From assembly GCA_009914755.4 (NCBI GenBank), contig CP086569.2, positions 19,456,001 through 19,520,000 of the forward strand: a stretch of DNA of 64,000 nt, written 5' to 3'. Numbering within the stretch: position 1 is the stretch's first letter; each line of letters opens with the position of its first letter. This DNA is from the human T2T-CHM13v2.0 reference genome, Homo sapiens. Below are positions 1-64,000 of the stretch, piece by piece. Under the pieces are notes generated by a model that saw only the letters and a list, made by a program, of their open reading frames with translations, made no database searches and was not told the origin of the DNA. Made by a program: the position numbers and the translations under genes.

Positions 1-145
1 CATCACTGTCAGAACATTGTGGAATTTTACAGCTGGCATTAACAGTACACCTTTTTGATCCTACATCAAAGCATTCCAACCTGTTTGTGCCTTTAATTAC
101 CTCCTGTTAGAGTCCACTTTTCATGTTTTCTAATGCACATTTCCT

Positions 146-436
146 TCTGTTTTTTTTTTTTTTTTTCTCTGAGACAGTCTCTCTGTGTTACCCCCGCTGG
201 AGAGCAGTGGCATTATTTGAGCTCACTGATACCTCAACCTCTAGGTTCAAGCAATTCTTGTACCTCCATCTTTTGAGTAAGTAAAATTATATTTGCCCAA
301 GATGCTGGGCTAGTTTTTGTACTTTTAGTACAAATGGGGTTTCACCATGTTGGCCAGGATGGTCTTGAACTCCTGGCCTCAGGTAATCCACCCACCATGG
401 TCCCCAAAAGCACTGGGATTACAAGCTTGAGCCACC
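146..436 (-). mobile_element. Alu SINE, reverse orientation
   Basis: Poly(T) head at 146-167 followed by reverse-complement Alu body (gagacagtctc..gctggagagcagtgg ... ctcctggcctcaggtaatccacc ... gggattacaag). Confidence 0.85.
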
Positions 437-869
437 AAAGACCACCTCTAATGCAGATTTTCAACACGTTGGTTCCATGCTCCATACAAAGTCAGATTTA
501 ATTGTTTTTGTCAGGATTTATTAACTTTTAGATTCTGAGTCCAGATCATGAGCATGGCTGAACAAATCCATTCCAGACCTGATATTTGTTTTCCTTTCAG
601 CTTCATGTCTTTGTGTTTCACCACAGTCTATTTGGAGCAACATTCGGAGAACATCACTTTCAGCCATGCCCTTTACCATCTGGTAACAAGGCTCCCATTT
701 CTACTTGGAGGTAAAAGGCTCTCTCCCTGTTTGCCTACTTAAGACTCATACAACACAGATATCACTCCTTCTAGGAGGTGCTTCTCATCTATCATATTAG
801 TTTTCTTGTCTGTCTGTGTGCCTTGGACAACCAGCACTGATGTAATACAGTATCTGACACATATATGTA

Positions 870-883
870 TGTGAGTGTGTGTG

Positions 884-924
<41 letters not shown>
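870..924. repeat. (GT)n/(AC)n dinucleotide microsatellite
   Basis: gtgagtgtgtgtgtatatac followed by uninterrupted (ac)18. It causes the poly-Cys-Val artefact ORFs at 739-1013. Confidence 0.95.
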
Positions 925-927
<3 letters not shown>

Positions 928-1721
928 TGTGAATTAGTTGATGTTGACTGCGGACTTACAATCATAAACTCTATTTTCGTTGTCAAAAACACATATTCTT
1001 GGTATTGAGGCATTATTTGTTATTCTTCGTTCCTCACCACAACTTATCATAAAAGCGTACCTCACAGTATCCTTCACTAGAGATGCAATATTTTGGACTT
1101 ACTGAGGCTAGCGTCCCTGCTTATCCCTTTGACTATCATGCTTTCTTTTTACATCTAGTTATGATTTTCCCCTGCTTCTTCTAAAAATTCTTTTTCATCT
1201 TCTGCTTTGAGTAGCAGGTCCTTGTCTGAAAGAACTAGCTGTATCCTTACCACTCCTTCCTTTATTTGCAGTGGAGATTCCTGGTTGCTGTGATGAAATG
1301 GGATACACTGGGGATCCAGCTGCACAACTTTTCGGAAGCAGCATTCACTGTGGATTTGGTATATTATGCAGCTTTTGGTGTCACAGGCTAAGGTCTGACA
1401 AGATTCACCATGCAGTTTTCTGGGATAGCAGAAAATGAACATGGATTTGGACAGCCAGATTCCTCAGGATGGAAACCTAGTGGTGCCATCTAACCATATA
1501 CGTATATTTCCAAGTTGTGCATAAGTAGAAAAAGTTTAGAATCCATCATCTAAAAAGGGAATCCTGATTTCCTTTCCTGGCAGACCATGACAGAAAGACA
1601 AAGGTCATTTCACCTATATCCACATGCTATTAACTTTTTAGTTCTCAAACTGGGTTTTCAGAAGGTAGTGTGATAGACATGGTTAAATGGTTAACAGGAA
1701 GAATGTTTAAAAAAAAAATTC

Positions 1722-1872
1722 CGGCTGGGGTGGTGGCTCAGGCCTGTAATCACAGCATTTTGGGAGGCCAAGCTGAGTCAGGAGAATCGCTTGAACCCAG
1801 GAGGCGGAGGTTGCAGTAAGCTGAGATCCTGCTTTTGCGCTCCAGCCTGGGTGACAGAGTAAGACTTCATCT
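1722..1872 (+). mobile_element. Alu-derived fragment, internally deleted (about 150 bp)
   Basis: ccggctggggtggtggctcaggcctgtaatcacagcattttgggaggcc joins directly to ..caggagaatcgcttgaacccaggaggcggaggttgcagtaagctgagatc..ccagcctgggtgacagagtaagact. Left-arm start fused to right-arm end. Confidence 0.7.
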
Positions 1873-2200
1873 TAAAGAAATCCACAACAATAAAAAGGCT
1901 AATGCCAGACACAATAAAAAATGAAAAGAATAACTTGGGTGAACAGCAAGGCAAGAAAGAAAAAAGGAAATGACAGTTTAGAAAGTGAGGATAAAGTAAT
2001 GAAAGATGGAATGAGACAGGTTAACATGTGGAATACATTATTGTAAGTTTAAGGCCCGAATAAGACGAGTGTCAAACAACAAAAGCAACAGTAAAATAAG
2101 CACAGAGAGGAGGAGAGAGAGTGTGAAGGAGGAAAAAGAGTAAGCAAATGCAAAACATAAAGTGATCAGCATGATTAGAAAATCTGTCCATTCCCACCCT
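1873..2200. repeat. A/GA-rich low-complexity purine tract
   Basis: Long runs of aaaag/gaaa/aggaaa immediately 3' of the Alu fragment. It produces poly-Leu/Phe ORFs on the minus strand (2038-2254). Confidence 0.6.
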
Positions 2201-4261
2201 CGGAAAATTCTTTGTATTTTGAGGAACATCCTTACAAGATTTTAATGTAACCAATCACAGAGCAGTCTAACCCAGAAAATATCCTAGCTTCTTCTAGGAT
2301 TCATACAAAGACATTGTACCTTCTTAAGTATTCTCTCTCTATCTAGGTTAAACTAGCTTAAACTGTTTCAATAACAAAAATTACTTTGAATTTTCTGCCC
2401 AAAAGGAACATCACGGACGTTCTTCATCTTGAGTCATCACTTGAGTAATAAAGTAGATGGAGAAGATGTACTTTCTCCCTCACATAAATGCAATTAATAT
2501 CCGTGCGTGATATATATAAAGCAAACATAAGACTGAAGGATGGAGCAAGAAGATAAACTGGTGAGGAAATTTAAGATGCAACAAGTGATAAGATGGTTGA
2601 GTTCCCTGAATTCTTTTTGCCTGGTGTTATCACAGACTTGATCCTGAAGGAGCTGGTACCGACAAATATAAGTAGGTATAGACAGAATTGTCCCCCAAAA
2701 GCTCCAGCCTCTATAGACACAGGTCTAGGAAAGGGACACCTTATTAAGACAAAAATCTTTGTACAATAGCCATCCTACTTTCGTCAAACATTACAACACA
2801 AAACAAAACGACCCAAAAAAGCTAGCCAGGACAACAAAGTTTAAGTTGGAACATAGAGAGCACCAGGCATTAATGAAGCAACCCAACCCTCTGCCGGAGT
2901 GGAATCAGGGAAGGTAAAGTAGAGAGCTAGAGTTTTCAACCCTGCCGTGTGGTAACAAGATACCCTTCCACTTCTAGCCAGGAAGGTACAAGTAACACCT
3001 AGGTTGAAGCTGGAATCTGCATATTTATTTATCAGTAATGAGGAGCACTGCCTTGGGTGTCAAAGGAAGTGAAGACGGGAAGTTGGAATTGTGGCCCTAC
3101 TTGACAAGTATACACTTCCCTCTGTTAGGGTGGTATCAGACAAAGCCAGCTACAGATGAACAAATAGGATGTCAAAATATGGTCCGGAGTCTCCTAACGG
3201 TCCCCCAAATGTTTAACTTTCAAGTAAAAATCTGAGACAGAAATTCTAGTGCTACTGTTATGGGATCACTGTGGTGTCAATTTTACTTGCCAGAAACCTC
3301 TGTGACCACGATGCCTTTCCTTGAGTTCTTGTCCTGTGTGCAGGGAGAATGAGATAGAGAGTCAAGTGAAGGGTAAAGAAGAAGAAGAGTTCTATTTAGT
3401 GTTAAAACAGTTCAAAGTATTGGTGTTCACTCAGGACGGTAGCAGAAATACTAAAGGGAAATATTAGGGAAAGATATAGGGAATAGTCACAAACCTTTTG
3501 GAAGGCTGAAAGGTTACATAGCTTGTAATAATTGAACAGGCTGAAGGCAGCCAGTTCTTACCTTAGAGCATTAGGTCATAGGATAAATACTAGGGACAAT
3601 AGAGGCTTCCCCATTTAAGCTTGTTAACCTTACCTCCATTAACTAACCTTTAAGGCAGATTGCCCTCTTGGAGGAAGGTTGACCAAGGATATTGCCCTTT
3701 AATGGAATTTACTTTAGACCACGGTACCTGAGCTTTAATCATTCATAGAACTACTCTCTCAACCATGTTAATTATGTACAAGTGTGCTGACTCAGAGTTT
3801 CTGTTGTTAATCACATACTAACTAAGTGACTGGAGTGCAAGCTTCTAAGGGCCGGTCACAGTAAAAAACATTTCTTGATGTGCAGGCGCTTGGACACCCA
3901 GCTGTACTGGCAAAGCAGAATATTTGTCAGTTTATGCTTTATTCATCCATCTTTTGGGTCAGGGTCTGCAGGCAGACCCCTACAGCTAGTGCCCTCTTGT
4001 GAGGAGCAATACCTCACAAAGGAGTGGGTAGCTCTTCTCTATAGGCAGGTCTTCCCATGGTGTGTTCACTCTATAGAGAGGGAGGCTCCTCTCTGCAGGC
4101 AAGTCATTTACATGACTCTGCAGGTCTCTGCAGCTCTCTGCTGCAGCTGCTGCTCCCAGCGGAGAGGGTACTGCTCTCCTCCCATGGTCTGCAGGGATCA
4201 GCAGGAAGGGTACCCCTTTCTGCAGCAGACTGGCTTTTTAGTGTCTTCATAAGAACTTTCA

Positions 4262-5040
4262 CAGAGCAATAGTTTTTAATTTTGATTTGATCCAGTTTAT
4301 CGGTTTTCCTTTTATGGTTTATGCTTTTGGTATCAAATGTAATAACACTTTGCTACAACTAAGAGGCTTCAATTTTCTTATGATTCTTTTATTCTGAAAA
4401 TGTTTTATAAAATGTCTTATAATTTTATATTACATTGAAGTTCATGAGCCATTTTGAGTTAATTTGTGTAGAGTAATGTTTATGTTAAGGCTTTATTTCT
4501 TAAATTTATGGATGTCCACATGCCATAGCACCATTTGTTGAAAGGCTGTTTTTCCTCCACTGATTTTTGCTTGCCAGATTTATGTCATATTACCTGGTCA
4601 TATCCACACCAGTGTGGCTCTATTCCTGGGCTTTCTCTTCTGCTCCATTTTTTACACGAATCTGTCTCTATGCCAATACTAAACTGTCATGATCACTTTA
4701 GCTGTTTAATAAGTCTTTGAAATGTTGTTGATGGATTTCTCCCACTATATATTAAACACTAATAATTGTCTTAGCTATCCTAGTAAGTTTGCATTGTCTG
4801 CAAAAATTCTTGCTGAGATATTGATAGGAATTGCATCAAATATATAGATCAAGCTGGGGAAAATTAACATGATATATTATATCTTTACATCCATGAACAC
4901 CGTGTATCTCTTATTATTTCTATTTGATTTATTTCACCAGTATTTTATATGCTTCAGCATACAGATCTCATACCTGTTTTCTTTTGTTTAAATGCATATC
5001 AAAACATTTGATGTTCTTTGGAGCAGCTGTAGATGATACA
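4262..5040 (-). mobile_element. LINE-1 fragment (ORF2 C-terminal region), reverse orientation, old/diverged
   Basis: Reverse-complement L1 hallmark strings: ccattttgagttaatttgtgta, gcaccatttgttgaaagg, gattgcatcaaatatatagatcaa, tctttacatccatgaacac, matching the L1 ORF2 3' region on the opposite strand. Confidence 0.7.
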
Positions 5041-5351
5041 GTTTCTAATCTGGGGAAATGGCAGAGTGCTAACTAGTTTAGATTTACTTTGTCTGTTCAG
5101 TTCCTAGGAGGGTGGTTTGTGGTAGATGGTTAACTCCCCACTGAAGCCTTCTGACAGGATAGGTTAGAGGAGGGTAGTGGGGACAGCAGGCAAGACACAC
5201 AGTGCAATCTGTCCTACTTAGCTCTGGCTCTTTAAAAACTGTGGTTGTTGGGTCGACCTGTATGCTCAGCTTGCTACCGGAGTCTGCTGACATAAGGGAA
5301 TTAGAATGCTCTCCTCTGCTTTCTCCAGGAGGGTGATAGAATATTCTCTCT

Positions 5352-5704
5352 GGCCGGGCACAGTGGCTCATGCCTGTAATGCCAGCACTTTGGGACGCCA
5401 AGGTGGGTGGATCACCTGAGGTCAGGAGTTTGAGACCAGCCTGACCAACATGGAGAAACACCATCTCTACTAAAAATACAAAATCAGCCGGGTGTGGTGC
5501 CACATGCCTGTAATCCCAGCTACTTGAGAGGATGAGGCAGGAGAATCATTTGAACCAGGGAGGTAAAGCTTGCAGAGAGCTGAGATGCTGAGATTGTGTG
5601 TCATTGCACTTTAGCCTGGGCAACAAAAAGAAACTCCATCTCAAAAAAAAAAAAAAAAAAAAAAAAAACACAACAACAAAAAAAGAACGAAAAGAAAAAA
5701 AAAA
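5352..5704 (+). mobile_element. Alu SINE with long poly(A) tail
   Basis: ggccgggcacagtggctcatgcctgtaatgccagcactttggga ... gcctgggcaacaaaaagaaactccatctc followed by a24 and an A-rich tail. Confidence 0.9.
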
Positions 5705-5795
5705 GTTGCTGACTAGTTTGACTTCATGGGGAATGAGAGCATCACTGACATGTTGAGAAGACTGTCTCTGTACATGGCTCCACAGAAATGGCAAT

Positions 5796-5836
5796 ACTAG
5801 TTAATTTTATTTTATTTTATTTATTAATTATTTTCT
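5796..5836. repeat. (ATTTT)n-like AT-rich simple repeat
   Basis: aattttattttattttatttattaattatttt. Confidence 0.8.
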
Positions 5837-6378
5837 GGTAGTGTTTATCTGGAATAGTTTGGTTATTACCTTTAGAAGTGTTTCATGCTATTGTGTGTGG
5901 TTAGGTCATCCTCTCCTTGTCCTTTGGTTGAGAGAGAAGAGGATTTCCTTGAAGTCCTTTTCTTCTGTGCCTATTGGAGATTCTGGATTGGAAACTTCTA
6001 CAGTCCATCATCTGCGATATACGGAAGACACTAGGAAAACCAAGTAAAGTGACCATGATACCACTCTGCAAGTCCTTATGTCCCCAGACAAACTGTCTTC
6101 CTTTTTCTATCTTTCAGATCCTGTCCTTGTTTTTTGTCTTTACATCTGTGGTGTTTCAGTTGTTCAGAGGAAACAATGGGGTGTTGCATTGTAACTAGAA
6201 ATCCTAGGAAGTGAAAGTTTGAGAATGGCTTTTAAAGTACCATGCAAACCAAATCTCATAATGCAAAACATGGGAAGATATGGCATGACATAATTTACCC
6301 AAAATAAAGTGATTTTTATAAAATAAAGTCTTCACCAAATTTAAATAATCTCAAAGAAGTCTGCTGAGATCAGCTTGG

Positions 6379-6760
6379 TCATGGAGACCTTAACCCAGCT
6401 GTGCTAGAGGAATTAAAGACAGACACACAGAATTATGAAGTACAGAGTGGGAATCAGTGGGCTGACAGCCTTCAGAGCTGACAGCCATGAACAGAGTTTT
6501 ACCCACATATTTGACAGTAAGCCAGTGATAAGCATTGTTTCTGTAGATTGTAGATTCAGTAAAAAGGAAGACAAAGAGTTGGGTTCTCACTAGTTATCTG
6601 AAGCAGGAGCAGGTCCTTGAGGCACAGATCGCTCATGATATTCTTTGTGGTTCAGGAATGCCTTAAGCGGTTTTCTGCCCTGGGTGGGCCAGGTGTTCCT
6701 CGCCCTCATTCCAGTAAACCCACAACCCTCAGTGTGAGTGTCATACCCATCATGAGCATG
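6379..6760 (-). repeat. LTR-like terminal direct repeat (3' side in element orientation)
   Basis: tcatggagacc...catcatgagcatg block repeated at 9668-10016. A purine-rich run (aaaaagaggaa, on the minus strand) lies about 80 bp internal to it. Confidence 0.55.
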
Positions 6761-7152
6761 TCATAGTGCTTCAGAGATTTTGTTTATGGCCAGTTTGGGG
6801 GCCTGTCTATGGCCAGATTTGGGGGTCTGTTCTCTACATATTCCTCTTTTTGGTTTTTCCAATTCGATAAAAGCAAAGGTGGCTTTATCACGGTGAACTA
6901 CGTCTCACAGGACTTGGGATCTGCATCTGCAGACTATACAAAGACAAACAACACAGATTTAAAGCACAATCATCTTTAAATCAGAGTCTCCAAGTGTTTT
7001 TGTCCTTTTTAATGGGTTAATAGCAGCTAATCCATCCACAGCTCTTTCAAGCACTCCTGTTCCTGGCATTAAGATCAAGCGTGCCTGGGATAATTCAAAT
7101 ATTTGCTCTTCTTAATTTTGCAATATCCAAAGACATATTTGTAGAATGTCCT

Positions 7153-7245
7153 TCTAGATGCGTTTTTATTCTTTCCCAAATTTTGATCAGATTGCCGTTC
7201 TAGATGCTTTTTTATTCTTTCCCAAATTTTGATCTTATTAAGAGC
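7153..7245. repeat. About 44-bp tandem duplication (2 copies) inside the ERVK-like element
   Basis: ttctagatgcgtttttattctttcccaaattttgatcagattgccg / ttctagatgcttttttattctttcccaaattttgatcttatt. Confidence 0.8.
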
Positions 7246-7318
7246 CAATAACAGTTTCCACAAATCCTAATGTTTAGCTCCTAGAGCGGGTTGTATCATT
7301 TGTTGTTGAGGTGCCATT

Positions 7319-7813
7319 TTACCTCCATGTTTCCAGAAGATCTCTTGCTGTATCTCTTACCATTTCTACCATCTGACCATTTTGGTCAGACAAGCTGAAC
7401 ATAGTGTGGCCTTGGCACACAGACCGAGAGGTGCGATTTAAGCTAAACTTCCCCTTAGGGGACAAATCAATAAATATTCCATAGGAATCGTTGCAGAGCA
7501 CCTCTGCATGTTCTGCAATGCAATTTTCTAAAACAAGTACATTCATTTATTCTGGCCGTGTCTATTTCTGTTTACAATTAGATTCTTGAGGGCAGTATGC
7601 CTCAATTCTAGGAGCAGATTCATTATGATAAACACTGAGACCAGAAAGCATATGTAACTGTGTCAGCCCTGCAAAGGAATACTCATGGCAATGGTGATCA
7701 CCAGTATCATAGCTATCATTATATGGGGGACTCATTGTCCTACTTTCCTCAGGTTTTCTTTTGCCATCTGTGGCAGCTTCTTGATCTGTCCCCAGGTAGG
7801 TGGCTGTGTTCAA
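7319..7813 (-). pseudogene. ERVK integrase C-terminal remnants
   Basis: ORFs 7562-7813 and 7319-7546 continue downstream of the integrase core. Weak similarity to the IN C-terminal region. Interrupted. Confidence 0.4.
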
Positions 7814-8169
7814 TGCGTGTTGCTCGTGATAGTTGGGGTACTCCTCAGCATCAACTTAGAGAATGCTGCCACCGCTGGATCTTTGAGATCCTCCTAACAC
7901 CTCTTCCAGGGTATCTGGCTCATAAGCAGGGCTTTAGGCATCTCAGTAGCACCCACATTGGCAGTTGATCAGTCCTGGAGAAACACAAGCATAACCTCTA
8001 CCCCATGTTATTATTTTACCTATTTCCTAATTTTCTGTTATTGGATCTCACCACCAAACCAGTTTTTCTGCTTCTGTCTTTGCAGCTGGTTTCTGCAGAT
8101 GCTGATCAGCTGCTGATAGCATCTGGCCTCTAGACAGGCTCAAAAAATTTAGAGTCAATAATGCTACAT

Positions 8170-8858
8170 TCAATTTCCTATGTGGTATCCCGTAGTCCTT
8201 GATTCCCCCTTTGGCTTTTGCAACTGCTCTTTCAGGGAGAGATTCATTCTTTCCGCTACGGCTTGTCCTTGAAAATTATATGAGATACAAGTTATGTGTC
8301 TAATATTCCATATAGAGAAAAATGTCGCTACAGCTTCATTAGGGTAGCCTAGGGCATTGTCCATTTTAATAGAAGCTGGACTGCCCATCAACACAAAACA
8401 CTGCAAAAGTTGACATTTAACACAGGCAGAAGACTCTCCTAATTGGCACGTAGCCCAGACGAAGTGAGAAAAGGTGTTTACACATACATGTACGTAAGTT
8501 AGTCTCCCAAATGAGGAAACATGTGTGACATCCATTTGCCAAAGATCCTTAGGTTCCAATCCTCAAGGATTAACTCTTCCTGTAAAAGATGAGGAATGCA
8601 AGCTGGGTATTGCTGGATAATAGCTTTAGCTTCTTTCCAGGTAATGCTGGACCTGCATTTGAGACCAAAGGCATTAACATGGGTTAAATTGTGAAAGTGT
8701 TTGGCATTAGATATTGTAGCAGCAAATAGGTGGTCAGCCATTTGATTCCCTGCAGTCAAAGGTCCTGGAAGAGATGTATGAGCTCTAATATGAGTAATGT
8801 AAAAAGGGTGCATTCTACTCCTAGCTGCTCTTTGTAATTGGGTAAATTCATCAGTCAC
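8170..8858 (-). pseudogene. ERVK pol RNase H C-terminus plus integrase (zinc-binding and DDE core), two overlapping frames
   Basis: ORF 8499-8858 contains [28 protein letters not shown] (HERV-K [26 protein letters not shown]). ORF 8170-8559 contains [38 protein letters not shown]...[13 protein letters not shown] (HERV-K integrase [38 protein letters not shown]...YNSQGQAIVERTN). The two frames are offset, implying a frameshift. Confidence 0.8.
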
Positions 8859-8859
8859 T

Positions 8860-9010
8860 CATCTGTGTGGAATCATGCTGAGCATTTTCAACCGACTGTG
8901 TAGAATGAACCACATATGAAGAATCAGAAATCACATTTATAGGCATATTACAAGCAGTCCATACCTCAATTACAGTTACAAGCTCCGACTTTTGAGCTGA
9001 AGTATAGGGC
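8860..9010 (-). pseudogene. ERVK pol RNase H remnant
   Basis: Minus-strand translation [45 protein letters not shown] resembles HERV-K RNase H (VFTDGSSNGKAAYTG...PYQSAQRAELVAVITVL). Contains a stop. Confidence 0.65.
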
Positions 9011-9667
9011 ATTCAGAAAACTTTACCTTTCGAGCCAGAATAAAAAGCTTTGGTATTACTAGACTCCTCTGTGAAGATATTTTTAGCATTTTCAATAGGT
9101 TTAAATTTGGTTATTTTAGGGAGAATCCAATGAGTTAATTTCAAAAATTGAAATAATTTTGTTTTTGGAAAATGGTTATCAAGAATACAAAGTCAGATAA
9201 ATGTGTTTGTCAAGTAAGGCTATTTGTAAAAGCCTGTTGTATTTGTGTCTTTGTAAGGGGGACAATAATTTTTCCAGGATGATATCCTTGTAATTTAATG
9301 ATCTAAGTTCTTCCATTTCCTATCATAGTAGTGATTTGATCCAAATAAGGAGTCAAAGTCCATGAATTAGTACGTGGAAAAAAAATCCATTCTACAAGGT
9401 ATTGCCCTTGAACAATAACACCAGTAGGTGAATGCTGAGTTGAAAAAAAAAAATCTGTAAATCTAGAACTGGAGCCCACACTTGTCCCATTGTAACCCTG
9501 ATGCTTCCGAACTTCTCTACTTACTCACCATGGGGATTTCTTAAGAGTAGCCAGGTGTCCTTCAGTGTAGTTCCACATTCTCCCACCCTCACTTTGGTGA
9601 CTCTTTGACCTGGGTTTGATTCCCCCGTATGGTCACGACTTGCCGAAGCCACATCAGTCATGGAGAC

Positions 9668-10016
9668 CATAACCCAGTAGCGCTAGTGGCATTAAAGACA
9701 CACACACAGAAATAGAGAGTGTGGAGTGGGAATCAGGGGGCTGACAGCTTTCAGAGCTGAGACCCATGAACAGAGTTGTACCCACATATTTATTGACAGC
9801 AAGCCAGTGATAAGCATTATTTCTATAGATTATAGATTAACTAAAATGGGAGACAAAGGATGGGCTCTGGCTACTTAACTGCAGCAATAATTTGTCCTTG
9901 AGGCAGTTTCAGGAATGCCTTAAGAAGTTTTCTGCCCTGGGTGTGCCAGCTGTTTCTTGCCCTCATTCTGGTAAACCAACAACCTTCAGCATGGGCATCA
10001 TAGCAATCATGAGCAT
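9668..10016 (-). repeat. LTR-like terminal direct repeat (5' side in element orientation)
   Basis: Second copy of the tcatggagacc...catgagcatg block. Internal side (minus strand) reads ggtctcca tgactgatgtggcttcggcaagtcgtgacc, a possible degenerate PBS/leader. Confidence 0.55.
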
Positions 10017-11280
10017 GGCCTGTTCCCAACAAATTTGTTATAATATATGTAAACTAGCCAATGATTTATAGCATATTAATAATATAGATCAATGAAGAAA
10101 TGATAAAATACCTCTCCTACACTTGGAAATGAAATAAAGTTGGCAAGGCTTCCAGAAAATGTAATCAAAAATATGTACTTCCTCAACTGCAGAAGGGTTA
10201 TAGTAAAAATACCTTTCTGAGAGGTTTTATTTGTTAAGTGGCAAATGATTTAATAGAAATCAAGCACTTATGTCTAGTTCACTGGAGCAAAGTTAAAAGT
10301 TGCAAAAGCAACTCTTATGAAAGCCAGAGATTATAACTGTATGACAAATTTTAAAAAATCACACTGACTATCAAGAAAAGAAACAGCTCTGAGGTTTGGA
10401 CTTTAGCAATATTAGTTTGAGATTAAACTTGGTCGTTCATTGAAACAGTCAACAGAGCAGTAAATTTAGATATATTCCCAGGAAAGAGACCATTTCTGTG
10501 TTCAGCGGGGTTGGGCTCCCTGCCTAAATACTTGGTGAAAAAAAGTGTGGTTCAGACATTTAAGTAAAATATTTAAGTCAGTACAGAACATCATGTCCTG
10601 CAGATAGCAGGATCTAACACAGAATGCGGTTTTTTATTGAAATTGATGAGAAAAGATTTTTATCTCAACCTCTATCCTGTGGGATATGCAAGACTGAGGT
10701 TAGATTTTTCATGTTACCTACATAATATAACTACCCCCAAAGCAGAAACTGGTATAAAATACTAGATTGCACAATTAAGTTCCTAAAATCCTGAAAAGAT
10801 TAACATAAAACTCCCCCCATAAGTATCACTTTACACTCAAGAACTAAAGATCGCTTTACCACTTCACAGACAACATTAACAATTCACTGATGGATGTTCC
10901 ACGTCCTAGGAGGTAGCCAGGGAAGACACACTTAAGGGTCGTACCCAAGGATAAAAAGTTGAATAAAAAATGAGTAAGTTTAGGTGTTCTCTGAGATGAA
11001 GAAATGGAATCTAAAAGCAAAAACAGGTGGTAGGAGGACAAAAATAAATTTTTAAAATAGACAATTATACATTTTTGAAAAGTGAACCATATATGAAGGT
11101 TCATGAACCATATATTATAGGAACTCAATTTTTTTTTTGTTTGTTTCTTATGCAGTAGATTCCACACAAATATAGCAAGAATAAGTACTTTCCTAAGTAG
11201 ATCTGTAAGTAAGTTTGCCAGGTGCAGGGTGATAATAATACATTTGAAATGTCACCTTTCAATTTAAATTTAATTACTTG

Positions 11281-11472
11281 TGGCTGGGCATGGAGGCTCA
11301 CACCTGTAATCCCAGCGCTTTGTGAGGTGGAGGCAGGCAGATCAGGAGGTCAGGAGATCGAGACCATCCTGGCTAACACGGTGAAACCCCATCTCTACTA
11401 AAAATACAAAGAGTTAGCCGGGCGTGGTGGCAGTGGCCTGTAGTCCCATCTACTCGGAAGGCTGATGCAGGA
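11281..11472 (+). mobile_element. Alu SINE, 3'-truncated, present only in copy A
   Basis: tggctgggcatggaggctcacacctgtaatcccagcgctttg ... ggaaggctgatgcaggag, then the shared sequence gtactgggtattag resumes. Copy B has a 2.7-kb different segment at the same breakpoints. Confidence 0.8.
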
Positions 11473-12081
11473 GGTACTGGGTATTAGTGATGGTAATCTT
11501 TGTGTTTTTCATTATGAAATAATGTATGTAACTGTTGGGTACATCAGTGCTTTTAAATGGGCTGCTTAATTTAGGATTAACTATGTATATTCATGTTAAG
11601 AATTAACACGATTTGACTGTTTCCTGTATTTTATAGTATACATGTGCAGAAATATATTCAAAATTGAGGAAGGAAGCATACCTTTATCAGGGTGCTATTA
11701 AACTTGAACATCAAGTATCATATATCAGTTGAGGGTTTTTTTTTTTGATTACTCCATAAAAACGCCTATTTGGGGTGTTTTTTTTAAAATTGGGAGAAGC
11801 TGTCTTCTGTGTAGGACGGCTATTTCAAAATATTTCAGTGTTTTGTTTCCTGTTGCATGACAGATTTAACTTTTTTTTTTTTTTTCCAGCAGTCGTGGTA
11901 CATCAGAGTCCAGTGTTCTAGAAGAGGCAGTGTCTCCACCCTAATTTTACTTTTCTAATTCTGGTAGCTACAGGAATTTTTGAAAGTTTTGTTTAAGTAG
12001 TCTGACATTTTTATGTAAAGAGCATGAAATCGTGCTATGTATAAATTTTCAACATCTAAAAGTGAATCAACATTTTCAATC

Positions 12082-12390
12082 CTTGAATCCCAGCATTTTT
12101 GGGAGGCTGAGGTGCATGGGTCATGAGGTCAGGAGATCGAGACCATCCTGGCGAACACGGTAAAACCCAGTTCCTACTAAAAAGTTAAAAAATGAGCCAG
12201 GCATGGTAGTGGGCCCCTATAGTCCCAGTTACTCCAAAGGTTGAGGCCAGAGAATGGGAGGAACCCAGGAGGCGGGCTTGCAATGAGCTGAGATCCCACC
12301 AATGCACTCCAGTCTGGGCAACAGAGTGAGACTCTGTCTAAAAAATAAATAAATAAATAAAATAAGAAAAAAAGAAAATATTTTCAATCA
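12082..12390 (+). mobile_element. Alu SINE, slightly 5'-truncated, with target-site duplication; copy-A-specific
   Basis: Alu body ends with an (aaata)n tail. Direct repeat attttcaatc at 12073-12082 and 12380-12389. Copy B has the single uninterrupted site (ctttcaatcagtgtcaaagg near 30775). Confidence 0.85.
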
Positions 12391-14523
12391 GTGCCAAGGG
12401 CTTCTTGAAGTTCCAATCAAGTGTTACAATAAATATTTGTAGATAATGGTCGATACTTATGCATACTTATTTTAAAGATATATTTAGGTGGGAATAGTTG
12501 TGGATGTATTAAGAGTAATGAAATAGAATGTTAGCTTCATTTACTTGTGTTTTTACCATATAATAAATCCTATCATTTTTTTTTTTTTGTCCTCAGTATG
12601 GTGTCACATTTGAATAATGTGCATAACAAAGATTTCACATTGTTATAAAATCAAGTCTGTGAATGCTACTTGTTTTATTTCTGGCAAAAATCTCTTCAGC
12701 AATTTAAGAAAATATTATAATTCACTGGTGCAGTATTGGGCATAAAATTGCCACTAGCACTTTGTAGTTATCTGTATAAAGTTAAAAGTTTTCTGACCAG
12801 TTTTGTAGCAAATTAAATCCATCTACCTGTAAGATTAACAAGGCTGAAACTTGGGCAAAGTACAAAACAAGGGCCCCTGTGCAGTTGCTTATTTTTCAAA
12901 TGGATGGTACAAAAGTTGATGGAAAGATTTACTCAGGAATATAAAGAAACCTAGTTCTAACAGTTACTCTCTAGAGTAGCAGAGCTAAATATGTTACTCA
13001 GGATTTTATTTAACCTGTTAAATTATTAAGGGAAAGACCACAGTTATGATAGAAAAAAATCAAAAATTTTGTTTCAGGTTTATTTGGTATCTTCATAATG
13101 TTCTCAGTTTCTTCCCTGGGGAGTTTCTGCCTTAGCTTACAGGTTTTATAGTCAGTAATTCTTAATGAATCAATAAATTCTTTAATGCAAATTTCTAATA
13201 GTTTCTCTTGGCTGACTAAAGGAACCATTCAGGGTTTGTGTATGGAACACGCTGTGTTGGGAAACCAGGTACATTTTGACTTTGTCACTAGATTGAAGCA
13301 TGCCTGCAGGGAGAATTCTTGGACCATCCTTCTTGAGCACTGATTACATGGGGGAAAGGGAATGATTTTGAAATTAGGTATGCATTAATTTTATAAAATA
13401 CATTGCCCTAAGAACCATTATTGGAACATATATGTAATTTAAAAGCCTAAAAACTGTGGTGACTTCTAAAAATAAAATTTAGCAAGTACATCAAAATAAA
13501 CCATCAGGTATGCTTTTAACACCAGGATACTTCAGACTTACATAAAATATTAATGTCAGTACTCATGTACTTGTTATATGATGATAAGTCTTTTCTTTCT
13601 TACTCCTAAAATAGTAAGTCATCTCAACCTTTACAAACTTTGACAAATCAAAATCTCTTAAATATTTTATCTTAAGCAAAAAACTATAAATTTTTCTCAA
13701 AAGAGTGAAACATTTGAAAGACGCAAGGATCCATATAAACTTTGGATTTTTAATGCCTTTTTACCTTCTTGTCTTCAATGGGGAAGAAAGATACCCATTG
13801 CAAGCAGTTAAAATAAACCACAGAAGCCCTGGATGTCTTCCACCCACAGATTCCCCTGTCCATGGGCATTGGCAACTTATCTGTTGACTCCTGGTCTTGC
13901 TTCCACTGAATGATTTTTATGTATTTCTCTAAGGAATTTTCACAGTGAGCACATTTGTCTTTGGTTTCTTCATTACTCATTCTTAATTCATTTTTTAAAT
14001 CTAATTCATTTTTTCAGTGTTCACTTATTCCTGAATCATCCTCTTTAAAACACATGGGCACCAAAGCAGGAAATACACAAATACATTTGTAAAATATTTT
14101 AAGTGTTTAAAAAGGCCGTAATATAATCGCAATTTTTAAATTACAGCATGTATGTCAGTGAACTGATTTTTAAAATTGAAGTCATTGCTATCATCAACAG
14201 AAGGCAAATAGGTCATCTCAATGAAGGAAGCGATTAATTTCCTTCAAGTGGCCTGTGCTTTAGATTTGAATTAACCAGGAGTCTTGGGAACATCATATGT
14301 TGGTGTAATTCAAGCAAGACTTAGAATGTGTGTTAACTGGACAGAGAAATGTATCTGCTAAGCCAGAATCAGAACACAGAAGGGAAGCAGAGGTGCAGAG
14401 GAAGGAGGGAGGCGGTGTATGTCCCTGTAAGCAACCTTGGAATGGAAGCCACCTCCACCCTTGGTTTCTTCTACTGCCTGCTATCTGACGTTGACAACCT
14501 CTTGTTTAAGCTCCGTTTTTTGT

Positions 14524-14582
14524 TTAATTGGCTTTTGTTTATGTTTTTTGTTTTTTGTTTTGTTTTGTTTTGTTTTGAAACG
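14524..14582. repeat. (GTTTT)n simple repeat
   Basis: tttttgttttttgttttgttttgttttgttttg. Confidence 0.85.
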
Positions 14583-16099
14583 GAGTCCTGCAAGTGGACG
14601 GCGGCCCCTCCTAGGGTTTTAGCAATTACTCGGATGTGGACCCTTTCCATAACTTTTATTCTACTCCTGATCTCTATACATAGCCTCACATCCACATTTC
14701 TGATAGTTTCCCTCCAAACACATGCAGAAACTCCACAGCACCAGCTTCATCACAGGAGTGATTATCCCAGTTCTTCGCTCACGCTCTATCTTCCATCCAC
14801 CCAGTAACCAGCGCTGGCACATTCCCACTCCCTGTCCTGTGGCTGCAAGAGGGGTCTTCCTCATCATCTGCCTGGAATACTGAAACAGCCCTGTCAAGGC
14901 TCTCTGTGAATTCAGTCTCTGCCTGCCAGATACCTGTGGTCATCTGCACTAGGCATTCCCTGAAGGGAAGATATGTATCTCATGTGCAGTGTCTCCGTTC
15001 TGGCAGAGTCCAATGCCTTGGTATTCTGGGCTCTGATAATCTGCCTTTTTCTTTCCAGATTGATTTCCCACAACACCACCAACGTTGTACTAGAAATGTT
15101 TCATCTGTACCAACCTGCTTGCTGGGGCTGGGCTATGGCTGTATCTTCCTTGCTTGGCATTTGCCTTCACTGTCTCCTCAACCTGTGGCACTCTCATTCT
15201 GTCATAAAGCCTGATATGCTGTTGGAGACCCAAATGAAATTTCATCTCCTCCTTATTTCTGAATTGAAAAGTAACCACTCCAGCACCTTACTTGCACAAT
15301 ATCTTGTACCTGCTTCTTGAAAATATACACATATTTGTTTCTCCTACTTCTATTTTTTCCAGGGAAGGCCCATATTTTAACAAATTGTCTTTTCCCTCTG
15401 CATCTTGGCATGGGTCCCTACATCTCAAATATTTAAATAGACCTCATTCTCAGAGACAACTATGCTGACCTTTCTCTTCTGGTTCTAGCCATAACCTATT
15501 TTTTTTTTTTTTGGTAAGTTAGCAATGCAAATAAGCAGAAAAATATATAGGTTCACCATAGGACTCTGAACTTTTTGCTCACCTTGTTCTAAAGTCATCA
15601 ACAGGGACTGAGTTAGTTTCAAAAATAGGAGAAAAGCAACACAGTTTTTTCTCTATCTACTCTATCTACACCTGCCATCTCTTCTCAATCCTTCTCATAA
15701 AATTAAAATAACTGAAGAGACAGTTGATCATTTCCACAGGCAGAAATGTAACATCCTCTGTGCTAGAAGAACAAGAAGAAAAAAGTTACTCATAAATGAG
15801 GTTTCTTTCTTATATGGAATAGTAATTTCAAGATAGCAATGTTATTTAAGCACCTCTTTGTTAAGAAAGAAAGAGGAAGAAAAACTACTTCTTTGCTCTG
15901 GTGTATATTTTGTAACTACACAGTGGAATACTGAAGGATCTTTGGACACAACGGAAAGAAATGAAGTACGTCCATTGGGCACCTTATATCAGAAACAGTA
16001 AATTTCAGACTTTTCAATTTCCTTTGAGCCCAGATGAACAAGTGAAATGAGGAATATGCTACTCACTATGCTGTTTAATAAATTATTTTTATTATTCTT

Positions 16100-16389
16100 A
16101 TTTTTTTTTAGATGGACTCTCACCAACTTGCCCAGGCTGGAGTACAGTTGAGTGGTCAGCTCAATGCAACCTCTGCCTCCTGGGTTCAAGTGATGCTTCT
16201 GCTTCAGCCTCCCAAGTAGCTGGCACTACAGGTGCATGCCACCACGCTTGGCTAATTTTTGTTTTTTTTTAGTGGAGATCTGGTTTCAACCATGTTAACC
16301 AGGATGGTCTTGATCTCCTGCCCTCATGATCCACTTGCCTCAGCATCCCAAAGTGCTGGGGTTACAGACGTGAGCCAACGAGCCCAGTC
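16100..16389 (-). mobile_element. Alu SINE, reverse orientation; copy-A-specific
   Basis: Poly(T) then gatggactctcaccaacttgcccaggctggagtacagt ... gactgggctcgttggctcac (rc). Flanking aataa(a)ttattttta direct repeat. Copy B is uninterrupted at 36590-36640. Confidence 0.85.
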
Positions 16390-17011
16390 AATAATTTTTA
16401 AAGCCAATATTATAATCGACATTCCATCTCAGAGGCAGAACACCAAGTTATTCAGTTGAATTCCCTCATCTTATTGTGTTCTTTTTACTCCCTTTCCCAG
16501 GTCTGTGACAAATGGCTGCCTGTCAGAAACTCCCTCTTGTGGCCATGGCCCCTACTCACCTGCTTCAGCCCACCCCTGCTGCAGTACTGAGTAATAGCTT
16601 ACTGATCATCTGCCTCAGTGGCTAGAAATTCAGGATGAAACGAGTTTGGTTTGATTCACTGTCATATGATCAGCCCCAAGGAAACTGCCCAGCAGAGACA
16701 GGCTCTAGATGAGGACTTACAGAGTGCTTTCCAGAGCACATTTACTCTTGAATCAGCAAAATCAAACTTCTCAAAACCCCTTGCCTCTTTAAGTAATTCT
16801 GTATGTTTCTGAAAGCCATGACTTTAACCAGAAAACTGCTAACCAGATGTTTGGAAATGTTTGTAAGATGATGTATTTCCAACATTTGGGAGGGATGAAG
16901 AGGTGGCCTTACTTGTGAAAACAGCTTTCATATTTGAAGAGTAACACTATGGTGCCAGAAGAAAAGGGCCTGGCTGTTTGCTCATCCCTAGAATAAAGGA
17001 CAAATCTCCTA

Positions 17012-17545
17012 CTGTTGTGGGAATTAAGGAACAGGAGAGACCAATGAGTGGAACAGGAGGATTTTATTGGATGTAGCTTGACTTAGTGGAATAGCATTTA
17101 AAGGCTGAGCCCTGAACAAAGACAGGGCTTGACTTTTAACACAAGCACCCAAAGAGGGTTGGCCAGCTAGTGGCATGAAATCTGCAGGATGGGCAAGCAA
17201 GCTTATAGAAGCAGAACAAAGACACTTTTTTAAAGAAAGTGACAGGTGTTGTAACTCACGCATGTCTCATGACCTTTGCAATAATACTTGGATAGAAAAA
17301 CAACAGCAACTTTCAAAATGTTTGTAAACCTCCAGAAGTGGTTATAAAAATAGCTGTGAGAGCAGCACAAAGAATATTGGTGTGGCATGAGAGTTCTAAA
17401 GAGGGGAAATTGATAAGAAGAACTTGTTTTTCTCATTCCTGCTTCTCAAATCCATTCTTTCCAGGCCCTAGCTCTGCTAATAGTGCTATTAGAGCCCCAA
17501 CAGGTTCTGGCTTATCACTGGGTGTTGGAGTGAGTCACCTCAGTA
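17012..17545 (-). repeat. HERV-1 3' LTR
   Basis: Starts tgttgtgggaattaagg...ggctgagccctgaacaaagacagggc, homologous to the HERV-2 LTR starts at 39963 and 48121. The rc contains ccAATAAAatcc and a TATA-like box. Confidence 0.7.
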
Positions 17546-19790
17546 CAGAGAAAATTTTTTGTGTGTGTGTGGTGTTGTTTTTTAGCATTCCCCAATTCAT
17601 TTCCACCTTTGATGCTTTTCTTAAATGAGGTTTAATAGAGAATATAATCACCATTTAATTCTTCAAGGTGGGGCAGTTCCCTATTTGTCAGTGGTTGGTA
17701 TTTAGTTAGAGCCATTAGTTGAGCGGTCGTGCATGGCCTCCATGGCTGCTTGAATGTTTCTAACAAGGAAGGTCAGAGACAAGAGAGAGCAAGGGAGAAT
17801 CCTAGTATGGCTAGAACTATTTTTGCTAAGGTCTTAAATTCTTCAAGGGATGAAAACGAGACCCTGAATAGGAAAACTGGAGACTATCCTTTCCAGGTCT
17901 GGGCTGTAACATGGGCCAGTTTTGGGATTTTGGCAGTTATATTCTTGATGACCTTTAATTTGATATTAATTTCTAAGCAGCAATTTTTTAGACTGAACTT
18001 TCCACATGCCCCTCCTTCCTGGACTAGGAGGTAGTTTAAGGCCAGTCGATTTTGATGAGTAGCATTCTTCATTTTTGTGGCTTGTTGGGCCAGCAGATTT
18101 AGGGCATTTGCAGTATTATTAATAATAATTTTCAGCACCACCTGTAACCTTATGAGGTGGTAGAGCATGAAAATAGGGATGCACTATCACCACATTCCAT
18201 TTTCTGCCTGGGTGGCTGGGCCATGGTATTCGATTTTTTTTTTTTGTAGGGGACCATTTATTGTTTTACCGATTTCTTATGGTTATGTCTTTTGAATTTT
18301 TGTTTGTTTTGTATTTGTTTTATCATAGACTGGGTATCCTAAAGATTCTCCCTGTTCCAAGGGGATTAGAAAGAAGACAGCCTAATTGTTCCTGGTACCC
18401 AGGCCCCTGACCATTTAGCCAGCAACGGCCAATATGCCTATGGCCCACAGATACTATAGAGGCCAGTGGGCACCTGCCAGGTATTGGGAGCTTTAAGTTG
18501 GTACAAACAATGGTTTAGAGAAGGGAATCAGGAAAATGGGCTTGGTTGGGGTGGTTTGGAATTATTTTTACTCCAACAGACAGTGTTTCTTAGTGTTTTA
18601 GTGTAATATTGTTCTAGGCAAGTTGACTTTCCTGCTGGGTCTGTAAATGTGTTTCTCCGACGAGCAATGCAGAATTTTCTGATAATGGAGGTCTTTAAGA
18701 ACCAGATGCTCTTGCTTGTGAACACAGGTTCGGGGGAAGAGACAGTACGAGTGAAGTTATTTTGGGGCATTAGCTTTCTTGCCTCCCATGGCCATTGGTG
18801 CCCCGTCAAGCATAGCATGAGGAGTTATGTAGGCTGCCGGCTATGTTTTCAGCCAATTAAGCAAACGGGATTGTGGTTAAGGGAGAGGGCTCAAATATTT
18901 TCTGGTTGATATTTTTAAGGAATGACTTATAAACTTGGAGTTTTTGGGTGGAATGTATCCAAGATTTCTTGATAATATATCAATAGACTTCTGAGTCTGT
19001 TTTCTGGCCACTACCTTGTATTTCCAGCAGAGTCTTTAAACCTGCATTCCATATGGGCAGATCCGGTTTAAGATGGTGAGATTTACAAGATTGCAACAGC
19101 TTGTCTTACAATTTTTTGTTCAGGTATTTTGGTAAGTATGACTGGCCCCGGCGATTGCAGGTTAGAGGACTGAATTATGCAGTTCCAGCAAGTTGTCTGA
19201 GAAATTGGCAAAGCAAGCAAGGGGTGCACATATATTTTTGTGACAACTATTACGGTGCTCTTCAGAATTGGAGATTATGGGAAAGGTTGTGCCCATCAAT
19301 GTTAACTGGCACATATTAAAAGATAAGGACATAACTCCCCTGTGGGAGGGTGAGGCCTTGGTTTGGTGTGGCAGGTTTCCTTCTTTTGACCCATAAACTT
19401 TAAAAGAGGTCCCAGGTAGGAATTTTGGGTTATAACATACATAACGCTGGCCGTTTCCTGGGTCACAGACTGAGTAAGTTGTCTGGTTGTGAGTACAAGT
19501 TCCTAGGTGGGTCCCTGTCTACTTTTGATAAATGTGGTATAACAGGGTTTTGGTTATGGTGCTCCCTGACTGAGTATTGTGAGTGTAGTGGGGGCACTCT
19601 TCTATGGTCTCCTTTTCTGACACAAATAAGGGGAGTATTACAGTTAGGAGGGAAAGAAGTGGGCTTAGTTATCCCTGTGCCTGGAGTAGGAACTAAGTAA
19701 AGAGTAACATGTTTATATCCAAGAGGAAAAGAAGAGGTTTTTACCCAGCGGAGGAGTTTGAAGAAAGTGACAGAACGATAGTAAAACAAC
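17546..19790 (-). pseudogene. HERV-1 env remnant (SU plus TM), multiple stops
   Basis: ORFs 19463-19789 and 18528-18818 (SU-like) and 17884-18168 (TM). This region is largely deleted in HERV-2. Confidence 0.65.
17884..18168 (-). pseudogene. env transmembrane subunit fragment with immunosuppressive-domain-like motif and CX6CC
   Basis: ...[36 protein letters not shown]... compared with the gamma-type TM consensus [27 protein letters not shown]. The CX6CC spacing is intact. Confidence 0.75.
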
Positions 19791-20504
19791 GATTTGATTT
19801 AAGATTTTAATCATTATTTTATTATTATTTTACTCCAGCTTTGACCGTACGTAGACTAGTCAACTTCCAGGATGACTAGAGCAGGGCTGTTGACTCCTCA
19901 GATTTTAGCTGAGCAGAGACTGGTCAGCTTTTGGAGTGACCAGAGCAGGGCTGTCATCATTTCTCATGGCAACTTGGTCCTGTCACAGGATTAACTGGCT
20001 CCAGTGATCTGGGTCATGTTGGCTGCCAGTTTTAACTGACTGTGGAGGATCCAGCGCACAGTTTCTGCAACTTTAACTGCCGTGGAAGTGGACAAGGTTA
20101 GAGTATAGGGCCCATCCCATGTGGGTCCTAAAGTGGTTGGATTTTATTTCTTATGTGCACAGAAGCCCCAGGTCTAAAGGAGTATGCTGGTTTTGCTAGG
20201 CTTATGGGCAGTTTTTCCCATACTCAGCCATGGACCACTTGCATGGCTGTCTTTAAGGCCTGCATTTGCCTTCTTAAAGTTAATTTCCCTAGTTCACAAA
20301 TGTCACCCCTAATTTGAGCTATGATTGGGGGTGGCCGGCAGAAGATTCCATAGGACAAATATCCAGTTTGTTTTGTGGGGGTATACCTGACTCAGAGGAG
20401 CACCATGGGCAGGACTTGATTCCATTCCAGATGGGTTTCTTGGCAATATTTTTTAGAAGCTGTTTGAGTGTCTAGTTCATGTATCCTACTTTTTCTGAGC
20501 TTTG

Positions 20505-20705
20505 TCACAGGTAGACTGTGTTTAGTTTCCATTTTATTTTTAACAGCCATGTTAGTCCCTGAATTATCTCAGCTGTAAATTCCAGCCCATTTTCTGACCT
20601 CAGAGTTAGAGGCAGTCTAAATCTGGGGATAATATCTCTTAACCGTACTTCAGTTACTTCTCCTGATTTCTCTGTTGGGGTGTGGAAAGCCTCAAACCAT
20701 CCCAA
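20505..20705 (-). pseudogene. pol integrase catalytic-core fragment
   Basis: GWFEAFHTPTEKSGEVTEVRLRDIIPRFRLPLTLRSENGLEFTAEIIQGLTWLLKIKWKL compared with the gammaretroviral IN core GWVEAFPT..ETA..V...LL.EIIPRFGLP..IGSDNGPAF. Confidence 0.75.
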
Positions 20706-21042
20706 AAAGGTACAGACAAGCCCCAGTAGGTACTGATAGTCCCCTGATTGGGGCAGTTTGGTGAAGTTTATAAGAAGTTTTTCACAGGGTGTGGCTCCCG
20801 TTTCCTGAATTCCCAGGGGCCTAGTGGGCCCTTGTCATAGCTTGTTCTGGGCACAAGTTAGACATTGTTTGCAGATGGATCAAGTGATGGCAGGCAGCCG
20901 CAGCACATAAACATGGTGTCCTAATAGTGTTTTCAGTGACGTTTTACCCATATGGGTTCCTTGATAGAATTGTCTTACAAATTTTAGAGCCACTGTTTCA
21001 TGGTTGGCTAGCCTCCTGTTGGAGAATTTTCACCATAACATT

Positions 21043-21441
21043 TTATATATTTTCCAGACTCTTGGGCAAAGCAGGGCTTCTCATTTGGAGGTAACTTGAA
21101 ACCTCCGAGAGGAGAGGCTTTGGAAGTAGAGGCATAGCTATGGCTTTCTTCTTAAACTGAAGGGTAGTCATTGCTGCCCCTCTTGCCTCTCTGTCTATCT
21201 TTTTGTTCTTTTTGGCCTCCAGTGTTCCTGCCTTTTGGTGCCCCCTGCAGTGCATAACAGCCATCTTCTTCGAAGCACATACAGCATCTAAGAGTTGCAG
21301 AATTTTTTCTTTGTACTTTATTTTTTTGCCTACAGCCATTAAGAGTCCTTTTTCTTTATATATAGCCCCATTGTCATGCAACGTGGCAAACGTATATTTG
21401 GAATCTGTATAAACATTGACCATTTCGCCTTTTGCTAGCAA
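21043..21441 (-). pseudogene. pol RNase H domain
   Basis: VNVYTDSKYTFATLHDNGAIYKEKGLLMAVGKKIKYKEKILQLLDAVCASKKMAVMHCRGHQK matches the YTDSRYAF..HG.IW..RGLLTS.GK.I.N..EI..LL.A...PK.VAVIHC.GHQK RNase H signature. Confidence 0.85.
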
Positions 21442-22017
21442 AATGGTCTCCTTAGGGCTATTAGCTCTGCCTTTTGGGCTGACATTCTGGTGGGCAGTGG
21501 CTGAGCTTCTACCACTGAGTCTAATATCATCACAGCATACCCAGCTTGCTGGACACCTTTCAGTGTAAAGCTGCTTCTATATGTATAGCATTTAACATCT
21601 GGGTTCCAAAGGGGTTGTTCTGTAAGGTATCTCTGGATTCAGAGTACCGTGTCTACTGTTTCCATAGAGTCATGAAAGGGGACTCCAGGTTCAATCGGGA
21701 GCAGGAGATAGCCAGCTTAAGGGTGTTTATTATTTTGAAAGTTATGTGGGAATTTTTGCATAAGAGCACCTGGTACCGAGTCATTCTCGGACTTGATAAC
21801 TAATGGTGCCCTGTCTAATCCATTAAAGTTAGAACTGAATGCGGTACCTGGATGGTCAGTTGTTGTCTTAGAGTCAGTTTTTTAGCTTCTTGTTCCAATA
21901 AGGAGGTGGCAGTTAGTGCCCTAAGCCAAGGAGGCTACCCTAGGGCCACAGAGTTCAATTGTGTCGATAAGTACACCCCTGGGTGATGTCATGATTTCAT
22001 GACTTGACTCAGGACCC

Positions 22018-22630
22018 CTATAGCCAATCCCTTTTGTTCATGAAGAGAGGCTTGATTATATTTGGCAGTCCTATGGCTAGGGCCTTAGTTAAGGCTTGTT
22101 TGGGTTGTTTAAACACCTTCTTCTCCTGGACAACCTCCAAAAGGAGGGGTTCCCTTTCCCCCCTCTTTGTGCCCTTATGTAAGGGCTTGGCCATTAGTAA
22201 CAAATCTGGGATCCATATACAGCAGAACCATGCTTTCCCCAAGAATTTTCTTATTTGGCACTGGGTGGCCTGAGTTGGGAGTGCATAAACACGTTGCTTT
22301 TGCTCACTGTTAAGCCAGTGTTCCCCTTGGCTTACTATGAATCCCAGATTTTTTATGCTTTCTTGGCAAAATTGGGCCTTCTTTCTGAATACCTTATAAC
22401 CAGTTTTCTATAAACATGGTGGAGAAAGACTTGGGTTCCTTGGTAGCAGTCCCCTGGCGTTGGGTCTGCCAGGAGAAGGTTGTTAACATATTGTAGCAAG
22501 GCACAGTTGTCATTTGGTGGGGTGTGGGCCTTAAGGTCTGATTCCAGTGTGTTTCCAAAGACTGTGGGAGTCTAGCCCATGTGAGCTCCTCCCCCATGCC
22601 TGTGACTGAATCGTGCCATTGAAATGCCAA
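22018..22630 (-). pseudogene. pol reverse transcriptase remnants (palm and thumb/connection)
   Basis: ORF 22018-22242 reads GKAWFCCIWIPDLLLMAKPLHKGTKRGE...KQALTKALAIGLPNIIKPLF (MLV [30 protein letters not shown]...KQALLTAPALGLPDLTKPF). ORF 22394-22630 has LPQSL (LPQGF) and a degenerate YxDD as YNML. Confidence 0.75.
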
Positions 22631-23194
22631 GATGGGCTGACTAACTGGTGCCAGGTGAAGACAGAAAAAAATATTCTTTAAGTCCAGGCTAGTAAATTAG
22701 GCAGCACTTGCCAGAATGAGTCCTATTAGTGTGTATGGGTTTGGTACCACCAGGTGGATGGTTACAGTAGCCTGGTTCACATCATGTAAGTTTTGCACTG
22801 GCTTATATTTACCAGACCCTGGATTTTGTATCGGTAGGAGTAGAGTGTTCCAGGTTGACTGGCGCCAGACGAAGTTTCTGTGTTTGAAAAGTCACTTTAA
22901 ATGTTTGTGAATGCCCTGTGTGTCTTCTCAGGGAAATGGGTATTGGAGAACCTCAACTGTGGTTGCTCCCGGTTTTAGCTTTACTATTACTGGTGCCTGA
23001 TTTAGAGCCAGCCCCAGTGGGTTATTCTTAGCCCATAGTCCAAAAATTTTACCAGGTAGCATAAATAACTTCTCCAGCCCAGGCTTTTGAGACAATTCCG
23101 GTGACTGTTATGTGTATATTCTTTATTCCTCAGCCTGTGTAATGATGAGGGTTAACACCATGACCTTTGGGTGAGTTAGGTTTAAAGTTATATC

Positions 23195-23896
23195 CTAGTG
23201 TGTCCCAAAAGCAATCTGTGCCTGCAGTTTCTGGAGCAGGTCCCTTCCAAGTAAGGGAACTCGGCAATTTGGGAGGTATAGGATTTCATGTTGGACTTCT
23301 TGTCCCCCTATGACACAACTCCTTGGCCAGAAAAATGGCCTCTTTTCTGGGACCTCTGTAGCCCCAATAATAGTTGCATCGTGTTTAGATAGTGGCTCTA
23401 TGGGCTGTATCACTTCTGAGTGATTAGTGCTAGTGTTCACCATAAAGTCCATCTGTTGATCCCCTACTTCTGCTGTGATCACGGGCTCCTGGGGGCCTTG
23501 GGAGATGCAGCCCAGTCTTGCATTGTCTTCATATTTTTCAGTCTCTACCAGCCTCATCAAGTTGATGCCTGGCCCCCTTAGGGTGTGGTGGTCCTTGGCT
23601 GGCCATTTTATAGATTTATGTCCACTGTTATTTCTTTTACTGCCCTCTAAACACTTATTTTTCCAGTGTCCCCTCTTTTTGGATTGTGCACATTGATCCC
23701 TATCTAGTCTCAGCTGACTTTTGAGTCTCTGCCCTGTTTGGCCCCTTCCACATCTGCATCTGTATCTGCGTCTGCTTGTGACGATAGCTTCCCTTTCCAT
23801 GAGGGCTGCCGCTAGCAGATTGGCCCGCTTCCTGAGTCTCCAATCAGCCTCCCTTTGTGCCTCCTGGTCACAGTTAATGTACACCTTGGTGGCCAC
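23195..23896 (-). pseudogene. gag nucleocapsid (CCHC zinc knuckle) plus protease fragment; longest ORF in window (233 aa)
   Basis: RDQCAQSKKRGHWKNKC (MLV NC RDQCAYCKEKGHWAKDC). Protease-like EPVITAEVGDQQMDFMVNTSTNHSEVIQP...PLLGRDLLQKLQAQIAFG (MLV [30 protein letters not shown]...PLLGRDLLTKLKAQIHF). The active-site DTG is replaced by NTS. Confidence 0.85.
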
Positions 23897-24388
23897 TTCT
23901 AAAAGCTGGGTTGCCTTTATGCTTGCAAAACCATCTAGCTTCAGCAGTTTTTACCTGATATCCCCCTGGGCTTGTCCTACAAATGCTGTGCTTACCATCT
24001 GCCGATTCTTAGTATCCTCAGTGTCGAAAGGAGTGTAAAGCCAGAATGCCTCACAGAGTTTCTAATAAAATTGGCTAGGGCTCTCATCAGTTTCTGGAAG
24101 CACTTTAGAGATTTTTCATATACTGACTGCTTGTTTTCTGCCTTCCTTCAGACTTTGCAGGAGGGCTCCTCAGTACCTCTGCAGGTGCTGAAACTGGGTC
24201 AAAGCATGTGAGTCCCAGTGGGGGTCTTCCTCTGGGAACTGGAACTGAGCGTATGCCTGGAATGGCACATTGGCTTCTAGCCAGTGGAGGGTTGACTGAG
24301 CCATCCATCGGTGCTCTTTAGTGTTGAACAGCAGCAACAGAAGCTGTTTACTATCTGGCCAAGTTGGATTATGTGTCTGGAAAATAGA

Positions 24389-24826
24389 CTACATCAGATC
24401 TAAGAGGGCCTGGGGCTTCTCCATGTAGGAGGGAATATGGTATTTCCAGTTTAGGGGATCAGTGATTAAAATAGGCTGGCAGATGGAGGTCCATTGCCCC
24501 CCATTGAATATGGCCATGTTCATCATAGTAGAGGGGTCCCCAAGTCTCCCTGAGAGGCATCTGCAGAACCGGGGCATGGCCAGACCAGAGGCAGCTCTCT
24601 TGATTATTCTGACAGTCCTCCTTGACCTCCTGGGACAGGGGCTCTGATTTCTCCCTTTGGGGTGAAACCTGGGGTGTGTCACCTTCTGAATTGACTCCTC
24701 AGAGGCCGTTGGCCTCGGTAAAGGGAGGCAGATAGGGGTATAGGGAGGAGGGATTTCTGTCTCCTCTTGTGGTTTCTGTAAAGCCAGTTTTTCTTGCCCT
24801 TTTTGTGGCTTTTCCTTTCTCTCCAT
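24389..24826 (-). pseudogene. gag p12-like region with PPPY late-domain motif and capsid N-terminus
   Basis: EIPPPYTPICLPLP (PPPY L-domain), then ...ITDPLNWKYHIPSYMEKPQALLDLM (gamma CA N-terminus [25 protein letters not shown]). Confidence 0.75.
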
Positions 24827-25160
24827 AGCTGGTGGTGAAGCTAATTCCTCTTGTACTTTAAGCTCGGCTCAAGCCACAAGTGTTTTGCAACAAGCCATCA
24901 GGTAGGACTGTAGCCATCCTGCTCAAGTTTGGAGGATATTTAGCCATGAGTGAAGATAAGAAAATTAGTCTAGATGCCCTGGCTGTCCTCTGACCCCAGT
25001 CACCACTTGATGTACATGGCCAATTGTTCCCCTATCTGTTGTTCTTTCAGCTGGCCACGTGACACTAAAAGAGGGACACTCCATTTCACAAACGGTCTTT
25101 TATCTCTGGGGAGTCAACTTGATCCTATAATTCCCTTCTTAAACTTTTTAACATACATTA

Positions 25161-25193
25161 TAATGCGGTGGGTTTTGACGACTTCCCTCCCAT
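25161..25193 (-). pseudogene. gag N-terminus remnant (MGGKSSKPTAL, then stop)
   Basis: ATGGGAGGGAAGTCGTCAAAACCCACCGCATTATAA on the minus strand. MGxxxS fits an N-myristoylation-type gag start. The next frame continues CMLKSLRRE, which resembles the gamma-HERV MA start (..PL.C.LKN.K..), implying a frameshift. Confidence 0.45.
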
Positions 25194-27443
25194 TTCCTCA
25201 CAGTTATGGCACCATGCACTTACACTTTTACTTTTGTGCTTCACACTGATTAGACAGCCTCCCTTGCAGGAGTATTTCAGATGCTGCTTAGCTTTAATGG
25301 AGGGTTTGTATAAACCCTGAACCCAGACCACCACAATCACTAAATTGTGGGGTGCCTCACTAAGCCATATGTGCTAGTTCCAGAGGACGTTTGCCCGTAG
25401 TCCTGGTCAGTCCCACACTTCACTCAGGATGTACGGTCTACGCTAAGAGGCCTGCAGCCCCACACACATCACCCTACTCTTGCACACACATTCACCCACT
25501 TCCCTACCCTCAGTTCCTCTTCATAGGTTGGGGTGTAGGTTTCATTTGAATTAGCGAGCAAATCTTGCGTCCTGGGTCGGATAACTAGGTACACCCTGGG
25601 AGGTGATCCGGCTCCCATTCCATCTTTATGGGATGGGTCCTTCCTTGGGCCCCGAACCTTCCCATGGTTCAGCAGCACGCTGTCCGTGGAATTGTTCTGT
25701 AACCCCTTAGGTTCCATCGTGCTGGAATAGCTTCATTATTCCTTCTAGAAGTGTTTTGTGGATTTGTGTGTTGGGAAGGTCATGCTCTCCTGGTATTTTG
25801 ACTGGGAGAGAAGAGGATTTCCTCGAAGCCCTTTTTATCTGTGCCTATTGGAGATTCTCAACTAAAAGCTCTTACAGTCCATCATCTGGGATATTGTATG
25901 GAAGACCTAAAAGAATCCAATAAAGGTATCATACTATCACTCTTCAAGTCGTGAAGTCCCTAGAGAAACTGTCTTCCTCTTTCTAGATTTCAGAGACTTT
26001 GTTTTCTAACATTATGTCAGAAACACTGGCGTGCTGCATTGTAACTGGAAATTCTAAAAAGTGAAAGTTATAGAAAGGCTTTTAAAGTACCATGGAAAGG
26101 AAATCTCGTAATGCAAATCATGGGATGATATTATTACACAGAATGACATGATGTGATTTACCTACAATAAAATGATTGTATAAAATAAAGTCTTCACCAA
26201 AATTAAATGATCTCAAAGTCTTCATAATATATGTGAAACTGATTGATAGCATATAAATAATATAGATCAAGGAAGAAAAGATAGAATACCTGCCATACAC
26301 TTGGGAAGATAATATAGTTGGCAATGCTTCCAGAAAATATAAGCAAAAATATGTCTTGCCACAATTGCTGAAAGGATATAGTAATAACACCTTTCTAAGA
26401 GGTTTTATTTGTTATGTAATGAGTGAATTAAAAGAAATCAAGCACTTATTTCTAGCTCTCGGGAGCAAAGTGAAAATTTGCAAAAGGAACTCTTATGAAA
26501 GCAAGAGATTATAAGTGTAAGACAAAATTATTTTAAAAATAAACTCAATATCAAGAAAGAAATCGTTTCTGTGGTTTGGACTCCAATAATATTCATTTGA
26601 GATCAACATTGGTAGTTTGTTGAAATAGTCAATTGAGGAGTAATGTTGGATATATTCCCAGGAAAGAGACCATTTCTTTGTTCAGTGGGGCTGGACACCC
26701 TTCCTAAATAATTGTTGAAAGTAGGTGTTGTTCAGACATTCAGTGGGAACATTTCAGTCAATACCAAAAGCCATGCCCACAGATACTAGGATCTAACACA
26801 AAATGAGATTTTCATTCAAATCCATGAAAGAAAGATTTATAACTCAACCTCTATCCTGTGGTATATTCAAGACTGAGGAGAGGATTTTCACAGTACCTAA
26901 AATATATAACTTCCTCGAAATCAGACTGGTATAAACTACTAGATATGAACAATTAAGTTCTTAAAAATCTGGAAAGATTAACGTAAAACTGCCCCCCAAC
27001 AAGAATAACTTTGCATTCAAGAACTTAAGATTGCTTTACCACTTCAAAGGCAACATTGCTAATTCAATGGTGGACATTCCATGCCCTACGGGCTAGTCCA
27101 GGAAGACACTTAGGCGTCACACTCAAAAACAAAAAGTTAAATCACGAGTCTTCATAATAATTAGGCTTAGGTATTGTTTGAGATGAAGAAATAGAATCTA
27201 AAGGCAAAAACAGGTGAGTAGCAGGACACAAATAAATATTTTAAATAGACAATTATTCATCATTGAAAAATGAAGCACATGCTAAAGGAAATCAAAGAAT
27301 TTTTTGTTTGTTTCTTATACAGTAGATTCAGTATAAATATAGCAAGAATAAGTAGTTTCCTAAGTAGATCTCAAAGTAAGGTTGCCACATGTAGGGAGAA
27401 AATACAGGAATTTAAATGTCACATTTTAATTTGAAATTTGACA

Positions 27444-30164
27444 ATTTGTTGACAAAAAACAAATAATTATTTTTAGTATAAGTCTGTCCATGCAATAATG
27501 AGAATATTACTAAGTTACAAGAATATTGACAATTATACTAAAATGCTTTTTGTTGTTTATTTAAAATGAAAAGGTAACCGAGAAGCCTTCATTTTATCTG
27601 GTGACCATCTATGAAAGAGAAGTTATGAAAGTCAAGCTCAGAGTAGGAAGCTTTCATCTACATTCATGAAAAACACCGTAAGACAAAAATGTGTAGAAAG
27701 GGCAGCAGGCAGAATACAAAAATAATCTCTACACAGAATATGATTCCACATACACTGTTGGTATTTAAAACAAAGTTTCAACTCACAAAGATTATGCAAA
27801 TATCAAAGACTTATCAAAAGACCAAGGAAAAGAAGAATAAAAGTTTCCTTCTTTCTTTTTACAGAATGAAGGAAAGTAAACCTCTAAATGAAGGAGGTAT
27901 TACAAGAATTTTTTTTTATGGGGCTAATAAATGTTTTACTTTGTTAGAAAAAAGTTAACTAACTGGGTCCTACTGACTAACTACAGAAAGGGTAGAAATA
28001 TCGTGATTAATGTCAAAAGCAGGAAAAGAAATAAATATGAGTAAGACAATTAAATCAACACAGTTAGGGAAAACATGTGGTGGGTGGGGAGAGGAAGAGA
28101 AAAACTAAGGCAAATGGGAGGCAAAGGCAGAGACAAAGAAAATCCAGGGTAGAACAACTGTCTAATCGGATATCGGTTATGGAGATAACAGAGTAACCAT
28201 ATTAGATATAAACTGTTTAAATTTCTGTGTTAAAATATAAAATACTCATATTAGATTGAGAGAAAAAATTGCTTTTACCTTGAAATAATGACACTGAAAT
28301 ATTGAAAATGAAGGTTTAGAGAAAATTAACAAGTATTTGTCAAAAAAGTAAGGCCACTGATACTATATGAGGCAAAGGAGATTTTTAAGAAAAATGCAAG
28401 CAATAAAGAGGGATAATAATATATAACTTGTAAGGTGACAGACAAAATAAGAAATATCAACATATGAACAAACTTTTAAAGATAATATAACAGTCAGGAA
28501 TTTAAATGCCTCAGTAGCATTGACTCAATATACACCGGAGGCAAATTTTATAAATGTCTATTTAGGTAGACAAATCCCAGTTGTAGTGAGAGGTGTTTAT
28601 TATATTACTCACCGAGACTGATGAGTACACAGACATTTAAGAGTTAATAGAAAGACTTTGCAATGTTTGTGTACTTACTTTTCTTCAGTTTTTTAATGTG
28701 AAGCCAAGTAGTAGAGCACACTTTTAGGATTCTACTAGCTCTGCTAGCAGAGCAAGTATTAATACAGAATAACCCTCTTCCCCTTTAACATCAAGTACGT
28801 CTCATCTAACTAGCACTTTGTTTTGCCTTCTCACATGCTCACTAGACATCATGCTCAACCTTCTCTTCCAGATCCACTTTCTCATGATACTGTTTTCTAA
28901 CTGGTCTTACTTGGATGCCAGCAAAATGCAGGCTTACCAGGATATCAAAGCAAAGAAAGAACAGGAACTACAATATATCCAGTTTCAGTAAAAGAAGTAA
29001 CTCAATTCTTACACACGAATGTTTGCCGGGGGGCTTTCAGTCAATGCATTTACAGCCCTGACAAATTATGAGACAGCTGCTCTGCATTACACATGAGTAT
29101 TCCACCAAACTAATGTAGACATTCAAACACCTCACTTTCTCTCTCAAGCTGCTGGGATGCAGCGCCTGGAATACCTTGCAGTGAGGAAATCTTTTTCTTT
29201 AGAGCAAATATTGGAAGTTTCATGTTAGCCATTTTAAAAGGCAACACTTTGACAAAATGACCTTTCACTCTTTGGAAACTGGGGGCACATTCACATTTAC
29301 TGCTAGAACATTTCTCCCAAAACACTCAGTGTAATATGTGGTACTCTTTGATATGGACTGGTGACATGCCGGCATCAAAAGATGAGACCATACATTTACA
29401 TGTACGTCATTTATTCTCAGTTAAGTGTTATCTACATAGGAAATAAACTGAAATTGTTGTGCAGTTTCAATTCTGACTGCTGACATTTATTAAACTTTGG
29501 CTCAAAGGTAGTGTGATTCGTCTCATGATTGACTTTTTGTACTAGCTTTCTCTCCCAAGTCCGTGTTCCATTAATTTCCTCAGCCAATAAGAAAATATTT
29601 TTCAATAATGCTAAAATTAGCTCCATTTGCTGACCCTACTACTAAAGAATCTGGATTCGGATTCATTGACAAGAATTCCAGAGGCACTTTTATCATAAGT
29701 TTTATTTCAACAAAATACTGATCCAGTTTTTATTATCCTCAAGAGTTAAATGTCAGCTCTGCCTTAAGGAGTATTTGGTATATACATTTTTCAGAATTTG
29801 TATCATAACCAGAGATGCAAATATCTTTAATAGAATTTTGTTCTGTATATTTTTTTTTAATTAAGAATTGTTACCTTACTCAAACGACCACCTTTTTAAA
29901 CCATTTTTCAGTGGTCTGTGTAAACAGTTTCATATCAATTATCTGAAACCTAATTTAAAATTGGCCACAGACATCTAACCTCCTACTGTTAACAGACTTG
30001 AAGATGTAGATAATTTAAATTAGGGTTGGCATTTCATTTTTTCTTACCTATATCTTAATTTCTTGGAATAATAAAGTTTGATGTTCCACAAGAAAACTAC
30101 TTAAGTCATTTTCAAAAGAAACTTGCCATCTGCATTACTGTGTTCCAGACATTAGGTGACTATA
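27444..30164 (+). mobile_element. Copy-B-specific 2.7-kb segment, AT-rich, probably an old LINE-derived fragment
   Basis: Absent from copy A. A has a truncated Alu at the same two breakpoints (11281-11472). Weak L1 ORF2 N-terminal similarity (LDINCLN compared with LNINGLN near 28180-28300). No intact ORF. Confidence 0.35.
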
Positions 30165-31395
30165 GGTACTGGGTGTTAGCAATGGTAAACTCCGTGCAGT
30201 TCTTTATGAAATGCTATATGTAACTGTTGGGTACATCAGTGCTTTCCAAATGGGTTGCTTAATATAGGATCCACTATGTATGTTTATGTTAAATGGTAAC
30301 TTGTGATTTGGCTGTTTCCTGGGTTTTAGAACACCACAATGCAGAAATATATTCAAAATTAACAAAAGTAAACTTTTATCTGGATGCTATTAAATTTGAA
30401 CATCAGGTATCATACATCAGCAGATCTTTTTTTTTTTTTTCTTTTTCTTTTTGTTACTCCATAAAAACACCTGTTTGGGATTTTTTCTTTTAACTGGGAG
30501 AAGCGCTCTTCTGTACAGAATGGCTATTCTAAAAATAGCTACGTGTTTTATTTTCCTCTTGCATGACAGATTTAACTATTCTTTCCAGCAATGGTGGTGC
30601 CTTCAGAGTCCAGTACTCCAGAAGAGTTAGTGTCTTGAGCCTAATTTTACATTTCTAATTCTGGTAGCTATTATCAGAAACTTTTGAAAGTTTTGTTTAT
30701 GTAGCCTAGTATTTTTAATGTAAAGAGAATTAAATTTTGCTATGTATAAATTTTTGTAACCTAACAGTGAATCCATACTTTCAATCAGTGTCAAAGGCTT
30801 CCTATAGTTCTACTCAAGTGTTACAATAAATAATTGTAGATAATAGTCAATATTTGTGTATGCTTAAAGATCTATATTGGTGAAAATAGTAGCGGATGTA
30901 GTAAGAGAAATGAAATAAAAGTATAGCTTCATTCACTTGCCTTTTTACCATATGTACATCCAATCTTTCTTTGTCCTCAGTGTGGTGTCACTTTGGAATA
31001 ATGTGCATAGTAAAGATTGCACATTGGTGTGGAAATCAAGTCCGTGAGCGCTACTTTGTTTATTTCTGGCAAAAATCTCTTCAGCAATTTAAGAAAATAT
31101 TATAGCCTATTGGGCTGTATTGGGCATAAAAGTGCCCCTAGCACTTCTGTGGTTTTCTGTAGAAAGTAATAGCTTTTCTGATTAGTTTTGAAATAAATAA
31201 ATGCCACCTACCTACGAGATTAACAAGGCTTGAACTTTTGCAAATTACAAACGATCAAGGCCTGTGTGTAGTTGTTTATTTTTCAAATCAAAGGTATAAA
31301 AATGGAAAGATTTACTCAGAAATATATAGAAAACCAGTTCTGTCACTCTCTAGAGTTGCAGAGCTAAATATGTTACTCAGAATTTTATTATATAA

Positions 31396-32805
31396 TCTGT
31401 TTGAACTCCTTATCTGTCAACATAATTCTGAATTTGGATTCTCTGCATCTGACCTTCCTTAGTGAGGCCTAGGATTTGTCACTACTGACACATGGCCACT
31501 CCTAATTGAGGTGCTGACTCTGGATCATCACCCTTTATTCTGGCATGACAGAAAAACCGTCAGCAGTTCAATTAGTGTGCTATCTGTCACACTGCTTACT
31601 GCCTATTGTTTAAGTAGCGTTTTGTGCAATTATTTGTCACATGAATAGATAGAGGAAACTGTAAATAATACACAGATGAGATCACAAGCACCTATAAATT
31701 ATCCATAGTGATTCTGCCACAAAATCTAGGACACTCTAGAGGTCTGAGTAGAGATTTTTTCCAGTTCTATGTTGTAAAAGCTAACTTTTAAAAAATAAAA
31801 ATGAGATCAATTGTAAAGGAGGAGCCCTGTTTTTAAAAACTAACGAAATACTTGAAGCCCATTCATTAAGTATGAGGACCAAAATTTCCACAATAAATAT
31901 GCCATCTCAGTATGTTCCTGATGCTATAACACAGTACCTTGGACTGGGTAACTTATGAAACTGGAAAGAAATAAATTTCTTACAGTTTTAGACACTGGGA
32001 AGTCCAAGATCAAGGCACTAATAGGTCCAATGTCTGGTGAAGGTGGGTCTCTTCTTCCAAGATGGCACCTTGTTGCTGTGTTCTCCAGAGAGGACAAATA
32101 CAGTGTCCTCTAATGGTGGAAGGGCTAAAAAGCCTAGCTACTTCCATTGAGTTCTTTTATAAGGTCTCTAATTGCACTCTTAACCTCCTCCCAAAGTCCC
32201 CACTTTTTAATTCTATCACACAGGGGCATTTAAATTCCAACATATAAATTCTGGAGCGACACATATATTCCAGCCACAGGTGTCAAATGGAAAGACCACA
32301 GGCAATATTGTACTATTTCTAATGCCTAGAAAAATGTGTATCTTAATGTTTAGGTAGAAAACAGAAATATGCTGGGAAAAACGACGTCTCGTTGTAAAGA
32401 TCACAGCCCAACTCTTCGGAGGAAAAAACACAGCTTACCCTTCTCAAATGTAAGCCTAGATTTGAGGAATATAGTAGGTTATACTTATCTAAAAATTTAG
32501 TAGAAAAATAAGAAGGCTTTTTTAAAAGAACAGCTCCTTTTAGTATAATGAATGAGACATTTTATGACTGGAAAAGGGGGTTTCACTTGACTCGATTATT
32601 CTCGGTTCATACACTATAGTACCAAATACATTAGGAAAAACCAGTACACTGGATTACCCACCGGTTTCTATTCAGAGTTTTGTCTGATGACAGAGAAACC
32701 TTTACAAAGGAGTAAATGTTATGTAACTTCTCATCATATTGAAATTAGAAGCTGGGGAGCAAACCTGGTTACCAAGAGTCATCTGGTTCGTCATGAGAAA
32801 AGCCT
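31396..32805. mobile_element. Copy-B-specific 1.4-kb insertion/indel containing an ancient mammalian interspersed repeat
   Basis: Flanked by ctgtt at both junctions (atctgtttgaact ... gcctgttaaatt). Copy A has single-copy sequence aacctgttaaattatt at 13013-13028. The internal block 31900-32260 (..ggaagtccaagatcaaggcac..ggtgaaggtgggtctcttcttccaagatggcacc..ataaggtctctaattgcactc..) is a widespread old repeat family whose name I cannot assign. Confidence 0.5.
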
Positions 32806-35249
32806 GTTAAATTAACAAAGGAAAGAGAAAAATTAAAGGGTAAAAATTTTGAAAATTTGTGTCGGACTTTTCTGGTATCTTTATAATGGTTTCAACTTAT
32901 ATCCTGGGGAGTTTCTGGCCTAGCTTATAAATTACATTAGGAACAATTTCACACGTTAAAAATATCAATCCATTCTTTTTATAGTCAGTAATTCTGACTG
33001 ATTCAATAACTTCTTACGGGCAACCTCAAATTTCTATCCATTTCTTTAGCTGACACAATGAGCGATTAGCTGTTCACATATAAAACACAGTGTTGGGAAA
33101 CCAAGTCCATTTCAACTTTTTCCGTAGATTGAAGCATGTCTATAGGGAGCCTTCCTGAACCACCTTTCTTGAGCTCTGATTATGTGGCAGAAAGGGAAGA
33201 TTTTTGAAATTTGGTATGTATTAATTTTATGATATAAGTTTCTCTAAGAACCATTTTTGAAACATATATGTCATTTAAAAGCCTAAAAACGTTGTGACTG
33301 ATAAATACAAAATTTAGCAAGCACATCAAAATAAACGATCAGGTATGCATTTAACACCATGATACTTCAGACTTATATAAAATATTAATGTCAGTACATA
33401 TGTACTTGTTATATGATAATAGTTGTTTTCTTTCTTGTTCCTAAAAAACATGAAAAACCCTACCTTTACAAACATTGATAAACCAAAACCTATTAAATAC
33501 TTTGTCTTAAGAAAAAAAATCCATAATTTTTTTCAAAACAGCATTACCTTTAAATGACTCAAGGTTCCATGTGAAATTTAGATTTTTTATGCTTTCCACC
33601 TTTTTGTCTTCAATGGAGGAGAAAGATTACTCAGATGTGGATTCCTGTTCCAAGGAGTTAAAATAAACCACAGAAGCCCTGTGTGTCCCCCACCCACAGC
33701 ATGTATGCTAGTGAAGTAAGTTTTTGTAATGAAAGTCATTGCTGTCATCATTGGAAAACAAATAGATCATCTAAATGCTGGGAGCGATGAATTTCCCTCA
33801 AGCGTCCTATGCTTTAGATCTGAATTAACCAGGAATCCAGGGAACATCCATGTGTTATGGTAATTCAAGCAAGACTTAACAACTGTGTTAAGTGGACAGA
33901 GTAATCCATCTGATAGGACAAGAATGAGAACCCAGAAGGGAAGAGAACCTGCGGAAAAAGGGAGGCACCAAATGCCCCTGGAAGCAGCCTTGGACTGGCG
34001 GCCATGTCCGCCCTTGGGGTCTTCTGATGCCAGCTAGCTGACATTGACAGCCTCTTCTTTAAAGTCTGTTTTCAAAGCAACATTCTGAAGCAAAGCACAG
34101 TCTACATTTTTTACAGACTTATTTAAGGATCAAATAGAATGCACAAAAATTACCTTCAAAAACAGTCATATACTATGAAACTCCTAAGCTCCATATTCTG
34201 TGCAGCCTTTCTTACTGCTTGTAAGACAAGAAGAGAACAGGGGTGCCTTTCAGGGCACATGCCACTCTTCTGACTTTGGACACTAATTGACTCCCTTCCC
34301 TGACCTCAACGTACTTATGAAAGCTGTACAATGCTGGAACTTGTACAGAGAAGCAACTCATTACCCTTTTGTGATCTAGATTTTCTAGCTCCCTTTGTTC
34401 CCTTGCTAAAATGTAGGTTACTCTGCCGTTTTTCTTCTCTGCCTTTGTTCTTTCACTTGCTGTTGCCATATTTTTTCTTCTTGCTTTTGTTCCTCAATTG
34501 GTTTCTGAACTATACCTAACAGTTCAGAAAATAAAGAGTAGCTGCCCGTATCAGATTGTTCAAATGAATGTGAGACCAGTCTGCAGGAGTCCTTGCCAAG
34601 ACCCGGGGAGACTCTGCTTGGCTTTTGTTTGACACGTGACCTACTTCAAGTCGCTGTTCCATGTTCATCGACTTCAAGCCCCCAATCCCGCTCCTTGCCA
34701 CTGCATCCCACTTCACTTGGCTGAGATGAGTTGTACTCATCCCAGGGTGACTTGTAGTCACCCTCATCATGACCGACTCCAAGTGACATATCCTCCCTCC
34801 ATGTCGCAAGTTCTTGTCCTTTACACGGATCTCCTTCCCCTTTTTCAAAGCAAAGCCTACATTTCTGCCTCTGCCTTTGATTATAATCCCTCTCCTAACT
34901 TTAGGATCCTGACTGAGCCACTGATCCCTATTTCTGTACAGAGCAGTTTTATAACTCTTACTCTCATAAAGGTGCTCAAGTCTGTTCTCCCCTGAAAAAA
35001 CAGAACAGACATCACACACCTGCACTCCCCCAGACATTCTAGCCAACTCACTTTTCATTCCCCACTTCCACCAAATGGACGGCAGTCCTTCCTGGGTTTT
35101 TCACGATTACTCAGATATGGATCCTTTCCGTATCTTTTCTTCTACTGCTGGTCTCTCTACCTGCCCTCACATCCACAGTTCTGACAGTTTCCTGCCATAT
35201 ACATGTGAAATCCTCACAGCACCAGCTTTGTCCTGGGTGGGATCATCCC

Positions 35250-35282
35250 AGTTTTTTTGTTTGTTTGTTTGTTTGTTTTTCT
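35250..35282. repeat. (GTTT)n simple repeat
   Basis: gtttttttgtttgtttgtttgtttgttttt. Confidence 0.85.
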
Positions 35283-38042
35283 CATGCTCTTTCTATCCTC
35301 CATCCATCTAGCAACCAGTGCTGGCATGTTCACATTCCCTGTCATTCAGCTGCACCAGGGGCCTTTCTCACCATCTCCCTGGAATACTTAAAGAGCCCAC
35401 CCAGTCAAGACTCTCCGTGAAGTCAGTCTCTGCCTTCTAGTAACTTGTGGTCATTTGCACCAGGAATTTCCTGAGGGGAAGGTGTGTATCTTCTGTGCAG
35501 TGTCTCTGCTCTGTTAGAGTTCAACACCATGGTAGTCTGGGCTCCAAAAATCTGCCTTTATCTTTCCATATTGATTTCCTATAACACCACCAGCTTTGAC
35601 CTAGAAATATTTCATCTGTCTCAACCCACTCACTGGGGCCTGGCCATGGTTATGTCTTCCTTGCTTGGTATTCACCTTTACTGTCTCCTCGGCCTGCGGC
35701 CCTCCCACACTGTCATAAAGCCTGTTATGCTATTCAAAACCCAACTGAAATGCCATATCCTCCTTATTTCTGAAGGGACAAGTAACCAAACCACTCCAGC
35801 AGCTTACTTACACCATATCTTGCACCTGCTTGTTGAAAACCTACACATACTTGTTTTGTCCACTTCTATTTTTTTCCAGTGAAGCCCCATATTTTAGTAA
35901 ATTGTCTGTTCTCTCTGCATCTTGGCACAGATCCCTACATCTCAAATGTTTCATTAGACATCATTCTCAGAAACAATTATGCTGACCTTTCTCTTACAGT
36001 TCTGACACATAACCGATGTTTTTAAAGCTAGAAATGCTAATACGAAGAAAAATTCATAGGTTTACCAGAGGACTCTGAACCTTCTTGCTCTGCCTTGTTT
36101 TAAACTCATCCGCAGTGACTGAGTTAATTTCATGAATAAGAGAGAAGCAACACAGTTTTTCCTCTCTCTCCACCCCCCATCTCTTCTCAATCCTTCTCAT
36201 GAAATTAAAATACAAAAGAGGCGTTTGATAATTTCTGCAGGCAGAAAGGCAACTTTCTCTTTGCTAGAACAAGAAGTGAAAGTTACTCTAAGATGAGATT
36301 GTTTTCTTTTATGGAATAGTAATCTCAAAATAGGGATGTTGTTTAAGCACCTCTATATTTAGAAACAAAGAGGAAGAACAAACTGCTTTTCTGCTCTGGT
36401 GTATGTTTTGCACCTGCACGGTGGAATACAGAAACCTCTGTGGACACAAAGGCAAAGGAATAAAGTATGTTCATTGGGCACCTCATATCAGAGACACCAA
36501 ATTGCAGCCTTTTCCATTCCATCTGTGCCCAGATGAAGAGGTGAAATGATGAATATAAAAATTTCTCAATAACAACAATGCTACTCACTATGCTCCTTAA
36601 TAATTTTAAAGCTAGTATGATAATGTACATTCTCTCTCAGAGGCAGAACACCTCACTACTCAGTTGATTTTCTTTATTCTATCACATTATTTTCATTCCC
36701 TTGCTCAGGCCTGGGACAAACGGCTGCCTGTCAGAAACTCCTTCTTGGGGCCACCTTCCCTAATGATCAGCTGCAGCCCATTTCTTCTGCACTCCTGGGT
36801 AATGTCTTCCTGGCAATCTGCCTCAGTGACTAGAAATTCAGGAAGACAAGGGCTTGGTTGGGTTCACTGTTGTGCATTCAGCCCCAAGGAAAGTGCCAAG
36901 GAGAGATAGGCTTTAGATAAAATCTCTCTGAATGCTCTCCAAAGCAGATTTACTCTTGAATCAGCAAAGTCCAACTTCTCAAAACCCCTTGCCTCTTTAA
37001 GTAATTCTGTATGTTCTCGAGTGCCATGACTATAAGCAAGAAACTGCTAACAAGAGGTTTTGGAAATGTTTTGAAGATGATGCATTTTCAATATTTGTGG
37101 GGAAGAAAGTGTGGTTTAACTTGAGAAATTTTCTTTCGTGTTTGAGAATTAAACACTTTGATCCCAAAACAAAAGAGCCTGGCTGTTTGCTTAGCCCTAG
37201 AGCAAAGTGCAAAGCTCCCACAGCTCTCTTCCAGTCTCCCTGCACCTCCAGCAAGGAAAGTGGGTAATCTGAAAGAAGACTGGATTGAGAAAGTGGGCCA
37301 GACAAGAGAAGTCTGATGGCCAGTTTTTCTCCAGTGCTAAGTTAACTCAGCGTAACAGCTTTTCCAAAAATTAAAATACAAATATTTTCCCTAATTTCTT
37401 AAGACACGAAGGAAGCATATAGGTGGAAAAAGAAATAATATTTAAATGTTTCAATCACATAAAGTTCTCTAATGGGAGTTAACTATTATTTCAGTGTTTC
37501 ATCATGATCTCTCAAGATGATAAGGCCTTCATGAAATAGTTTTTGCCAAAGAGTTTTGGGGAAAAGTCTACCTAGTATGCTAGACACTGAATAGTTAATG
37601 AAAACACTTTCAAGAAACTCATCTCGGAAGCCAAAATGAGAAGTCCTTCATTGCAACGTGTGCTTTCCTCAGCATGGTCTTTACAAGATAACACAGAAGT
37701 TACTTCAGAAACGTCATTAACGACATAACGACACTATAAACCCCACACCAATACTTTGACTAGATTACACCTACAAAAAGACCTTCAGTGATACATGAAA
37801 TAATTCACAGAGTACACATTACACAGATGTGACCCTGCAGACTGTTAGTTAAAATAAATAACTTACTTGGGTATTGATATGAGATGGGCACAGCAGCTGC
37901 AGCAGCACCCACAAGAGGCATATCTCCAGATATGCGTACACATGAGACATATCTCCAGAAGAGAACTCATCCATTTCAAGATGCCCGGGCACGTTTCCTG
38001 CATCTGCATGAGGCACAAATGGTTTTCCCATGAGTCGTTCCT

Positions 38043-38140
38043 TAGCAATAACCTCCTTCAGAAATAAGGAGGATATGGCATTTCAGTTGGGTTTTGAATA
38101 GCATATCAGGCTTTATGACAGTGTGGGAGGGCCACAGTGC
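38043..38140 (-). repeat. Short inverted near-identical copy of copy-B segment 35700-35790
   Basis: rc of 38043-38140 reads ggccctcccacactgtcataaagcctgatatgctattcaaaacccaactgaaatgccatatcctccttatttctgaag, with 1 mismatch in about 78 nt against 35707-35785. The paralogous position in A (15170-15260) is only about 75% identical. Confidence 0.8.
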
Positions 38141-39617
38141 CATGTGGGGGCAACTGGCTGGAGCATGGGAACTGCAGCCAAAGTAACTAGGTGGACTTTT
38201 TCCTGAGCGGATTTTGTGAATTTCCAAACATAACCACTTGCCAATGTATTAGCTTGTCAGAGTCTTCTTGTACTTAAAAGAATTAACTTTGTTTACAAAA
38301 CTAGATTTCCCAACAAGAAAGTCAACCCAGTGACAGTGAAGAATCCATATGGCTTGTTGACAATAATCTGAATTCTTTTGAAATGTCAGTGATTTCACCC
38401 AAATACTTTAACAGATATTCACGAAATTTACGGAGCCCTCTCATTGACTTTTCAAAATATTATACTTCCAGATTTGAAGATGACTTTTACAAGACTAACC
38501 AATGGGTTACATACAAATATAAAGATTTCTCAAGCTGGAAAGAACCACAGAGATGATATGCTCTACATGCTTATTTTACACTTACAAAGTGACTACAAAG
38601 TGAGACAGTCTAAGGCAGGGCCACAGCCAGAACACCAGTTTCTGGACTCTTAATATTCTTTTATCTCCACTCTTTCACTAAAAATGAGGTTTTCTGGATC
38701 TGAGGAAATCAACAGAATCAGTTAATTTAAAGAAAAATAACATCCTTGTATTCCATATAAAGGAAGAAATACATATTTTAAAATCACTTATTTTAAATCT
38801 TATAAGTTAATGTATTTATGAGCTTAGCTCAAACTTTAAAATTAGTCATGCTGAAATACTTTAAAAGTAAACAGACACAATCACAAAAACTTCATGATAG
38901 AAAAATGAGCTGATATAGCTGTATTTGTAGTTTTGTCACAGAATAAAAATGATCCAATTTCTAACTGCTGTTTTGTTTTTATATCAATAGATACGCTTCA
39001 CCAAAATGAAACTTTCCAGATCTTCAACTTATGAAAACAGGTATTTATGTTGCAACTTACATTTAAAAGATGAGTCGAATTACTCATAATCCTTAGAAGT
39101 TAGCTTGTCCGCATCTGAAAATTCACTTTTACCTTGAAGTTCAATCTGTCTCTGGGAAAGACTAGATTGGAAGAATAAAATTCAAGAATGTGATGTTTTA
39201 GTAATGGAAAAGCCAAGAGCGTCAGGTGGCAAAAGTCCTTCTGTTACTCAAGAAAATGCTCTGAAAAATTCCTTTTCTCTTTTTTTTTTGTAAAGATTAA
39301 CTCCACCTCACCACCACAATGAGGTATTTTTCTCAGCAATTGACACCTGTTTACTCAGTTACTCCCTGTAACTATGTTATGCTGTGAAGTAGGCAATACA
39401 GTTGTTAAAGAAGAATAATGTTGGACTCTGAATGTTATTCCGAGGAGTTTCATTTTTCAATAGTAATAAAACATTTCTAAAAAAATTCTGCATATTACCA
39501 GCATGAACCAGCTGAGGTGGCAATAGCAAAAACTTGAGTGATTAGAGTGCCCTACTCAGCATATGTGTATGTTTTATCCTTCCTTTTGGCTTATCACAAG
39601 TACAAAAAAAGAAAAAA

Positions 39618-39912
39618 AAAAAAACACCTGGCCATGTGTGGTGGATCATGTCTGTAATCCTAGCACTTTGGGAAGCTGAGGCTGGAAGATCACAAGGTGA
39701 GGAGCCTGAGACCATCCCGGCCAATATGGTGAAAACCCATCTCTACTAAAAATACAAAAATTAGCAGAGCATGGTGGTGCGTGTCTGTAGTCCCAGTTAC
39801 TCATAGGGTGAGGCAGGAGAATTGCTTGAACCCAAGAGGCAGAGGCTGCAGTAAGGTGAGACTACACTCAAGCCAGGGTGACAGGGCAAGACTCTGTCTC
39901 AAAAAAAGAAAA
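39618..39912 (+). mobile_element. Alu SINE
   Basis: cacctggccatgtgtggtggatcatgtctgtaatcctagcactttgggaagc...gccagggtgacagggcaagactctgtctcaaaaaaag. Lies about 50 bp from the HERV-2 LTR edge. Confidence 0.9.
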
Positions 39913-39962
39913 AGCTTTGGAAACATGACTGGTGTTGCTGGAAACAGCAGACTAGAGAGGTT

Positions 39963-40393
39963 GATGTGGGGAAACTGGGGGATTTATTTATGTGCACCAG
40001 CTCAGCGAACTTATAACCAAAAAGGCTGAGTATTGAATAAAGACTGAGCAGGGCTCTTTATAAGCAAACTTTCAGAAGCAGAAGTAAAGCAGTTGATTAT
40101 ACAATGAAAGGTTATGTAATTTATAGCATAACTTTTGACTTTGCATAACATCTTGCCTTGCATAGCTGGGTTTTGCAGCTGTGTTGAAAGAAAAATGAAC
40201 CTACAAATTTTACTAAATACAAGCATTGGTAAACATAGTCATAATTAATGCTTCAGAAGAAGGAGAGACAGTAAAGTAATTTGCTTTTAATTTCAACTTT
40301 GCTCCAGTAAGGGGTATTTGCAACCCATTCACTTGGCCTCAACTTTTTAGACACTGTTATTTTATGACTGTCCTTGAAGTGAGCTAGATAGAT
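39963..40393 (-). repeat. HERV-2 3' LTR
   Basis: tgatgtggggaaactggggg...ggctgagtattgaataaagactgagcagggctctttataagcaaac...gcaacccattcacttggcc. The rc carries TATAAAG then AATAAA, consistent with minus-strand U3-R. Confidence 0.75.
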
Positions 40394-43300
40394 GGAGAAA
40401 ATACTTGTTTTTTTTTTTCTTTGTCATACGTGTCTTGTCACATTTTTCTATTTTTTTTTGATACCATTTATAGGAGAAATTTAATAGAAGGCATTCGTAT
40501 TATTTTATTCTTTATGGGAAAGCATGTTTTCTTCTTTGGTCAAAGGTTGATATTTAGTTAGGGCTATTAACTCAGTAGCAGTATGCCTGGTCATATTGTT
40601 TTTGGACTATGTAGTATGTGTAGAAGTTGGGAATCCTTTTATGGGTACTTTTTTTTTTTATCAAGGTTAAGTGGGGAAATAACAGCAAAGCAATGAGTAG
40701 CATATTTATGTTTAGTGTGGTTAGAAGAGATTCATACCCAGGGGAGGAGGTTGAGTATAGTGACAGAATAACAGTAAAATAATTAGTATTACAGTGAAAA
40801 TTAGATTTAAGATTTTTAATTATATTTAACTTGCCTGATGAGTTTTTAAGTTTTGGCTGTGCGTAGACTAGTTATCTTCTGGAGTGTGATTAGAGCTGGG
40901 CTTGTTGTCCTCTTCTTCATCTTTAGTCTTGTGTGGATTCGTCGGCTTTTGGAGGGACCAGAGCAGGGCTGTTGTTCTCAGTGACAACTCTGTCTTGTTG
41001 CATGATTAGCTGCCTGTTTCAGCAAACCATGATGGATCGATTAAGGCATGATTCCTGCAATTTTAACAGCAGTGGGAGTGGATAAGATTACAAAATGGGA
41101 CCCATCCCTTATGGGTTCTAGAGAAGTTGGGTTTCATTTTTTAACCCAAAGAGAGTAGTTAGGTTTAAAGAAGCATGCTGGGCCTGTCGGGCTAATACGC
41201 ATTTCTTAATGTACCTGACGCTGAATACTTCACATGGCTATTTTTAAAACCTGCATTTGCTTTTTGAAGATTAATTTCCTTAGTTTGCAGAGATTACTTT
41301 TAATTTGACCTAAGATTTGGTGTGGCTGATTGAAAAAAATTTTATAGGGTGAATACCTAGTTTGTTTAGTGGGGTGCACCTGACTCGGATGAACACCATG
41401 GGCAGGATTTGATTTTATTATAGTTGATTTTTGTGATAATTTCTTTTGGTAAGTGCTTCAGTGATTTGTTTATGCATTTGGTTTTCTTTTTTTTTAACTT
41501 TGTTGTTGGTAGGCTGTGTGTAACTTTCATTTTATTTTATGCAACTTTGCTAGATTTTAAATTATTTCAACTATAATTGCTAAACTCTTGTTTGACTTCA
41601 AAGTTAGAGGCAGTTTAAACCTGGGGATAATGTTTTTAAACAGTATTTTAACTACTTTTTTGCCTTTTCAGTCCTCATTGGAAAACCTTAACCTATGTTG
41701 AAAAGGTGTAAATAAGTGCTAGTATAAAACAATAGCACCTGACATGGGACAGTTTTGTGAAGTTTACAAGTAAGTTTTTACAAGGCATAGCTTTTATTTT
41801 TTAGATCCCTGGGGGCTGGGTAGGCCCTTGCCCTGGGTTGTTTTGAGCATAAGTTTGTTTCGGGAATTCAGGGACCCTGAATGGAGGGACTGGCTGGAGC
41901 TGCGACAGAAGAACATAAATTGTGAAGATTTCATCGACATTTATCAGTTCCCTAATAGTACTCTTATAATTCCTTACAGCTGTCTTACTTTAGTCTCTTA
42001 ATCCTGTTTTCTTCGTAAGCTGAGAATGCATGTCACCTCAGGACCACTACTGTATAAATTGATTGTAACATATGTGTTTGAAAACGATGAAATCAGTGCA
42101 CCTTGAAAACGAACCAAATAACAGCAGTTTTAGAGAACAAGGGAAGACAACCATAAAGACTGACTGCCTGTGGGCTTGGGCAAAAAGAGCCATATTTTTC
42201 TTCTTGCAGAGAGCCTATAAATGGACTATAAATGTGCAGGTATGACAGATATCACTAAATTCTTTTACTAGCAAGGAATATTGATAATTGATCCTCTGGG
42301 AAAATAATTGCATTCCTGGGGGGAGGTCTATAAATGGCCACTCTGGGAGTGTCTGTCTCATGCGGTTGAGATGAGGACTGAAATACGCCCTGGTCTCCTG
42401 CAGCAACCTCAGGCTCACTAGGGTGGGGAAAAACCCCACCCTGGTGAATTTGAGGTCAGACCATTTCTCTGCTCTTAAACCCTGTTTTCTGTTGTTTAAG
42501 ATGTTTATCAAGACAATAAGTGCACAGCTGAACATAGACCCTCATCAGTAATTCTAATTTTTCCTTTTGCCTTGTAATCTTGCTTTGCCCTTTGCCTTGT
42601 GGTCTTTATTGGCCTCAGAAGAATGTGATCTTTGTTCTCCTATTGCTTTTTGAAGAGTGTGATCTTTGGGACCTACTCTCTGTTTGTACACCCGCCTCCC
42701 CTTGTGAAGTCCTTAGAAAAACCTGCTGGTTTTGTGGCTCAGGTGGGCATCAGGGTCCTACCTGTATGTGATGTTATCCCCAGTGGGCCAGCTGTAAAAT
42801 TCCTCTCTTTGTACTCTTTCTCTTTATTTCTCAGGCTGGCCAACACTTAGAAATATAAAAAGAACCTATGTTGAAATATTGGGGGCAGGGTCCCCAGATA
42901 TAAGTTAAGTTTGTTCACAAACACCTTGAATGATGGCAGTGAGTTCTGGCATGCAGAAGTGGCATTTCAGTAAGTTTTTAGTGCCATTTTTCACATATGA
43001 GTTTTTTGTATAATTTGCTTGAAAAATTATTTCCGCAATGGCTAATTTACTGTTATACAACTTTTATCAATTTTTGTTAATATATTTTCTAGTTTTTTTG
43101 ATAAACGAGGCCCTCTCATTTGGAGTGTAACTTGGGATATTTTGGAGTGGAGGTTCTGGGATGAGAGGCATATTTAAGGTTCTTTTAAAAATTATGGCAT
43201 AATTATTTCTTCCTGTTTTGCCTTCCTGTTAACTTTCCTATTTCCTTTGGCTTTTGATGTCCCTGCATTTTGGTGCCCCCAATAATGCATTATTACTACT

Positions 43301-45156
43301 TTTTCTGGAGCCTATACAGCTGTTAAGAGCTGTAGAATTTTTTCTTAGTACTTTATTTTTTTGCCTCCAGCTGTTAAGAGATTTTCTTTTTATACACATT
43401 TCTATGAACATGTAGTGTTGTAAAAGTATATTTAGAGTCTGTATAAATATTCAGCTTTTTGTCTTTTGGTAGCAAAAGGGCACTTGGTAGGGCTATTGAT
43501 TTTGCCTTTTGGGCTCATGTTCCAGTAGGCAGAGATTGAGCTTCTACCATTGAGTTTAATGTTACCACTGCATACCCTGCTTGTTGGATATTTTTCTAGC
43601 TGAAAACTACTTTAATTTATGAAGTATTAAACATCTGAGTTTTTGAGGGGTTGATCTGTAAGGTCTCCTTTTCCAGAAAATATTTCATCCACTTTTTAGA
43701 CACAGTTATGGAGGGGAGCTTCAGGTTCAACTAGGAGCAGCGTGGTTGGGCTTAAGGGGTTTACTGCTTTTTAAGTAATGTAAGGGTTTTCGTACAGAAG
43801 CCCTTGGTACTGCATTATTCTCAGAATTGATAACCAGTGGGACCTTCTTTGGCTCATTGATGTTTCGACTGAGTGTGGCACCTGGACGGTTAGCTGCTGT
43901 CTCAAATTAAGTTTGTTAGCCTCTTGTGTTAGCAAGGCAGTGGTGGCTAATGCCTTAAGGCAAGGAGGCCATCCTAGTGCCACAGAGTCTAATTGTTTAG
44001 TTAAGTATGCCGCTGGACAATGCTATAATTTTATAATTTGGGTTAAGAACACTGAAGCCATTTCTTTTCACTTATGGATGTATAGAAAGAAAGGCTTAGT
44101 TATGTTTGGCAGTCCAAACGCTGGGGCCTGAGTTAAGGCTTTTTTTTTTTTTTTAATTTGTTTAAATGCTTTTTGCTGTATGATCCTTTTCCAGAGGAGG
44201 GTTTCTTTATTTTCCCCCTTCATAATTTTATATGATGGCTTAGCCATCAGTGAGAAATTTGGGATTTAGATATGGTGGAATTTTTCTGCTTCTAAGAATT
44301 TGTTTTCTTTAATGCCTAGTGGTTGGGGTTGGGAGTGTACAAATGGCCTGCTTCCACTTATGGCCAAGGTGGCATTCCACGTGGCTTACAATGAAACCTA
44401 TATATTTGAAATTTTTATGAAAAATTGGGCCATTTGTTGAGATAATTTGTAACCTGTTTTTCATAGGAGATAGAGGAGGTCTTGGGTTTCTTGATAACAG
44501 CCCTCCTGGATTGGTGCTACTAAAGAAAGATCATCTACATACTGCAACAAGGCACAGTTATCCTTTGGCAGGTTGTAGGCTTTAAGGTCAGTGCTTCCCT
44601 AAAGATTGGGGGTGAGTCTTTGAACTTGTGAGAGCCTGGTCCAGGTGAGTTGCATAGCTTTTTTGTTTGATTGAAAGGCAAATATAGGTTGATTAACTTG
44701 GGCTAAGCAGATATAACAGAAAACATTCTTTAAGTTTAGGACTGTAAATCAGGTAGCAATGCTGGAATGAGATTTATTAAAATACATGCATTTGGTACCA
44801 CTGGATGGATGGTCACTGTGGCCCGGTTTGTGGCACACAGGTCGTACACTGGTCTATACTTATTAGACCCTGGTCCTGACAATGGTTTTCATATTGGCCA
44901 AAGTGGAGTGTTCTAGGGCAATTGACATCAAACAAAGATTTCATGTTGGTAAAGTGGGTTTAAATGTTTACAGACACCTTGAATAGCCTCTCGGGGGACT
45001 GGGTACTGTCAAACATAAGTCAGAGTTTCTTTTGGTTTTAACAGGACTACCACCTGTGCATGATTTACAGCTAACCCAGGTGGGGTGTCTTTAGCCCATA
45101 CTCCAGGAGTGGTATTAAGTAACTGAGAGAATGGTTTTTTCATTGCACCTGCATGT

Positions 45157-45552
45157 CTAATCTGCTGCTTGCACTTGCTTTGTATAAAGTTTCCATTTCT
45201 TAGCCTGCAGGATGATAAATGTTAACACCAGGGTTTTTGGGTGAGTCAGATTTAACGTTATACTTTTTGCACATGAAAAGCAATTTGTGCTTGCAGTTTT
45301 TGGAGTAAATTTTTTTCTTAGCAAAGGAACTGGACAATTCAGGAGGTATAGGAATTCATGTTGGATTTCTTGGCCTTTTATAACACACCTCCTTGACTGA
45401 CAGAACAGCTTTTTCTCTGTGACTCCCATGGCTTTTATAATAATTTTATTGCTTTTGGATAACGGCCCTATGGGTTGAGTGACTATTGAATGTGTACCCC
45501 TGGTGATTACCATAAAGTCCGTCAGCTGGCCTTCAACTTTTAATGTAACCAT
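45157..45552 (-). pseudogene. HERV-2 protease/gag-pro junction remnant
   Basis: MVTLKVEGQLTDFMVITRGTHSIVTQPIGPLSK...NCPVPLLRKKF, homologous to the HERV-1 protease ORF (..ITAEVGDQQMDFMVNTSTNHSEVIQPIEPLSK...NCRVPLLGRDLL). Confidence 0.75.
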
Positions 45553-45853
45553 GGGCTCGTGGAAGTGTAGTAAGAAGGAGCCTGGTCTCTCCTAGTTGCT
45601 ATATCCTTTAGTGCAAGCCAGCCTATTTAGATTAGTATTTGGTTTTACCACATTGAGGCAGCCTTTAGCTGGTGACTTTTTTATACAACAGTCCTTATTA
45701 TATTTTTTACTCCCTTCTGGACATTTATTCTTTCAATATTTTTCTTTCCCATCGCACATATTGTTCTCTCTTTAGCCTCAACTGGCTTTTTGGACTAACT
45801 TGACCTCTTTCACATGCACATGCAAGTCCATGTCCTTGTATATACCTGGTCAC

Positions 45854-45929
45854 TTTTTTTTTTTTTTTTTTTTTTTTTTAATGAAAGTGCTGCTAAGAGA
45901 TTGGCCTCTCTTTTTTAGCCTGTGATTTA

Positions 45930-45962
<33 letters not shown>
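45854..45962. repeat. Two long poly(T) tracts (26 nt and 31 nt) inside HERV-2
   Basis: t26 at 45854-45879 and t31 at 45932-45962. Homopolymer expansions not present at the homologous HERV-1 position. Confidence 0.9.
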
Positions 45963-45966
<4 letters not shown>

Positions 45967-48230
45967 CCTGGTAATAGTTAACATATATTTTGACAGCCAT
46001 TCCTATAAACTGGGATGTATTCATGCCTGCAAAACCCTGTAGCATTTGCAGCTTTTGCTGGATGTCACCCTTGGCCTGTCTTATAAATGCTGTGTTTACC
46101 ATGTGCTAATTTTCAGTAGCCTCAGTGTCAAATGGGGTTTAAAACCAGATTGTTTTACAAAGCTGTTTAAATAAAACTGGCTTGGTTTTTTATCTTTCTG
46201 AAGCATTTTGAATTTTTTTATATTAATTTCTTTTTTTTCCACAAGCTTTTGTCTCTGGCAAATGTGCCTCCCAGTACCTCTGCAGGCACTGATGCTGGCT
46301 TGCGTTATCTGGGTCTTAGTTGAGGCCTGCTTCTGGAAACTGATCCTGAGTATATGCCTGAGCATTTTCTGTGTTTGCTCATGCATTGGCTTCTAGCCAA
46401 TGAAGGGCTGCCTGAGTTATCCCCTGGCATTCCTTTGTATTAAACAACATTAAGAGAAGTTGCCTGCAATTTAGCCAGGTTGGATTGTGTGATAGAAAGA
46501 TGGACTGCAATAGGTTTATGAGAGCTTTGGGCTTTTCCCTGTAGGAGGGAGTGTGATGGTTTAAATTTAGTAGATTGGTGGTTGAAAAGGGCTGAGAGAG
46601 GAAGGCTTCTTGCCCCCCACAACCTGGATGTGGCGCTGGTCATTATAGTAGATGAGTCCTCATATTTCCCTGAGAGGCAGTTGCATAGCTTGAGGATGAC
46701 CAGATTTGAGACAGCCTGGTTGACTATTGTGACTTCCTTCCCTGGCCTCTCAAGTCTCCGATTCTTCTCTCTGTGGTGAAACTTGGGGAATGCTGGCAAT
46801 GGAACCAGGCTCCTGGGGGACTGTTGGCTTCAGCAAAGGGAGGTAGGCTGTGATATATGCAGGAGAAATTTATTTTCCTCTTCTGGCTTTTGTAAAACTG
46901 GTTTTTCTTGCTGTCCTGAGGACTTTTCCTTTAACTGAGTGTTTGCTGATGAAGCTGCTGTTATTTCACTTTTGGTTCAGCTAGCGCTATAAGTGTTTAT
47001 CAGTAGGCAGCTAAACAGGGCTCGGTACATGCTGTTCCTGTTTGTATTATATGTAATTATGAGTAAATATAAGAAAATTGGCCTGGGTGCCCTGGCTGTC
47101 CTTGGACCCCTGTCATTACCTCAAACTCATTTCCAGTTGTTTCTCTGGGTAGTCTTTTTGGGTCATCTATTTAACGCCAAAAGAGGGCTATTTTAGGTTA
47201 CAGAAAGTTTTTCACTTTTGGGGGGTTAGCTTAATTTTATAGTTCCCCGTAAAACCTTTCTCATTTTTTTTTTTTAGCATATATTTGAATGGTATATGTT
47301 TTGATGACTCTCTTCCCATTTTCTCCCAGTTATGATGCAGTACACTCGTGCTCACTTTTTACTTTTGTTTTGCACCAGCTAGACCTAGTCCTATTATGGG
47401 GGTTTTTAGATATCACTTAGATTTGGAGAGTTTCTTAAGCCCACCACAAGTGCTGTAGTTGTGAGGTAGCTTCCGTTAGCCATATGCGGATCACAACTAG
47501 TCTTAGTCAGCCACACATTTGGCTTGGAGTACAGTCTTCACTAAGAGACTTGTGGTTCCTCACTTCGTGGCTGATGAGCCTAGTTAGGCCTCTCCATTCA
47601 CACACTTCCCCACACCATCCTGCTACCAGTTCCCATGTTCCCAGTTGGGGTGGTGAGCCACTTTCCCTACGTCCAGTTTCCTTCTGAGCTGACTTAGCAG
47701 GCTACTCTCACATGCTCTGTTGGTTGGGTTGTAAGTTTCTTCTGAATTAGTGAGACACTCTCGTTGTCTGCAGCCCTTCTTGGTCGGATTACCAGTTATG
47801 CCCTAGGAGGTGATTAGGCTCCTTTTCTGTCCTTATGGGACAGGTCATCCCTTGGGTCCCAATACCTTACTGTGGTTTCTGAAGTGAGCTGTTCCTGCAA
47901 TCATCCTGTAGCCCATTAGATACCATTGCATTGCTGGGTAGGGGCACTGGGTCACAAATGGGCTGATCTCCCAACCAGGCTGAATTTCTCCCGATGGTGC
48001 TGCTGGGTCTCAGGACTCCTGAGACCCAGGGCTTAAGCTCCTAGAGGCAAAGGAGACAGTAAACCTGTCATCTCCTCTCCTAGCTGGCTGGTCAATAATG
48101 TTGCAAGAAGCAGAGGACCAAAGAGACCTATATGGGGAAAAAGGAAGATTTAATTAGGTGCCCTGGCTCAGTGGACTGATATCCCAAAAGGCTGATCATT
48201 GAACAAAGACTGAGTGGGGTATTTATAAGC

Positions 48231-48237
48231 AAAATTA
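48231..48237 (-). promoter_or_regulatory. TATA-like box (TATAAAT on the minus strand) in HERV-2 5' LTR U3
   Basis: Plus atttata gives TATAAAT on the minus strand. An ATTAAA poly(A)-signal variant lies downstream on the minus strand (plus 48139-48144). The same TATAAAG...AATAAA arrangement is seen in the other LTR (40057-40063). Confidence 0.3.
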
Positions 48238-48543
48238 CAAAAGCAGAAGTAAAGAAGCCACTTAAACAATGATAGGTTACATAATTTATAGCATAAGATT
48301 TGACTTACCGTAACTTGTAGCCTTGCATAGCTTGTGGCCTTGCAGCTGTTAAAAAACTAACAAAAAAACAAAAAACAAAAAAAGGAAAAACAAAAAAGAG
48401 TAACTTTTAATTGTACTAAATACAAGCATTCGGAAACATAGTCAAAATTAATGGTCCAGAGAAGGAGAGAGAGCATTGGTATCCATTTTTCTTTTCAACT
48501 TTGCTCTGGAGTTGGCTGTTTGCAACCCATTCCTTTGGCCTTC

Positions 48544-48597
48544 TCTTTTGAAACAGTGTTATCTTATAACTCTTTTGAAACAGTGTTGTCTTATAAC
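48544..48597. repeat. 27-bp tandem duplication within the HERV-2 5' LTR terminal region
   Basis: tcttttgaaacagtgttatcttataac / tcttttgaaacagtgttgtcttataac. Confidence 0.9.
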
Positions 48598-48926
48598 CTT
48601 CCTTGGAATCAGCTGGCTAAGCAGAAGACATTTTTTTTTTCCTTTTCTATTTAACCCTCGTCTTGCCACACTGGCACTTTTGGAAGAGAAACATATTCAA
48701 CATGCAGACACTGAAGCTCCAGCCTGCAAGTATACAGTCAGTTCTCTGTGCTGTAGGGCTCAGGTATGGTTAGAAGTCTTCTCATGACTCAAATCACAGC
48801 CTGGGTAACCCACTGGTCTAGTTCCTAAAAACATTCACTTCTATTGTTTCAATAATCATGCTCCAGATCCCACTGCCACGTTTGAATTTATTGCAATGAT
48901 ATGGAAGTGAGAACCTTACCCAGCCC

Positions 48927-49232
48927 AGGCACTGTGGCTCATACCTGTAATCTCAGCATTTTAGGAGGCAGAGGTGGGCAGATTAACTGAGGTCAGGAGT
49001 TTGAGACAAGCCTGGACAACACAGTGAAGCCCCATTTCAACTAAATATACCAAAATTCACTGAGTGTGGTGGCCCACACCAGTAATCCAGACTACTTGGG
49101 AGGCTGAGGCAGGGGAAACACTTGAACTTGAGAGGCAGAGGTTTCAGGGAGTGAAGGTCATTCCACTGCATTCCAGCCTGGGTGACAGAGTGAGACTCTG
49201 CCCTCACTCACCAAAAAACAAAAACAAAAAAC
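48927..49232 (+). mobile_element. Alu SINE (older, diverged)
   Basis: ggcactgtggctcatacctgtaatctcagcattttaggaggcagagg...ccagcctgggtgacagagtgagactctgccc plus A-rich tail. Confidence 0.85.
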
Positions 49233-50490
49233 TTATCTGCTTATATTTCAATGCCAAAATATTTTTAAATGACTGTTTCTTGATGTGTATAATTGTTCCA
49301 ACTTCCAACTGGAGAAATAACCTCCATTTGTTTACTTTCACAGATTGTGTACATTTGTGTTTGATCTTAATGAGCTGAGTCTATTCACAGAACTATGAAG
49401 ATGCTTATTAATACCGTATTGTATGTTCTATATGTCCAGTTTAGCAAATATGCCTTACCCACTTATTTGCTAAAAAAATCCTTTTTTTCTCCTCATAATT
49501 TAGATGATTCTCAAAGATGACACATCATTTTGCAATCTGATTCTAACTTCTATACTGCCAAATGGTCTGCAAAATTAATCTAAAAAAAAAAAAAAACGAA
49601 CAAAATAAGTGAAGGCTGACAGAGTAAGTAACGTGATTCAGCTGAAGCTAGTCAATCAGGCAGTTGTGCTTACCACAACTTCTGGTCTGTAGGGATGGAG
49701 AGGTTGTGCCTTGATTCAGTGAGTGATTGCTGGGGCATTCTGTCAGAACAAGGCCTGGGGGAAGCACCATGTGATCTGCCCAGGCCTAAGGTTCAGAAGG
49801 AACCAAGGCAAGAATATTACCAATTGCATGAAGATACCAGCAGGTTTCTAAAGAGCTCTATTAGTTTGAAAATAAATTGTTATCCTTGCAGATAGCAAAT
49901 AACGATGCATAAGATCCACAAAACTAATGATTCAAGCACCTAAGTTAATTGCAGTGGCAATAATAAAATGCGTGAAAGCAACAGGTAGCAAAGGAAAGGC
50001 AATTATTACTATTGAAACACCTCTGTGTGTTAAGAAAACACTGTATGTAGCCAGTCTATCCCGCTGACCCTCACAGCAACAATGTATCATGGGTAGGGGG
50101 AGGGGAGGGTAGCTATTCGTCTCCAGAGCAGCACACAAGGCTTTGTCCAGGTGGCTAAACTTCCAGATACATTTCTCTTTTAAGGTTTCTTTTTGCTTTT
50201 GGAAACGGTGTGGATTAGCGTTGTCTGGAGGAAGTGTGCCTGTGTAGCCTGGAGGCTGCACTACCTGTGAGTGCTTCCAAGGTGCCATTCCTTTATTCGT
50301 TAAGTGTTTGCACTTGAGGTTGCTCAGAGACAACTCTGTCCTCTGCAAATATATGTCTTTCTGGAGAACTGGAAGTAATGTTTTTGAAAGCTTTCAGCAA
50401 GTGCAGAGATGGTGAGCTCTTTGCTGGTAGTGGGCTTTTGGCAGTCATGTTAATGACTCTCTGATGGCAACTTCTGAAAGGCTCTTCCAA

Positions 50491-50540
50491 GTGTCTGGCC
50501 TCTTGCTTAAGCTCTTTGACTCTTGCTTAAGCTCTTTGAC
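50491..50540. repeat. 20-bp tandem repeat, 2.5 copies
   Basis: tcttgcttaagctctttgac x2 then ccttgcttag. Confidence 0.9.
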
Positions 50541-51143
50541 CCTTGCTTAGTATTAACTACAAACTCAAGGTCAGAACTGGAAGGACTACCTTCTACACCT
50601 CCATTTGGATAATTTGGGATCCTTGATGTAACCATACCTGCTAGAACTCTTTTCTGTCTAAAAGAATTGTTCAAGAAAGCCTGATGTATAACATCATTGC
50701 AGGGTACCATATTGCCACTTATTAATCCACTGACAGAATGATTGTTCAGAGACTGTTTTGGATTGGAGTATACTTTATTCTCTACGTCTGCAGAGTACAA
50801 AAAGGTAATTTCAGATGTCAGTGGACAAGGAAGAAAAGAAAATTCATATACTTGAGAATATCATTTTTTTTTTTTTTTTGAAAAATTGAAGAGAGCAATA
50901 ATAAGGACAAACTTGCACATTAAACAGTTTCTGAAGCCATGGTAGTAACAACGACTAACACTTATTGAGGGCTTATTGTACCAACTACAGCTTCATATGT
51001 CTTTTGTAACCTGGTATAATTTCAGAATCCATTATGAACAATTGGCACATCACAAAAGCTCTGAAAACCAAAAATGTATTCATAACTCATGTGGTGGCAA
51101 AGCGTAGCCAGACTTGAACTCATTTGGTTGAAAAGTTTGACCT

Positions 51144-51455
51144 GGCCGGGCGTGATGGCTCATGCCTGTAATCCCAGCACTTTGGGAGGCCAAGGTGGAT
51201 GGATCGCAAGGTCAGGAGGTCGAGACCATCCTGGCAAACACAGTGAAACCCTGTCTTCTACTAAAAATACAAAACATTAACCAGGCATGGTGGCAGGCAC
51301 TTGTGGTCCCAGCTTCTTGGGAGGCTGAGGCAGGAGAATGGCATGAACCCAGGAGGCAGAGCTTTCAGTGAGCCAAGATAGCACCGTTGCACTCCAGCCT
51401 GGGTGAAAGAATGAGACTCCATCTCAAAAATCAAAAAAATAAAACAAAATGAAAA
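51144..51455 (+). mobile_element. Alu SINE
   Basis: ggccgggcgtgatggctcatgcctgtaatcccagcactttgggaggcc...gcactccagcctgggtgaaagaatgagactccatctcaaaaatcaaaaaaat. Confidence 0.9.
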
Positions 51456-52214
51456 GTTTGACCTGAACTGATGTGAACCCATTTAGTATCCTTATTTATC
51501 CCAGCATGAATATTCATACAGTTGACTGGAAAATAATTAATGCATTTCACTACAGCAGGCGCTTCAGAACTTGCATGCTGTGGATTTCCTATGCTATGAA
51601 ATCCACAGCATATGGAATGAGTTTCAGGCAAGGAGGTAAGAATCTGCCTCCACAACAACACTGTGTTCAGGGAACTCTCACAGCTCCCATTTCATAGATG
51701 GGATCTAAAGTTTACTGAGGCTGAGTTACACATTTAGCAGGTCCAATAGCTACTGGACTTCCCTAAGGCAAAGCCAGTACATGCATCTCACTCTCCTGCA
51801 ATGCCTTCCTACGATGCTATTAGAAAGAAGCCTGCCCTCAGCAGTGCACATGCATGCAAACGTTGTATTCTCATTCAACTGCTTTTAACATGAGACTGTG
51901 GTTTCAGCTGTGAGAAGTTTCACAGACAGAACTGACAAAAAAATGAAGTACAGAAATGAGTAGAAATGAGTAAAGAGTTAAGAATCAGTCAAGCTCTTGC
52001 AGAAGAGAGCAAGGGACTTATGAGGAAAGATTGCAAATAGGAACAAGGAAGGCTCAGAATAAGTGTGAGAATACAGTTGAACTGGTAACACATACACACT
52101 TTCTTTGAGCTTGAAAGCAACTGAAGAAGAAAGCATCTAAGCTTCAACATCCTTCTTATGAAGTAGGAAGTGGCAGAGATGTATCCCCAGTGAAGACACA
52201 ATAATAAAATCATA

Positions 52215-52430
52215 GCAAATCACCATTTATTGAGTATTTTCTTATGTCCCAGACACTGCATTGAAACCCACCTCATGTCATCATTTTCATTATGGCTCAA
52301 TAGGCATAAATTTCCCCTTGCAAATGAGGAAACAGAGGCCCAAGGAAGTTAAGTTAACATGTCCAAGATCAAACAACTAACTTCAAAACTGGGGTCCAAA
52401 AGAAGAACAGTTCTCTGATTCTGAGGGCAA
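52215..52430. mobile_element. MIR (mammalian-wide interspersed repeat) fragment
   Basis: ttattgagtattttcttatgtcccagacactg...tccccttgcaaatgaggaaacagaggcccaaggaagttaagttaacatgtccaagatcaaacaactaac matches the MIR core (..tattatccccattttacagatgaggaaactgaggctcagagaggttaagtaacttgcccaaggtcacacagc..). Confidence 0.7.
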
Positions 52431-53480
52431 CGTTCTCTTTGCTAAATAACCCTTCTCCTCCTATGAGTGCACATCTGTCTATGAAGGAATCTGTAAAACT
52501 ACTGAACTGGTGTTAACATTGGGGTAACAAACAGAAAACAAAATTCTAAGATAAACTTGGAGACTTCTATATCACCACCACAGCTTTCCCATTAGGGACA
52601 TGACGTTCTCCTGAGCCATGAGGCACCTATGAAACAAGTCACTTTTGTTGATGGTCCAGATGGTATTACCAAACTGGATAGGGAGTTTTACTTCTAAGAT
52701 GACACATATTTCTGTGGCTTTTCCTCTAACAAAATAATTACTTAATGTTCAATAAATTGGGATCATTACATTTTCACAAGCATCAGAAGCTTTACAGAAA
52801 GAAAACATATTCATGGGTTTAAAATGTCTCTAACCCGTCTGAGTTTGCTTCAGTTGCAATTTTAAATCAGCCACATGAATAGTTAACTTTGTCATGGAAG
52901 CTTCGTAATCTAGTATCTGGGCCTTCAGCCAGGCAGAATGCACAATATGACAAGATTCAGAGTAGGAAAATAAATTATTTTAAAACAAATCACAGCTTGC
53001 TTCAAAAGGAAAAGTTTTCTCATCCTTTTGTAATCTTTATTTGGGAAGATTTATGCCAGTAAACAACAGGGTCCCTATTTTTAAAATGACAAACAGAACA
53101 CAAATGAGGCGTGTTTCACAGGTTTCATCATCATTTTCGGTCATATCAAAAAATTCTAGAGCATGTGGACAGAAGACACAGTGAATGTTTGAAATCCTCA
53201 GGGTGAGAATCAAGGGAAAACAGTGGATACAATCAGGCACTCTGAAAATTTTACGTTTAGGTGTGTTTGCTTTCTTCTCCATGTTATTACTATTATGAAT
53301 ATAAGATCATATTATCACTAGAGAATTTTCTGAGATGACAAACAGTACCTTTGTTATATTTGGGGGAGTAATGTTTGATGTAAAAATAAATCTGATTTGC
53401 ACAGGTGTGACTTGGGCCAAGTTTACATATTGATGAAGTGTACTGGTATCATAGTGGGACCGGCAAGGAGCAATACTCAC

Positions 53481-53610
53481 TGCATGTTGCAGTTGTATTG
53501 CAGAGCTGGCCTGTGGTTCTTGAACTCCTCATGCTCAGCTATGATAGCATTTTCTGCTTTCTGCAGTTCTTTCTGAAATACCACAATTTCATGAGCCAGC
53601 TGATCTAGAC
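53481..53610 (-). other. Candidate internal coding exon (130 nt) with consensus splice sites; gene unknown
   Basis: Minus strand: acceptor ttgaacttcttAG|GTCTAGATCAGCTGG..., donor ...CAACATGCA|GTGAGTattgc. Only one of the three frames is open across it, reading LDQLAHEIVVFQKELQKAENAIIAEHEEFKNHRPALQYNCNMQ (coiled-coil-like). Non-repetitive context. Confidence 0.3.
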
Positions 53611-54934
53611 CTAAGAAGTTCAAAAGAAATCCTAGTCATTATCTACCTTAAGTTTTCTTATTTCATTTAACAAAAACATTTAAAGGGGTTTTACATTGTT
53701 GTTTCTTTTCTTTGTACTCATGCAATAAATATAATATTAATTCTATTTAATGAGCTCAGCGTAATCCTGACACCCACATTTCAGAACAAAAGAATTTGGT
53801 GCATTTTAATGTAAACGTGATTACTCTTGGAGTCCTACTCCATGTAAAAGACCCTTTTCAAATCCTCAAATTAACCTAAAAGGTTGTTTCTCTCCTCTAC
53901 CATGCACAGAAGGAGCTCTCTATCTGATCTCCCTGTTGATGACATCCCCAAGATTCAACATAATCTGTGCATCTGTCAGCAGCAGTTGGGATCCAGGCAG
54001 AAAGCAGATGGTTCCCACAGTCAAAGTCATCTAAGGATGCTTTAATAAAGGGTGACTTTTGCAGCATGCCCACAAATGATGGCAAAGCTCACTGAGATAG
54101 TAACAGGGCCACTGTATTAGCACTCCTTGTGCCTGGAGAATCAGAGGAGGGTGCAATTCTCAGCGCTGGAGGGAGAGAGGTGGTGCAGAACACTGGGAAG
54201 AGGTCATCACAGGCACCATGACCTCGCTTGGCTGTGAGGTACAATGGCCAGTCTTCGGCCAGTGTATGTGGAGTCTGTAGTCCTCACCGGCCAAACCCAA
54301 TCAGCAAGCAGAGGGCAAGGGATACCTTGAAACCACCTACAGGCATGTTTGCAGAGTTTAATCCAAGGATCATAAATCCTTCAAATTTAACTTTCCCCTT
54401 ACAAGTACAAAGCATAGTTTTATAATACTGCCTGAATATAAATTACTAAAACATGGAAATCAGGAAGAAAGATATATGGTTTAGGACATGCAAGTTTTCA
54501 TTTCTACTCTCTTTTAAGTAGTGAATAATTACTCATCCTTTTAGCCTTTTCATTCAGCATAAGGTTTTGTTTTGTTATTGGCAAGACTGGGTTTTGACAC
54601 ACTCTAACTCAACCTGGAATTTAAAAAGGAATATTTACAATTGAATAATGACTTTACAGTGCTGCAAAATGAAAATCTGGTATGCTCCTTTAGGCATAGC
54701 GTCAAAATTTAATTAAGGTCACTAAAGAGATGTCTGAATGTCTGCAATAACTACGCTAACAAAAATTATCTTCTGCCCCAGAGTTGACACAGAGGAAACT
54801 TATAGAACATATCCCATGAATCAAGTCCTTCTAAGATTATCACCCCATTTTTCAGAGTCAACCAAGAAACCAGCAACAATCACACATTATAGCAATATAT
54901 ATTTTTTGAATATGAAAAGGTAAGGTAAAAATGG

Positions 54935-55535
<601 letters not shown>

Positions 55536-58509
55536 ATAAAATCTGAACATGTGAAGTGCCTCCATTTTCTTAATATACTATAGCTCATATTTGAGTATGA
55601 AAGTCTACAAAGTTCTCACATATGTCAAAGTTGCAAAAATAAATTTTATATACAAAATATTTTGTAAGTACCTGATGTTCTAACTTCCAACAGCAAGCAC
55701 ACGATGAAGACAAAAGTAAAGAAGCAATGGCATGTGAAAAATGCCCCGTATTTTGTTTTAATCTGTAAGACAAAAATGTAATGACAGAATTTTTTCCTGT
55801 TGCTGATGGAAAGAGTGAACAGGCTGCGTGTAGAAAATAATAGTGTTGACCACCTGCTATGACCTAGGCATGTCAATTAGCTCACTACATTTCCTCAACA
55901 GCCCTAAAATTTGGAAAACTTCCTAGAGTTTACAGCTCAAGAATCTGAGTCACAGAATCTGCCCAAAAGCACACAAGCAACTAGACACACAAATAGGTTT
56001 GAAGCAGGACTTCAGGACCCAAGGCACTATCTGCATTTTTCTGTGTGACATTGATTGAAAATAAATATTACTTAATTTACTCCAGCCATCATCCTCTTAG
56101 CCATACAAATAGAAATCCAAGCGTCTCTAGCAGATGACCTAGGATAAATTATTTATCACTAAAATTTCATATATTGGTTAAATCTGTTTCAAAAAACAAT
56201 AATTATTTCTTCCTTTCACCTTCAATTAGTCGATTAGTACTAATGATATAGTCATCCTTTAGCTCAAGTTGTCACCTGAGAATCCGAATGAGTTTCTCAG
56301 TTATCATTCTAGAAAGCCCACTATCAATGCAGGAGCTTATGCGTGGCACAGGTATATCTGAGAGCACTTAACCTGACACTGTGTAAACTTCAAAGTCCCT
56401 CATTACTAAAGCCATAGATAAAATGTCCACTAAAACCCCACCTCAATCCTATAAGACTCAAACACACAAAATAAAGGGTCGTGTTGTCACAAGGTTACTG
56501 AAGTAATCACTTTTCAGTTGGTCTCATCTGACACAAAAAGCAAAGAAAATTAAATTTACACGGCATACAATAGACTCAATTGTAAATGATAATTAGACAA
56601 ACACTTCCAGTCCTCCTGTAATATCTGCACACCCTCAACCAATGTATGAATTTTTGTGCCAAGGGACTAAGAACAGTCCTGAGAGGCAAGTGTCAACAGC
56701 ATCAAATCTGAATTAGCAACACCCAAAGACACACTTTTGCAGTTTCACTTCTCTTTCCCAGCTGTTACAATCTGCCCTTTTGGTTCCAAAAGGAAAAAGA
56801 AACATTCTTATGGGGATCAGCCTCCAAACTCTAACACTTGCCAAAATCATATGCAGATTCCTAAAGCCAGACAGACACCACACAGCCCGTGGAAGCTGTC
56901 ACAATGCTACCAAATAGTTGACTAGCTCCATAACTACATAAAATTAACGCACATACTTTGGTTTATTTATTTCTAAATATGTGGTAACTACAGCAACTTC
57001 CACGTTATTTGTTCTAGCAGAGGAATTGACATAGAAGATGTGGGTAAAACGCCTCATTTAAAAATCGATTTTAAAAGCTGCTATATTTTTTAAAAATAGA
57101 ATTTGTTTAAATAACAACCTCAAGAAACTTTTGCACCTACTATGTAATAAAATATCAATGTCAAATCATGAGGAAGGCAATAAAAACAGGCCAAATAAAT
57201 GCCCCCAAAACCTTTGTTGCATCATTTCCTCGTGGCACATTTACAACAAATATTAACTGGGCACATTTTATGTGCCAGATCCTTTTCCACCCACTGAAAC
57301 GTTACCACATGGGCACAATGTCTTACCCCTGTGATATTATCCACTGATACACAAAACTTAGTGCACAGAAAAGCCAAAGAATCTGTAACTGCTGTTATTC
57401 TCCTTTCCCTTTATCACATTTGCCTCACATAGTTAATTTTAGCCCTTTTATTTTCATTCCTGCTTTGCAGAATTGTGAAGGAATTAAAGGCACATGTTCA
57501 CTGAAAAATACTGTGACCATTGATATAATTTCTATATTGTTAGATATCCATCTTTGTGGCAGTATGAGTGGAGTAGACAAAAAAAAAAGTCACTAAAAGT
57601 GATTATAAACCCAGTTTTACAGCTTATCGAGTAGGCAAGCTGAGCAAGTAACAAGGTACCCTGAAAATTATAGTAAATCACAGACCTCAATAAATGTTAG
57701 AGAAGCCATGAGTAAGAAAAGCAGAGGATTTGCTTCTTTGCACCTTATCTTTTAAAAGGTACCTTATCTCAAACACAGGTAATTATTGGGTATTGATGAA
57801 AATAAAATATGTATTTTTTTCAAACACTAAAGTTTGCATAGAATGTGATTCATAGACTACTTCCTCAGTTTTTGTTATGTTTACACTAACTTATTTTAAA
57901 CATATTTCTTCTTCAAAACAGTCAAACATGTACTTCAGCAGTTTGGTCATAGGTCTCCTCAAGACTCCTTATATTCGCTCCTGCCTTCTAAGTGCCTCAG
58001 TCATGGTGTTATGTTTTTCTTCCTGGGGCTTCTGGGTTCTGAATATAGGAAAGGTATAAAAACTAAATAAGCTACAATAGCTGAGATAACAAATTTAGAA
58101 AAAAAATCCAGTGTTTTTGATTCAACAGACTAAAACTGCTACATGACTATTCCTGCTGGGAAGCAGAAGAAAGAGCTAGAAGTCCTCAGTGTATGAACTA
58201 ATCTACTTACAGTGTATTGAAACTAGCAGAGCCACAGAGCTGTGGTATCTGACGGAGGGGAGTGTGATCTTCTCTAGTGGGAAGTGATTTCCTATAGAAG
58301 ACAATTAAAACTTAAAACAATAGTTGTAGGTGAGTGATGGCCAAAGTCAATTGTGGGATGAAAGAATAATCCTATTAGTTACAAAGGGACAAAAGTGGAT
58401 TCACCTGCTTGATTTCTTATAATGTTCTTTCTAACTGTGGGCTTTAATTAATTATCGCATAGATATTTCAGTGAGAATATTTACTTTTGTCATTTAATAA
58501 TCTATCAGA

Positions 58510-58660
58510 GGTAGCCAAGTGTGGTGGCCAGCACCTAAAATCCCAGCTTTTCAGAAGGCTGAGGCAGGAGGGTCACTTGAGCCCAAGAATTTGAGACTAA
58601 CCTGGACAACATAGCAAAGCCCTGTCTCTTAAAATCAAACAAACAAACAACAAAAACCTA
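58510..58660 (+). mobile_element. Free Alu-monomer-like element (FLAM/FRAM-type)
   Basis: ggtagccaagtgtggtggccagcacctaaaatcccagcttttcagaaggctgaggcaggagggtcacttgagcccaagaatttgagactaacctggacaacatagcaaagccctgtctc plus (caaa)n tail. Confidence 0.7.
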
Positions 58661-59049
58661 GAAAACAAAAACTGTTGATTAAACGTGGGAAAAGTACCCA
58701 AAGAGAGGGCAAAAGATAGATGAATCAATATGGGCTTCCAAATACTTAAGAGTAGAACGGTCTTTATAGCGAGACATGAGATTAACCATAGCACCAATTC
58801 CCAAGCCAGGGAGGTGGGTTCACAGTGGTTGAGATGCAGCCATTCTGAGAAGTCCTACAAAACACTGACTGGTCTAAGGAAAGTTAAAGGCTCTAGGTAT
58901 TAGCTCCCTCTGCTGGTAATCTGGAAAGCTGTGGAAAGGTAAAAACGACATTTATTTTGTATATATCCTGAGAGAGAGAAAACAGGAGTGGAGAAAATTG
59001 AGGTAGGGAAGTGATAAACTCTCTCTGCCAAAATGTTGTTCCTTATTTT

Positions 59050-59066
59050 TCTCTCTCTCTCTCTCG
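59050..59066. repeat. (CT)n short microsatellite
   Basis: tctctctctctctctcg. Confidence 0.8.
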
Positions 59067-60019
59067 ATTAGTTTACCTTTTCATTATTGCCAAAAGGAGA
59101 CTAAGGCAGGCAGAGGTTGTCATCCAACAAATCAAATCTATAGAAGTGCAAAAACAACATTAAAGAAGATGGAGGCATATTCTTTAATGAAGTAAGATTC
59201 CTGGAGTATCTATGGGTGCCAATTAAGAAAACATTCCCAGTGGAAAATAAGGCTTATTGCACAAACTATAGACAGATGCGCTTGCTGTCAATCCCAGGTA
59301 AGATCTGAAGAATGAAATATTTGTCAGCACTTAGAACAAGTGAATAACACAAGAGAAACAGGTTCACCCAGTGCAGGTAAAGTCAGACTACCATACTTTC
59401 TCTGTTGAGCACAGAGCTGGTAAAAGCTGCAGGTGTAGAAATGTGGAACTCAGTTGCTCTACATAAACACATAAAACTATCAGACCTGAAGGACTGAAGT
59501 TAACAGCAAAATGTATGATCTGTTCAAGTATTAATAGCCTCTCCAAATATTCTGTCTGGTCTTACTGTAAGCTTGTGATAGAATCTCATTCTCTTTTTCA
59601 TTTTAATGTTTAATATTTCAAAAGCAAAAGCCTAGTGTTTGTTCTTCTTAATTTCTACTTTCTAATTCTAGGTGCTATGACCTTTATAAACAAGAACTCT
59701 ACTTGGCAATAAACACTAGAATATTTTGACATATAGAGTAATTTTTGTACTCTCATAATTCTGAATTTGAAAATTAAACATGCATACTTAAAATTCAAAA
59801 GCTTCAACCCTCTGCTTCATCACTGCTTCTCTTCCTCTTAGTAAATCCATGGCTTTTACTTAAATTTGCCTGTGGCCATAAATTCTCTTTATTTCAATCT
59901 ACATAGAAAATCATTAACTTTTAGCAAGAAAACTGATGAAAGCCAAATGGGTGTAAACAAATATACTGTTTCATAAATTCCACAAAGCAACAATTTCAAT
60001 TTCAAGAGAATCCAACTTG

Positions 60020-60308
60020 GCTGGTTACTGTGGCTCACAACTGTAATCTTAGCACTTTGCGAGGCCAATGCAGTCAGATCACCTGAGGTCAGGAGTTCAA
60101 GGTCAGCCTGGCTAACACTGTAAAACCACATCGGTAACAAAATGCAAAAATTGGCCTGGCATCATGAAGGGCACCTGTACTTTCTGCTACTCAGGAGGCT
60201 GAGACAGGAGAATCACCTGAACCTGGGAGGCAAAGGTTCTGGTGCTCTGATGATTACCACTGCAGTCCAGCCTCGGTAACAGAAAAAAAAAAAAAAAAAA
60301 AAAAAATC
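60020..60308 (+). mobile_element. Alu SINE with a25 tail
   Basis: ggctggttactgtggctcacaactgtaatcttagcactttgcgaggcc...cagtccagcctcggtaacag a25. Confidence 0.85.
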
Positions 60309-60514
60309 CAACCTCAGAGTTTGAATCTTTTCAATCTGTTGGAAAGCAAAGTTTCAAAATTTAGTCAACTAGATGTTCTAGCTGCATATAAATTGACTCT
60401 CCTACTTTCTGTTAAACTGTACTTTCATATGTTCTTAACATCCCTTATGTAATATATGCTACTTAATGCTTTAACAATTCTCAGGCCTTTATAAAAAAAA
60501 AAATTGACAGTACC

Positions 60515-60782
60515 CTGTCCTGCGGCCTAGCCTTTAGTGCATCTGTGTGGTCTTGACTCACTGCAACCACTGCCTCCTGGGCTCAAGGTACCCTCCTATC
60601 TCAGCCTCCCAAGTAGCTGGGACTACAAGCACACACCAAGAAGTCCAGCTAATTTTTTTGCAGAGATGGGATTTTGTCATGCTGCCCAGATGGCTCTGAA
60701 ACTCTGGATTCAAATGATATGCCCACCTTGGCCTGTCAAGTGCTGGGACTACAGGCATAAGCCACCATACCTCGCCCCATTA
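60515..60782 (-). mobile_element. Alu SINE, reverse orientation
   Basis: ..cactgcaaccactgcctcctgggctcaagg...tcagcctcccaagtagctgggactacaagc...ggcgaggtatggtggctta (rc of Alu 5' end). Confidence 0.85.
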
Positions 60783-61059
60783 ACTAAAACTTTCTAAGTT
60801 ATTCAGGAAGAACCATTGAACAAAATGTGCAATCAGCAATAAAGCTCAAAGAGAATATAATTGCATAGTTTTTAGTGGCGGTGCTGTCTGAATGTTTCAG
60901 TTCATGGGACATTCTGACTCAGAGTTAGCAAGCTTATGTGAAGTCCTAAATGAATGCACTATCTTTCCATTTATGTTTTCACAGACCAAGAGTTTACTAA
61001 CTACCTAACACATATCAAGCAGCATACAGGAAGATGGATATACAAATGTAGCCAGATAC

Positions 61060-61330
61060 AGTCCCCATCTCTAAAGACCTCACAATTTAGTCAGGGAGAA
61101 ACAATCACAATAAGACATGATTATTTCATAAGTGAGGTAAATAAACACTGCACGCAGGAATGAAATCCAAAAGATTCGCTCAGTGGGAGTCAGGGAAGGT
61201 ATCAACGAAGTGACTGTCCAGCTGTGTCTTGAAAGACAGTATGCTTTCATCAATAAGAGAAAAGGATCGACATTCCAGGTGAGGAAATACAGCCATGGTG
61301 GTTTGTATGAGGATGACAATCTTCCTCAAA
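61060..61330. mobile_element. Ancient mammalian-wide repeat fragment (MIR/L2-era family; exact family uncertain)
   Basis: ..gagtcagggaaggtatcaacgaagtgactgtccagctgtgtcttgaaagacag...gacattccaggtgaggaaatacagccatggtg.. resembles the common old repeat consensus (..ggtcagggaaggcttc..gtgacatttgagctgagacctgaagg..gcattccaggcagagggaacagc..). Confidence 0.4.
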
Positions 61331-63379
61331 GCCTTCAGATACTCACAGTTAAATAAACAGGAATCTAGTCAGTCACCTATCTTGCAGATGAATTTATTAG
61401 TCTAAACACAATCCAAACATCTCAAAAAACTGTGCTTCCAAAACTCATTTTTATAGCTGGAGCAAGCCCAATTCCCAGGAATGTTATACAGATTTGTAGA
61501 GGGTGCGCCCTTGCATTAAATGACTAGGTCTCATTGAGAAGCCCCAAGCAAGACTTGATGCTAGGGTAAAGCCTTGCTACTTTTGACATCTGGGAGAAGC
61601 AGTTCACGATGTAGGCCAAAAATACTGCTGTAAATCCAGTGTGGTCTAAGACATACCCTCAGAAACAGAATATGCTTTCTTAAGAAAAAAAAGATTCACT
61701 CCCACTTGCCAACATAGAATCCCTGCCACTGCTCATCCTCACCTTCTCTTGTCCGTTTACTCCCGGGATGACCAGATCAAAAGGCCACATGGATGACAAT
61801 TGCAGCCCTGATGACTCCTTTACCCCAGAGACCTTGAACTCTCCTCATTTCCATGGCTCCATCCAATGGCAGCACAGTGCATTTTGTTTCCAGTTTCCAC
61901 CTGAAACCTAGTCCTGCAATTCTCTACTCTTGGACAATTGTTATAATTCCACCTGCCAGTCTCTTTGGATCTAGTTCTTGATCCCTGAGACAGCTACTTA
62001 ACCCTCACTTTCTCCATGGTGTAGCAGTTACTTGCCCTCTCCTCTGCTTCCCTTCACCATGCAAGATAAGCCCAGAATCTGCAGTTAAATAGGCTGCCAT
62101 TCTCACATCAAGTAAGTTAGGCTCTGCAAAGCTCCAGTCCTTCAACATCTCCATCTTTCCAGCCTCACTGAAAAGTGCAGAAGAGACAGATGCTTACAAT
62201 TTCTCCCCAGACCTGCCAAAAAATAAAAATAAAAAATAAACTCACCTACAAGCACATGGTTTGGTCTCATTTAATTTCAGGCTCCCTCAACTACAGCTGG
62301 GCCCTCAATACAAGTGATCAGTCCTCTCTGTTTTAAAGAGCTGTTCTTCTGTTACTCCCATGAGCTACTCTGTACCTCTAAGCTGCTCCTAAAACCCATG
62401 ATCTAATGCTCTAATCTGCCTGAGAAGATGGGAGCTTATTTAGGGTGTGTTTCTCTTAATCCCAACTTGACTGTTCACCTCTGACACTCTTCCTTTTCCA
62501 CTTGTCCCAGAGGAAGCAAATCTGTGTACATATTTCAAGGGCCACCCTTCTTTTTCTTTGCACTCTTTACCACAATTCCTATTGCTTTTCTGGGACCTTG
62601 TTAGCTCAATTGTATCATCTCATTCCTGGATCTTGAACCAACCTACTAATAGCTGCAGGAAATAGTTACACAGTAAAATATTTGTAAATACCACCTCTTG
62701 GTGTTTTGAATTCTCTCAAGGATACTCTTTTCCCAAAAAATGATGGCTTCAGCCGCTGATTGACAAGCCTTCTCAAAATATTTCCTGAACACAGCTACAT
62801 TCTTTCCATACTTTCTTTTTGCTCTATTTTAATTTTTGCTATCTCAGCAGCTTAACAAAAGTTTACCTGCAAATTGATCACAAAAATTTAAAAATTTTAA
62901 CTATTACACTCCAATAAGTGTAACAAATACTCTCTTCACATCCAGGCTCAACATTAATGCTCTGTCCAAGTACATTACATTTACTTCATCTTTAGTTTTA
63001 TCTCACTCACTGTATTTGTAGGACTCACTCAAAAGTCATAAACAAATGTCAACATAAATAAAAATAATGTGCAGAATGGTAGAGTATCCCATTATTAAAA
63101 TTTCTAGGTTGTTTTTGATATACCAAAGATTAAGACTTTAGAAGACTGTTGGGGAAACCACCCCCACACCACCCAGCAGGTACCCTGAGTCTAGCGGCGA
63201 CAAAGCTGATAGAAAGAGAGAGACCGAATAAGTGTTGAAAAGGCAGGTCCGGGGGACTGGAGTATTGGAGGCTTCCTCATGGCCCAGAAGTAGACGATAA
63301 CATTGATAGTGTTTCTCCCTGGTAGGTATGACTTTAGACATATTTTTCCATCTACTTTTCTGTATTTTTCAAATGCTTT

Positions 63380-63866
63380 CCAATAAAGGACTCTCCAGCC
63401 ACATGCAGCCATTGACACTGGAAAGGTGGTCAGTCTGAACTGAGATATGCCTTAAATGAAAAAAAACAAAGAGATTTCAAAACTAACTGAAAAAAAAAAA
63501 AAAAAAAAAAAGAAAGTGAATTATCTCATTCGTACTTTTTTTTATTAAACACATGTCGAAATCATATTTTAGATGTATGGGATTAAATATCTTAAAGCTA
63601 ATTTTACCTACTTCTTTAAGTAAAGAAGGACTCTCCAGCCACATGCATCCATTGACAGTGGAAAGGTGACCAGTCTGAACTGAGATGTGCCTTAAATGAA
63701 AAAAAAAAAAAAAAAAAAACAAAGAGATTTCAAAACTAAGTGAAAAAAAAAAGGAAAGTGAATTATCTCATTCGTATTTTTTTTTTTTATTAAACACATG
63801 TTGAAATCATATTTTAGATGTATGGGATTAAATATCTTACAGCTAATTTTACCTAATTCTTTTTAC
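63380..63866. repeat. Tandem duplication, about 242-bp unit x2, each copy containing poly(A) tracts
   Basis: aaggactctccagccacatgca(g/t)ccattgaca(c/g)tggaaaggtg(gt/ac)cagtctgaactgagat(a/g)tgccttaaatgaaaaaaaa...gtgaattatctcattcgta..attaaacacatgt(c/t)gaaatcatattttagatgtatgggattaaatatctta(a/c)agctaattttaccta recurs at 63386 and 63627. Confidence 0.9.
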
Positions 63867-64000
63867 TGTTTTCAGTGTGACTACTAGAAAACTGAACATT
63901 ATATATATGGTTCAACTGTTGGACCGCACTGCTTCATAATTATCAGTAATATGTTTCTAATGGAATTAAACCCACACTTAATTTAAGGCCTAGTCATGTA

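What the first reader, a model, noticed from the sequence alone, without database searches (positions are those of the whole stretch)
5830..37212. Composite ancient direct duplication in which a class I provirus body separates the two copies
Two roughly 11-kb paralogous blocks (A 5830-17011, B 25722-37212, about 80% identity) are separated exactly by HERV-1. Block A ends precisely where the HERV-1 LTR begins (17012). Block B continues into unique DNA. Both blocks start with about 110 bp homologous to the HERV leader (A 5840-5950 and the end of the HERV-1 leader 25722-25830). The repeated unit is therefore [leader fragment + 11 kb], not simply flanking DNA. Possible models: a roughly 20-kb tandem duplication of [provirus without 5' LTR + S] followed by deletion of most of the first provirus (breakpoint near the Alu/ATTTT repeat at 5700-5840); or S is a transduced or co-mobilised part of this ERV family present genome-wide. 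The A/B divergence, the HERV-1/HERV-2 divergence and the HERV-2 LTR/LTR divergence are all about 20%, so these events look roughly coeval and very old.
Basis: seen in the sequence. Interest (0 to 1): 0.55.

Follow-up and report, generated by a model that had tools for sequence, protein, structure and literature searches.

The report
Old duplication split by a provirus
Two old, roughly 80%-identical copies of a stretch of non-coding human DNA lie directly against both ends of a retrovirus fossil that has lost its front end; this is most likely ordinary genome wear, though it could be a rare record of a faulty viral insertion that copied several kb of host DNA.

Summary
The duplication is real. 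A (5849-17012) and B (25722-37221) are collinear direct copies with 6,194 aligned bases, 80.4% identity and K2P 0.229. Only about 6.2 kb is shared; the rest is copy-specific insertion or deletion.

HERV-1 (17013-25721) is a class I (gamma-like) provirus on the minus strand. Its 3' LTR tip abuts the last base of A, and B keeps the matching empty site. HERV-1 lacks its 5' LTR and about 156 bp of leader, and stops where B starts, with 3-4 bp of microhomology.

Two independent human contigs span both junctions, so this is not an assembly artefact.

- The first 110 bp of the blocks is not ERV leader.
- HERV-1 and HERV-2 differ by 34%, not 20%.
- S is not carried by the ERV family.

S is a low-copy duplicon. 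A third human copy C is 85.5% identical to B, and a fourth copy D also exists.

Best explanation (about 0.5): a local duplication, then a normal integration into A, then a deletion from the ERV leader into B.

Rival (about 0.3): a one-ended, aberrant integration created the duplication, as seen experimentally for HIV and ASLV.

Dating cannot separate the two. Interest is low to moderate.

The parts
5849..17012 (+). Copy A of the duplicated non-coding segment S, the earliest-diverging copy
   Evidence: Collinear with B in 8 blocks, 80.4% identity. It is the outgroup to B, C and D (K2P 0.23-0.25 against 0.16-0.18).
6357..10029 (-). A-specific insertion: internally deleted class II-like ERV with about 370-bp LTRs (6378-6760 and 9657-10017)
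   Evidence: RNase_H, Integrase_Zn and rve hits. LTR pair 83.5% identical, K2P 0.187. Absent from B at 26216.
11282..11473 (+). 3'-truncated Alu in A (Alu positions 1 to about 199, no poly-A), at the point where B has 2.7 kb extra
   Evidence: The truncation indicates a deletion in A, so S was originally at least 8.9 kb.
12086..12370 (+). A-specific Alu, inserted after the duplication
   Evidence: B is continuous across the site (30775-30786).
16086..16385 (-). A-specific Alu, inserted after the duplication
17013..17592 (-). HERV-1 3' LTR. Its outer (U5) tip at 17013 is flush with the end of A. The inner boundary is approximate.
   Evidence: The TGTTG terminus is shared with both HERV-2 LTRs. 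A purine-rich tract lies just upstream on the minus strand.
17013..25721 (-). HERV-1: class I (gamma-like) provirus with gag-pro-pol-env and 3' LTR, lacking the 5' LTR, PBS and about 156 bp of leader
   Evidence: Gag_MA, Gag_p30 (3e-30), RVP, RNase_H, zf-H2C2, rve and MLVIN_C, all on the minus strand. Homology to HERV-2 and L016 ends at 25724-25725.
25721..25724 (.). ERV/B junction with 3-4 bp of microhomology (CTGG on the + strand) and no filler
   Evidence: these bases align both to the ERV relatives (L016, HERV-2) and to copy A.
25722..37221 (+). Copy B of S. It carries the unoccupied HERV-1 target site at 37221/37222 and continues into flanking DNA shared with copy C.
27449..30164 (+). Segment present in B and C but absent from A; at least partly a deletion in A
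31401..32803 (+). Segment present in B and C but absent from A
34072..35067 (+). Segment present in B, C and (for the part covered) D, absent from A
39933..48579 (-). HERV-2: separate, older, full-length class I provirus with both LTRs. Not part of the duplication; used as outgroup.
   Evidence: LTR pair 76% identical, K2P 0.29. It is 66% identical to HERV-1.

Best explanation
S is a piece of non-coding human DNA, at least 6.2 kb and probably at least 9-11 kb originally. It belongs to a low-copy segmental-duplication family with at least four copies: A, B, C and D.

Step 1 (shown). An early local direct duplication produced A and the ancestor of B, C and D, at K2P about 0.23.

Step 2 (inferred). 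A class I retrovirus then integrated normally, in minus orientation, into copy A at the position that stays unoccupied in B and C. This fixed the right edge of A/B homology at the LTR tip.

Step 3 (inferred). A later deletion, joined through 3-4 bp of microhomology, removed the 5' LTR, the PBS, about 156 bp of leader, the rest of copy A and the beginning of copy B. This brought the truncated leader flush against B and set the left edge of homology.

Later events in A were a class II-like ERV insertion, three Alu insertions and kb-scale deletions.

Nothing here appears functional. It is neutral structural history.
For: - The duplication is real, uniformly diverged and non-coding.
- Both junctions are confirmed in independent human assemblies.
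- The LTR tip is flush with A, and the empty site survives in B and C.
- The ERV truncation is measured against two relatives.
- S duplicated repeatedly without the ERV. C is 85.5% identical to B over 10.1 kb, extends past the A/B boundary and has no provirus at the target site. D is equidistant from B and C, and A is the outgroup.
- Kb-scale deletions demonstrably occurred in this locus: the 3'-truncated Alu in A sits where B has 2.7 kb extra.
- With integration and then deletion, both flush boundaries follow by construction, so no coincidence is needed.
- ERV age of at most about the duplication age is compatible. The HERV-1 branch transversion rate is 0.033-0.049, against 0.045 per A/B lineage.
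Against: - It needs three separate events in a fixed order.
- The deletion breakpoint falls only about 156 bp inside the 5' LTR boundary of an 8.7-kb provirus, which is a narrow target for a random deletion.
- The ERV is about as old as the duplication (0.7-1.1 times), so integration must have followed the duplication fairly quickly.
- No trace of the postulated deleted parts, or of a duplicated but ERV-free state, could be recovered. C's homology to B stops at 26315, and no A-lineage paralog was found.
Confidence: 0.5

Rival explanations
1. One-ended (aberrant) integration created the duplication in a single step.
- A viral DNA lacking a usable 5' end, for example from incomplete minus-strand synthesis or a failed second strand transfer, had its intact 3' LTR end inserted by integrase at position s.
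- Host repair joined the truncated leader end, through 3-4 bp of microhomology, to a site several kb upstream.
- The provirus was left flanked by a giant target-site duplication, which is A and B.
- C and D are later, unrelated segmental copies of the B side.
For: - The anatomy matches the experimentally defined class exactly. One LTR junction is normal, the LTR next to the primer-binding site is entirely deleted, and direct host repeats start and end at the two virus-host junctions.
- The HIV tables list 'Entire LTR deleted / Normal / Duplication'. Duplications there reach about 3.7 kb and deletions reach 67 kb.
- The text states that duplications are 'hundreds or thousands of bp' and that the aberrant end is often truncated.
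- Germline precedents exist: HERV-K loci with 61-450 bp flanking duplications, including 111 and 250 bp cases.
- The truncation lies only about 156 bp from the LTR/PBS boundary.
- The ERV and the A/B split are of similar age.
Against: - S has at least two more copies (C and D) that arose without the ERV. The segment was therefore duplicating anyway, and the ERV-made origin of only the first split would be a coincidence.
- The original repeat was probably 9-11 kb, because a deletion in A is shown. That is larger than any duplication measured experimentally and more than 10 times the germline cases.
- Dating by codon-position-2 transversions gives a ratio of 0.73 +/- 0.18, leaning towards the ERV being younger than the duplication.
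- No pre-integration single-copy allele could be examined.
Confidence: 0.3
2. A roughly 20-kb tandem duplication of [provirus without 5' LTR + S], followed by deletion of most of the first provirus, leaving a 110-bp leader stub at the start of A.
For: - The A-start to B-start spacing is a clean 19,873 bp.
- An Alu and a simple repeat lie just left of A.
Against: - There is no detectable ERV sequence at the start of A or B (with a positive control).
- The duplication breakpoint would have to coincide exactly with the LTR tip.
- B is followed by an empty target site rather than by the LTR junction.
Confidence: 0.03
3. S is part of a mobile repeat family, either a long TE or sequence transduced or co-mobilised by this ERV family. 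A and B would then be independent insertions rather than a local duplication.
For: - S occurs at more than two places in the human genome.
- A 130-bp piece of S has an inverted copy at 38057-38183.
Against: - Only 4 protein-database clusters match an S ORF, and only 1 matches an A ORF.
- There is no L1 or other TE coding signal.
- The copies have different end points and share flanking DNA beyond the A/B boundary.
- Sibling ERVs lack S, and C lacks the ERV.
Confidence: 0.04

Closest known systems
Ancient low-copy segmental (tandem or local) duplication with nested transposable-element insertions and deletions
   Same: - Direct, collinear, non-coding copies with uniform neutral divergence.
- Further paralogs with different end points.
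- Copy-specific Alu and ERV insertions and kb-scale deletions.
   Different: - The copies are below the 90% identity used in standard segmental-duplication catalogues.
- Both homology edges coincide exactly with the ends of one provirus, which needs an extra deletion step.
Aberrant (one-ended) retroviral integrations described for ASLV and HIV-1 vectors (Hughes laboratory; PMC5041404)
   Same: - One normal LTR-host junction.
- The LTR next to the primer-binding site entirely missing.
- Host DNA duplicated as direct repeats flanking the provirus.
- A short-homology junction.
   Different: - The repeat here is at least 6.2 kb and probably 9-11 kb, against a measured maximum of about 3.7 kb.
- This is a germline fossil roughly 50 Myr old, not a cell-culture event.
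- Simultaneity of integration and duplication is not demonstrated.
HERV-K(HML-2) loci with unusually long target-site duplications (61-450 bp; PMC4422153, PMC5488345)
   Same: Endogenous proviruses or solo LTRs flanked by direct host repeats far longer than 4-6 bp, attributed to inefficient integration.
   Different: - Those have a known pre-integration allele that proves the duplication arose at insertion.
- They are class II elements, recent, and more than 10 times shorter.

Membership tests
Segmental (local direct) duplication | Two collinear direct copies of non-repeat DNA, far above chance | tested here: met
   8 collinear blocks, 6,194 aligned bp, 80.4% identity, E = 0.
Segmental (local direct) duplication | Not an assembly artefact | tested here: met
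   Independent human contigs L001 and L014 span both junctions at 99.86-99.95%. Host shown to be human via PRJEB21933 biopsies.
Segmental (local direct) duplication | Low copy number, copies with differing end points, no TE termini or coding | tested here: met
   Copies C and D. 4 protein-database clusters. No Pfam or L1 signal.
Segmental (local direct) duplication | Duplication existed independently of (before) the provirus | not testable with these tools
   Needs orthologous loci in outgroup primates. Dating gives an ERV/duplication age ratio of 0.7-1.1.
Aberrant one-ended retroviral integration with large host duplication | One viral end joined normally (complete LTR tip at the host junction) | tested here: met
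   LTR terminus TGTTG at 17013, matching both HERV-2 LTR termini.
Aberrant one-ended retroviral integration with large host duplication | Other viral end truncated or aberrant | tested here: met
   5' LTR, PBS and about 156 bp of leader missing, relative to HERV-2 and L016.
Aberrant one-ended retroviral integration with large host duplication | Direct host repeats begin and end exactly at the two virus-host junctions | tested here: met
   A ends at 17012. B starts at 25722 with 3-4 bp of microhomology.
Aberrant one-ended retroviral integration with large host duplication | Pre-integration allele carries one copy of the repeated segment (duplication arose at insertion) | not testable with these tools
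   No outgroup or empty allele is available. C and D derive from the B side and are uninformative.
Aberrant one-ended retroviral integration with large host duplication | Provirus and duplication have the same age | tested here: inconclusive
   HERV-1 branch transversions are 0.033 (codon position 2) to 0.049 (all sites), against 0.045 per A/B lineage.
Class I (gammaretrovirus-like) endogenous provirus | gag (MA, p30), protease, RNase H, integrase with MLV-type C-terminus, and an LTR | tested here: met
   Pfam hits on the minus strand. An env TM-like motif is seen in the translation. No RT or env Pfam domain was reported at the thresholds used.
ERV-transduced or co-mobilised flanking sequence | S attached to the same ERV junction in other family members | tested here: not met
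   L016, L013 and L020 lack S. C has the empty site and no ERV at its homology end.
NAHR between flanking ERVs producing a tandem duplication | Related ERV copies on the outer sides of both duplicated units, at equivalent junctions | tested here: not met
   No ERV sequence left of A. B is followed by an empty site. HERV-2 lies 2.7 kb away and is only 66% identical.

The most novel reading that the evidence does not exclude
HERV-1 is a germline fossil of a one-ended retroviral integration. Integrase inserted only the 3' LTR end, and host repair joined the LTR-less 5' end several kb upstream. This created a 6-11 kb 'target-site duplication' (A and B). That would be more than ten times longer than any reported for an endogenous retrovirus, and longer than those measured in cell culture.
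Probability: 0.3. Interest if true: 0.5.

Novelty: new member of a known kind. Interest (0 to 1): 0.3.

Why it matters
**If the conventional reading is right.** This is a routine example of how old duplicated DNA is reshaped by insertions and deletions. It matters only as a caution: flush boundaries can arise by construction.

**If the aberrant-integration reading is right.** Faulty retroviral integration, so far documented mainly in drug-treated or mutant-virus cell culture and in a few sub-kb HERV-K cases, would be shown to create multi-kb segmental duplications that become fixed in a primate germline. It would also define a recognisable signature that could be searched for genome-wide: a one-LTR provirus flanked exactly by kb-scale direct repeats, with an empty site in the downstream repeat.

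Tried and rejected
**Hypotheses rejected**
- S is a full-length L1. tblastn with L1 ORF1/ORF2 (recalled from memory) hits only 4257-4650 on the minus strand.
- S or the flanks contain genes or TE proteins. No Pfam hits in stop-free stretches of at least 55-60 aa. No conservation peaks.
- HERV-1 is an L1-mediated retrocopy of ERV RNA. Rejected because the 3' LTR is complete to its U5 tip.
- Tandem-array or NAHR models. Rejected by the empty site in B.

**Searches that found nothing**
- Rfam gathering scan: no hits.
- Tandem Repeats Finder at score 150 or more: no rows.

**Attempts to see copy C's left flank**
- The metagenome scan returned only L015. Its homology to B stops at 26315, and 460 bp of unrelated DNA lies to the left.
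- The contigs carrying C break at a young AluY and at an L1PA.

**Search for an A-lineage paralog**
- Only the self hit was returned.

**Using L013 to cap the age of HERV-1**
- L013 is 88% identical to HERV-1 across gag-pro.
- I abandoned this because the similarity ends abruptly at 23207, and the two share a nonsense codon. L013 is therefore a mosaic or conversion partner, not an independent integration.

**Frameshift and stop counting**
- gag-pro has 0 frameshifts over 2.1 kb.
- pol-env has about 8 frame switches over 3.1 kb.
- This is uneven and not decisive.

**Papers**
- Two Hughes-laboratory papers (PMC3767498, PMC1317513) are not held in the library.
Full report
**1. The observation**

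A self-comparison of the window shows a chain of eight collinear direct blocks linking 5849-17012 (A) to 25722-37221 (B). Global alignment of the blocks gives 6,194 aligned columns, 80.4% identity and K2P 0.229. There are 658 transitions, 555 transversions and 67 gap events. Identity is flat along the length, 0.70-0.88 per 200 bp, with no exon-like peak.

However, only about 6.2 kb of each '11-kb' block is shared.

A carries the following copy-specific elements:
- An internally deleted class II-like ERV at about 6357-10029 on the minus strand. It gives RNase_H, Integrase_Zn and rve hits, and its LTR pair has K2P 0.187.
- Alus at 11282-11473, 12086-12370 and 16086-16385.

B carries three extra segments: 27449-30164, 31401-32803 and 34072-35067. 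The Alu at 11282 is 3'-truncated. It covers Alu positions 1 to about 199 and has no poly-A, and it sits exactly where B has the 2.7-kb segment. That 'insert' is therefore at least partly a deletion in A, and S was originally at least 8.9 kb. No Alu is shared between A and B.

**2. The provirus and the junctions**

HERV-1 lies on the minus strand. It has Gag_MA, Gag_p30 (E = 3e-30), RVP, RNase_H, zf-H2C2, rve and MLVIN_C hits, which mark it as a gammaretrovirus-like class I element.

On the plus strand its LTR begins TGTTG at 17013. Both LTRs of HERV-2 have the same terminus, at 39933 and 48099. A ends at 17012 (...tctcctac). B reads ...gctcccac|agctctc... through 37221/37222, and copy C reads ...gctccaac|atctctc.... 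B and C therefore preserve the unoccupied target site.

At the other end, homology of HERV-1 to HERV-2 and to a sibling provirus, L016, stops at 25724-25725. L016 is 74-76% identical over 6 kb. Both relatives continue for about 156-160 bp of leader and PBS into the 5' LTR. A/B homology starts at 25722. The overlapping CTGG (CCAG or CAG on the minus strand) aligns to both partners, giving 3-4 bp of microhomology with no filler.

These stretches score like shuffled sequence against the HERV-2 leader, both HERV-2 LTRs and the HERV-1 LTR. The neighbouring genuine leader scores 51 against 9.9 +/- 1.4.

**3. Species and assembly**

A search with a 233-aa HERV-1 ORF returned exact matches. Their contigs match the window as follows:
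- L001 (18.3 kb, JGI) matches window 13218-30831 at 99.86%.
- L014 (3.9 kb) matches window 23014-26883 at 99.95%.

L014 comes from project PRJEB21933, which is paediatric Crohn's disease gut biopsies, so the host DNA is human. The window is therefore human. The A/LTR junction (L001) and the leader/B junction (L001, L014) are both reproduced in independent assemblies.

**4. S is a low-copy duplicon, not an ERV passenger**

A junk ORF from B found only four clusters in the 5.8-billion-protein collection.

One cluster lies on human contigs from gut, lung and bile metagenomes (L002-L011), which are 99.9% identical to each other. They align collinearly to B 27305-37401 at 85.5% and to A at only 75-81%. 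The alignment includes all three 'B-specific' segments and 180 bp beyond the A/B boundary. This is a third human copy, C. Its contigs are interrupted by a young AluY and an L1PA.

L015 matches B 26315-27252 at 84.3%. To the left it has 460 bp unrelated to anything in the window, and no ERV.

L012 is a Logan contig of unknown host and represents a fourth copy, D.

In the 1.45 kb shared by all four copies, the K2P distances are:

| Pair | K2P |
|---|---|
| A-B | 0.227 |
| A-C | 0.252 |
| A-D | 0.241 |
| B-C | 0.158 |
| B-D | 0.159 |
| C-D | 0.181 |

A is therefore the outgroup, and B, C and D form a near-trichotomy.

Further points on S:
- No stop-free stretch of at least 60 aa in B, or of at least 55 aa in the flanks, hits Pfam.
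- An L1 protein query, recalled from memory, hits only 4257-4650.
- Sibling ERVs L016, L013 and L020-L023 carry no S.
- A search with an A-specific ORF found only itself.

**5. Ages**

HERV-1 and HERV-2 are 66% identical (K2P 0.45-0.49). The HERV-2 LTRs are 76% identical (K2P 0.29).

To date HERV-1, which lacks a 5' LTR, I polarised substitutions on its terminal branch using L016 as sister and HERV-2 as outgroup. At sites where those two agree, HERV-1 differs as follows:

| Site class | All substitutions | Transversions |
|---|---|---|
| Codon position 1 | 15.7% | 6.3% |
| Codon position 2 | 13.5% | 3.3% |
| Codon position 3 | 22.0% | 5.3% |
| All sites | 16.9% | 4.9% |
| A/B per lineage (for comparison) | 9.8% | 4.5% |

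The HERV-1 figures are upper bounds, because they include pre-integration change. They place HERV-1 at about 0.7-1.1 times the age of the A/B split. That is old, but it does not resolve 'simultaneous' from 'soon after'.

A closer relative, L013, is 88% identical across 23207-24824. It cannot be used as a cap on age. The similarity ends abruptly, with the last 85 bp identical and then about 55-60% identity. The two also share a nonsense codon. L013 is therefore a mosaic or conversion partner.

With a primate neutral rate of about 2.2e-9 per site per year (my assumption, not measured here), the A/B split is of the order of 50 Myr old and the B/C/D burst about 35-40 Myr.

**6. Mechanism**

Models that place the duplication breakpoint at the LTR tip are excluded. 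B has an empty site, and there is no ERV remnant left of A. An L1-mediated ERV retrocopy is excluded because the 3' LTR is complete to its U5 tip.

Two models remain.

*Model M2.* A local duplication, then a normal integration into copy A at position s, then a deletion running from the leader into copy B. Both flush edges then arise by construction. Three observations favour it:
- S demonstrably duplicated at least twice more without any ERV.
- This locus demonstrably suffered kb-scale deletions.
- Integration after the duplication is allowed by the dating.

*Model M12.* A one-ended, aberrant integration. In experiments, proviruses of this kind have one normal end and a truncated other end. 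[quoted passage not shown] The supplementary tables list 'Entire LTR deleted / Normal / Duplication' cases, with duplications to about 3.7 kb and deletions to 67 kb. Germline HERV-K examples have 61-450 bp repeats (PMC4422153, PMC5488345). Three things favour M12:
- It explains the whole anatomy in a single event.
- The truncation lies close to the PBS.
- The ERV and the duplication have similar ages.

Two things count against M12:
- The existence of C and D would be a coincidence.
- The repeat is large, at 6-11 kb.

I put M2 at about 0.5 and M12 at about 0.3. The remainder goes to the rejected or unknown alternatives. These weights are judgement, not calculation.

**7. Verdict**

The feature is real and the coordinates are accurate. 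Its interpretation as a composite [leader + S] unit, or as ERV-borne sequence, is wrong. It is most likely an ordinary, neutral product of duplication, integration and deletion in a duplication-prone, gene-poor stretch of human DNA. A credible minority reading is that it is the largest known germline example of an integration-generated host duplication. Comparative genomics at the orthologous locus would settle this.

Noticed in passing
window 23207-24824 (minus strand) and locus L013 313-1940: The HERV-1 gag-pro region is 88% identical to a fragment on another contig, L013 (host unknown). The similarity ends abruptly at 23207: the last 85 bp are 100% identical, then identity drops to about 55-60%. 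The two share a nonsense codon (TAG, near window 24064). This suggests gene conversion or recombination between ERV loci. The same region of HERV-1 is less frameshifted than its pol-env.
   Followed up: partly
window 6357-10029 (minus strand): Internally deleted class II-like (betaretrovirus-type) provirus with about 370-bp LTRs (K2P 0.187), inserted only in copy A. It gives RNase_H, Integrase_Zn and rve domain hits.
   Followed up: partly
window 11282-11473: Alu truncated at its 3' end (no poly-A), abutting the point where copy B has 2.7 kb more DNA. This is direct evidence for a kb-scale deletion in copy A.
   Followed up: yes
window 38057-38183 (minus strand), compared with 15133-15263 and 35640-35770: A segment of about 130 bp from inside S recurs in inverted orientation 0.9 kb to the right of B, at 74% identity. 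It is probably an old interspersed repeat fragment embedded in S.
   Followed up: no
window 63386-63617 and 63626-63862: Two adjacent units of about 240 bp, 84.7% identical, seen in the self-BLAST. Tandem Repeats Finder at score 150 or more did not report them.
   Followed up: no
window 39933-48579 (minus strand): HERV-2 is a second, older, heavily frameshifted class I provirus in the same orientation, 2.7 kb to the right of B. Alus lie near both of its ends (39615-39913 and 48921-49230). It is only 66% identical to HERV-1, so it is an independent integration.
   Followed up: partly
loci L002-L004 (human copy C): Copy C is interrupted by a near-consensus AluY at the point equivalent to B 27305, and by an L1PA 3' end at the point equivalent to 37401. 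By contrast, the whole 64-kb window contains no Alu closer than 88% to the AluY consensus.
   Followed up: no
window 4257-4650 (minus strand): Short degenerate L1 ORF2 C-terminal fragment. It is the only L1 coding remnant detected in the window.
   Followed up: no
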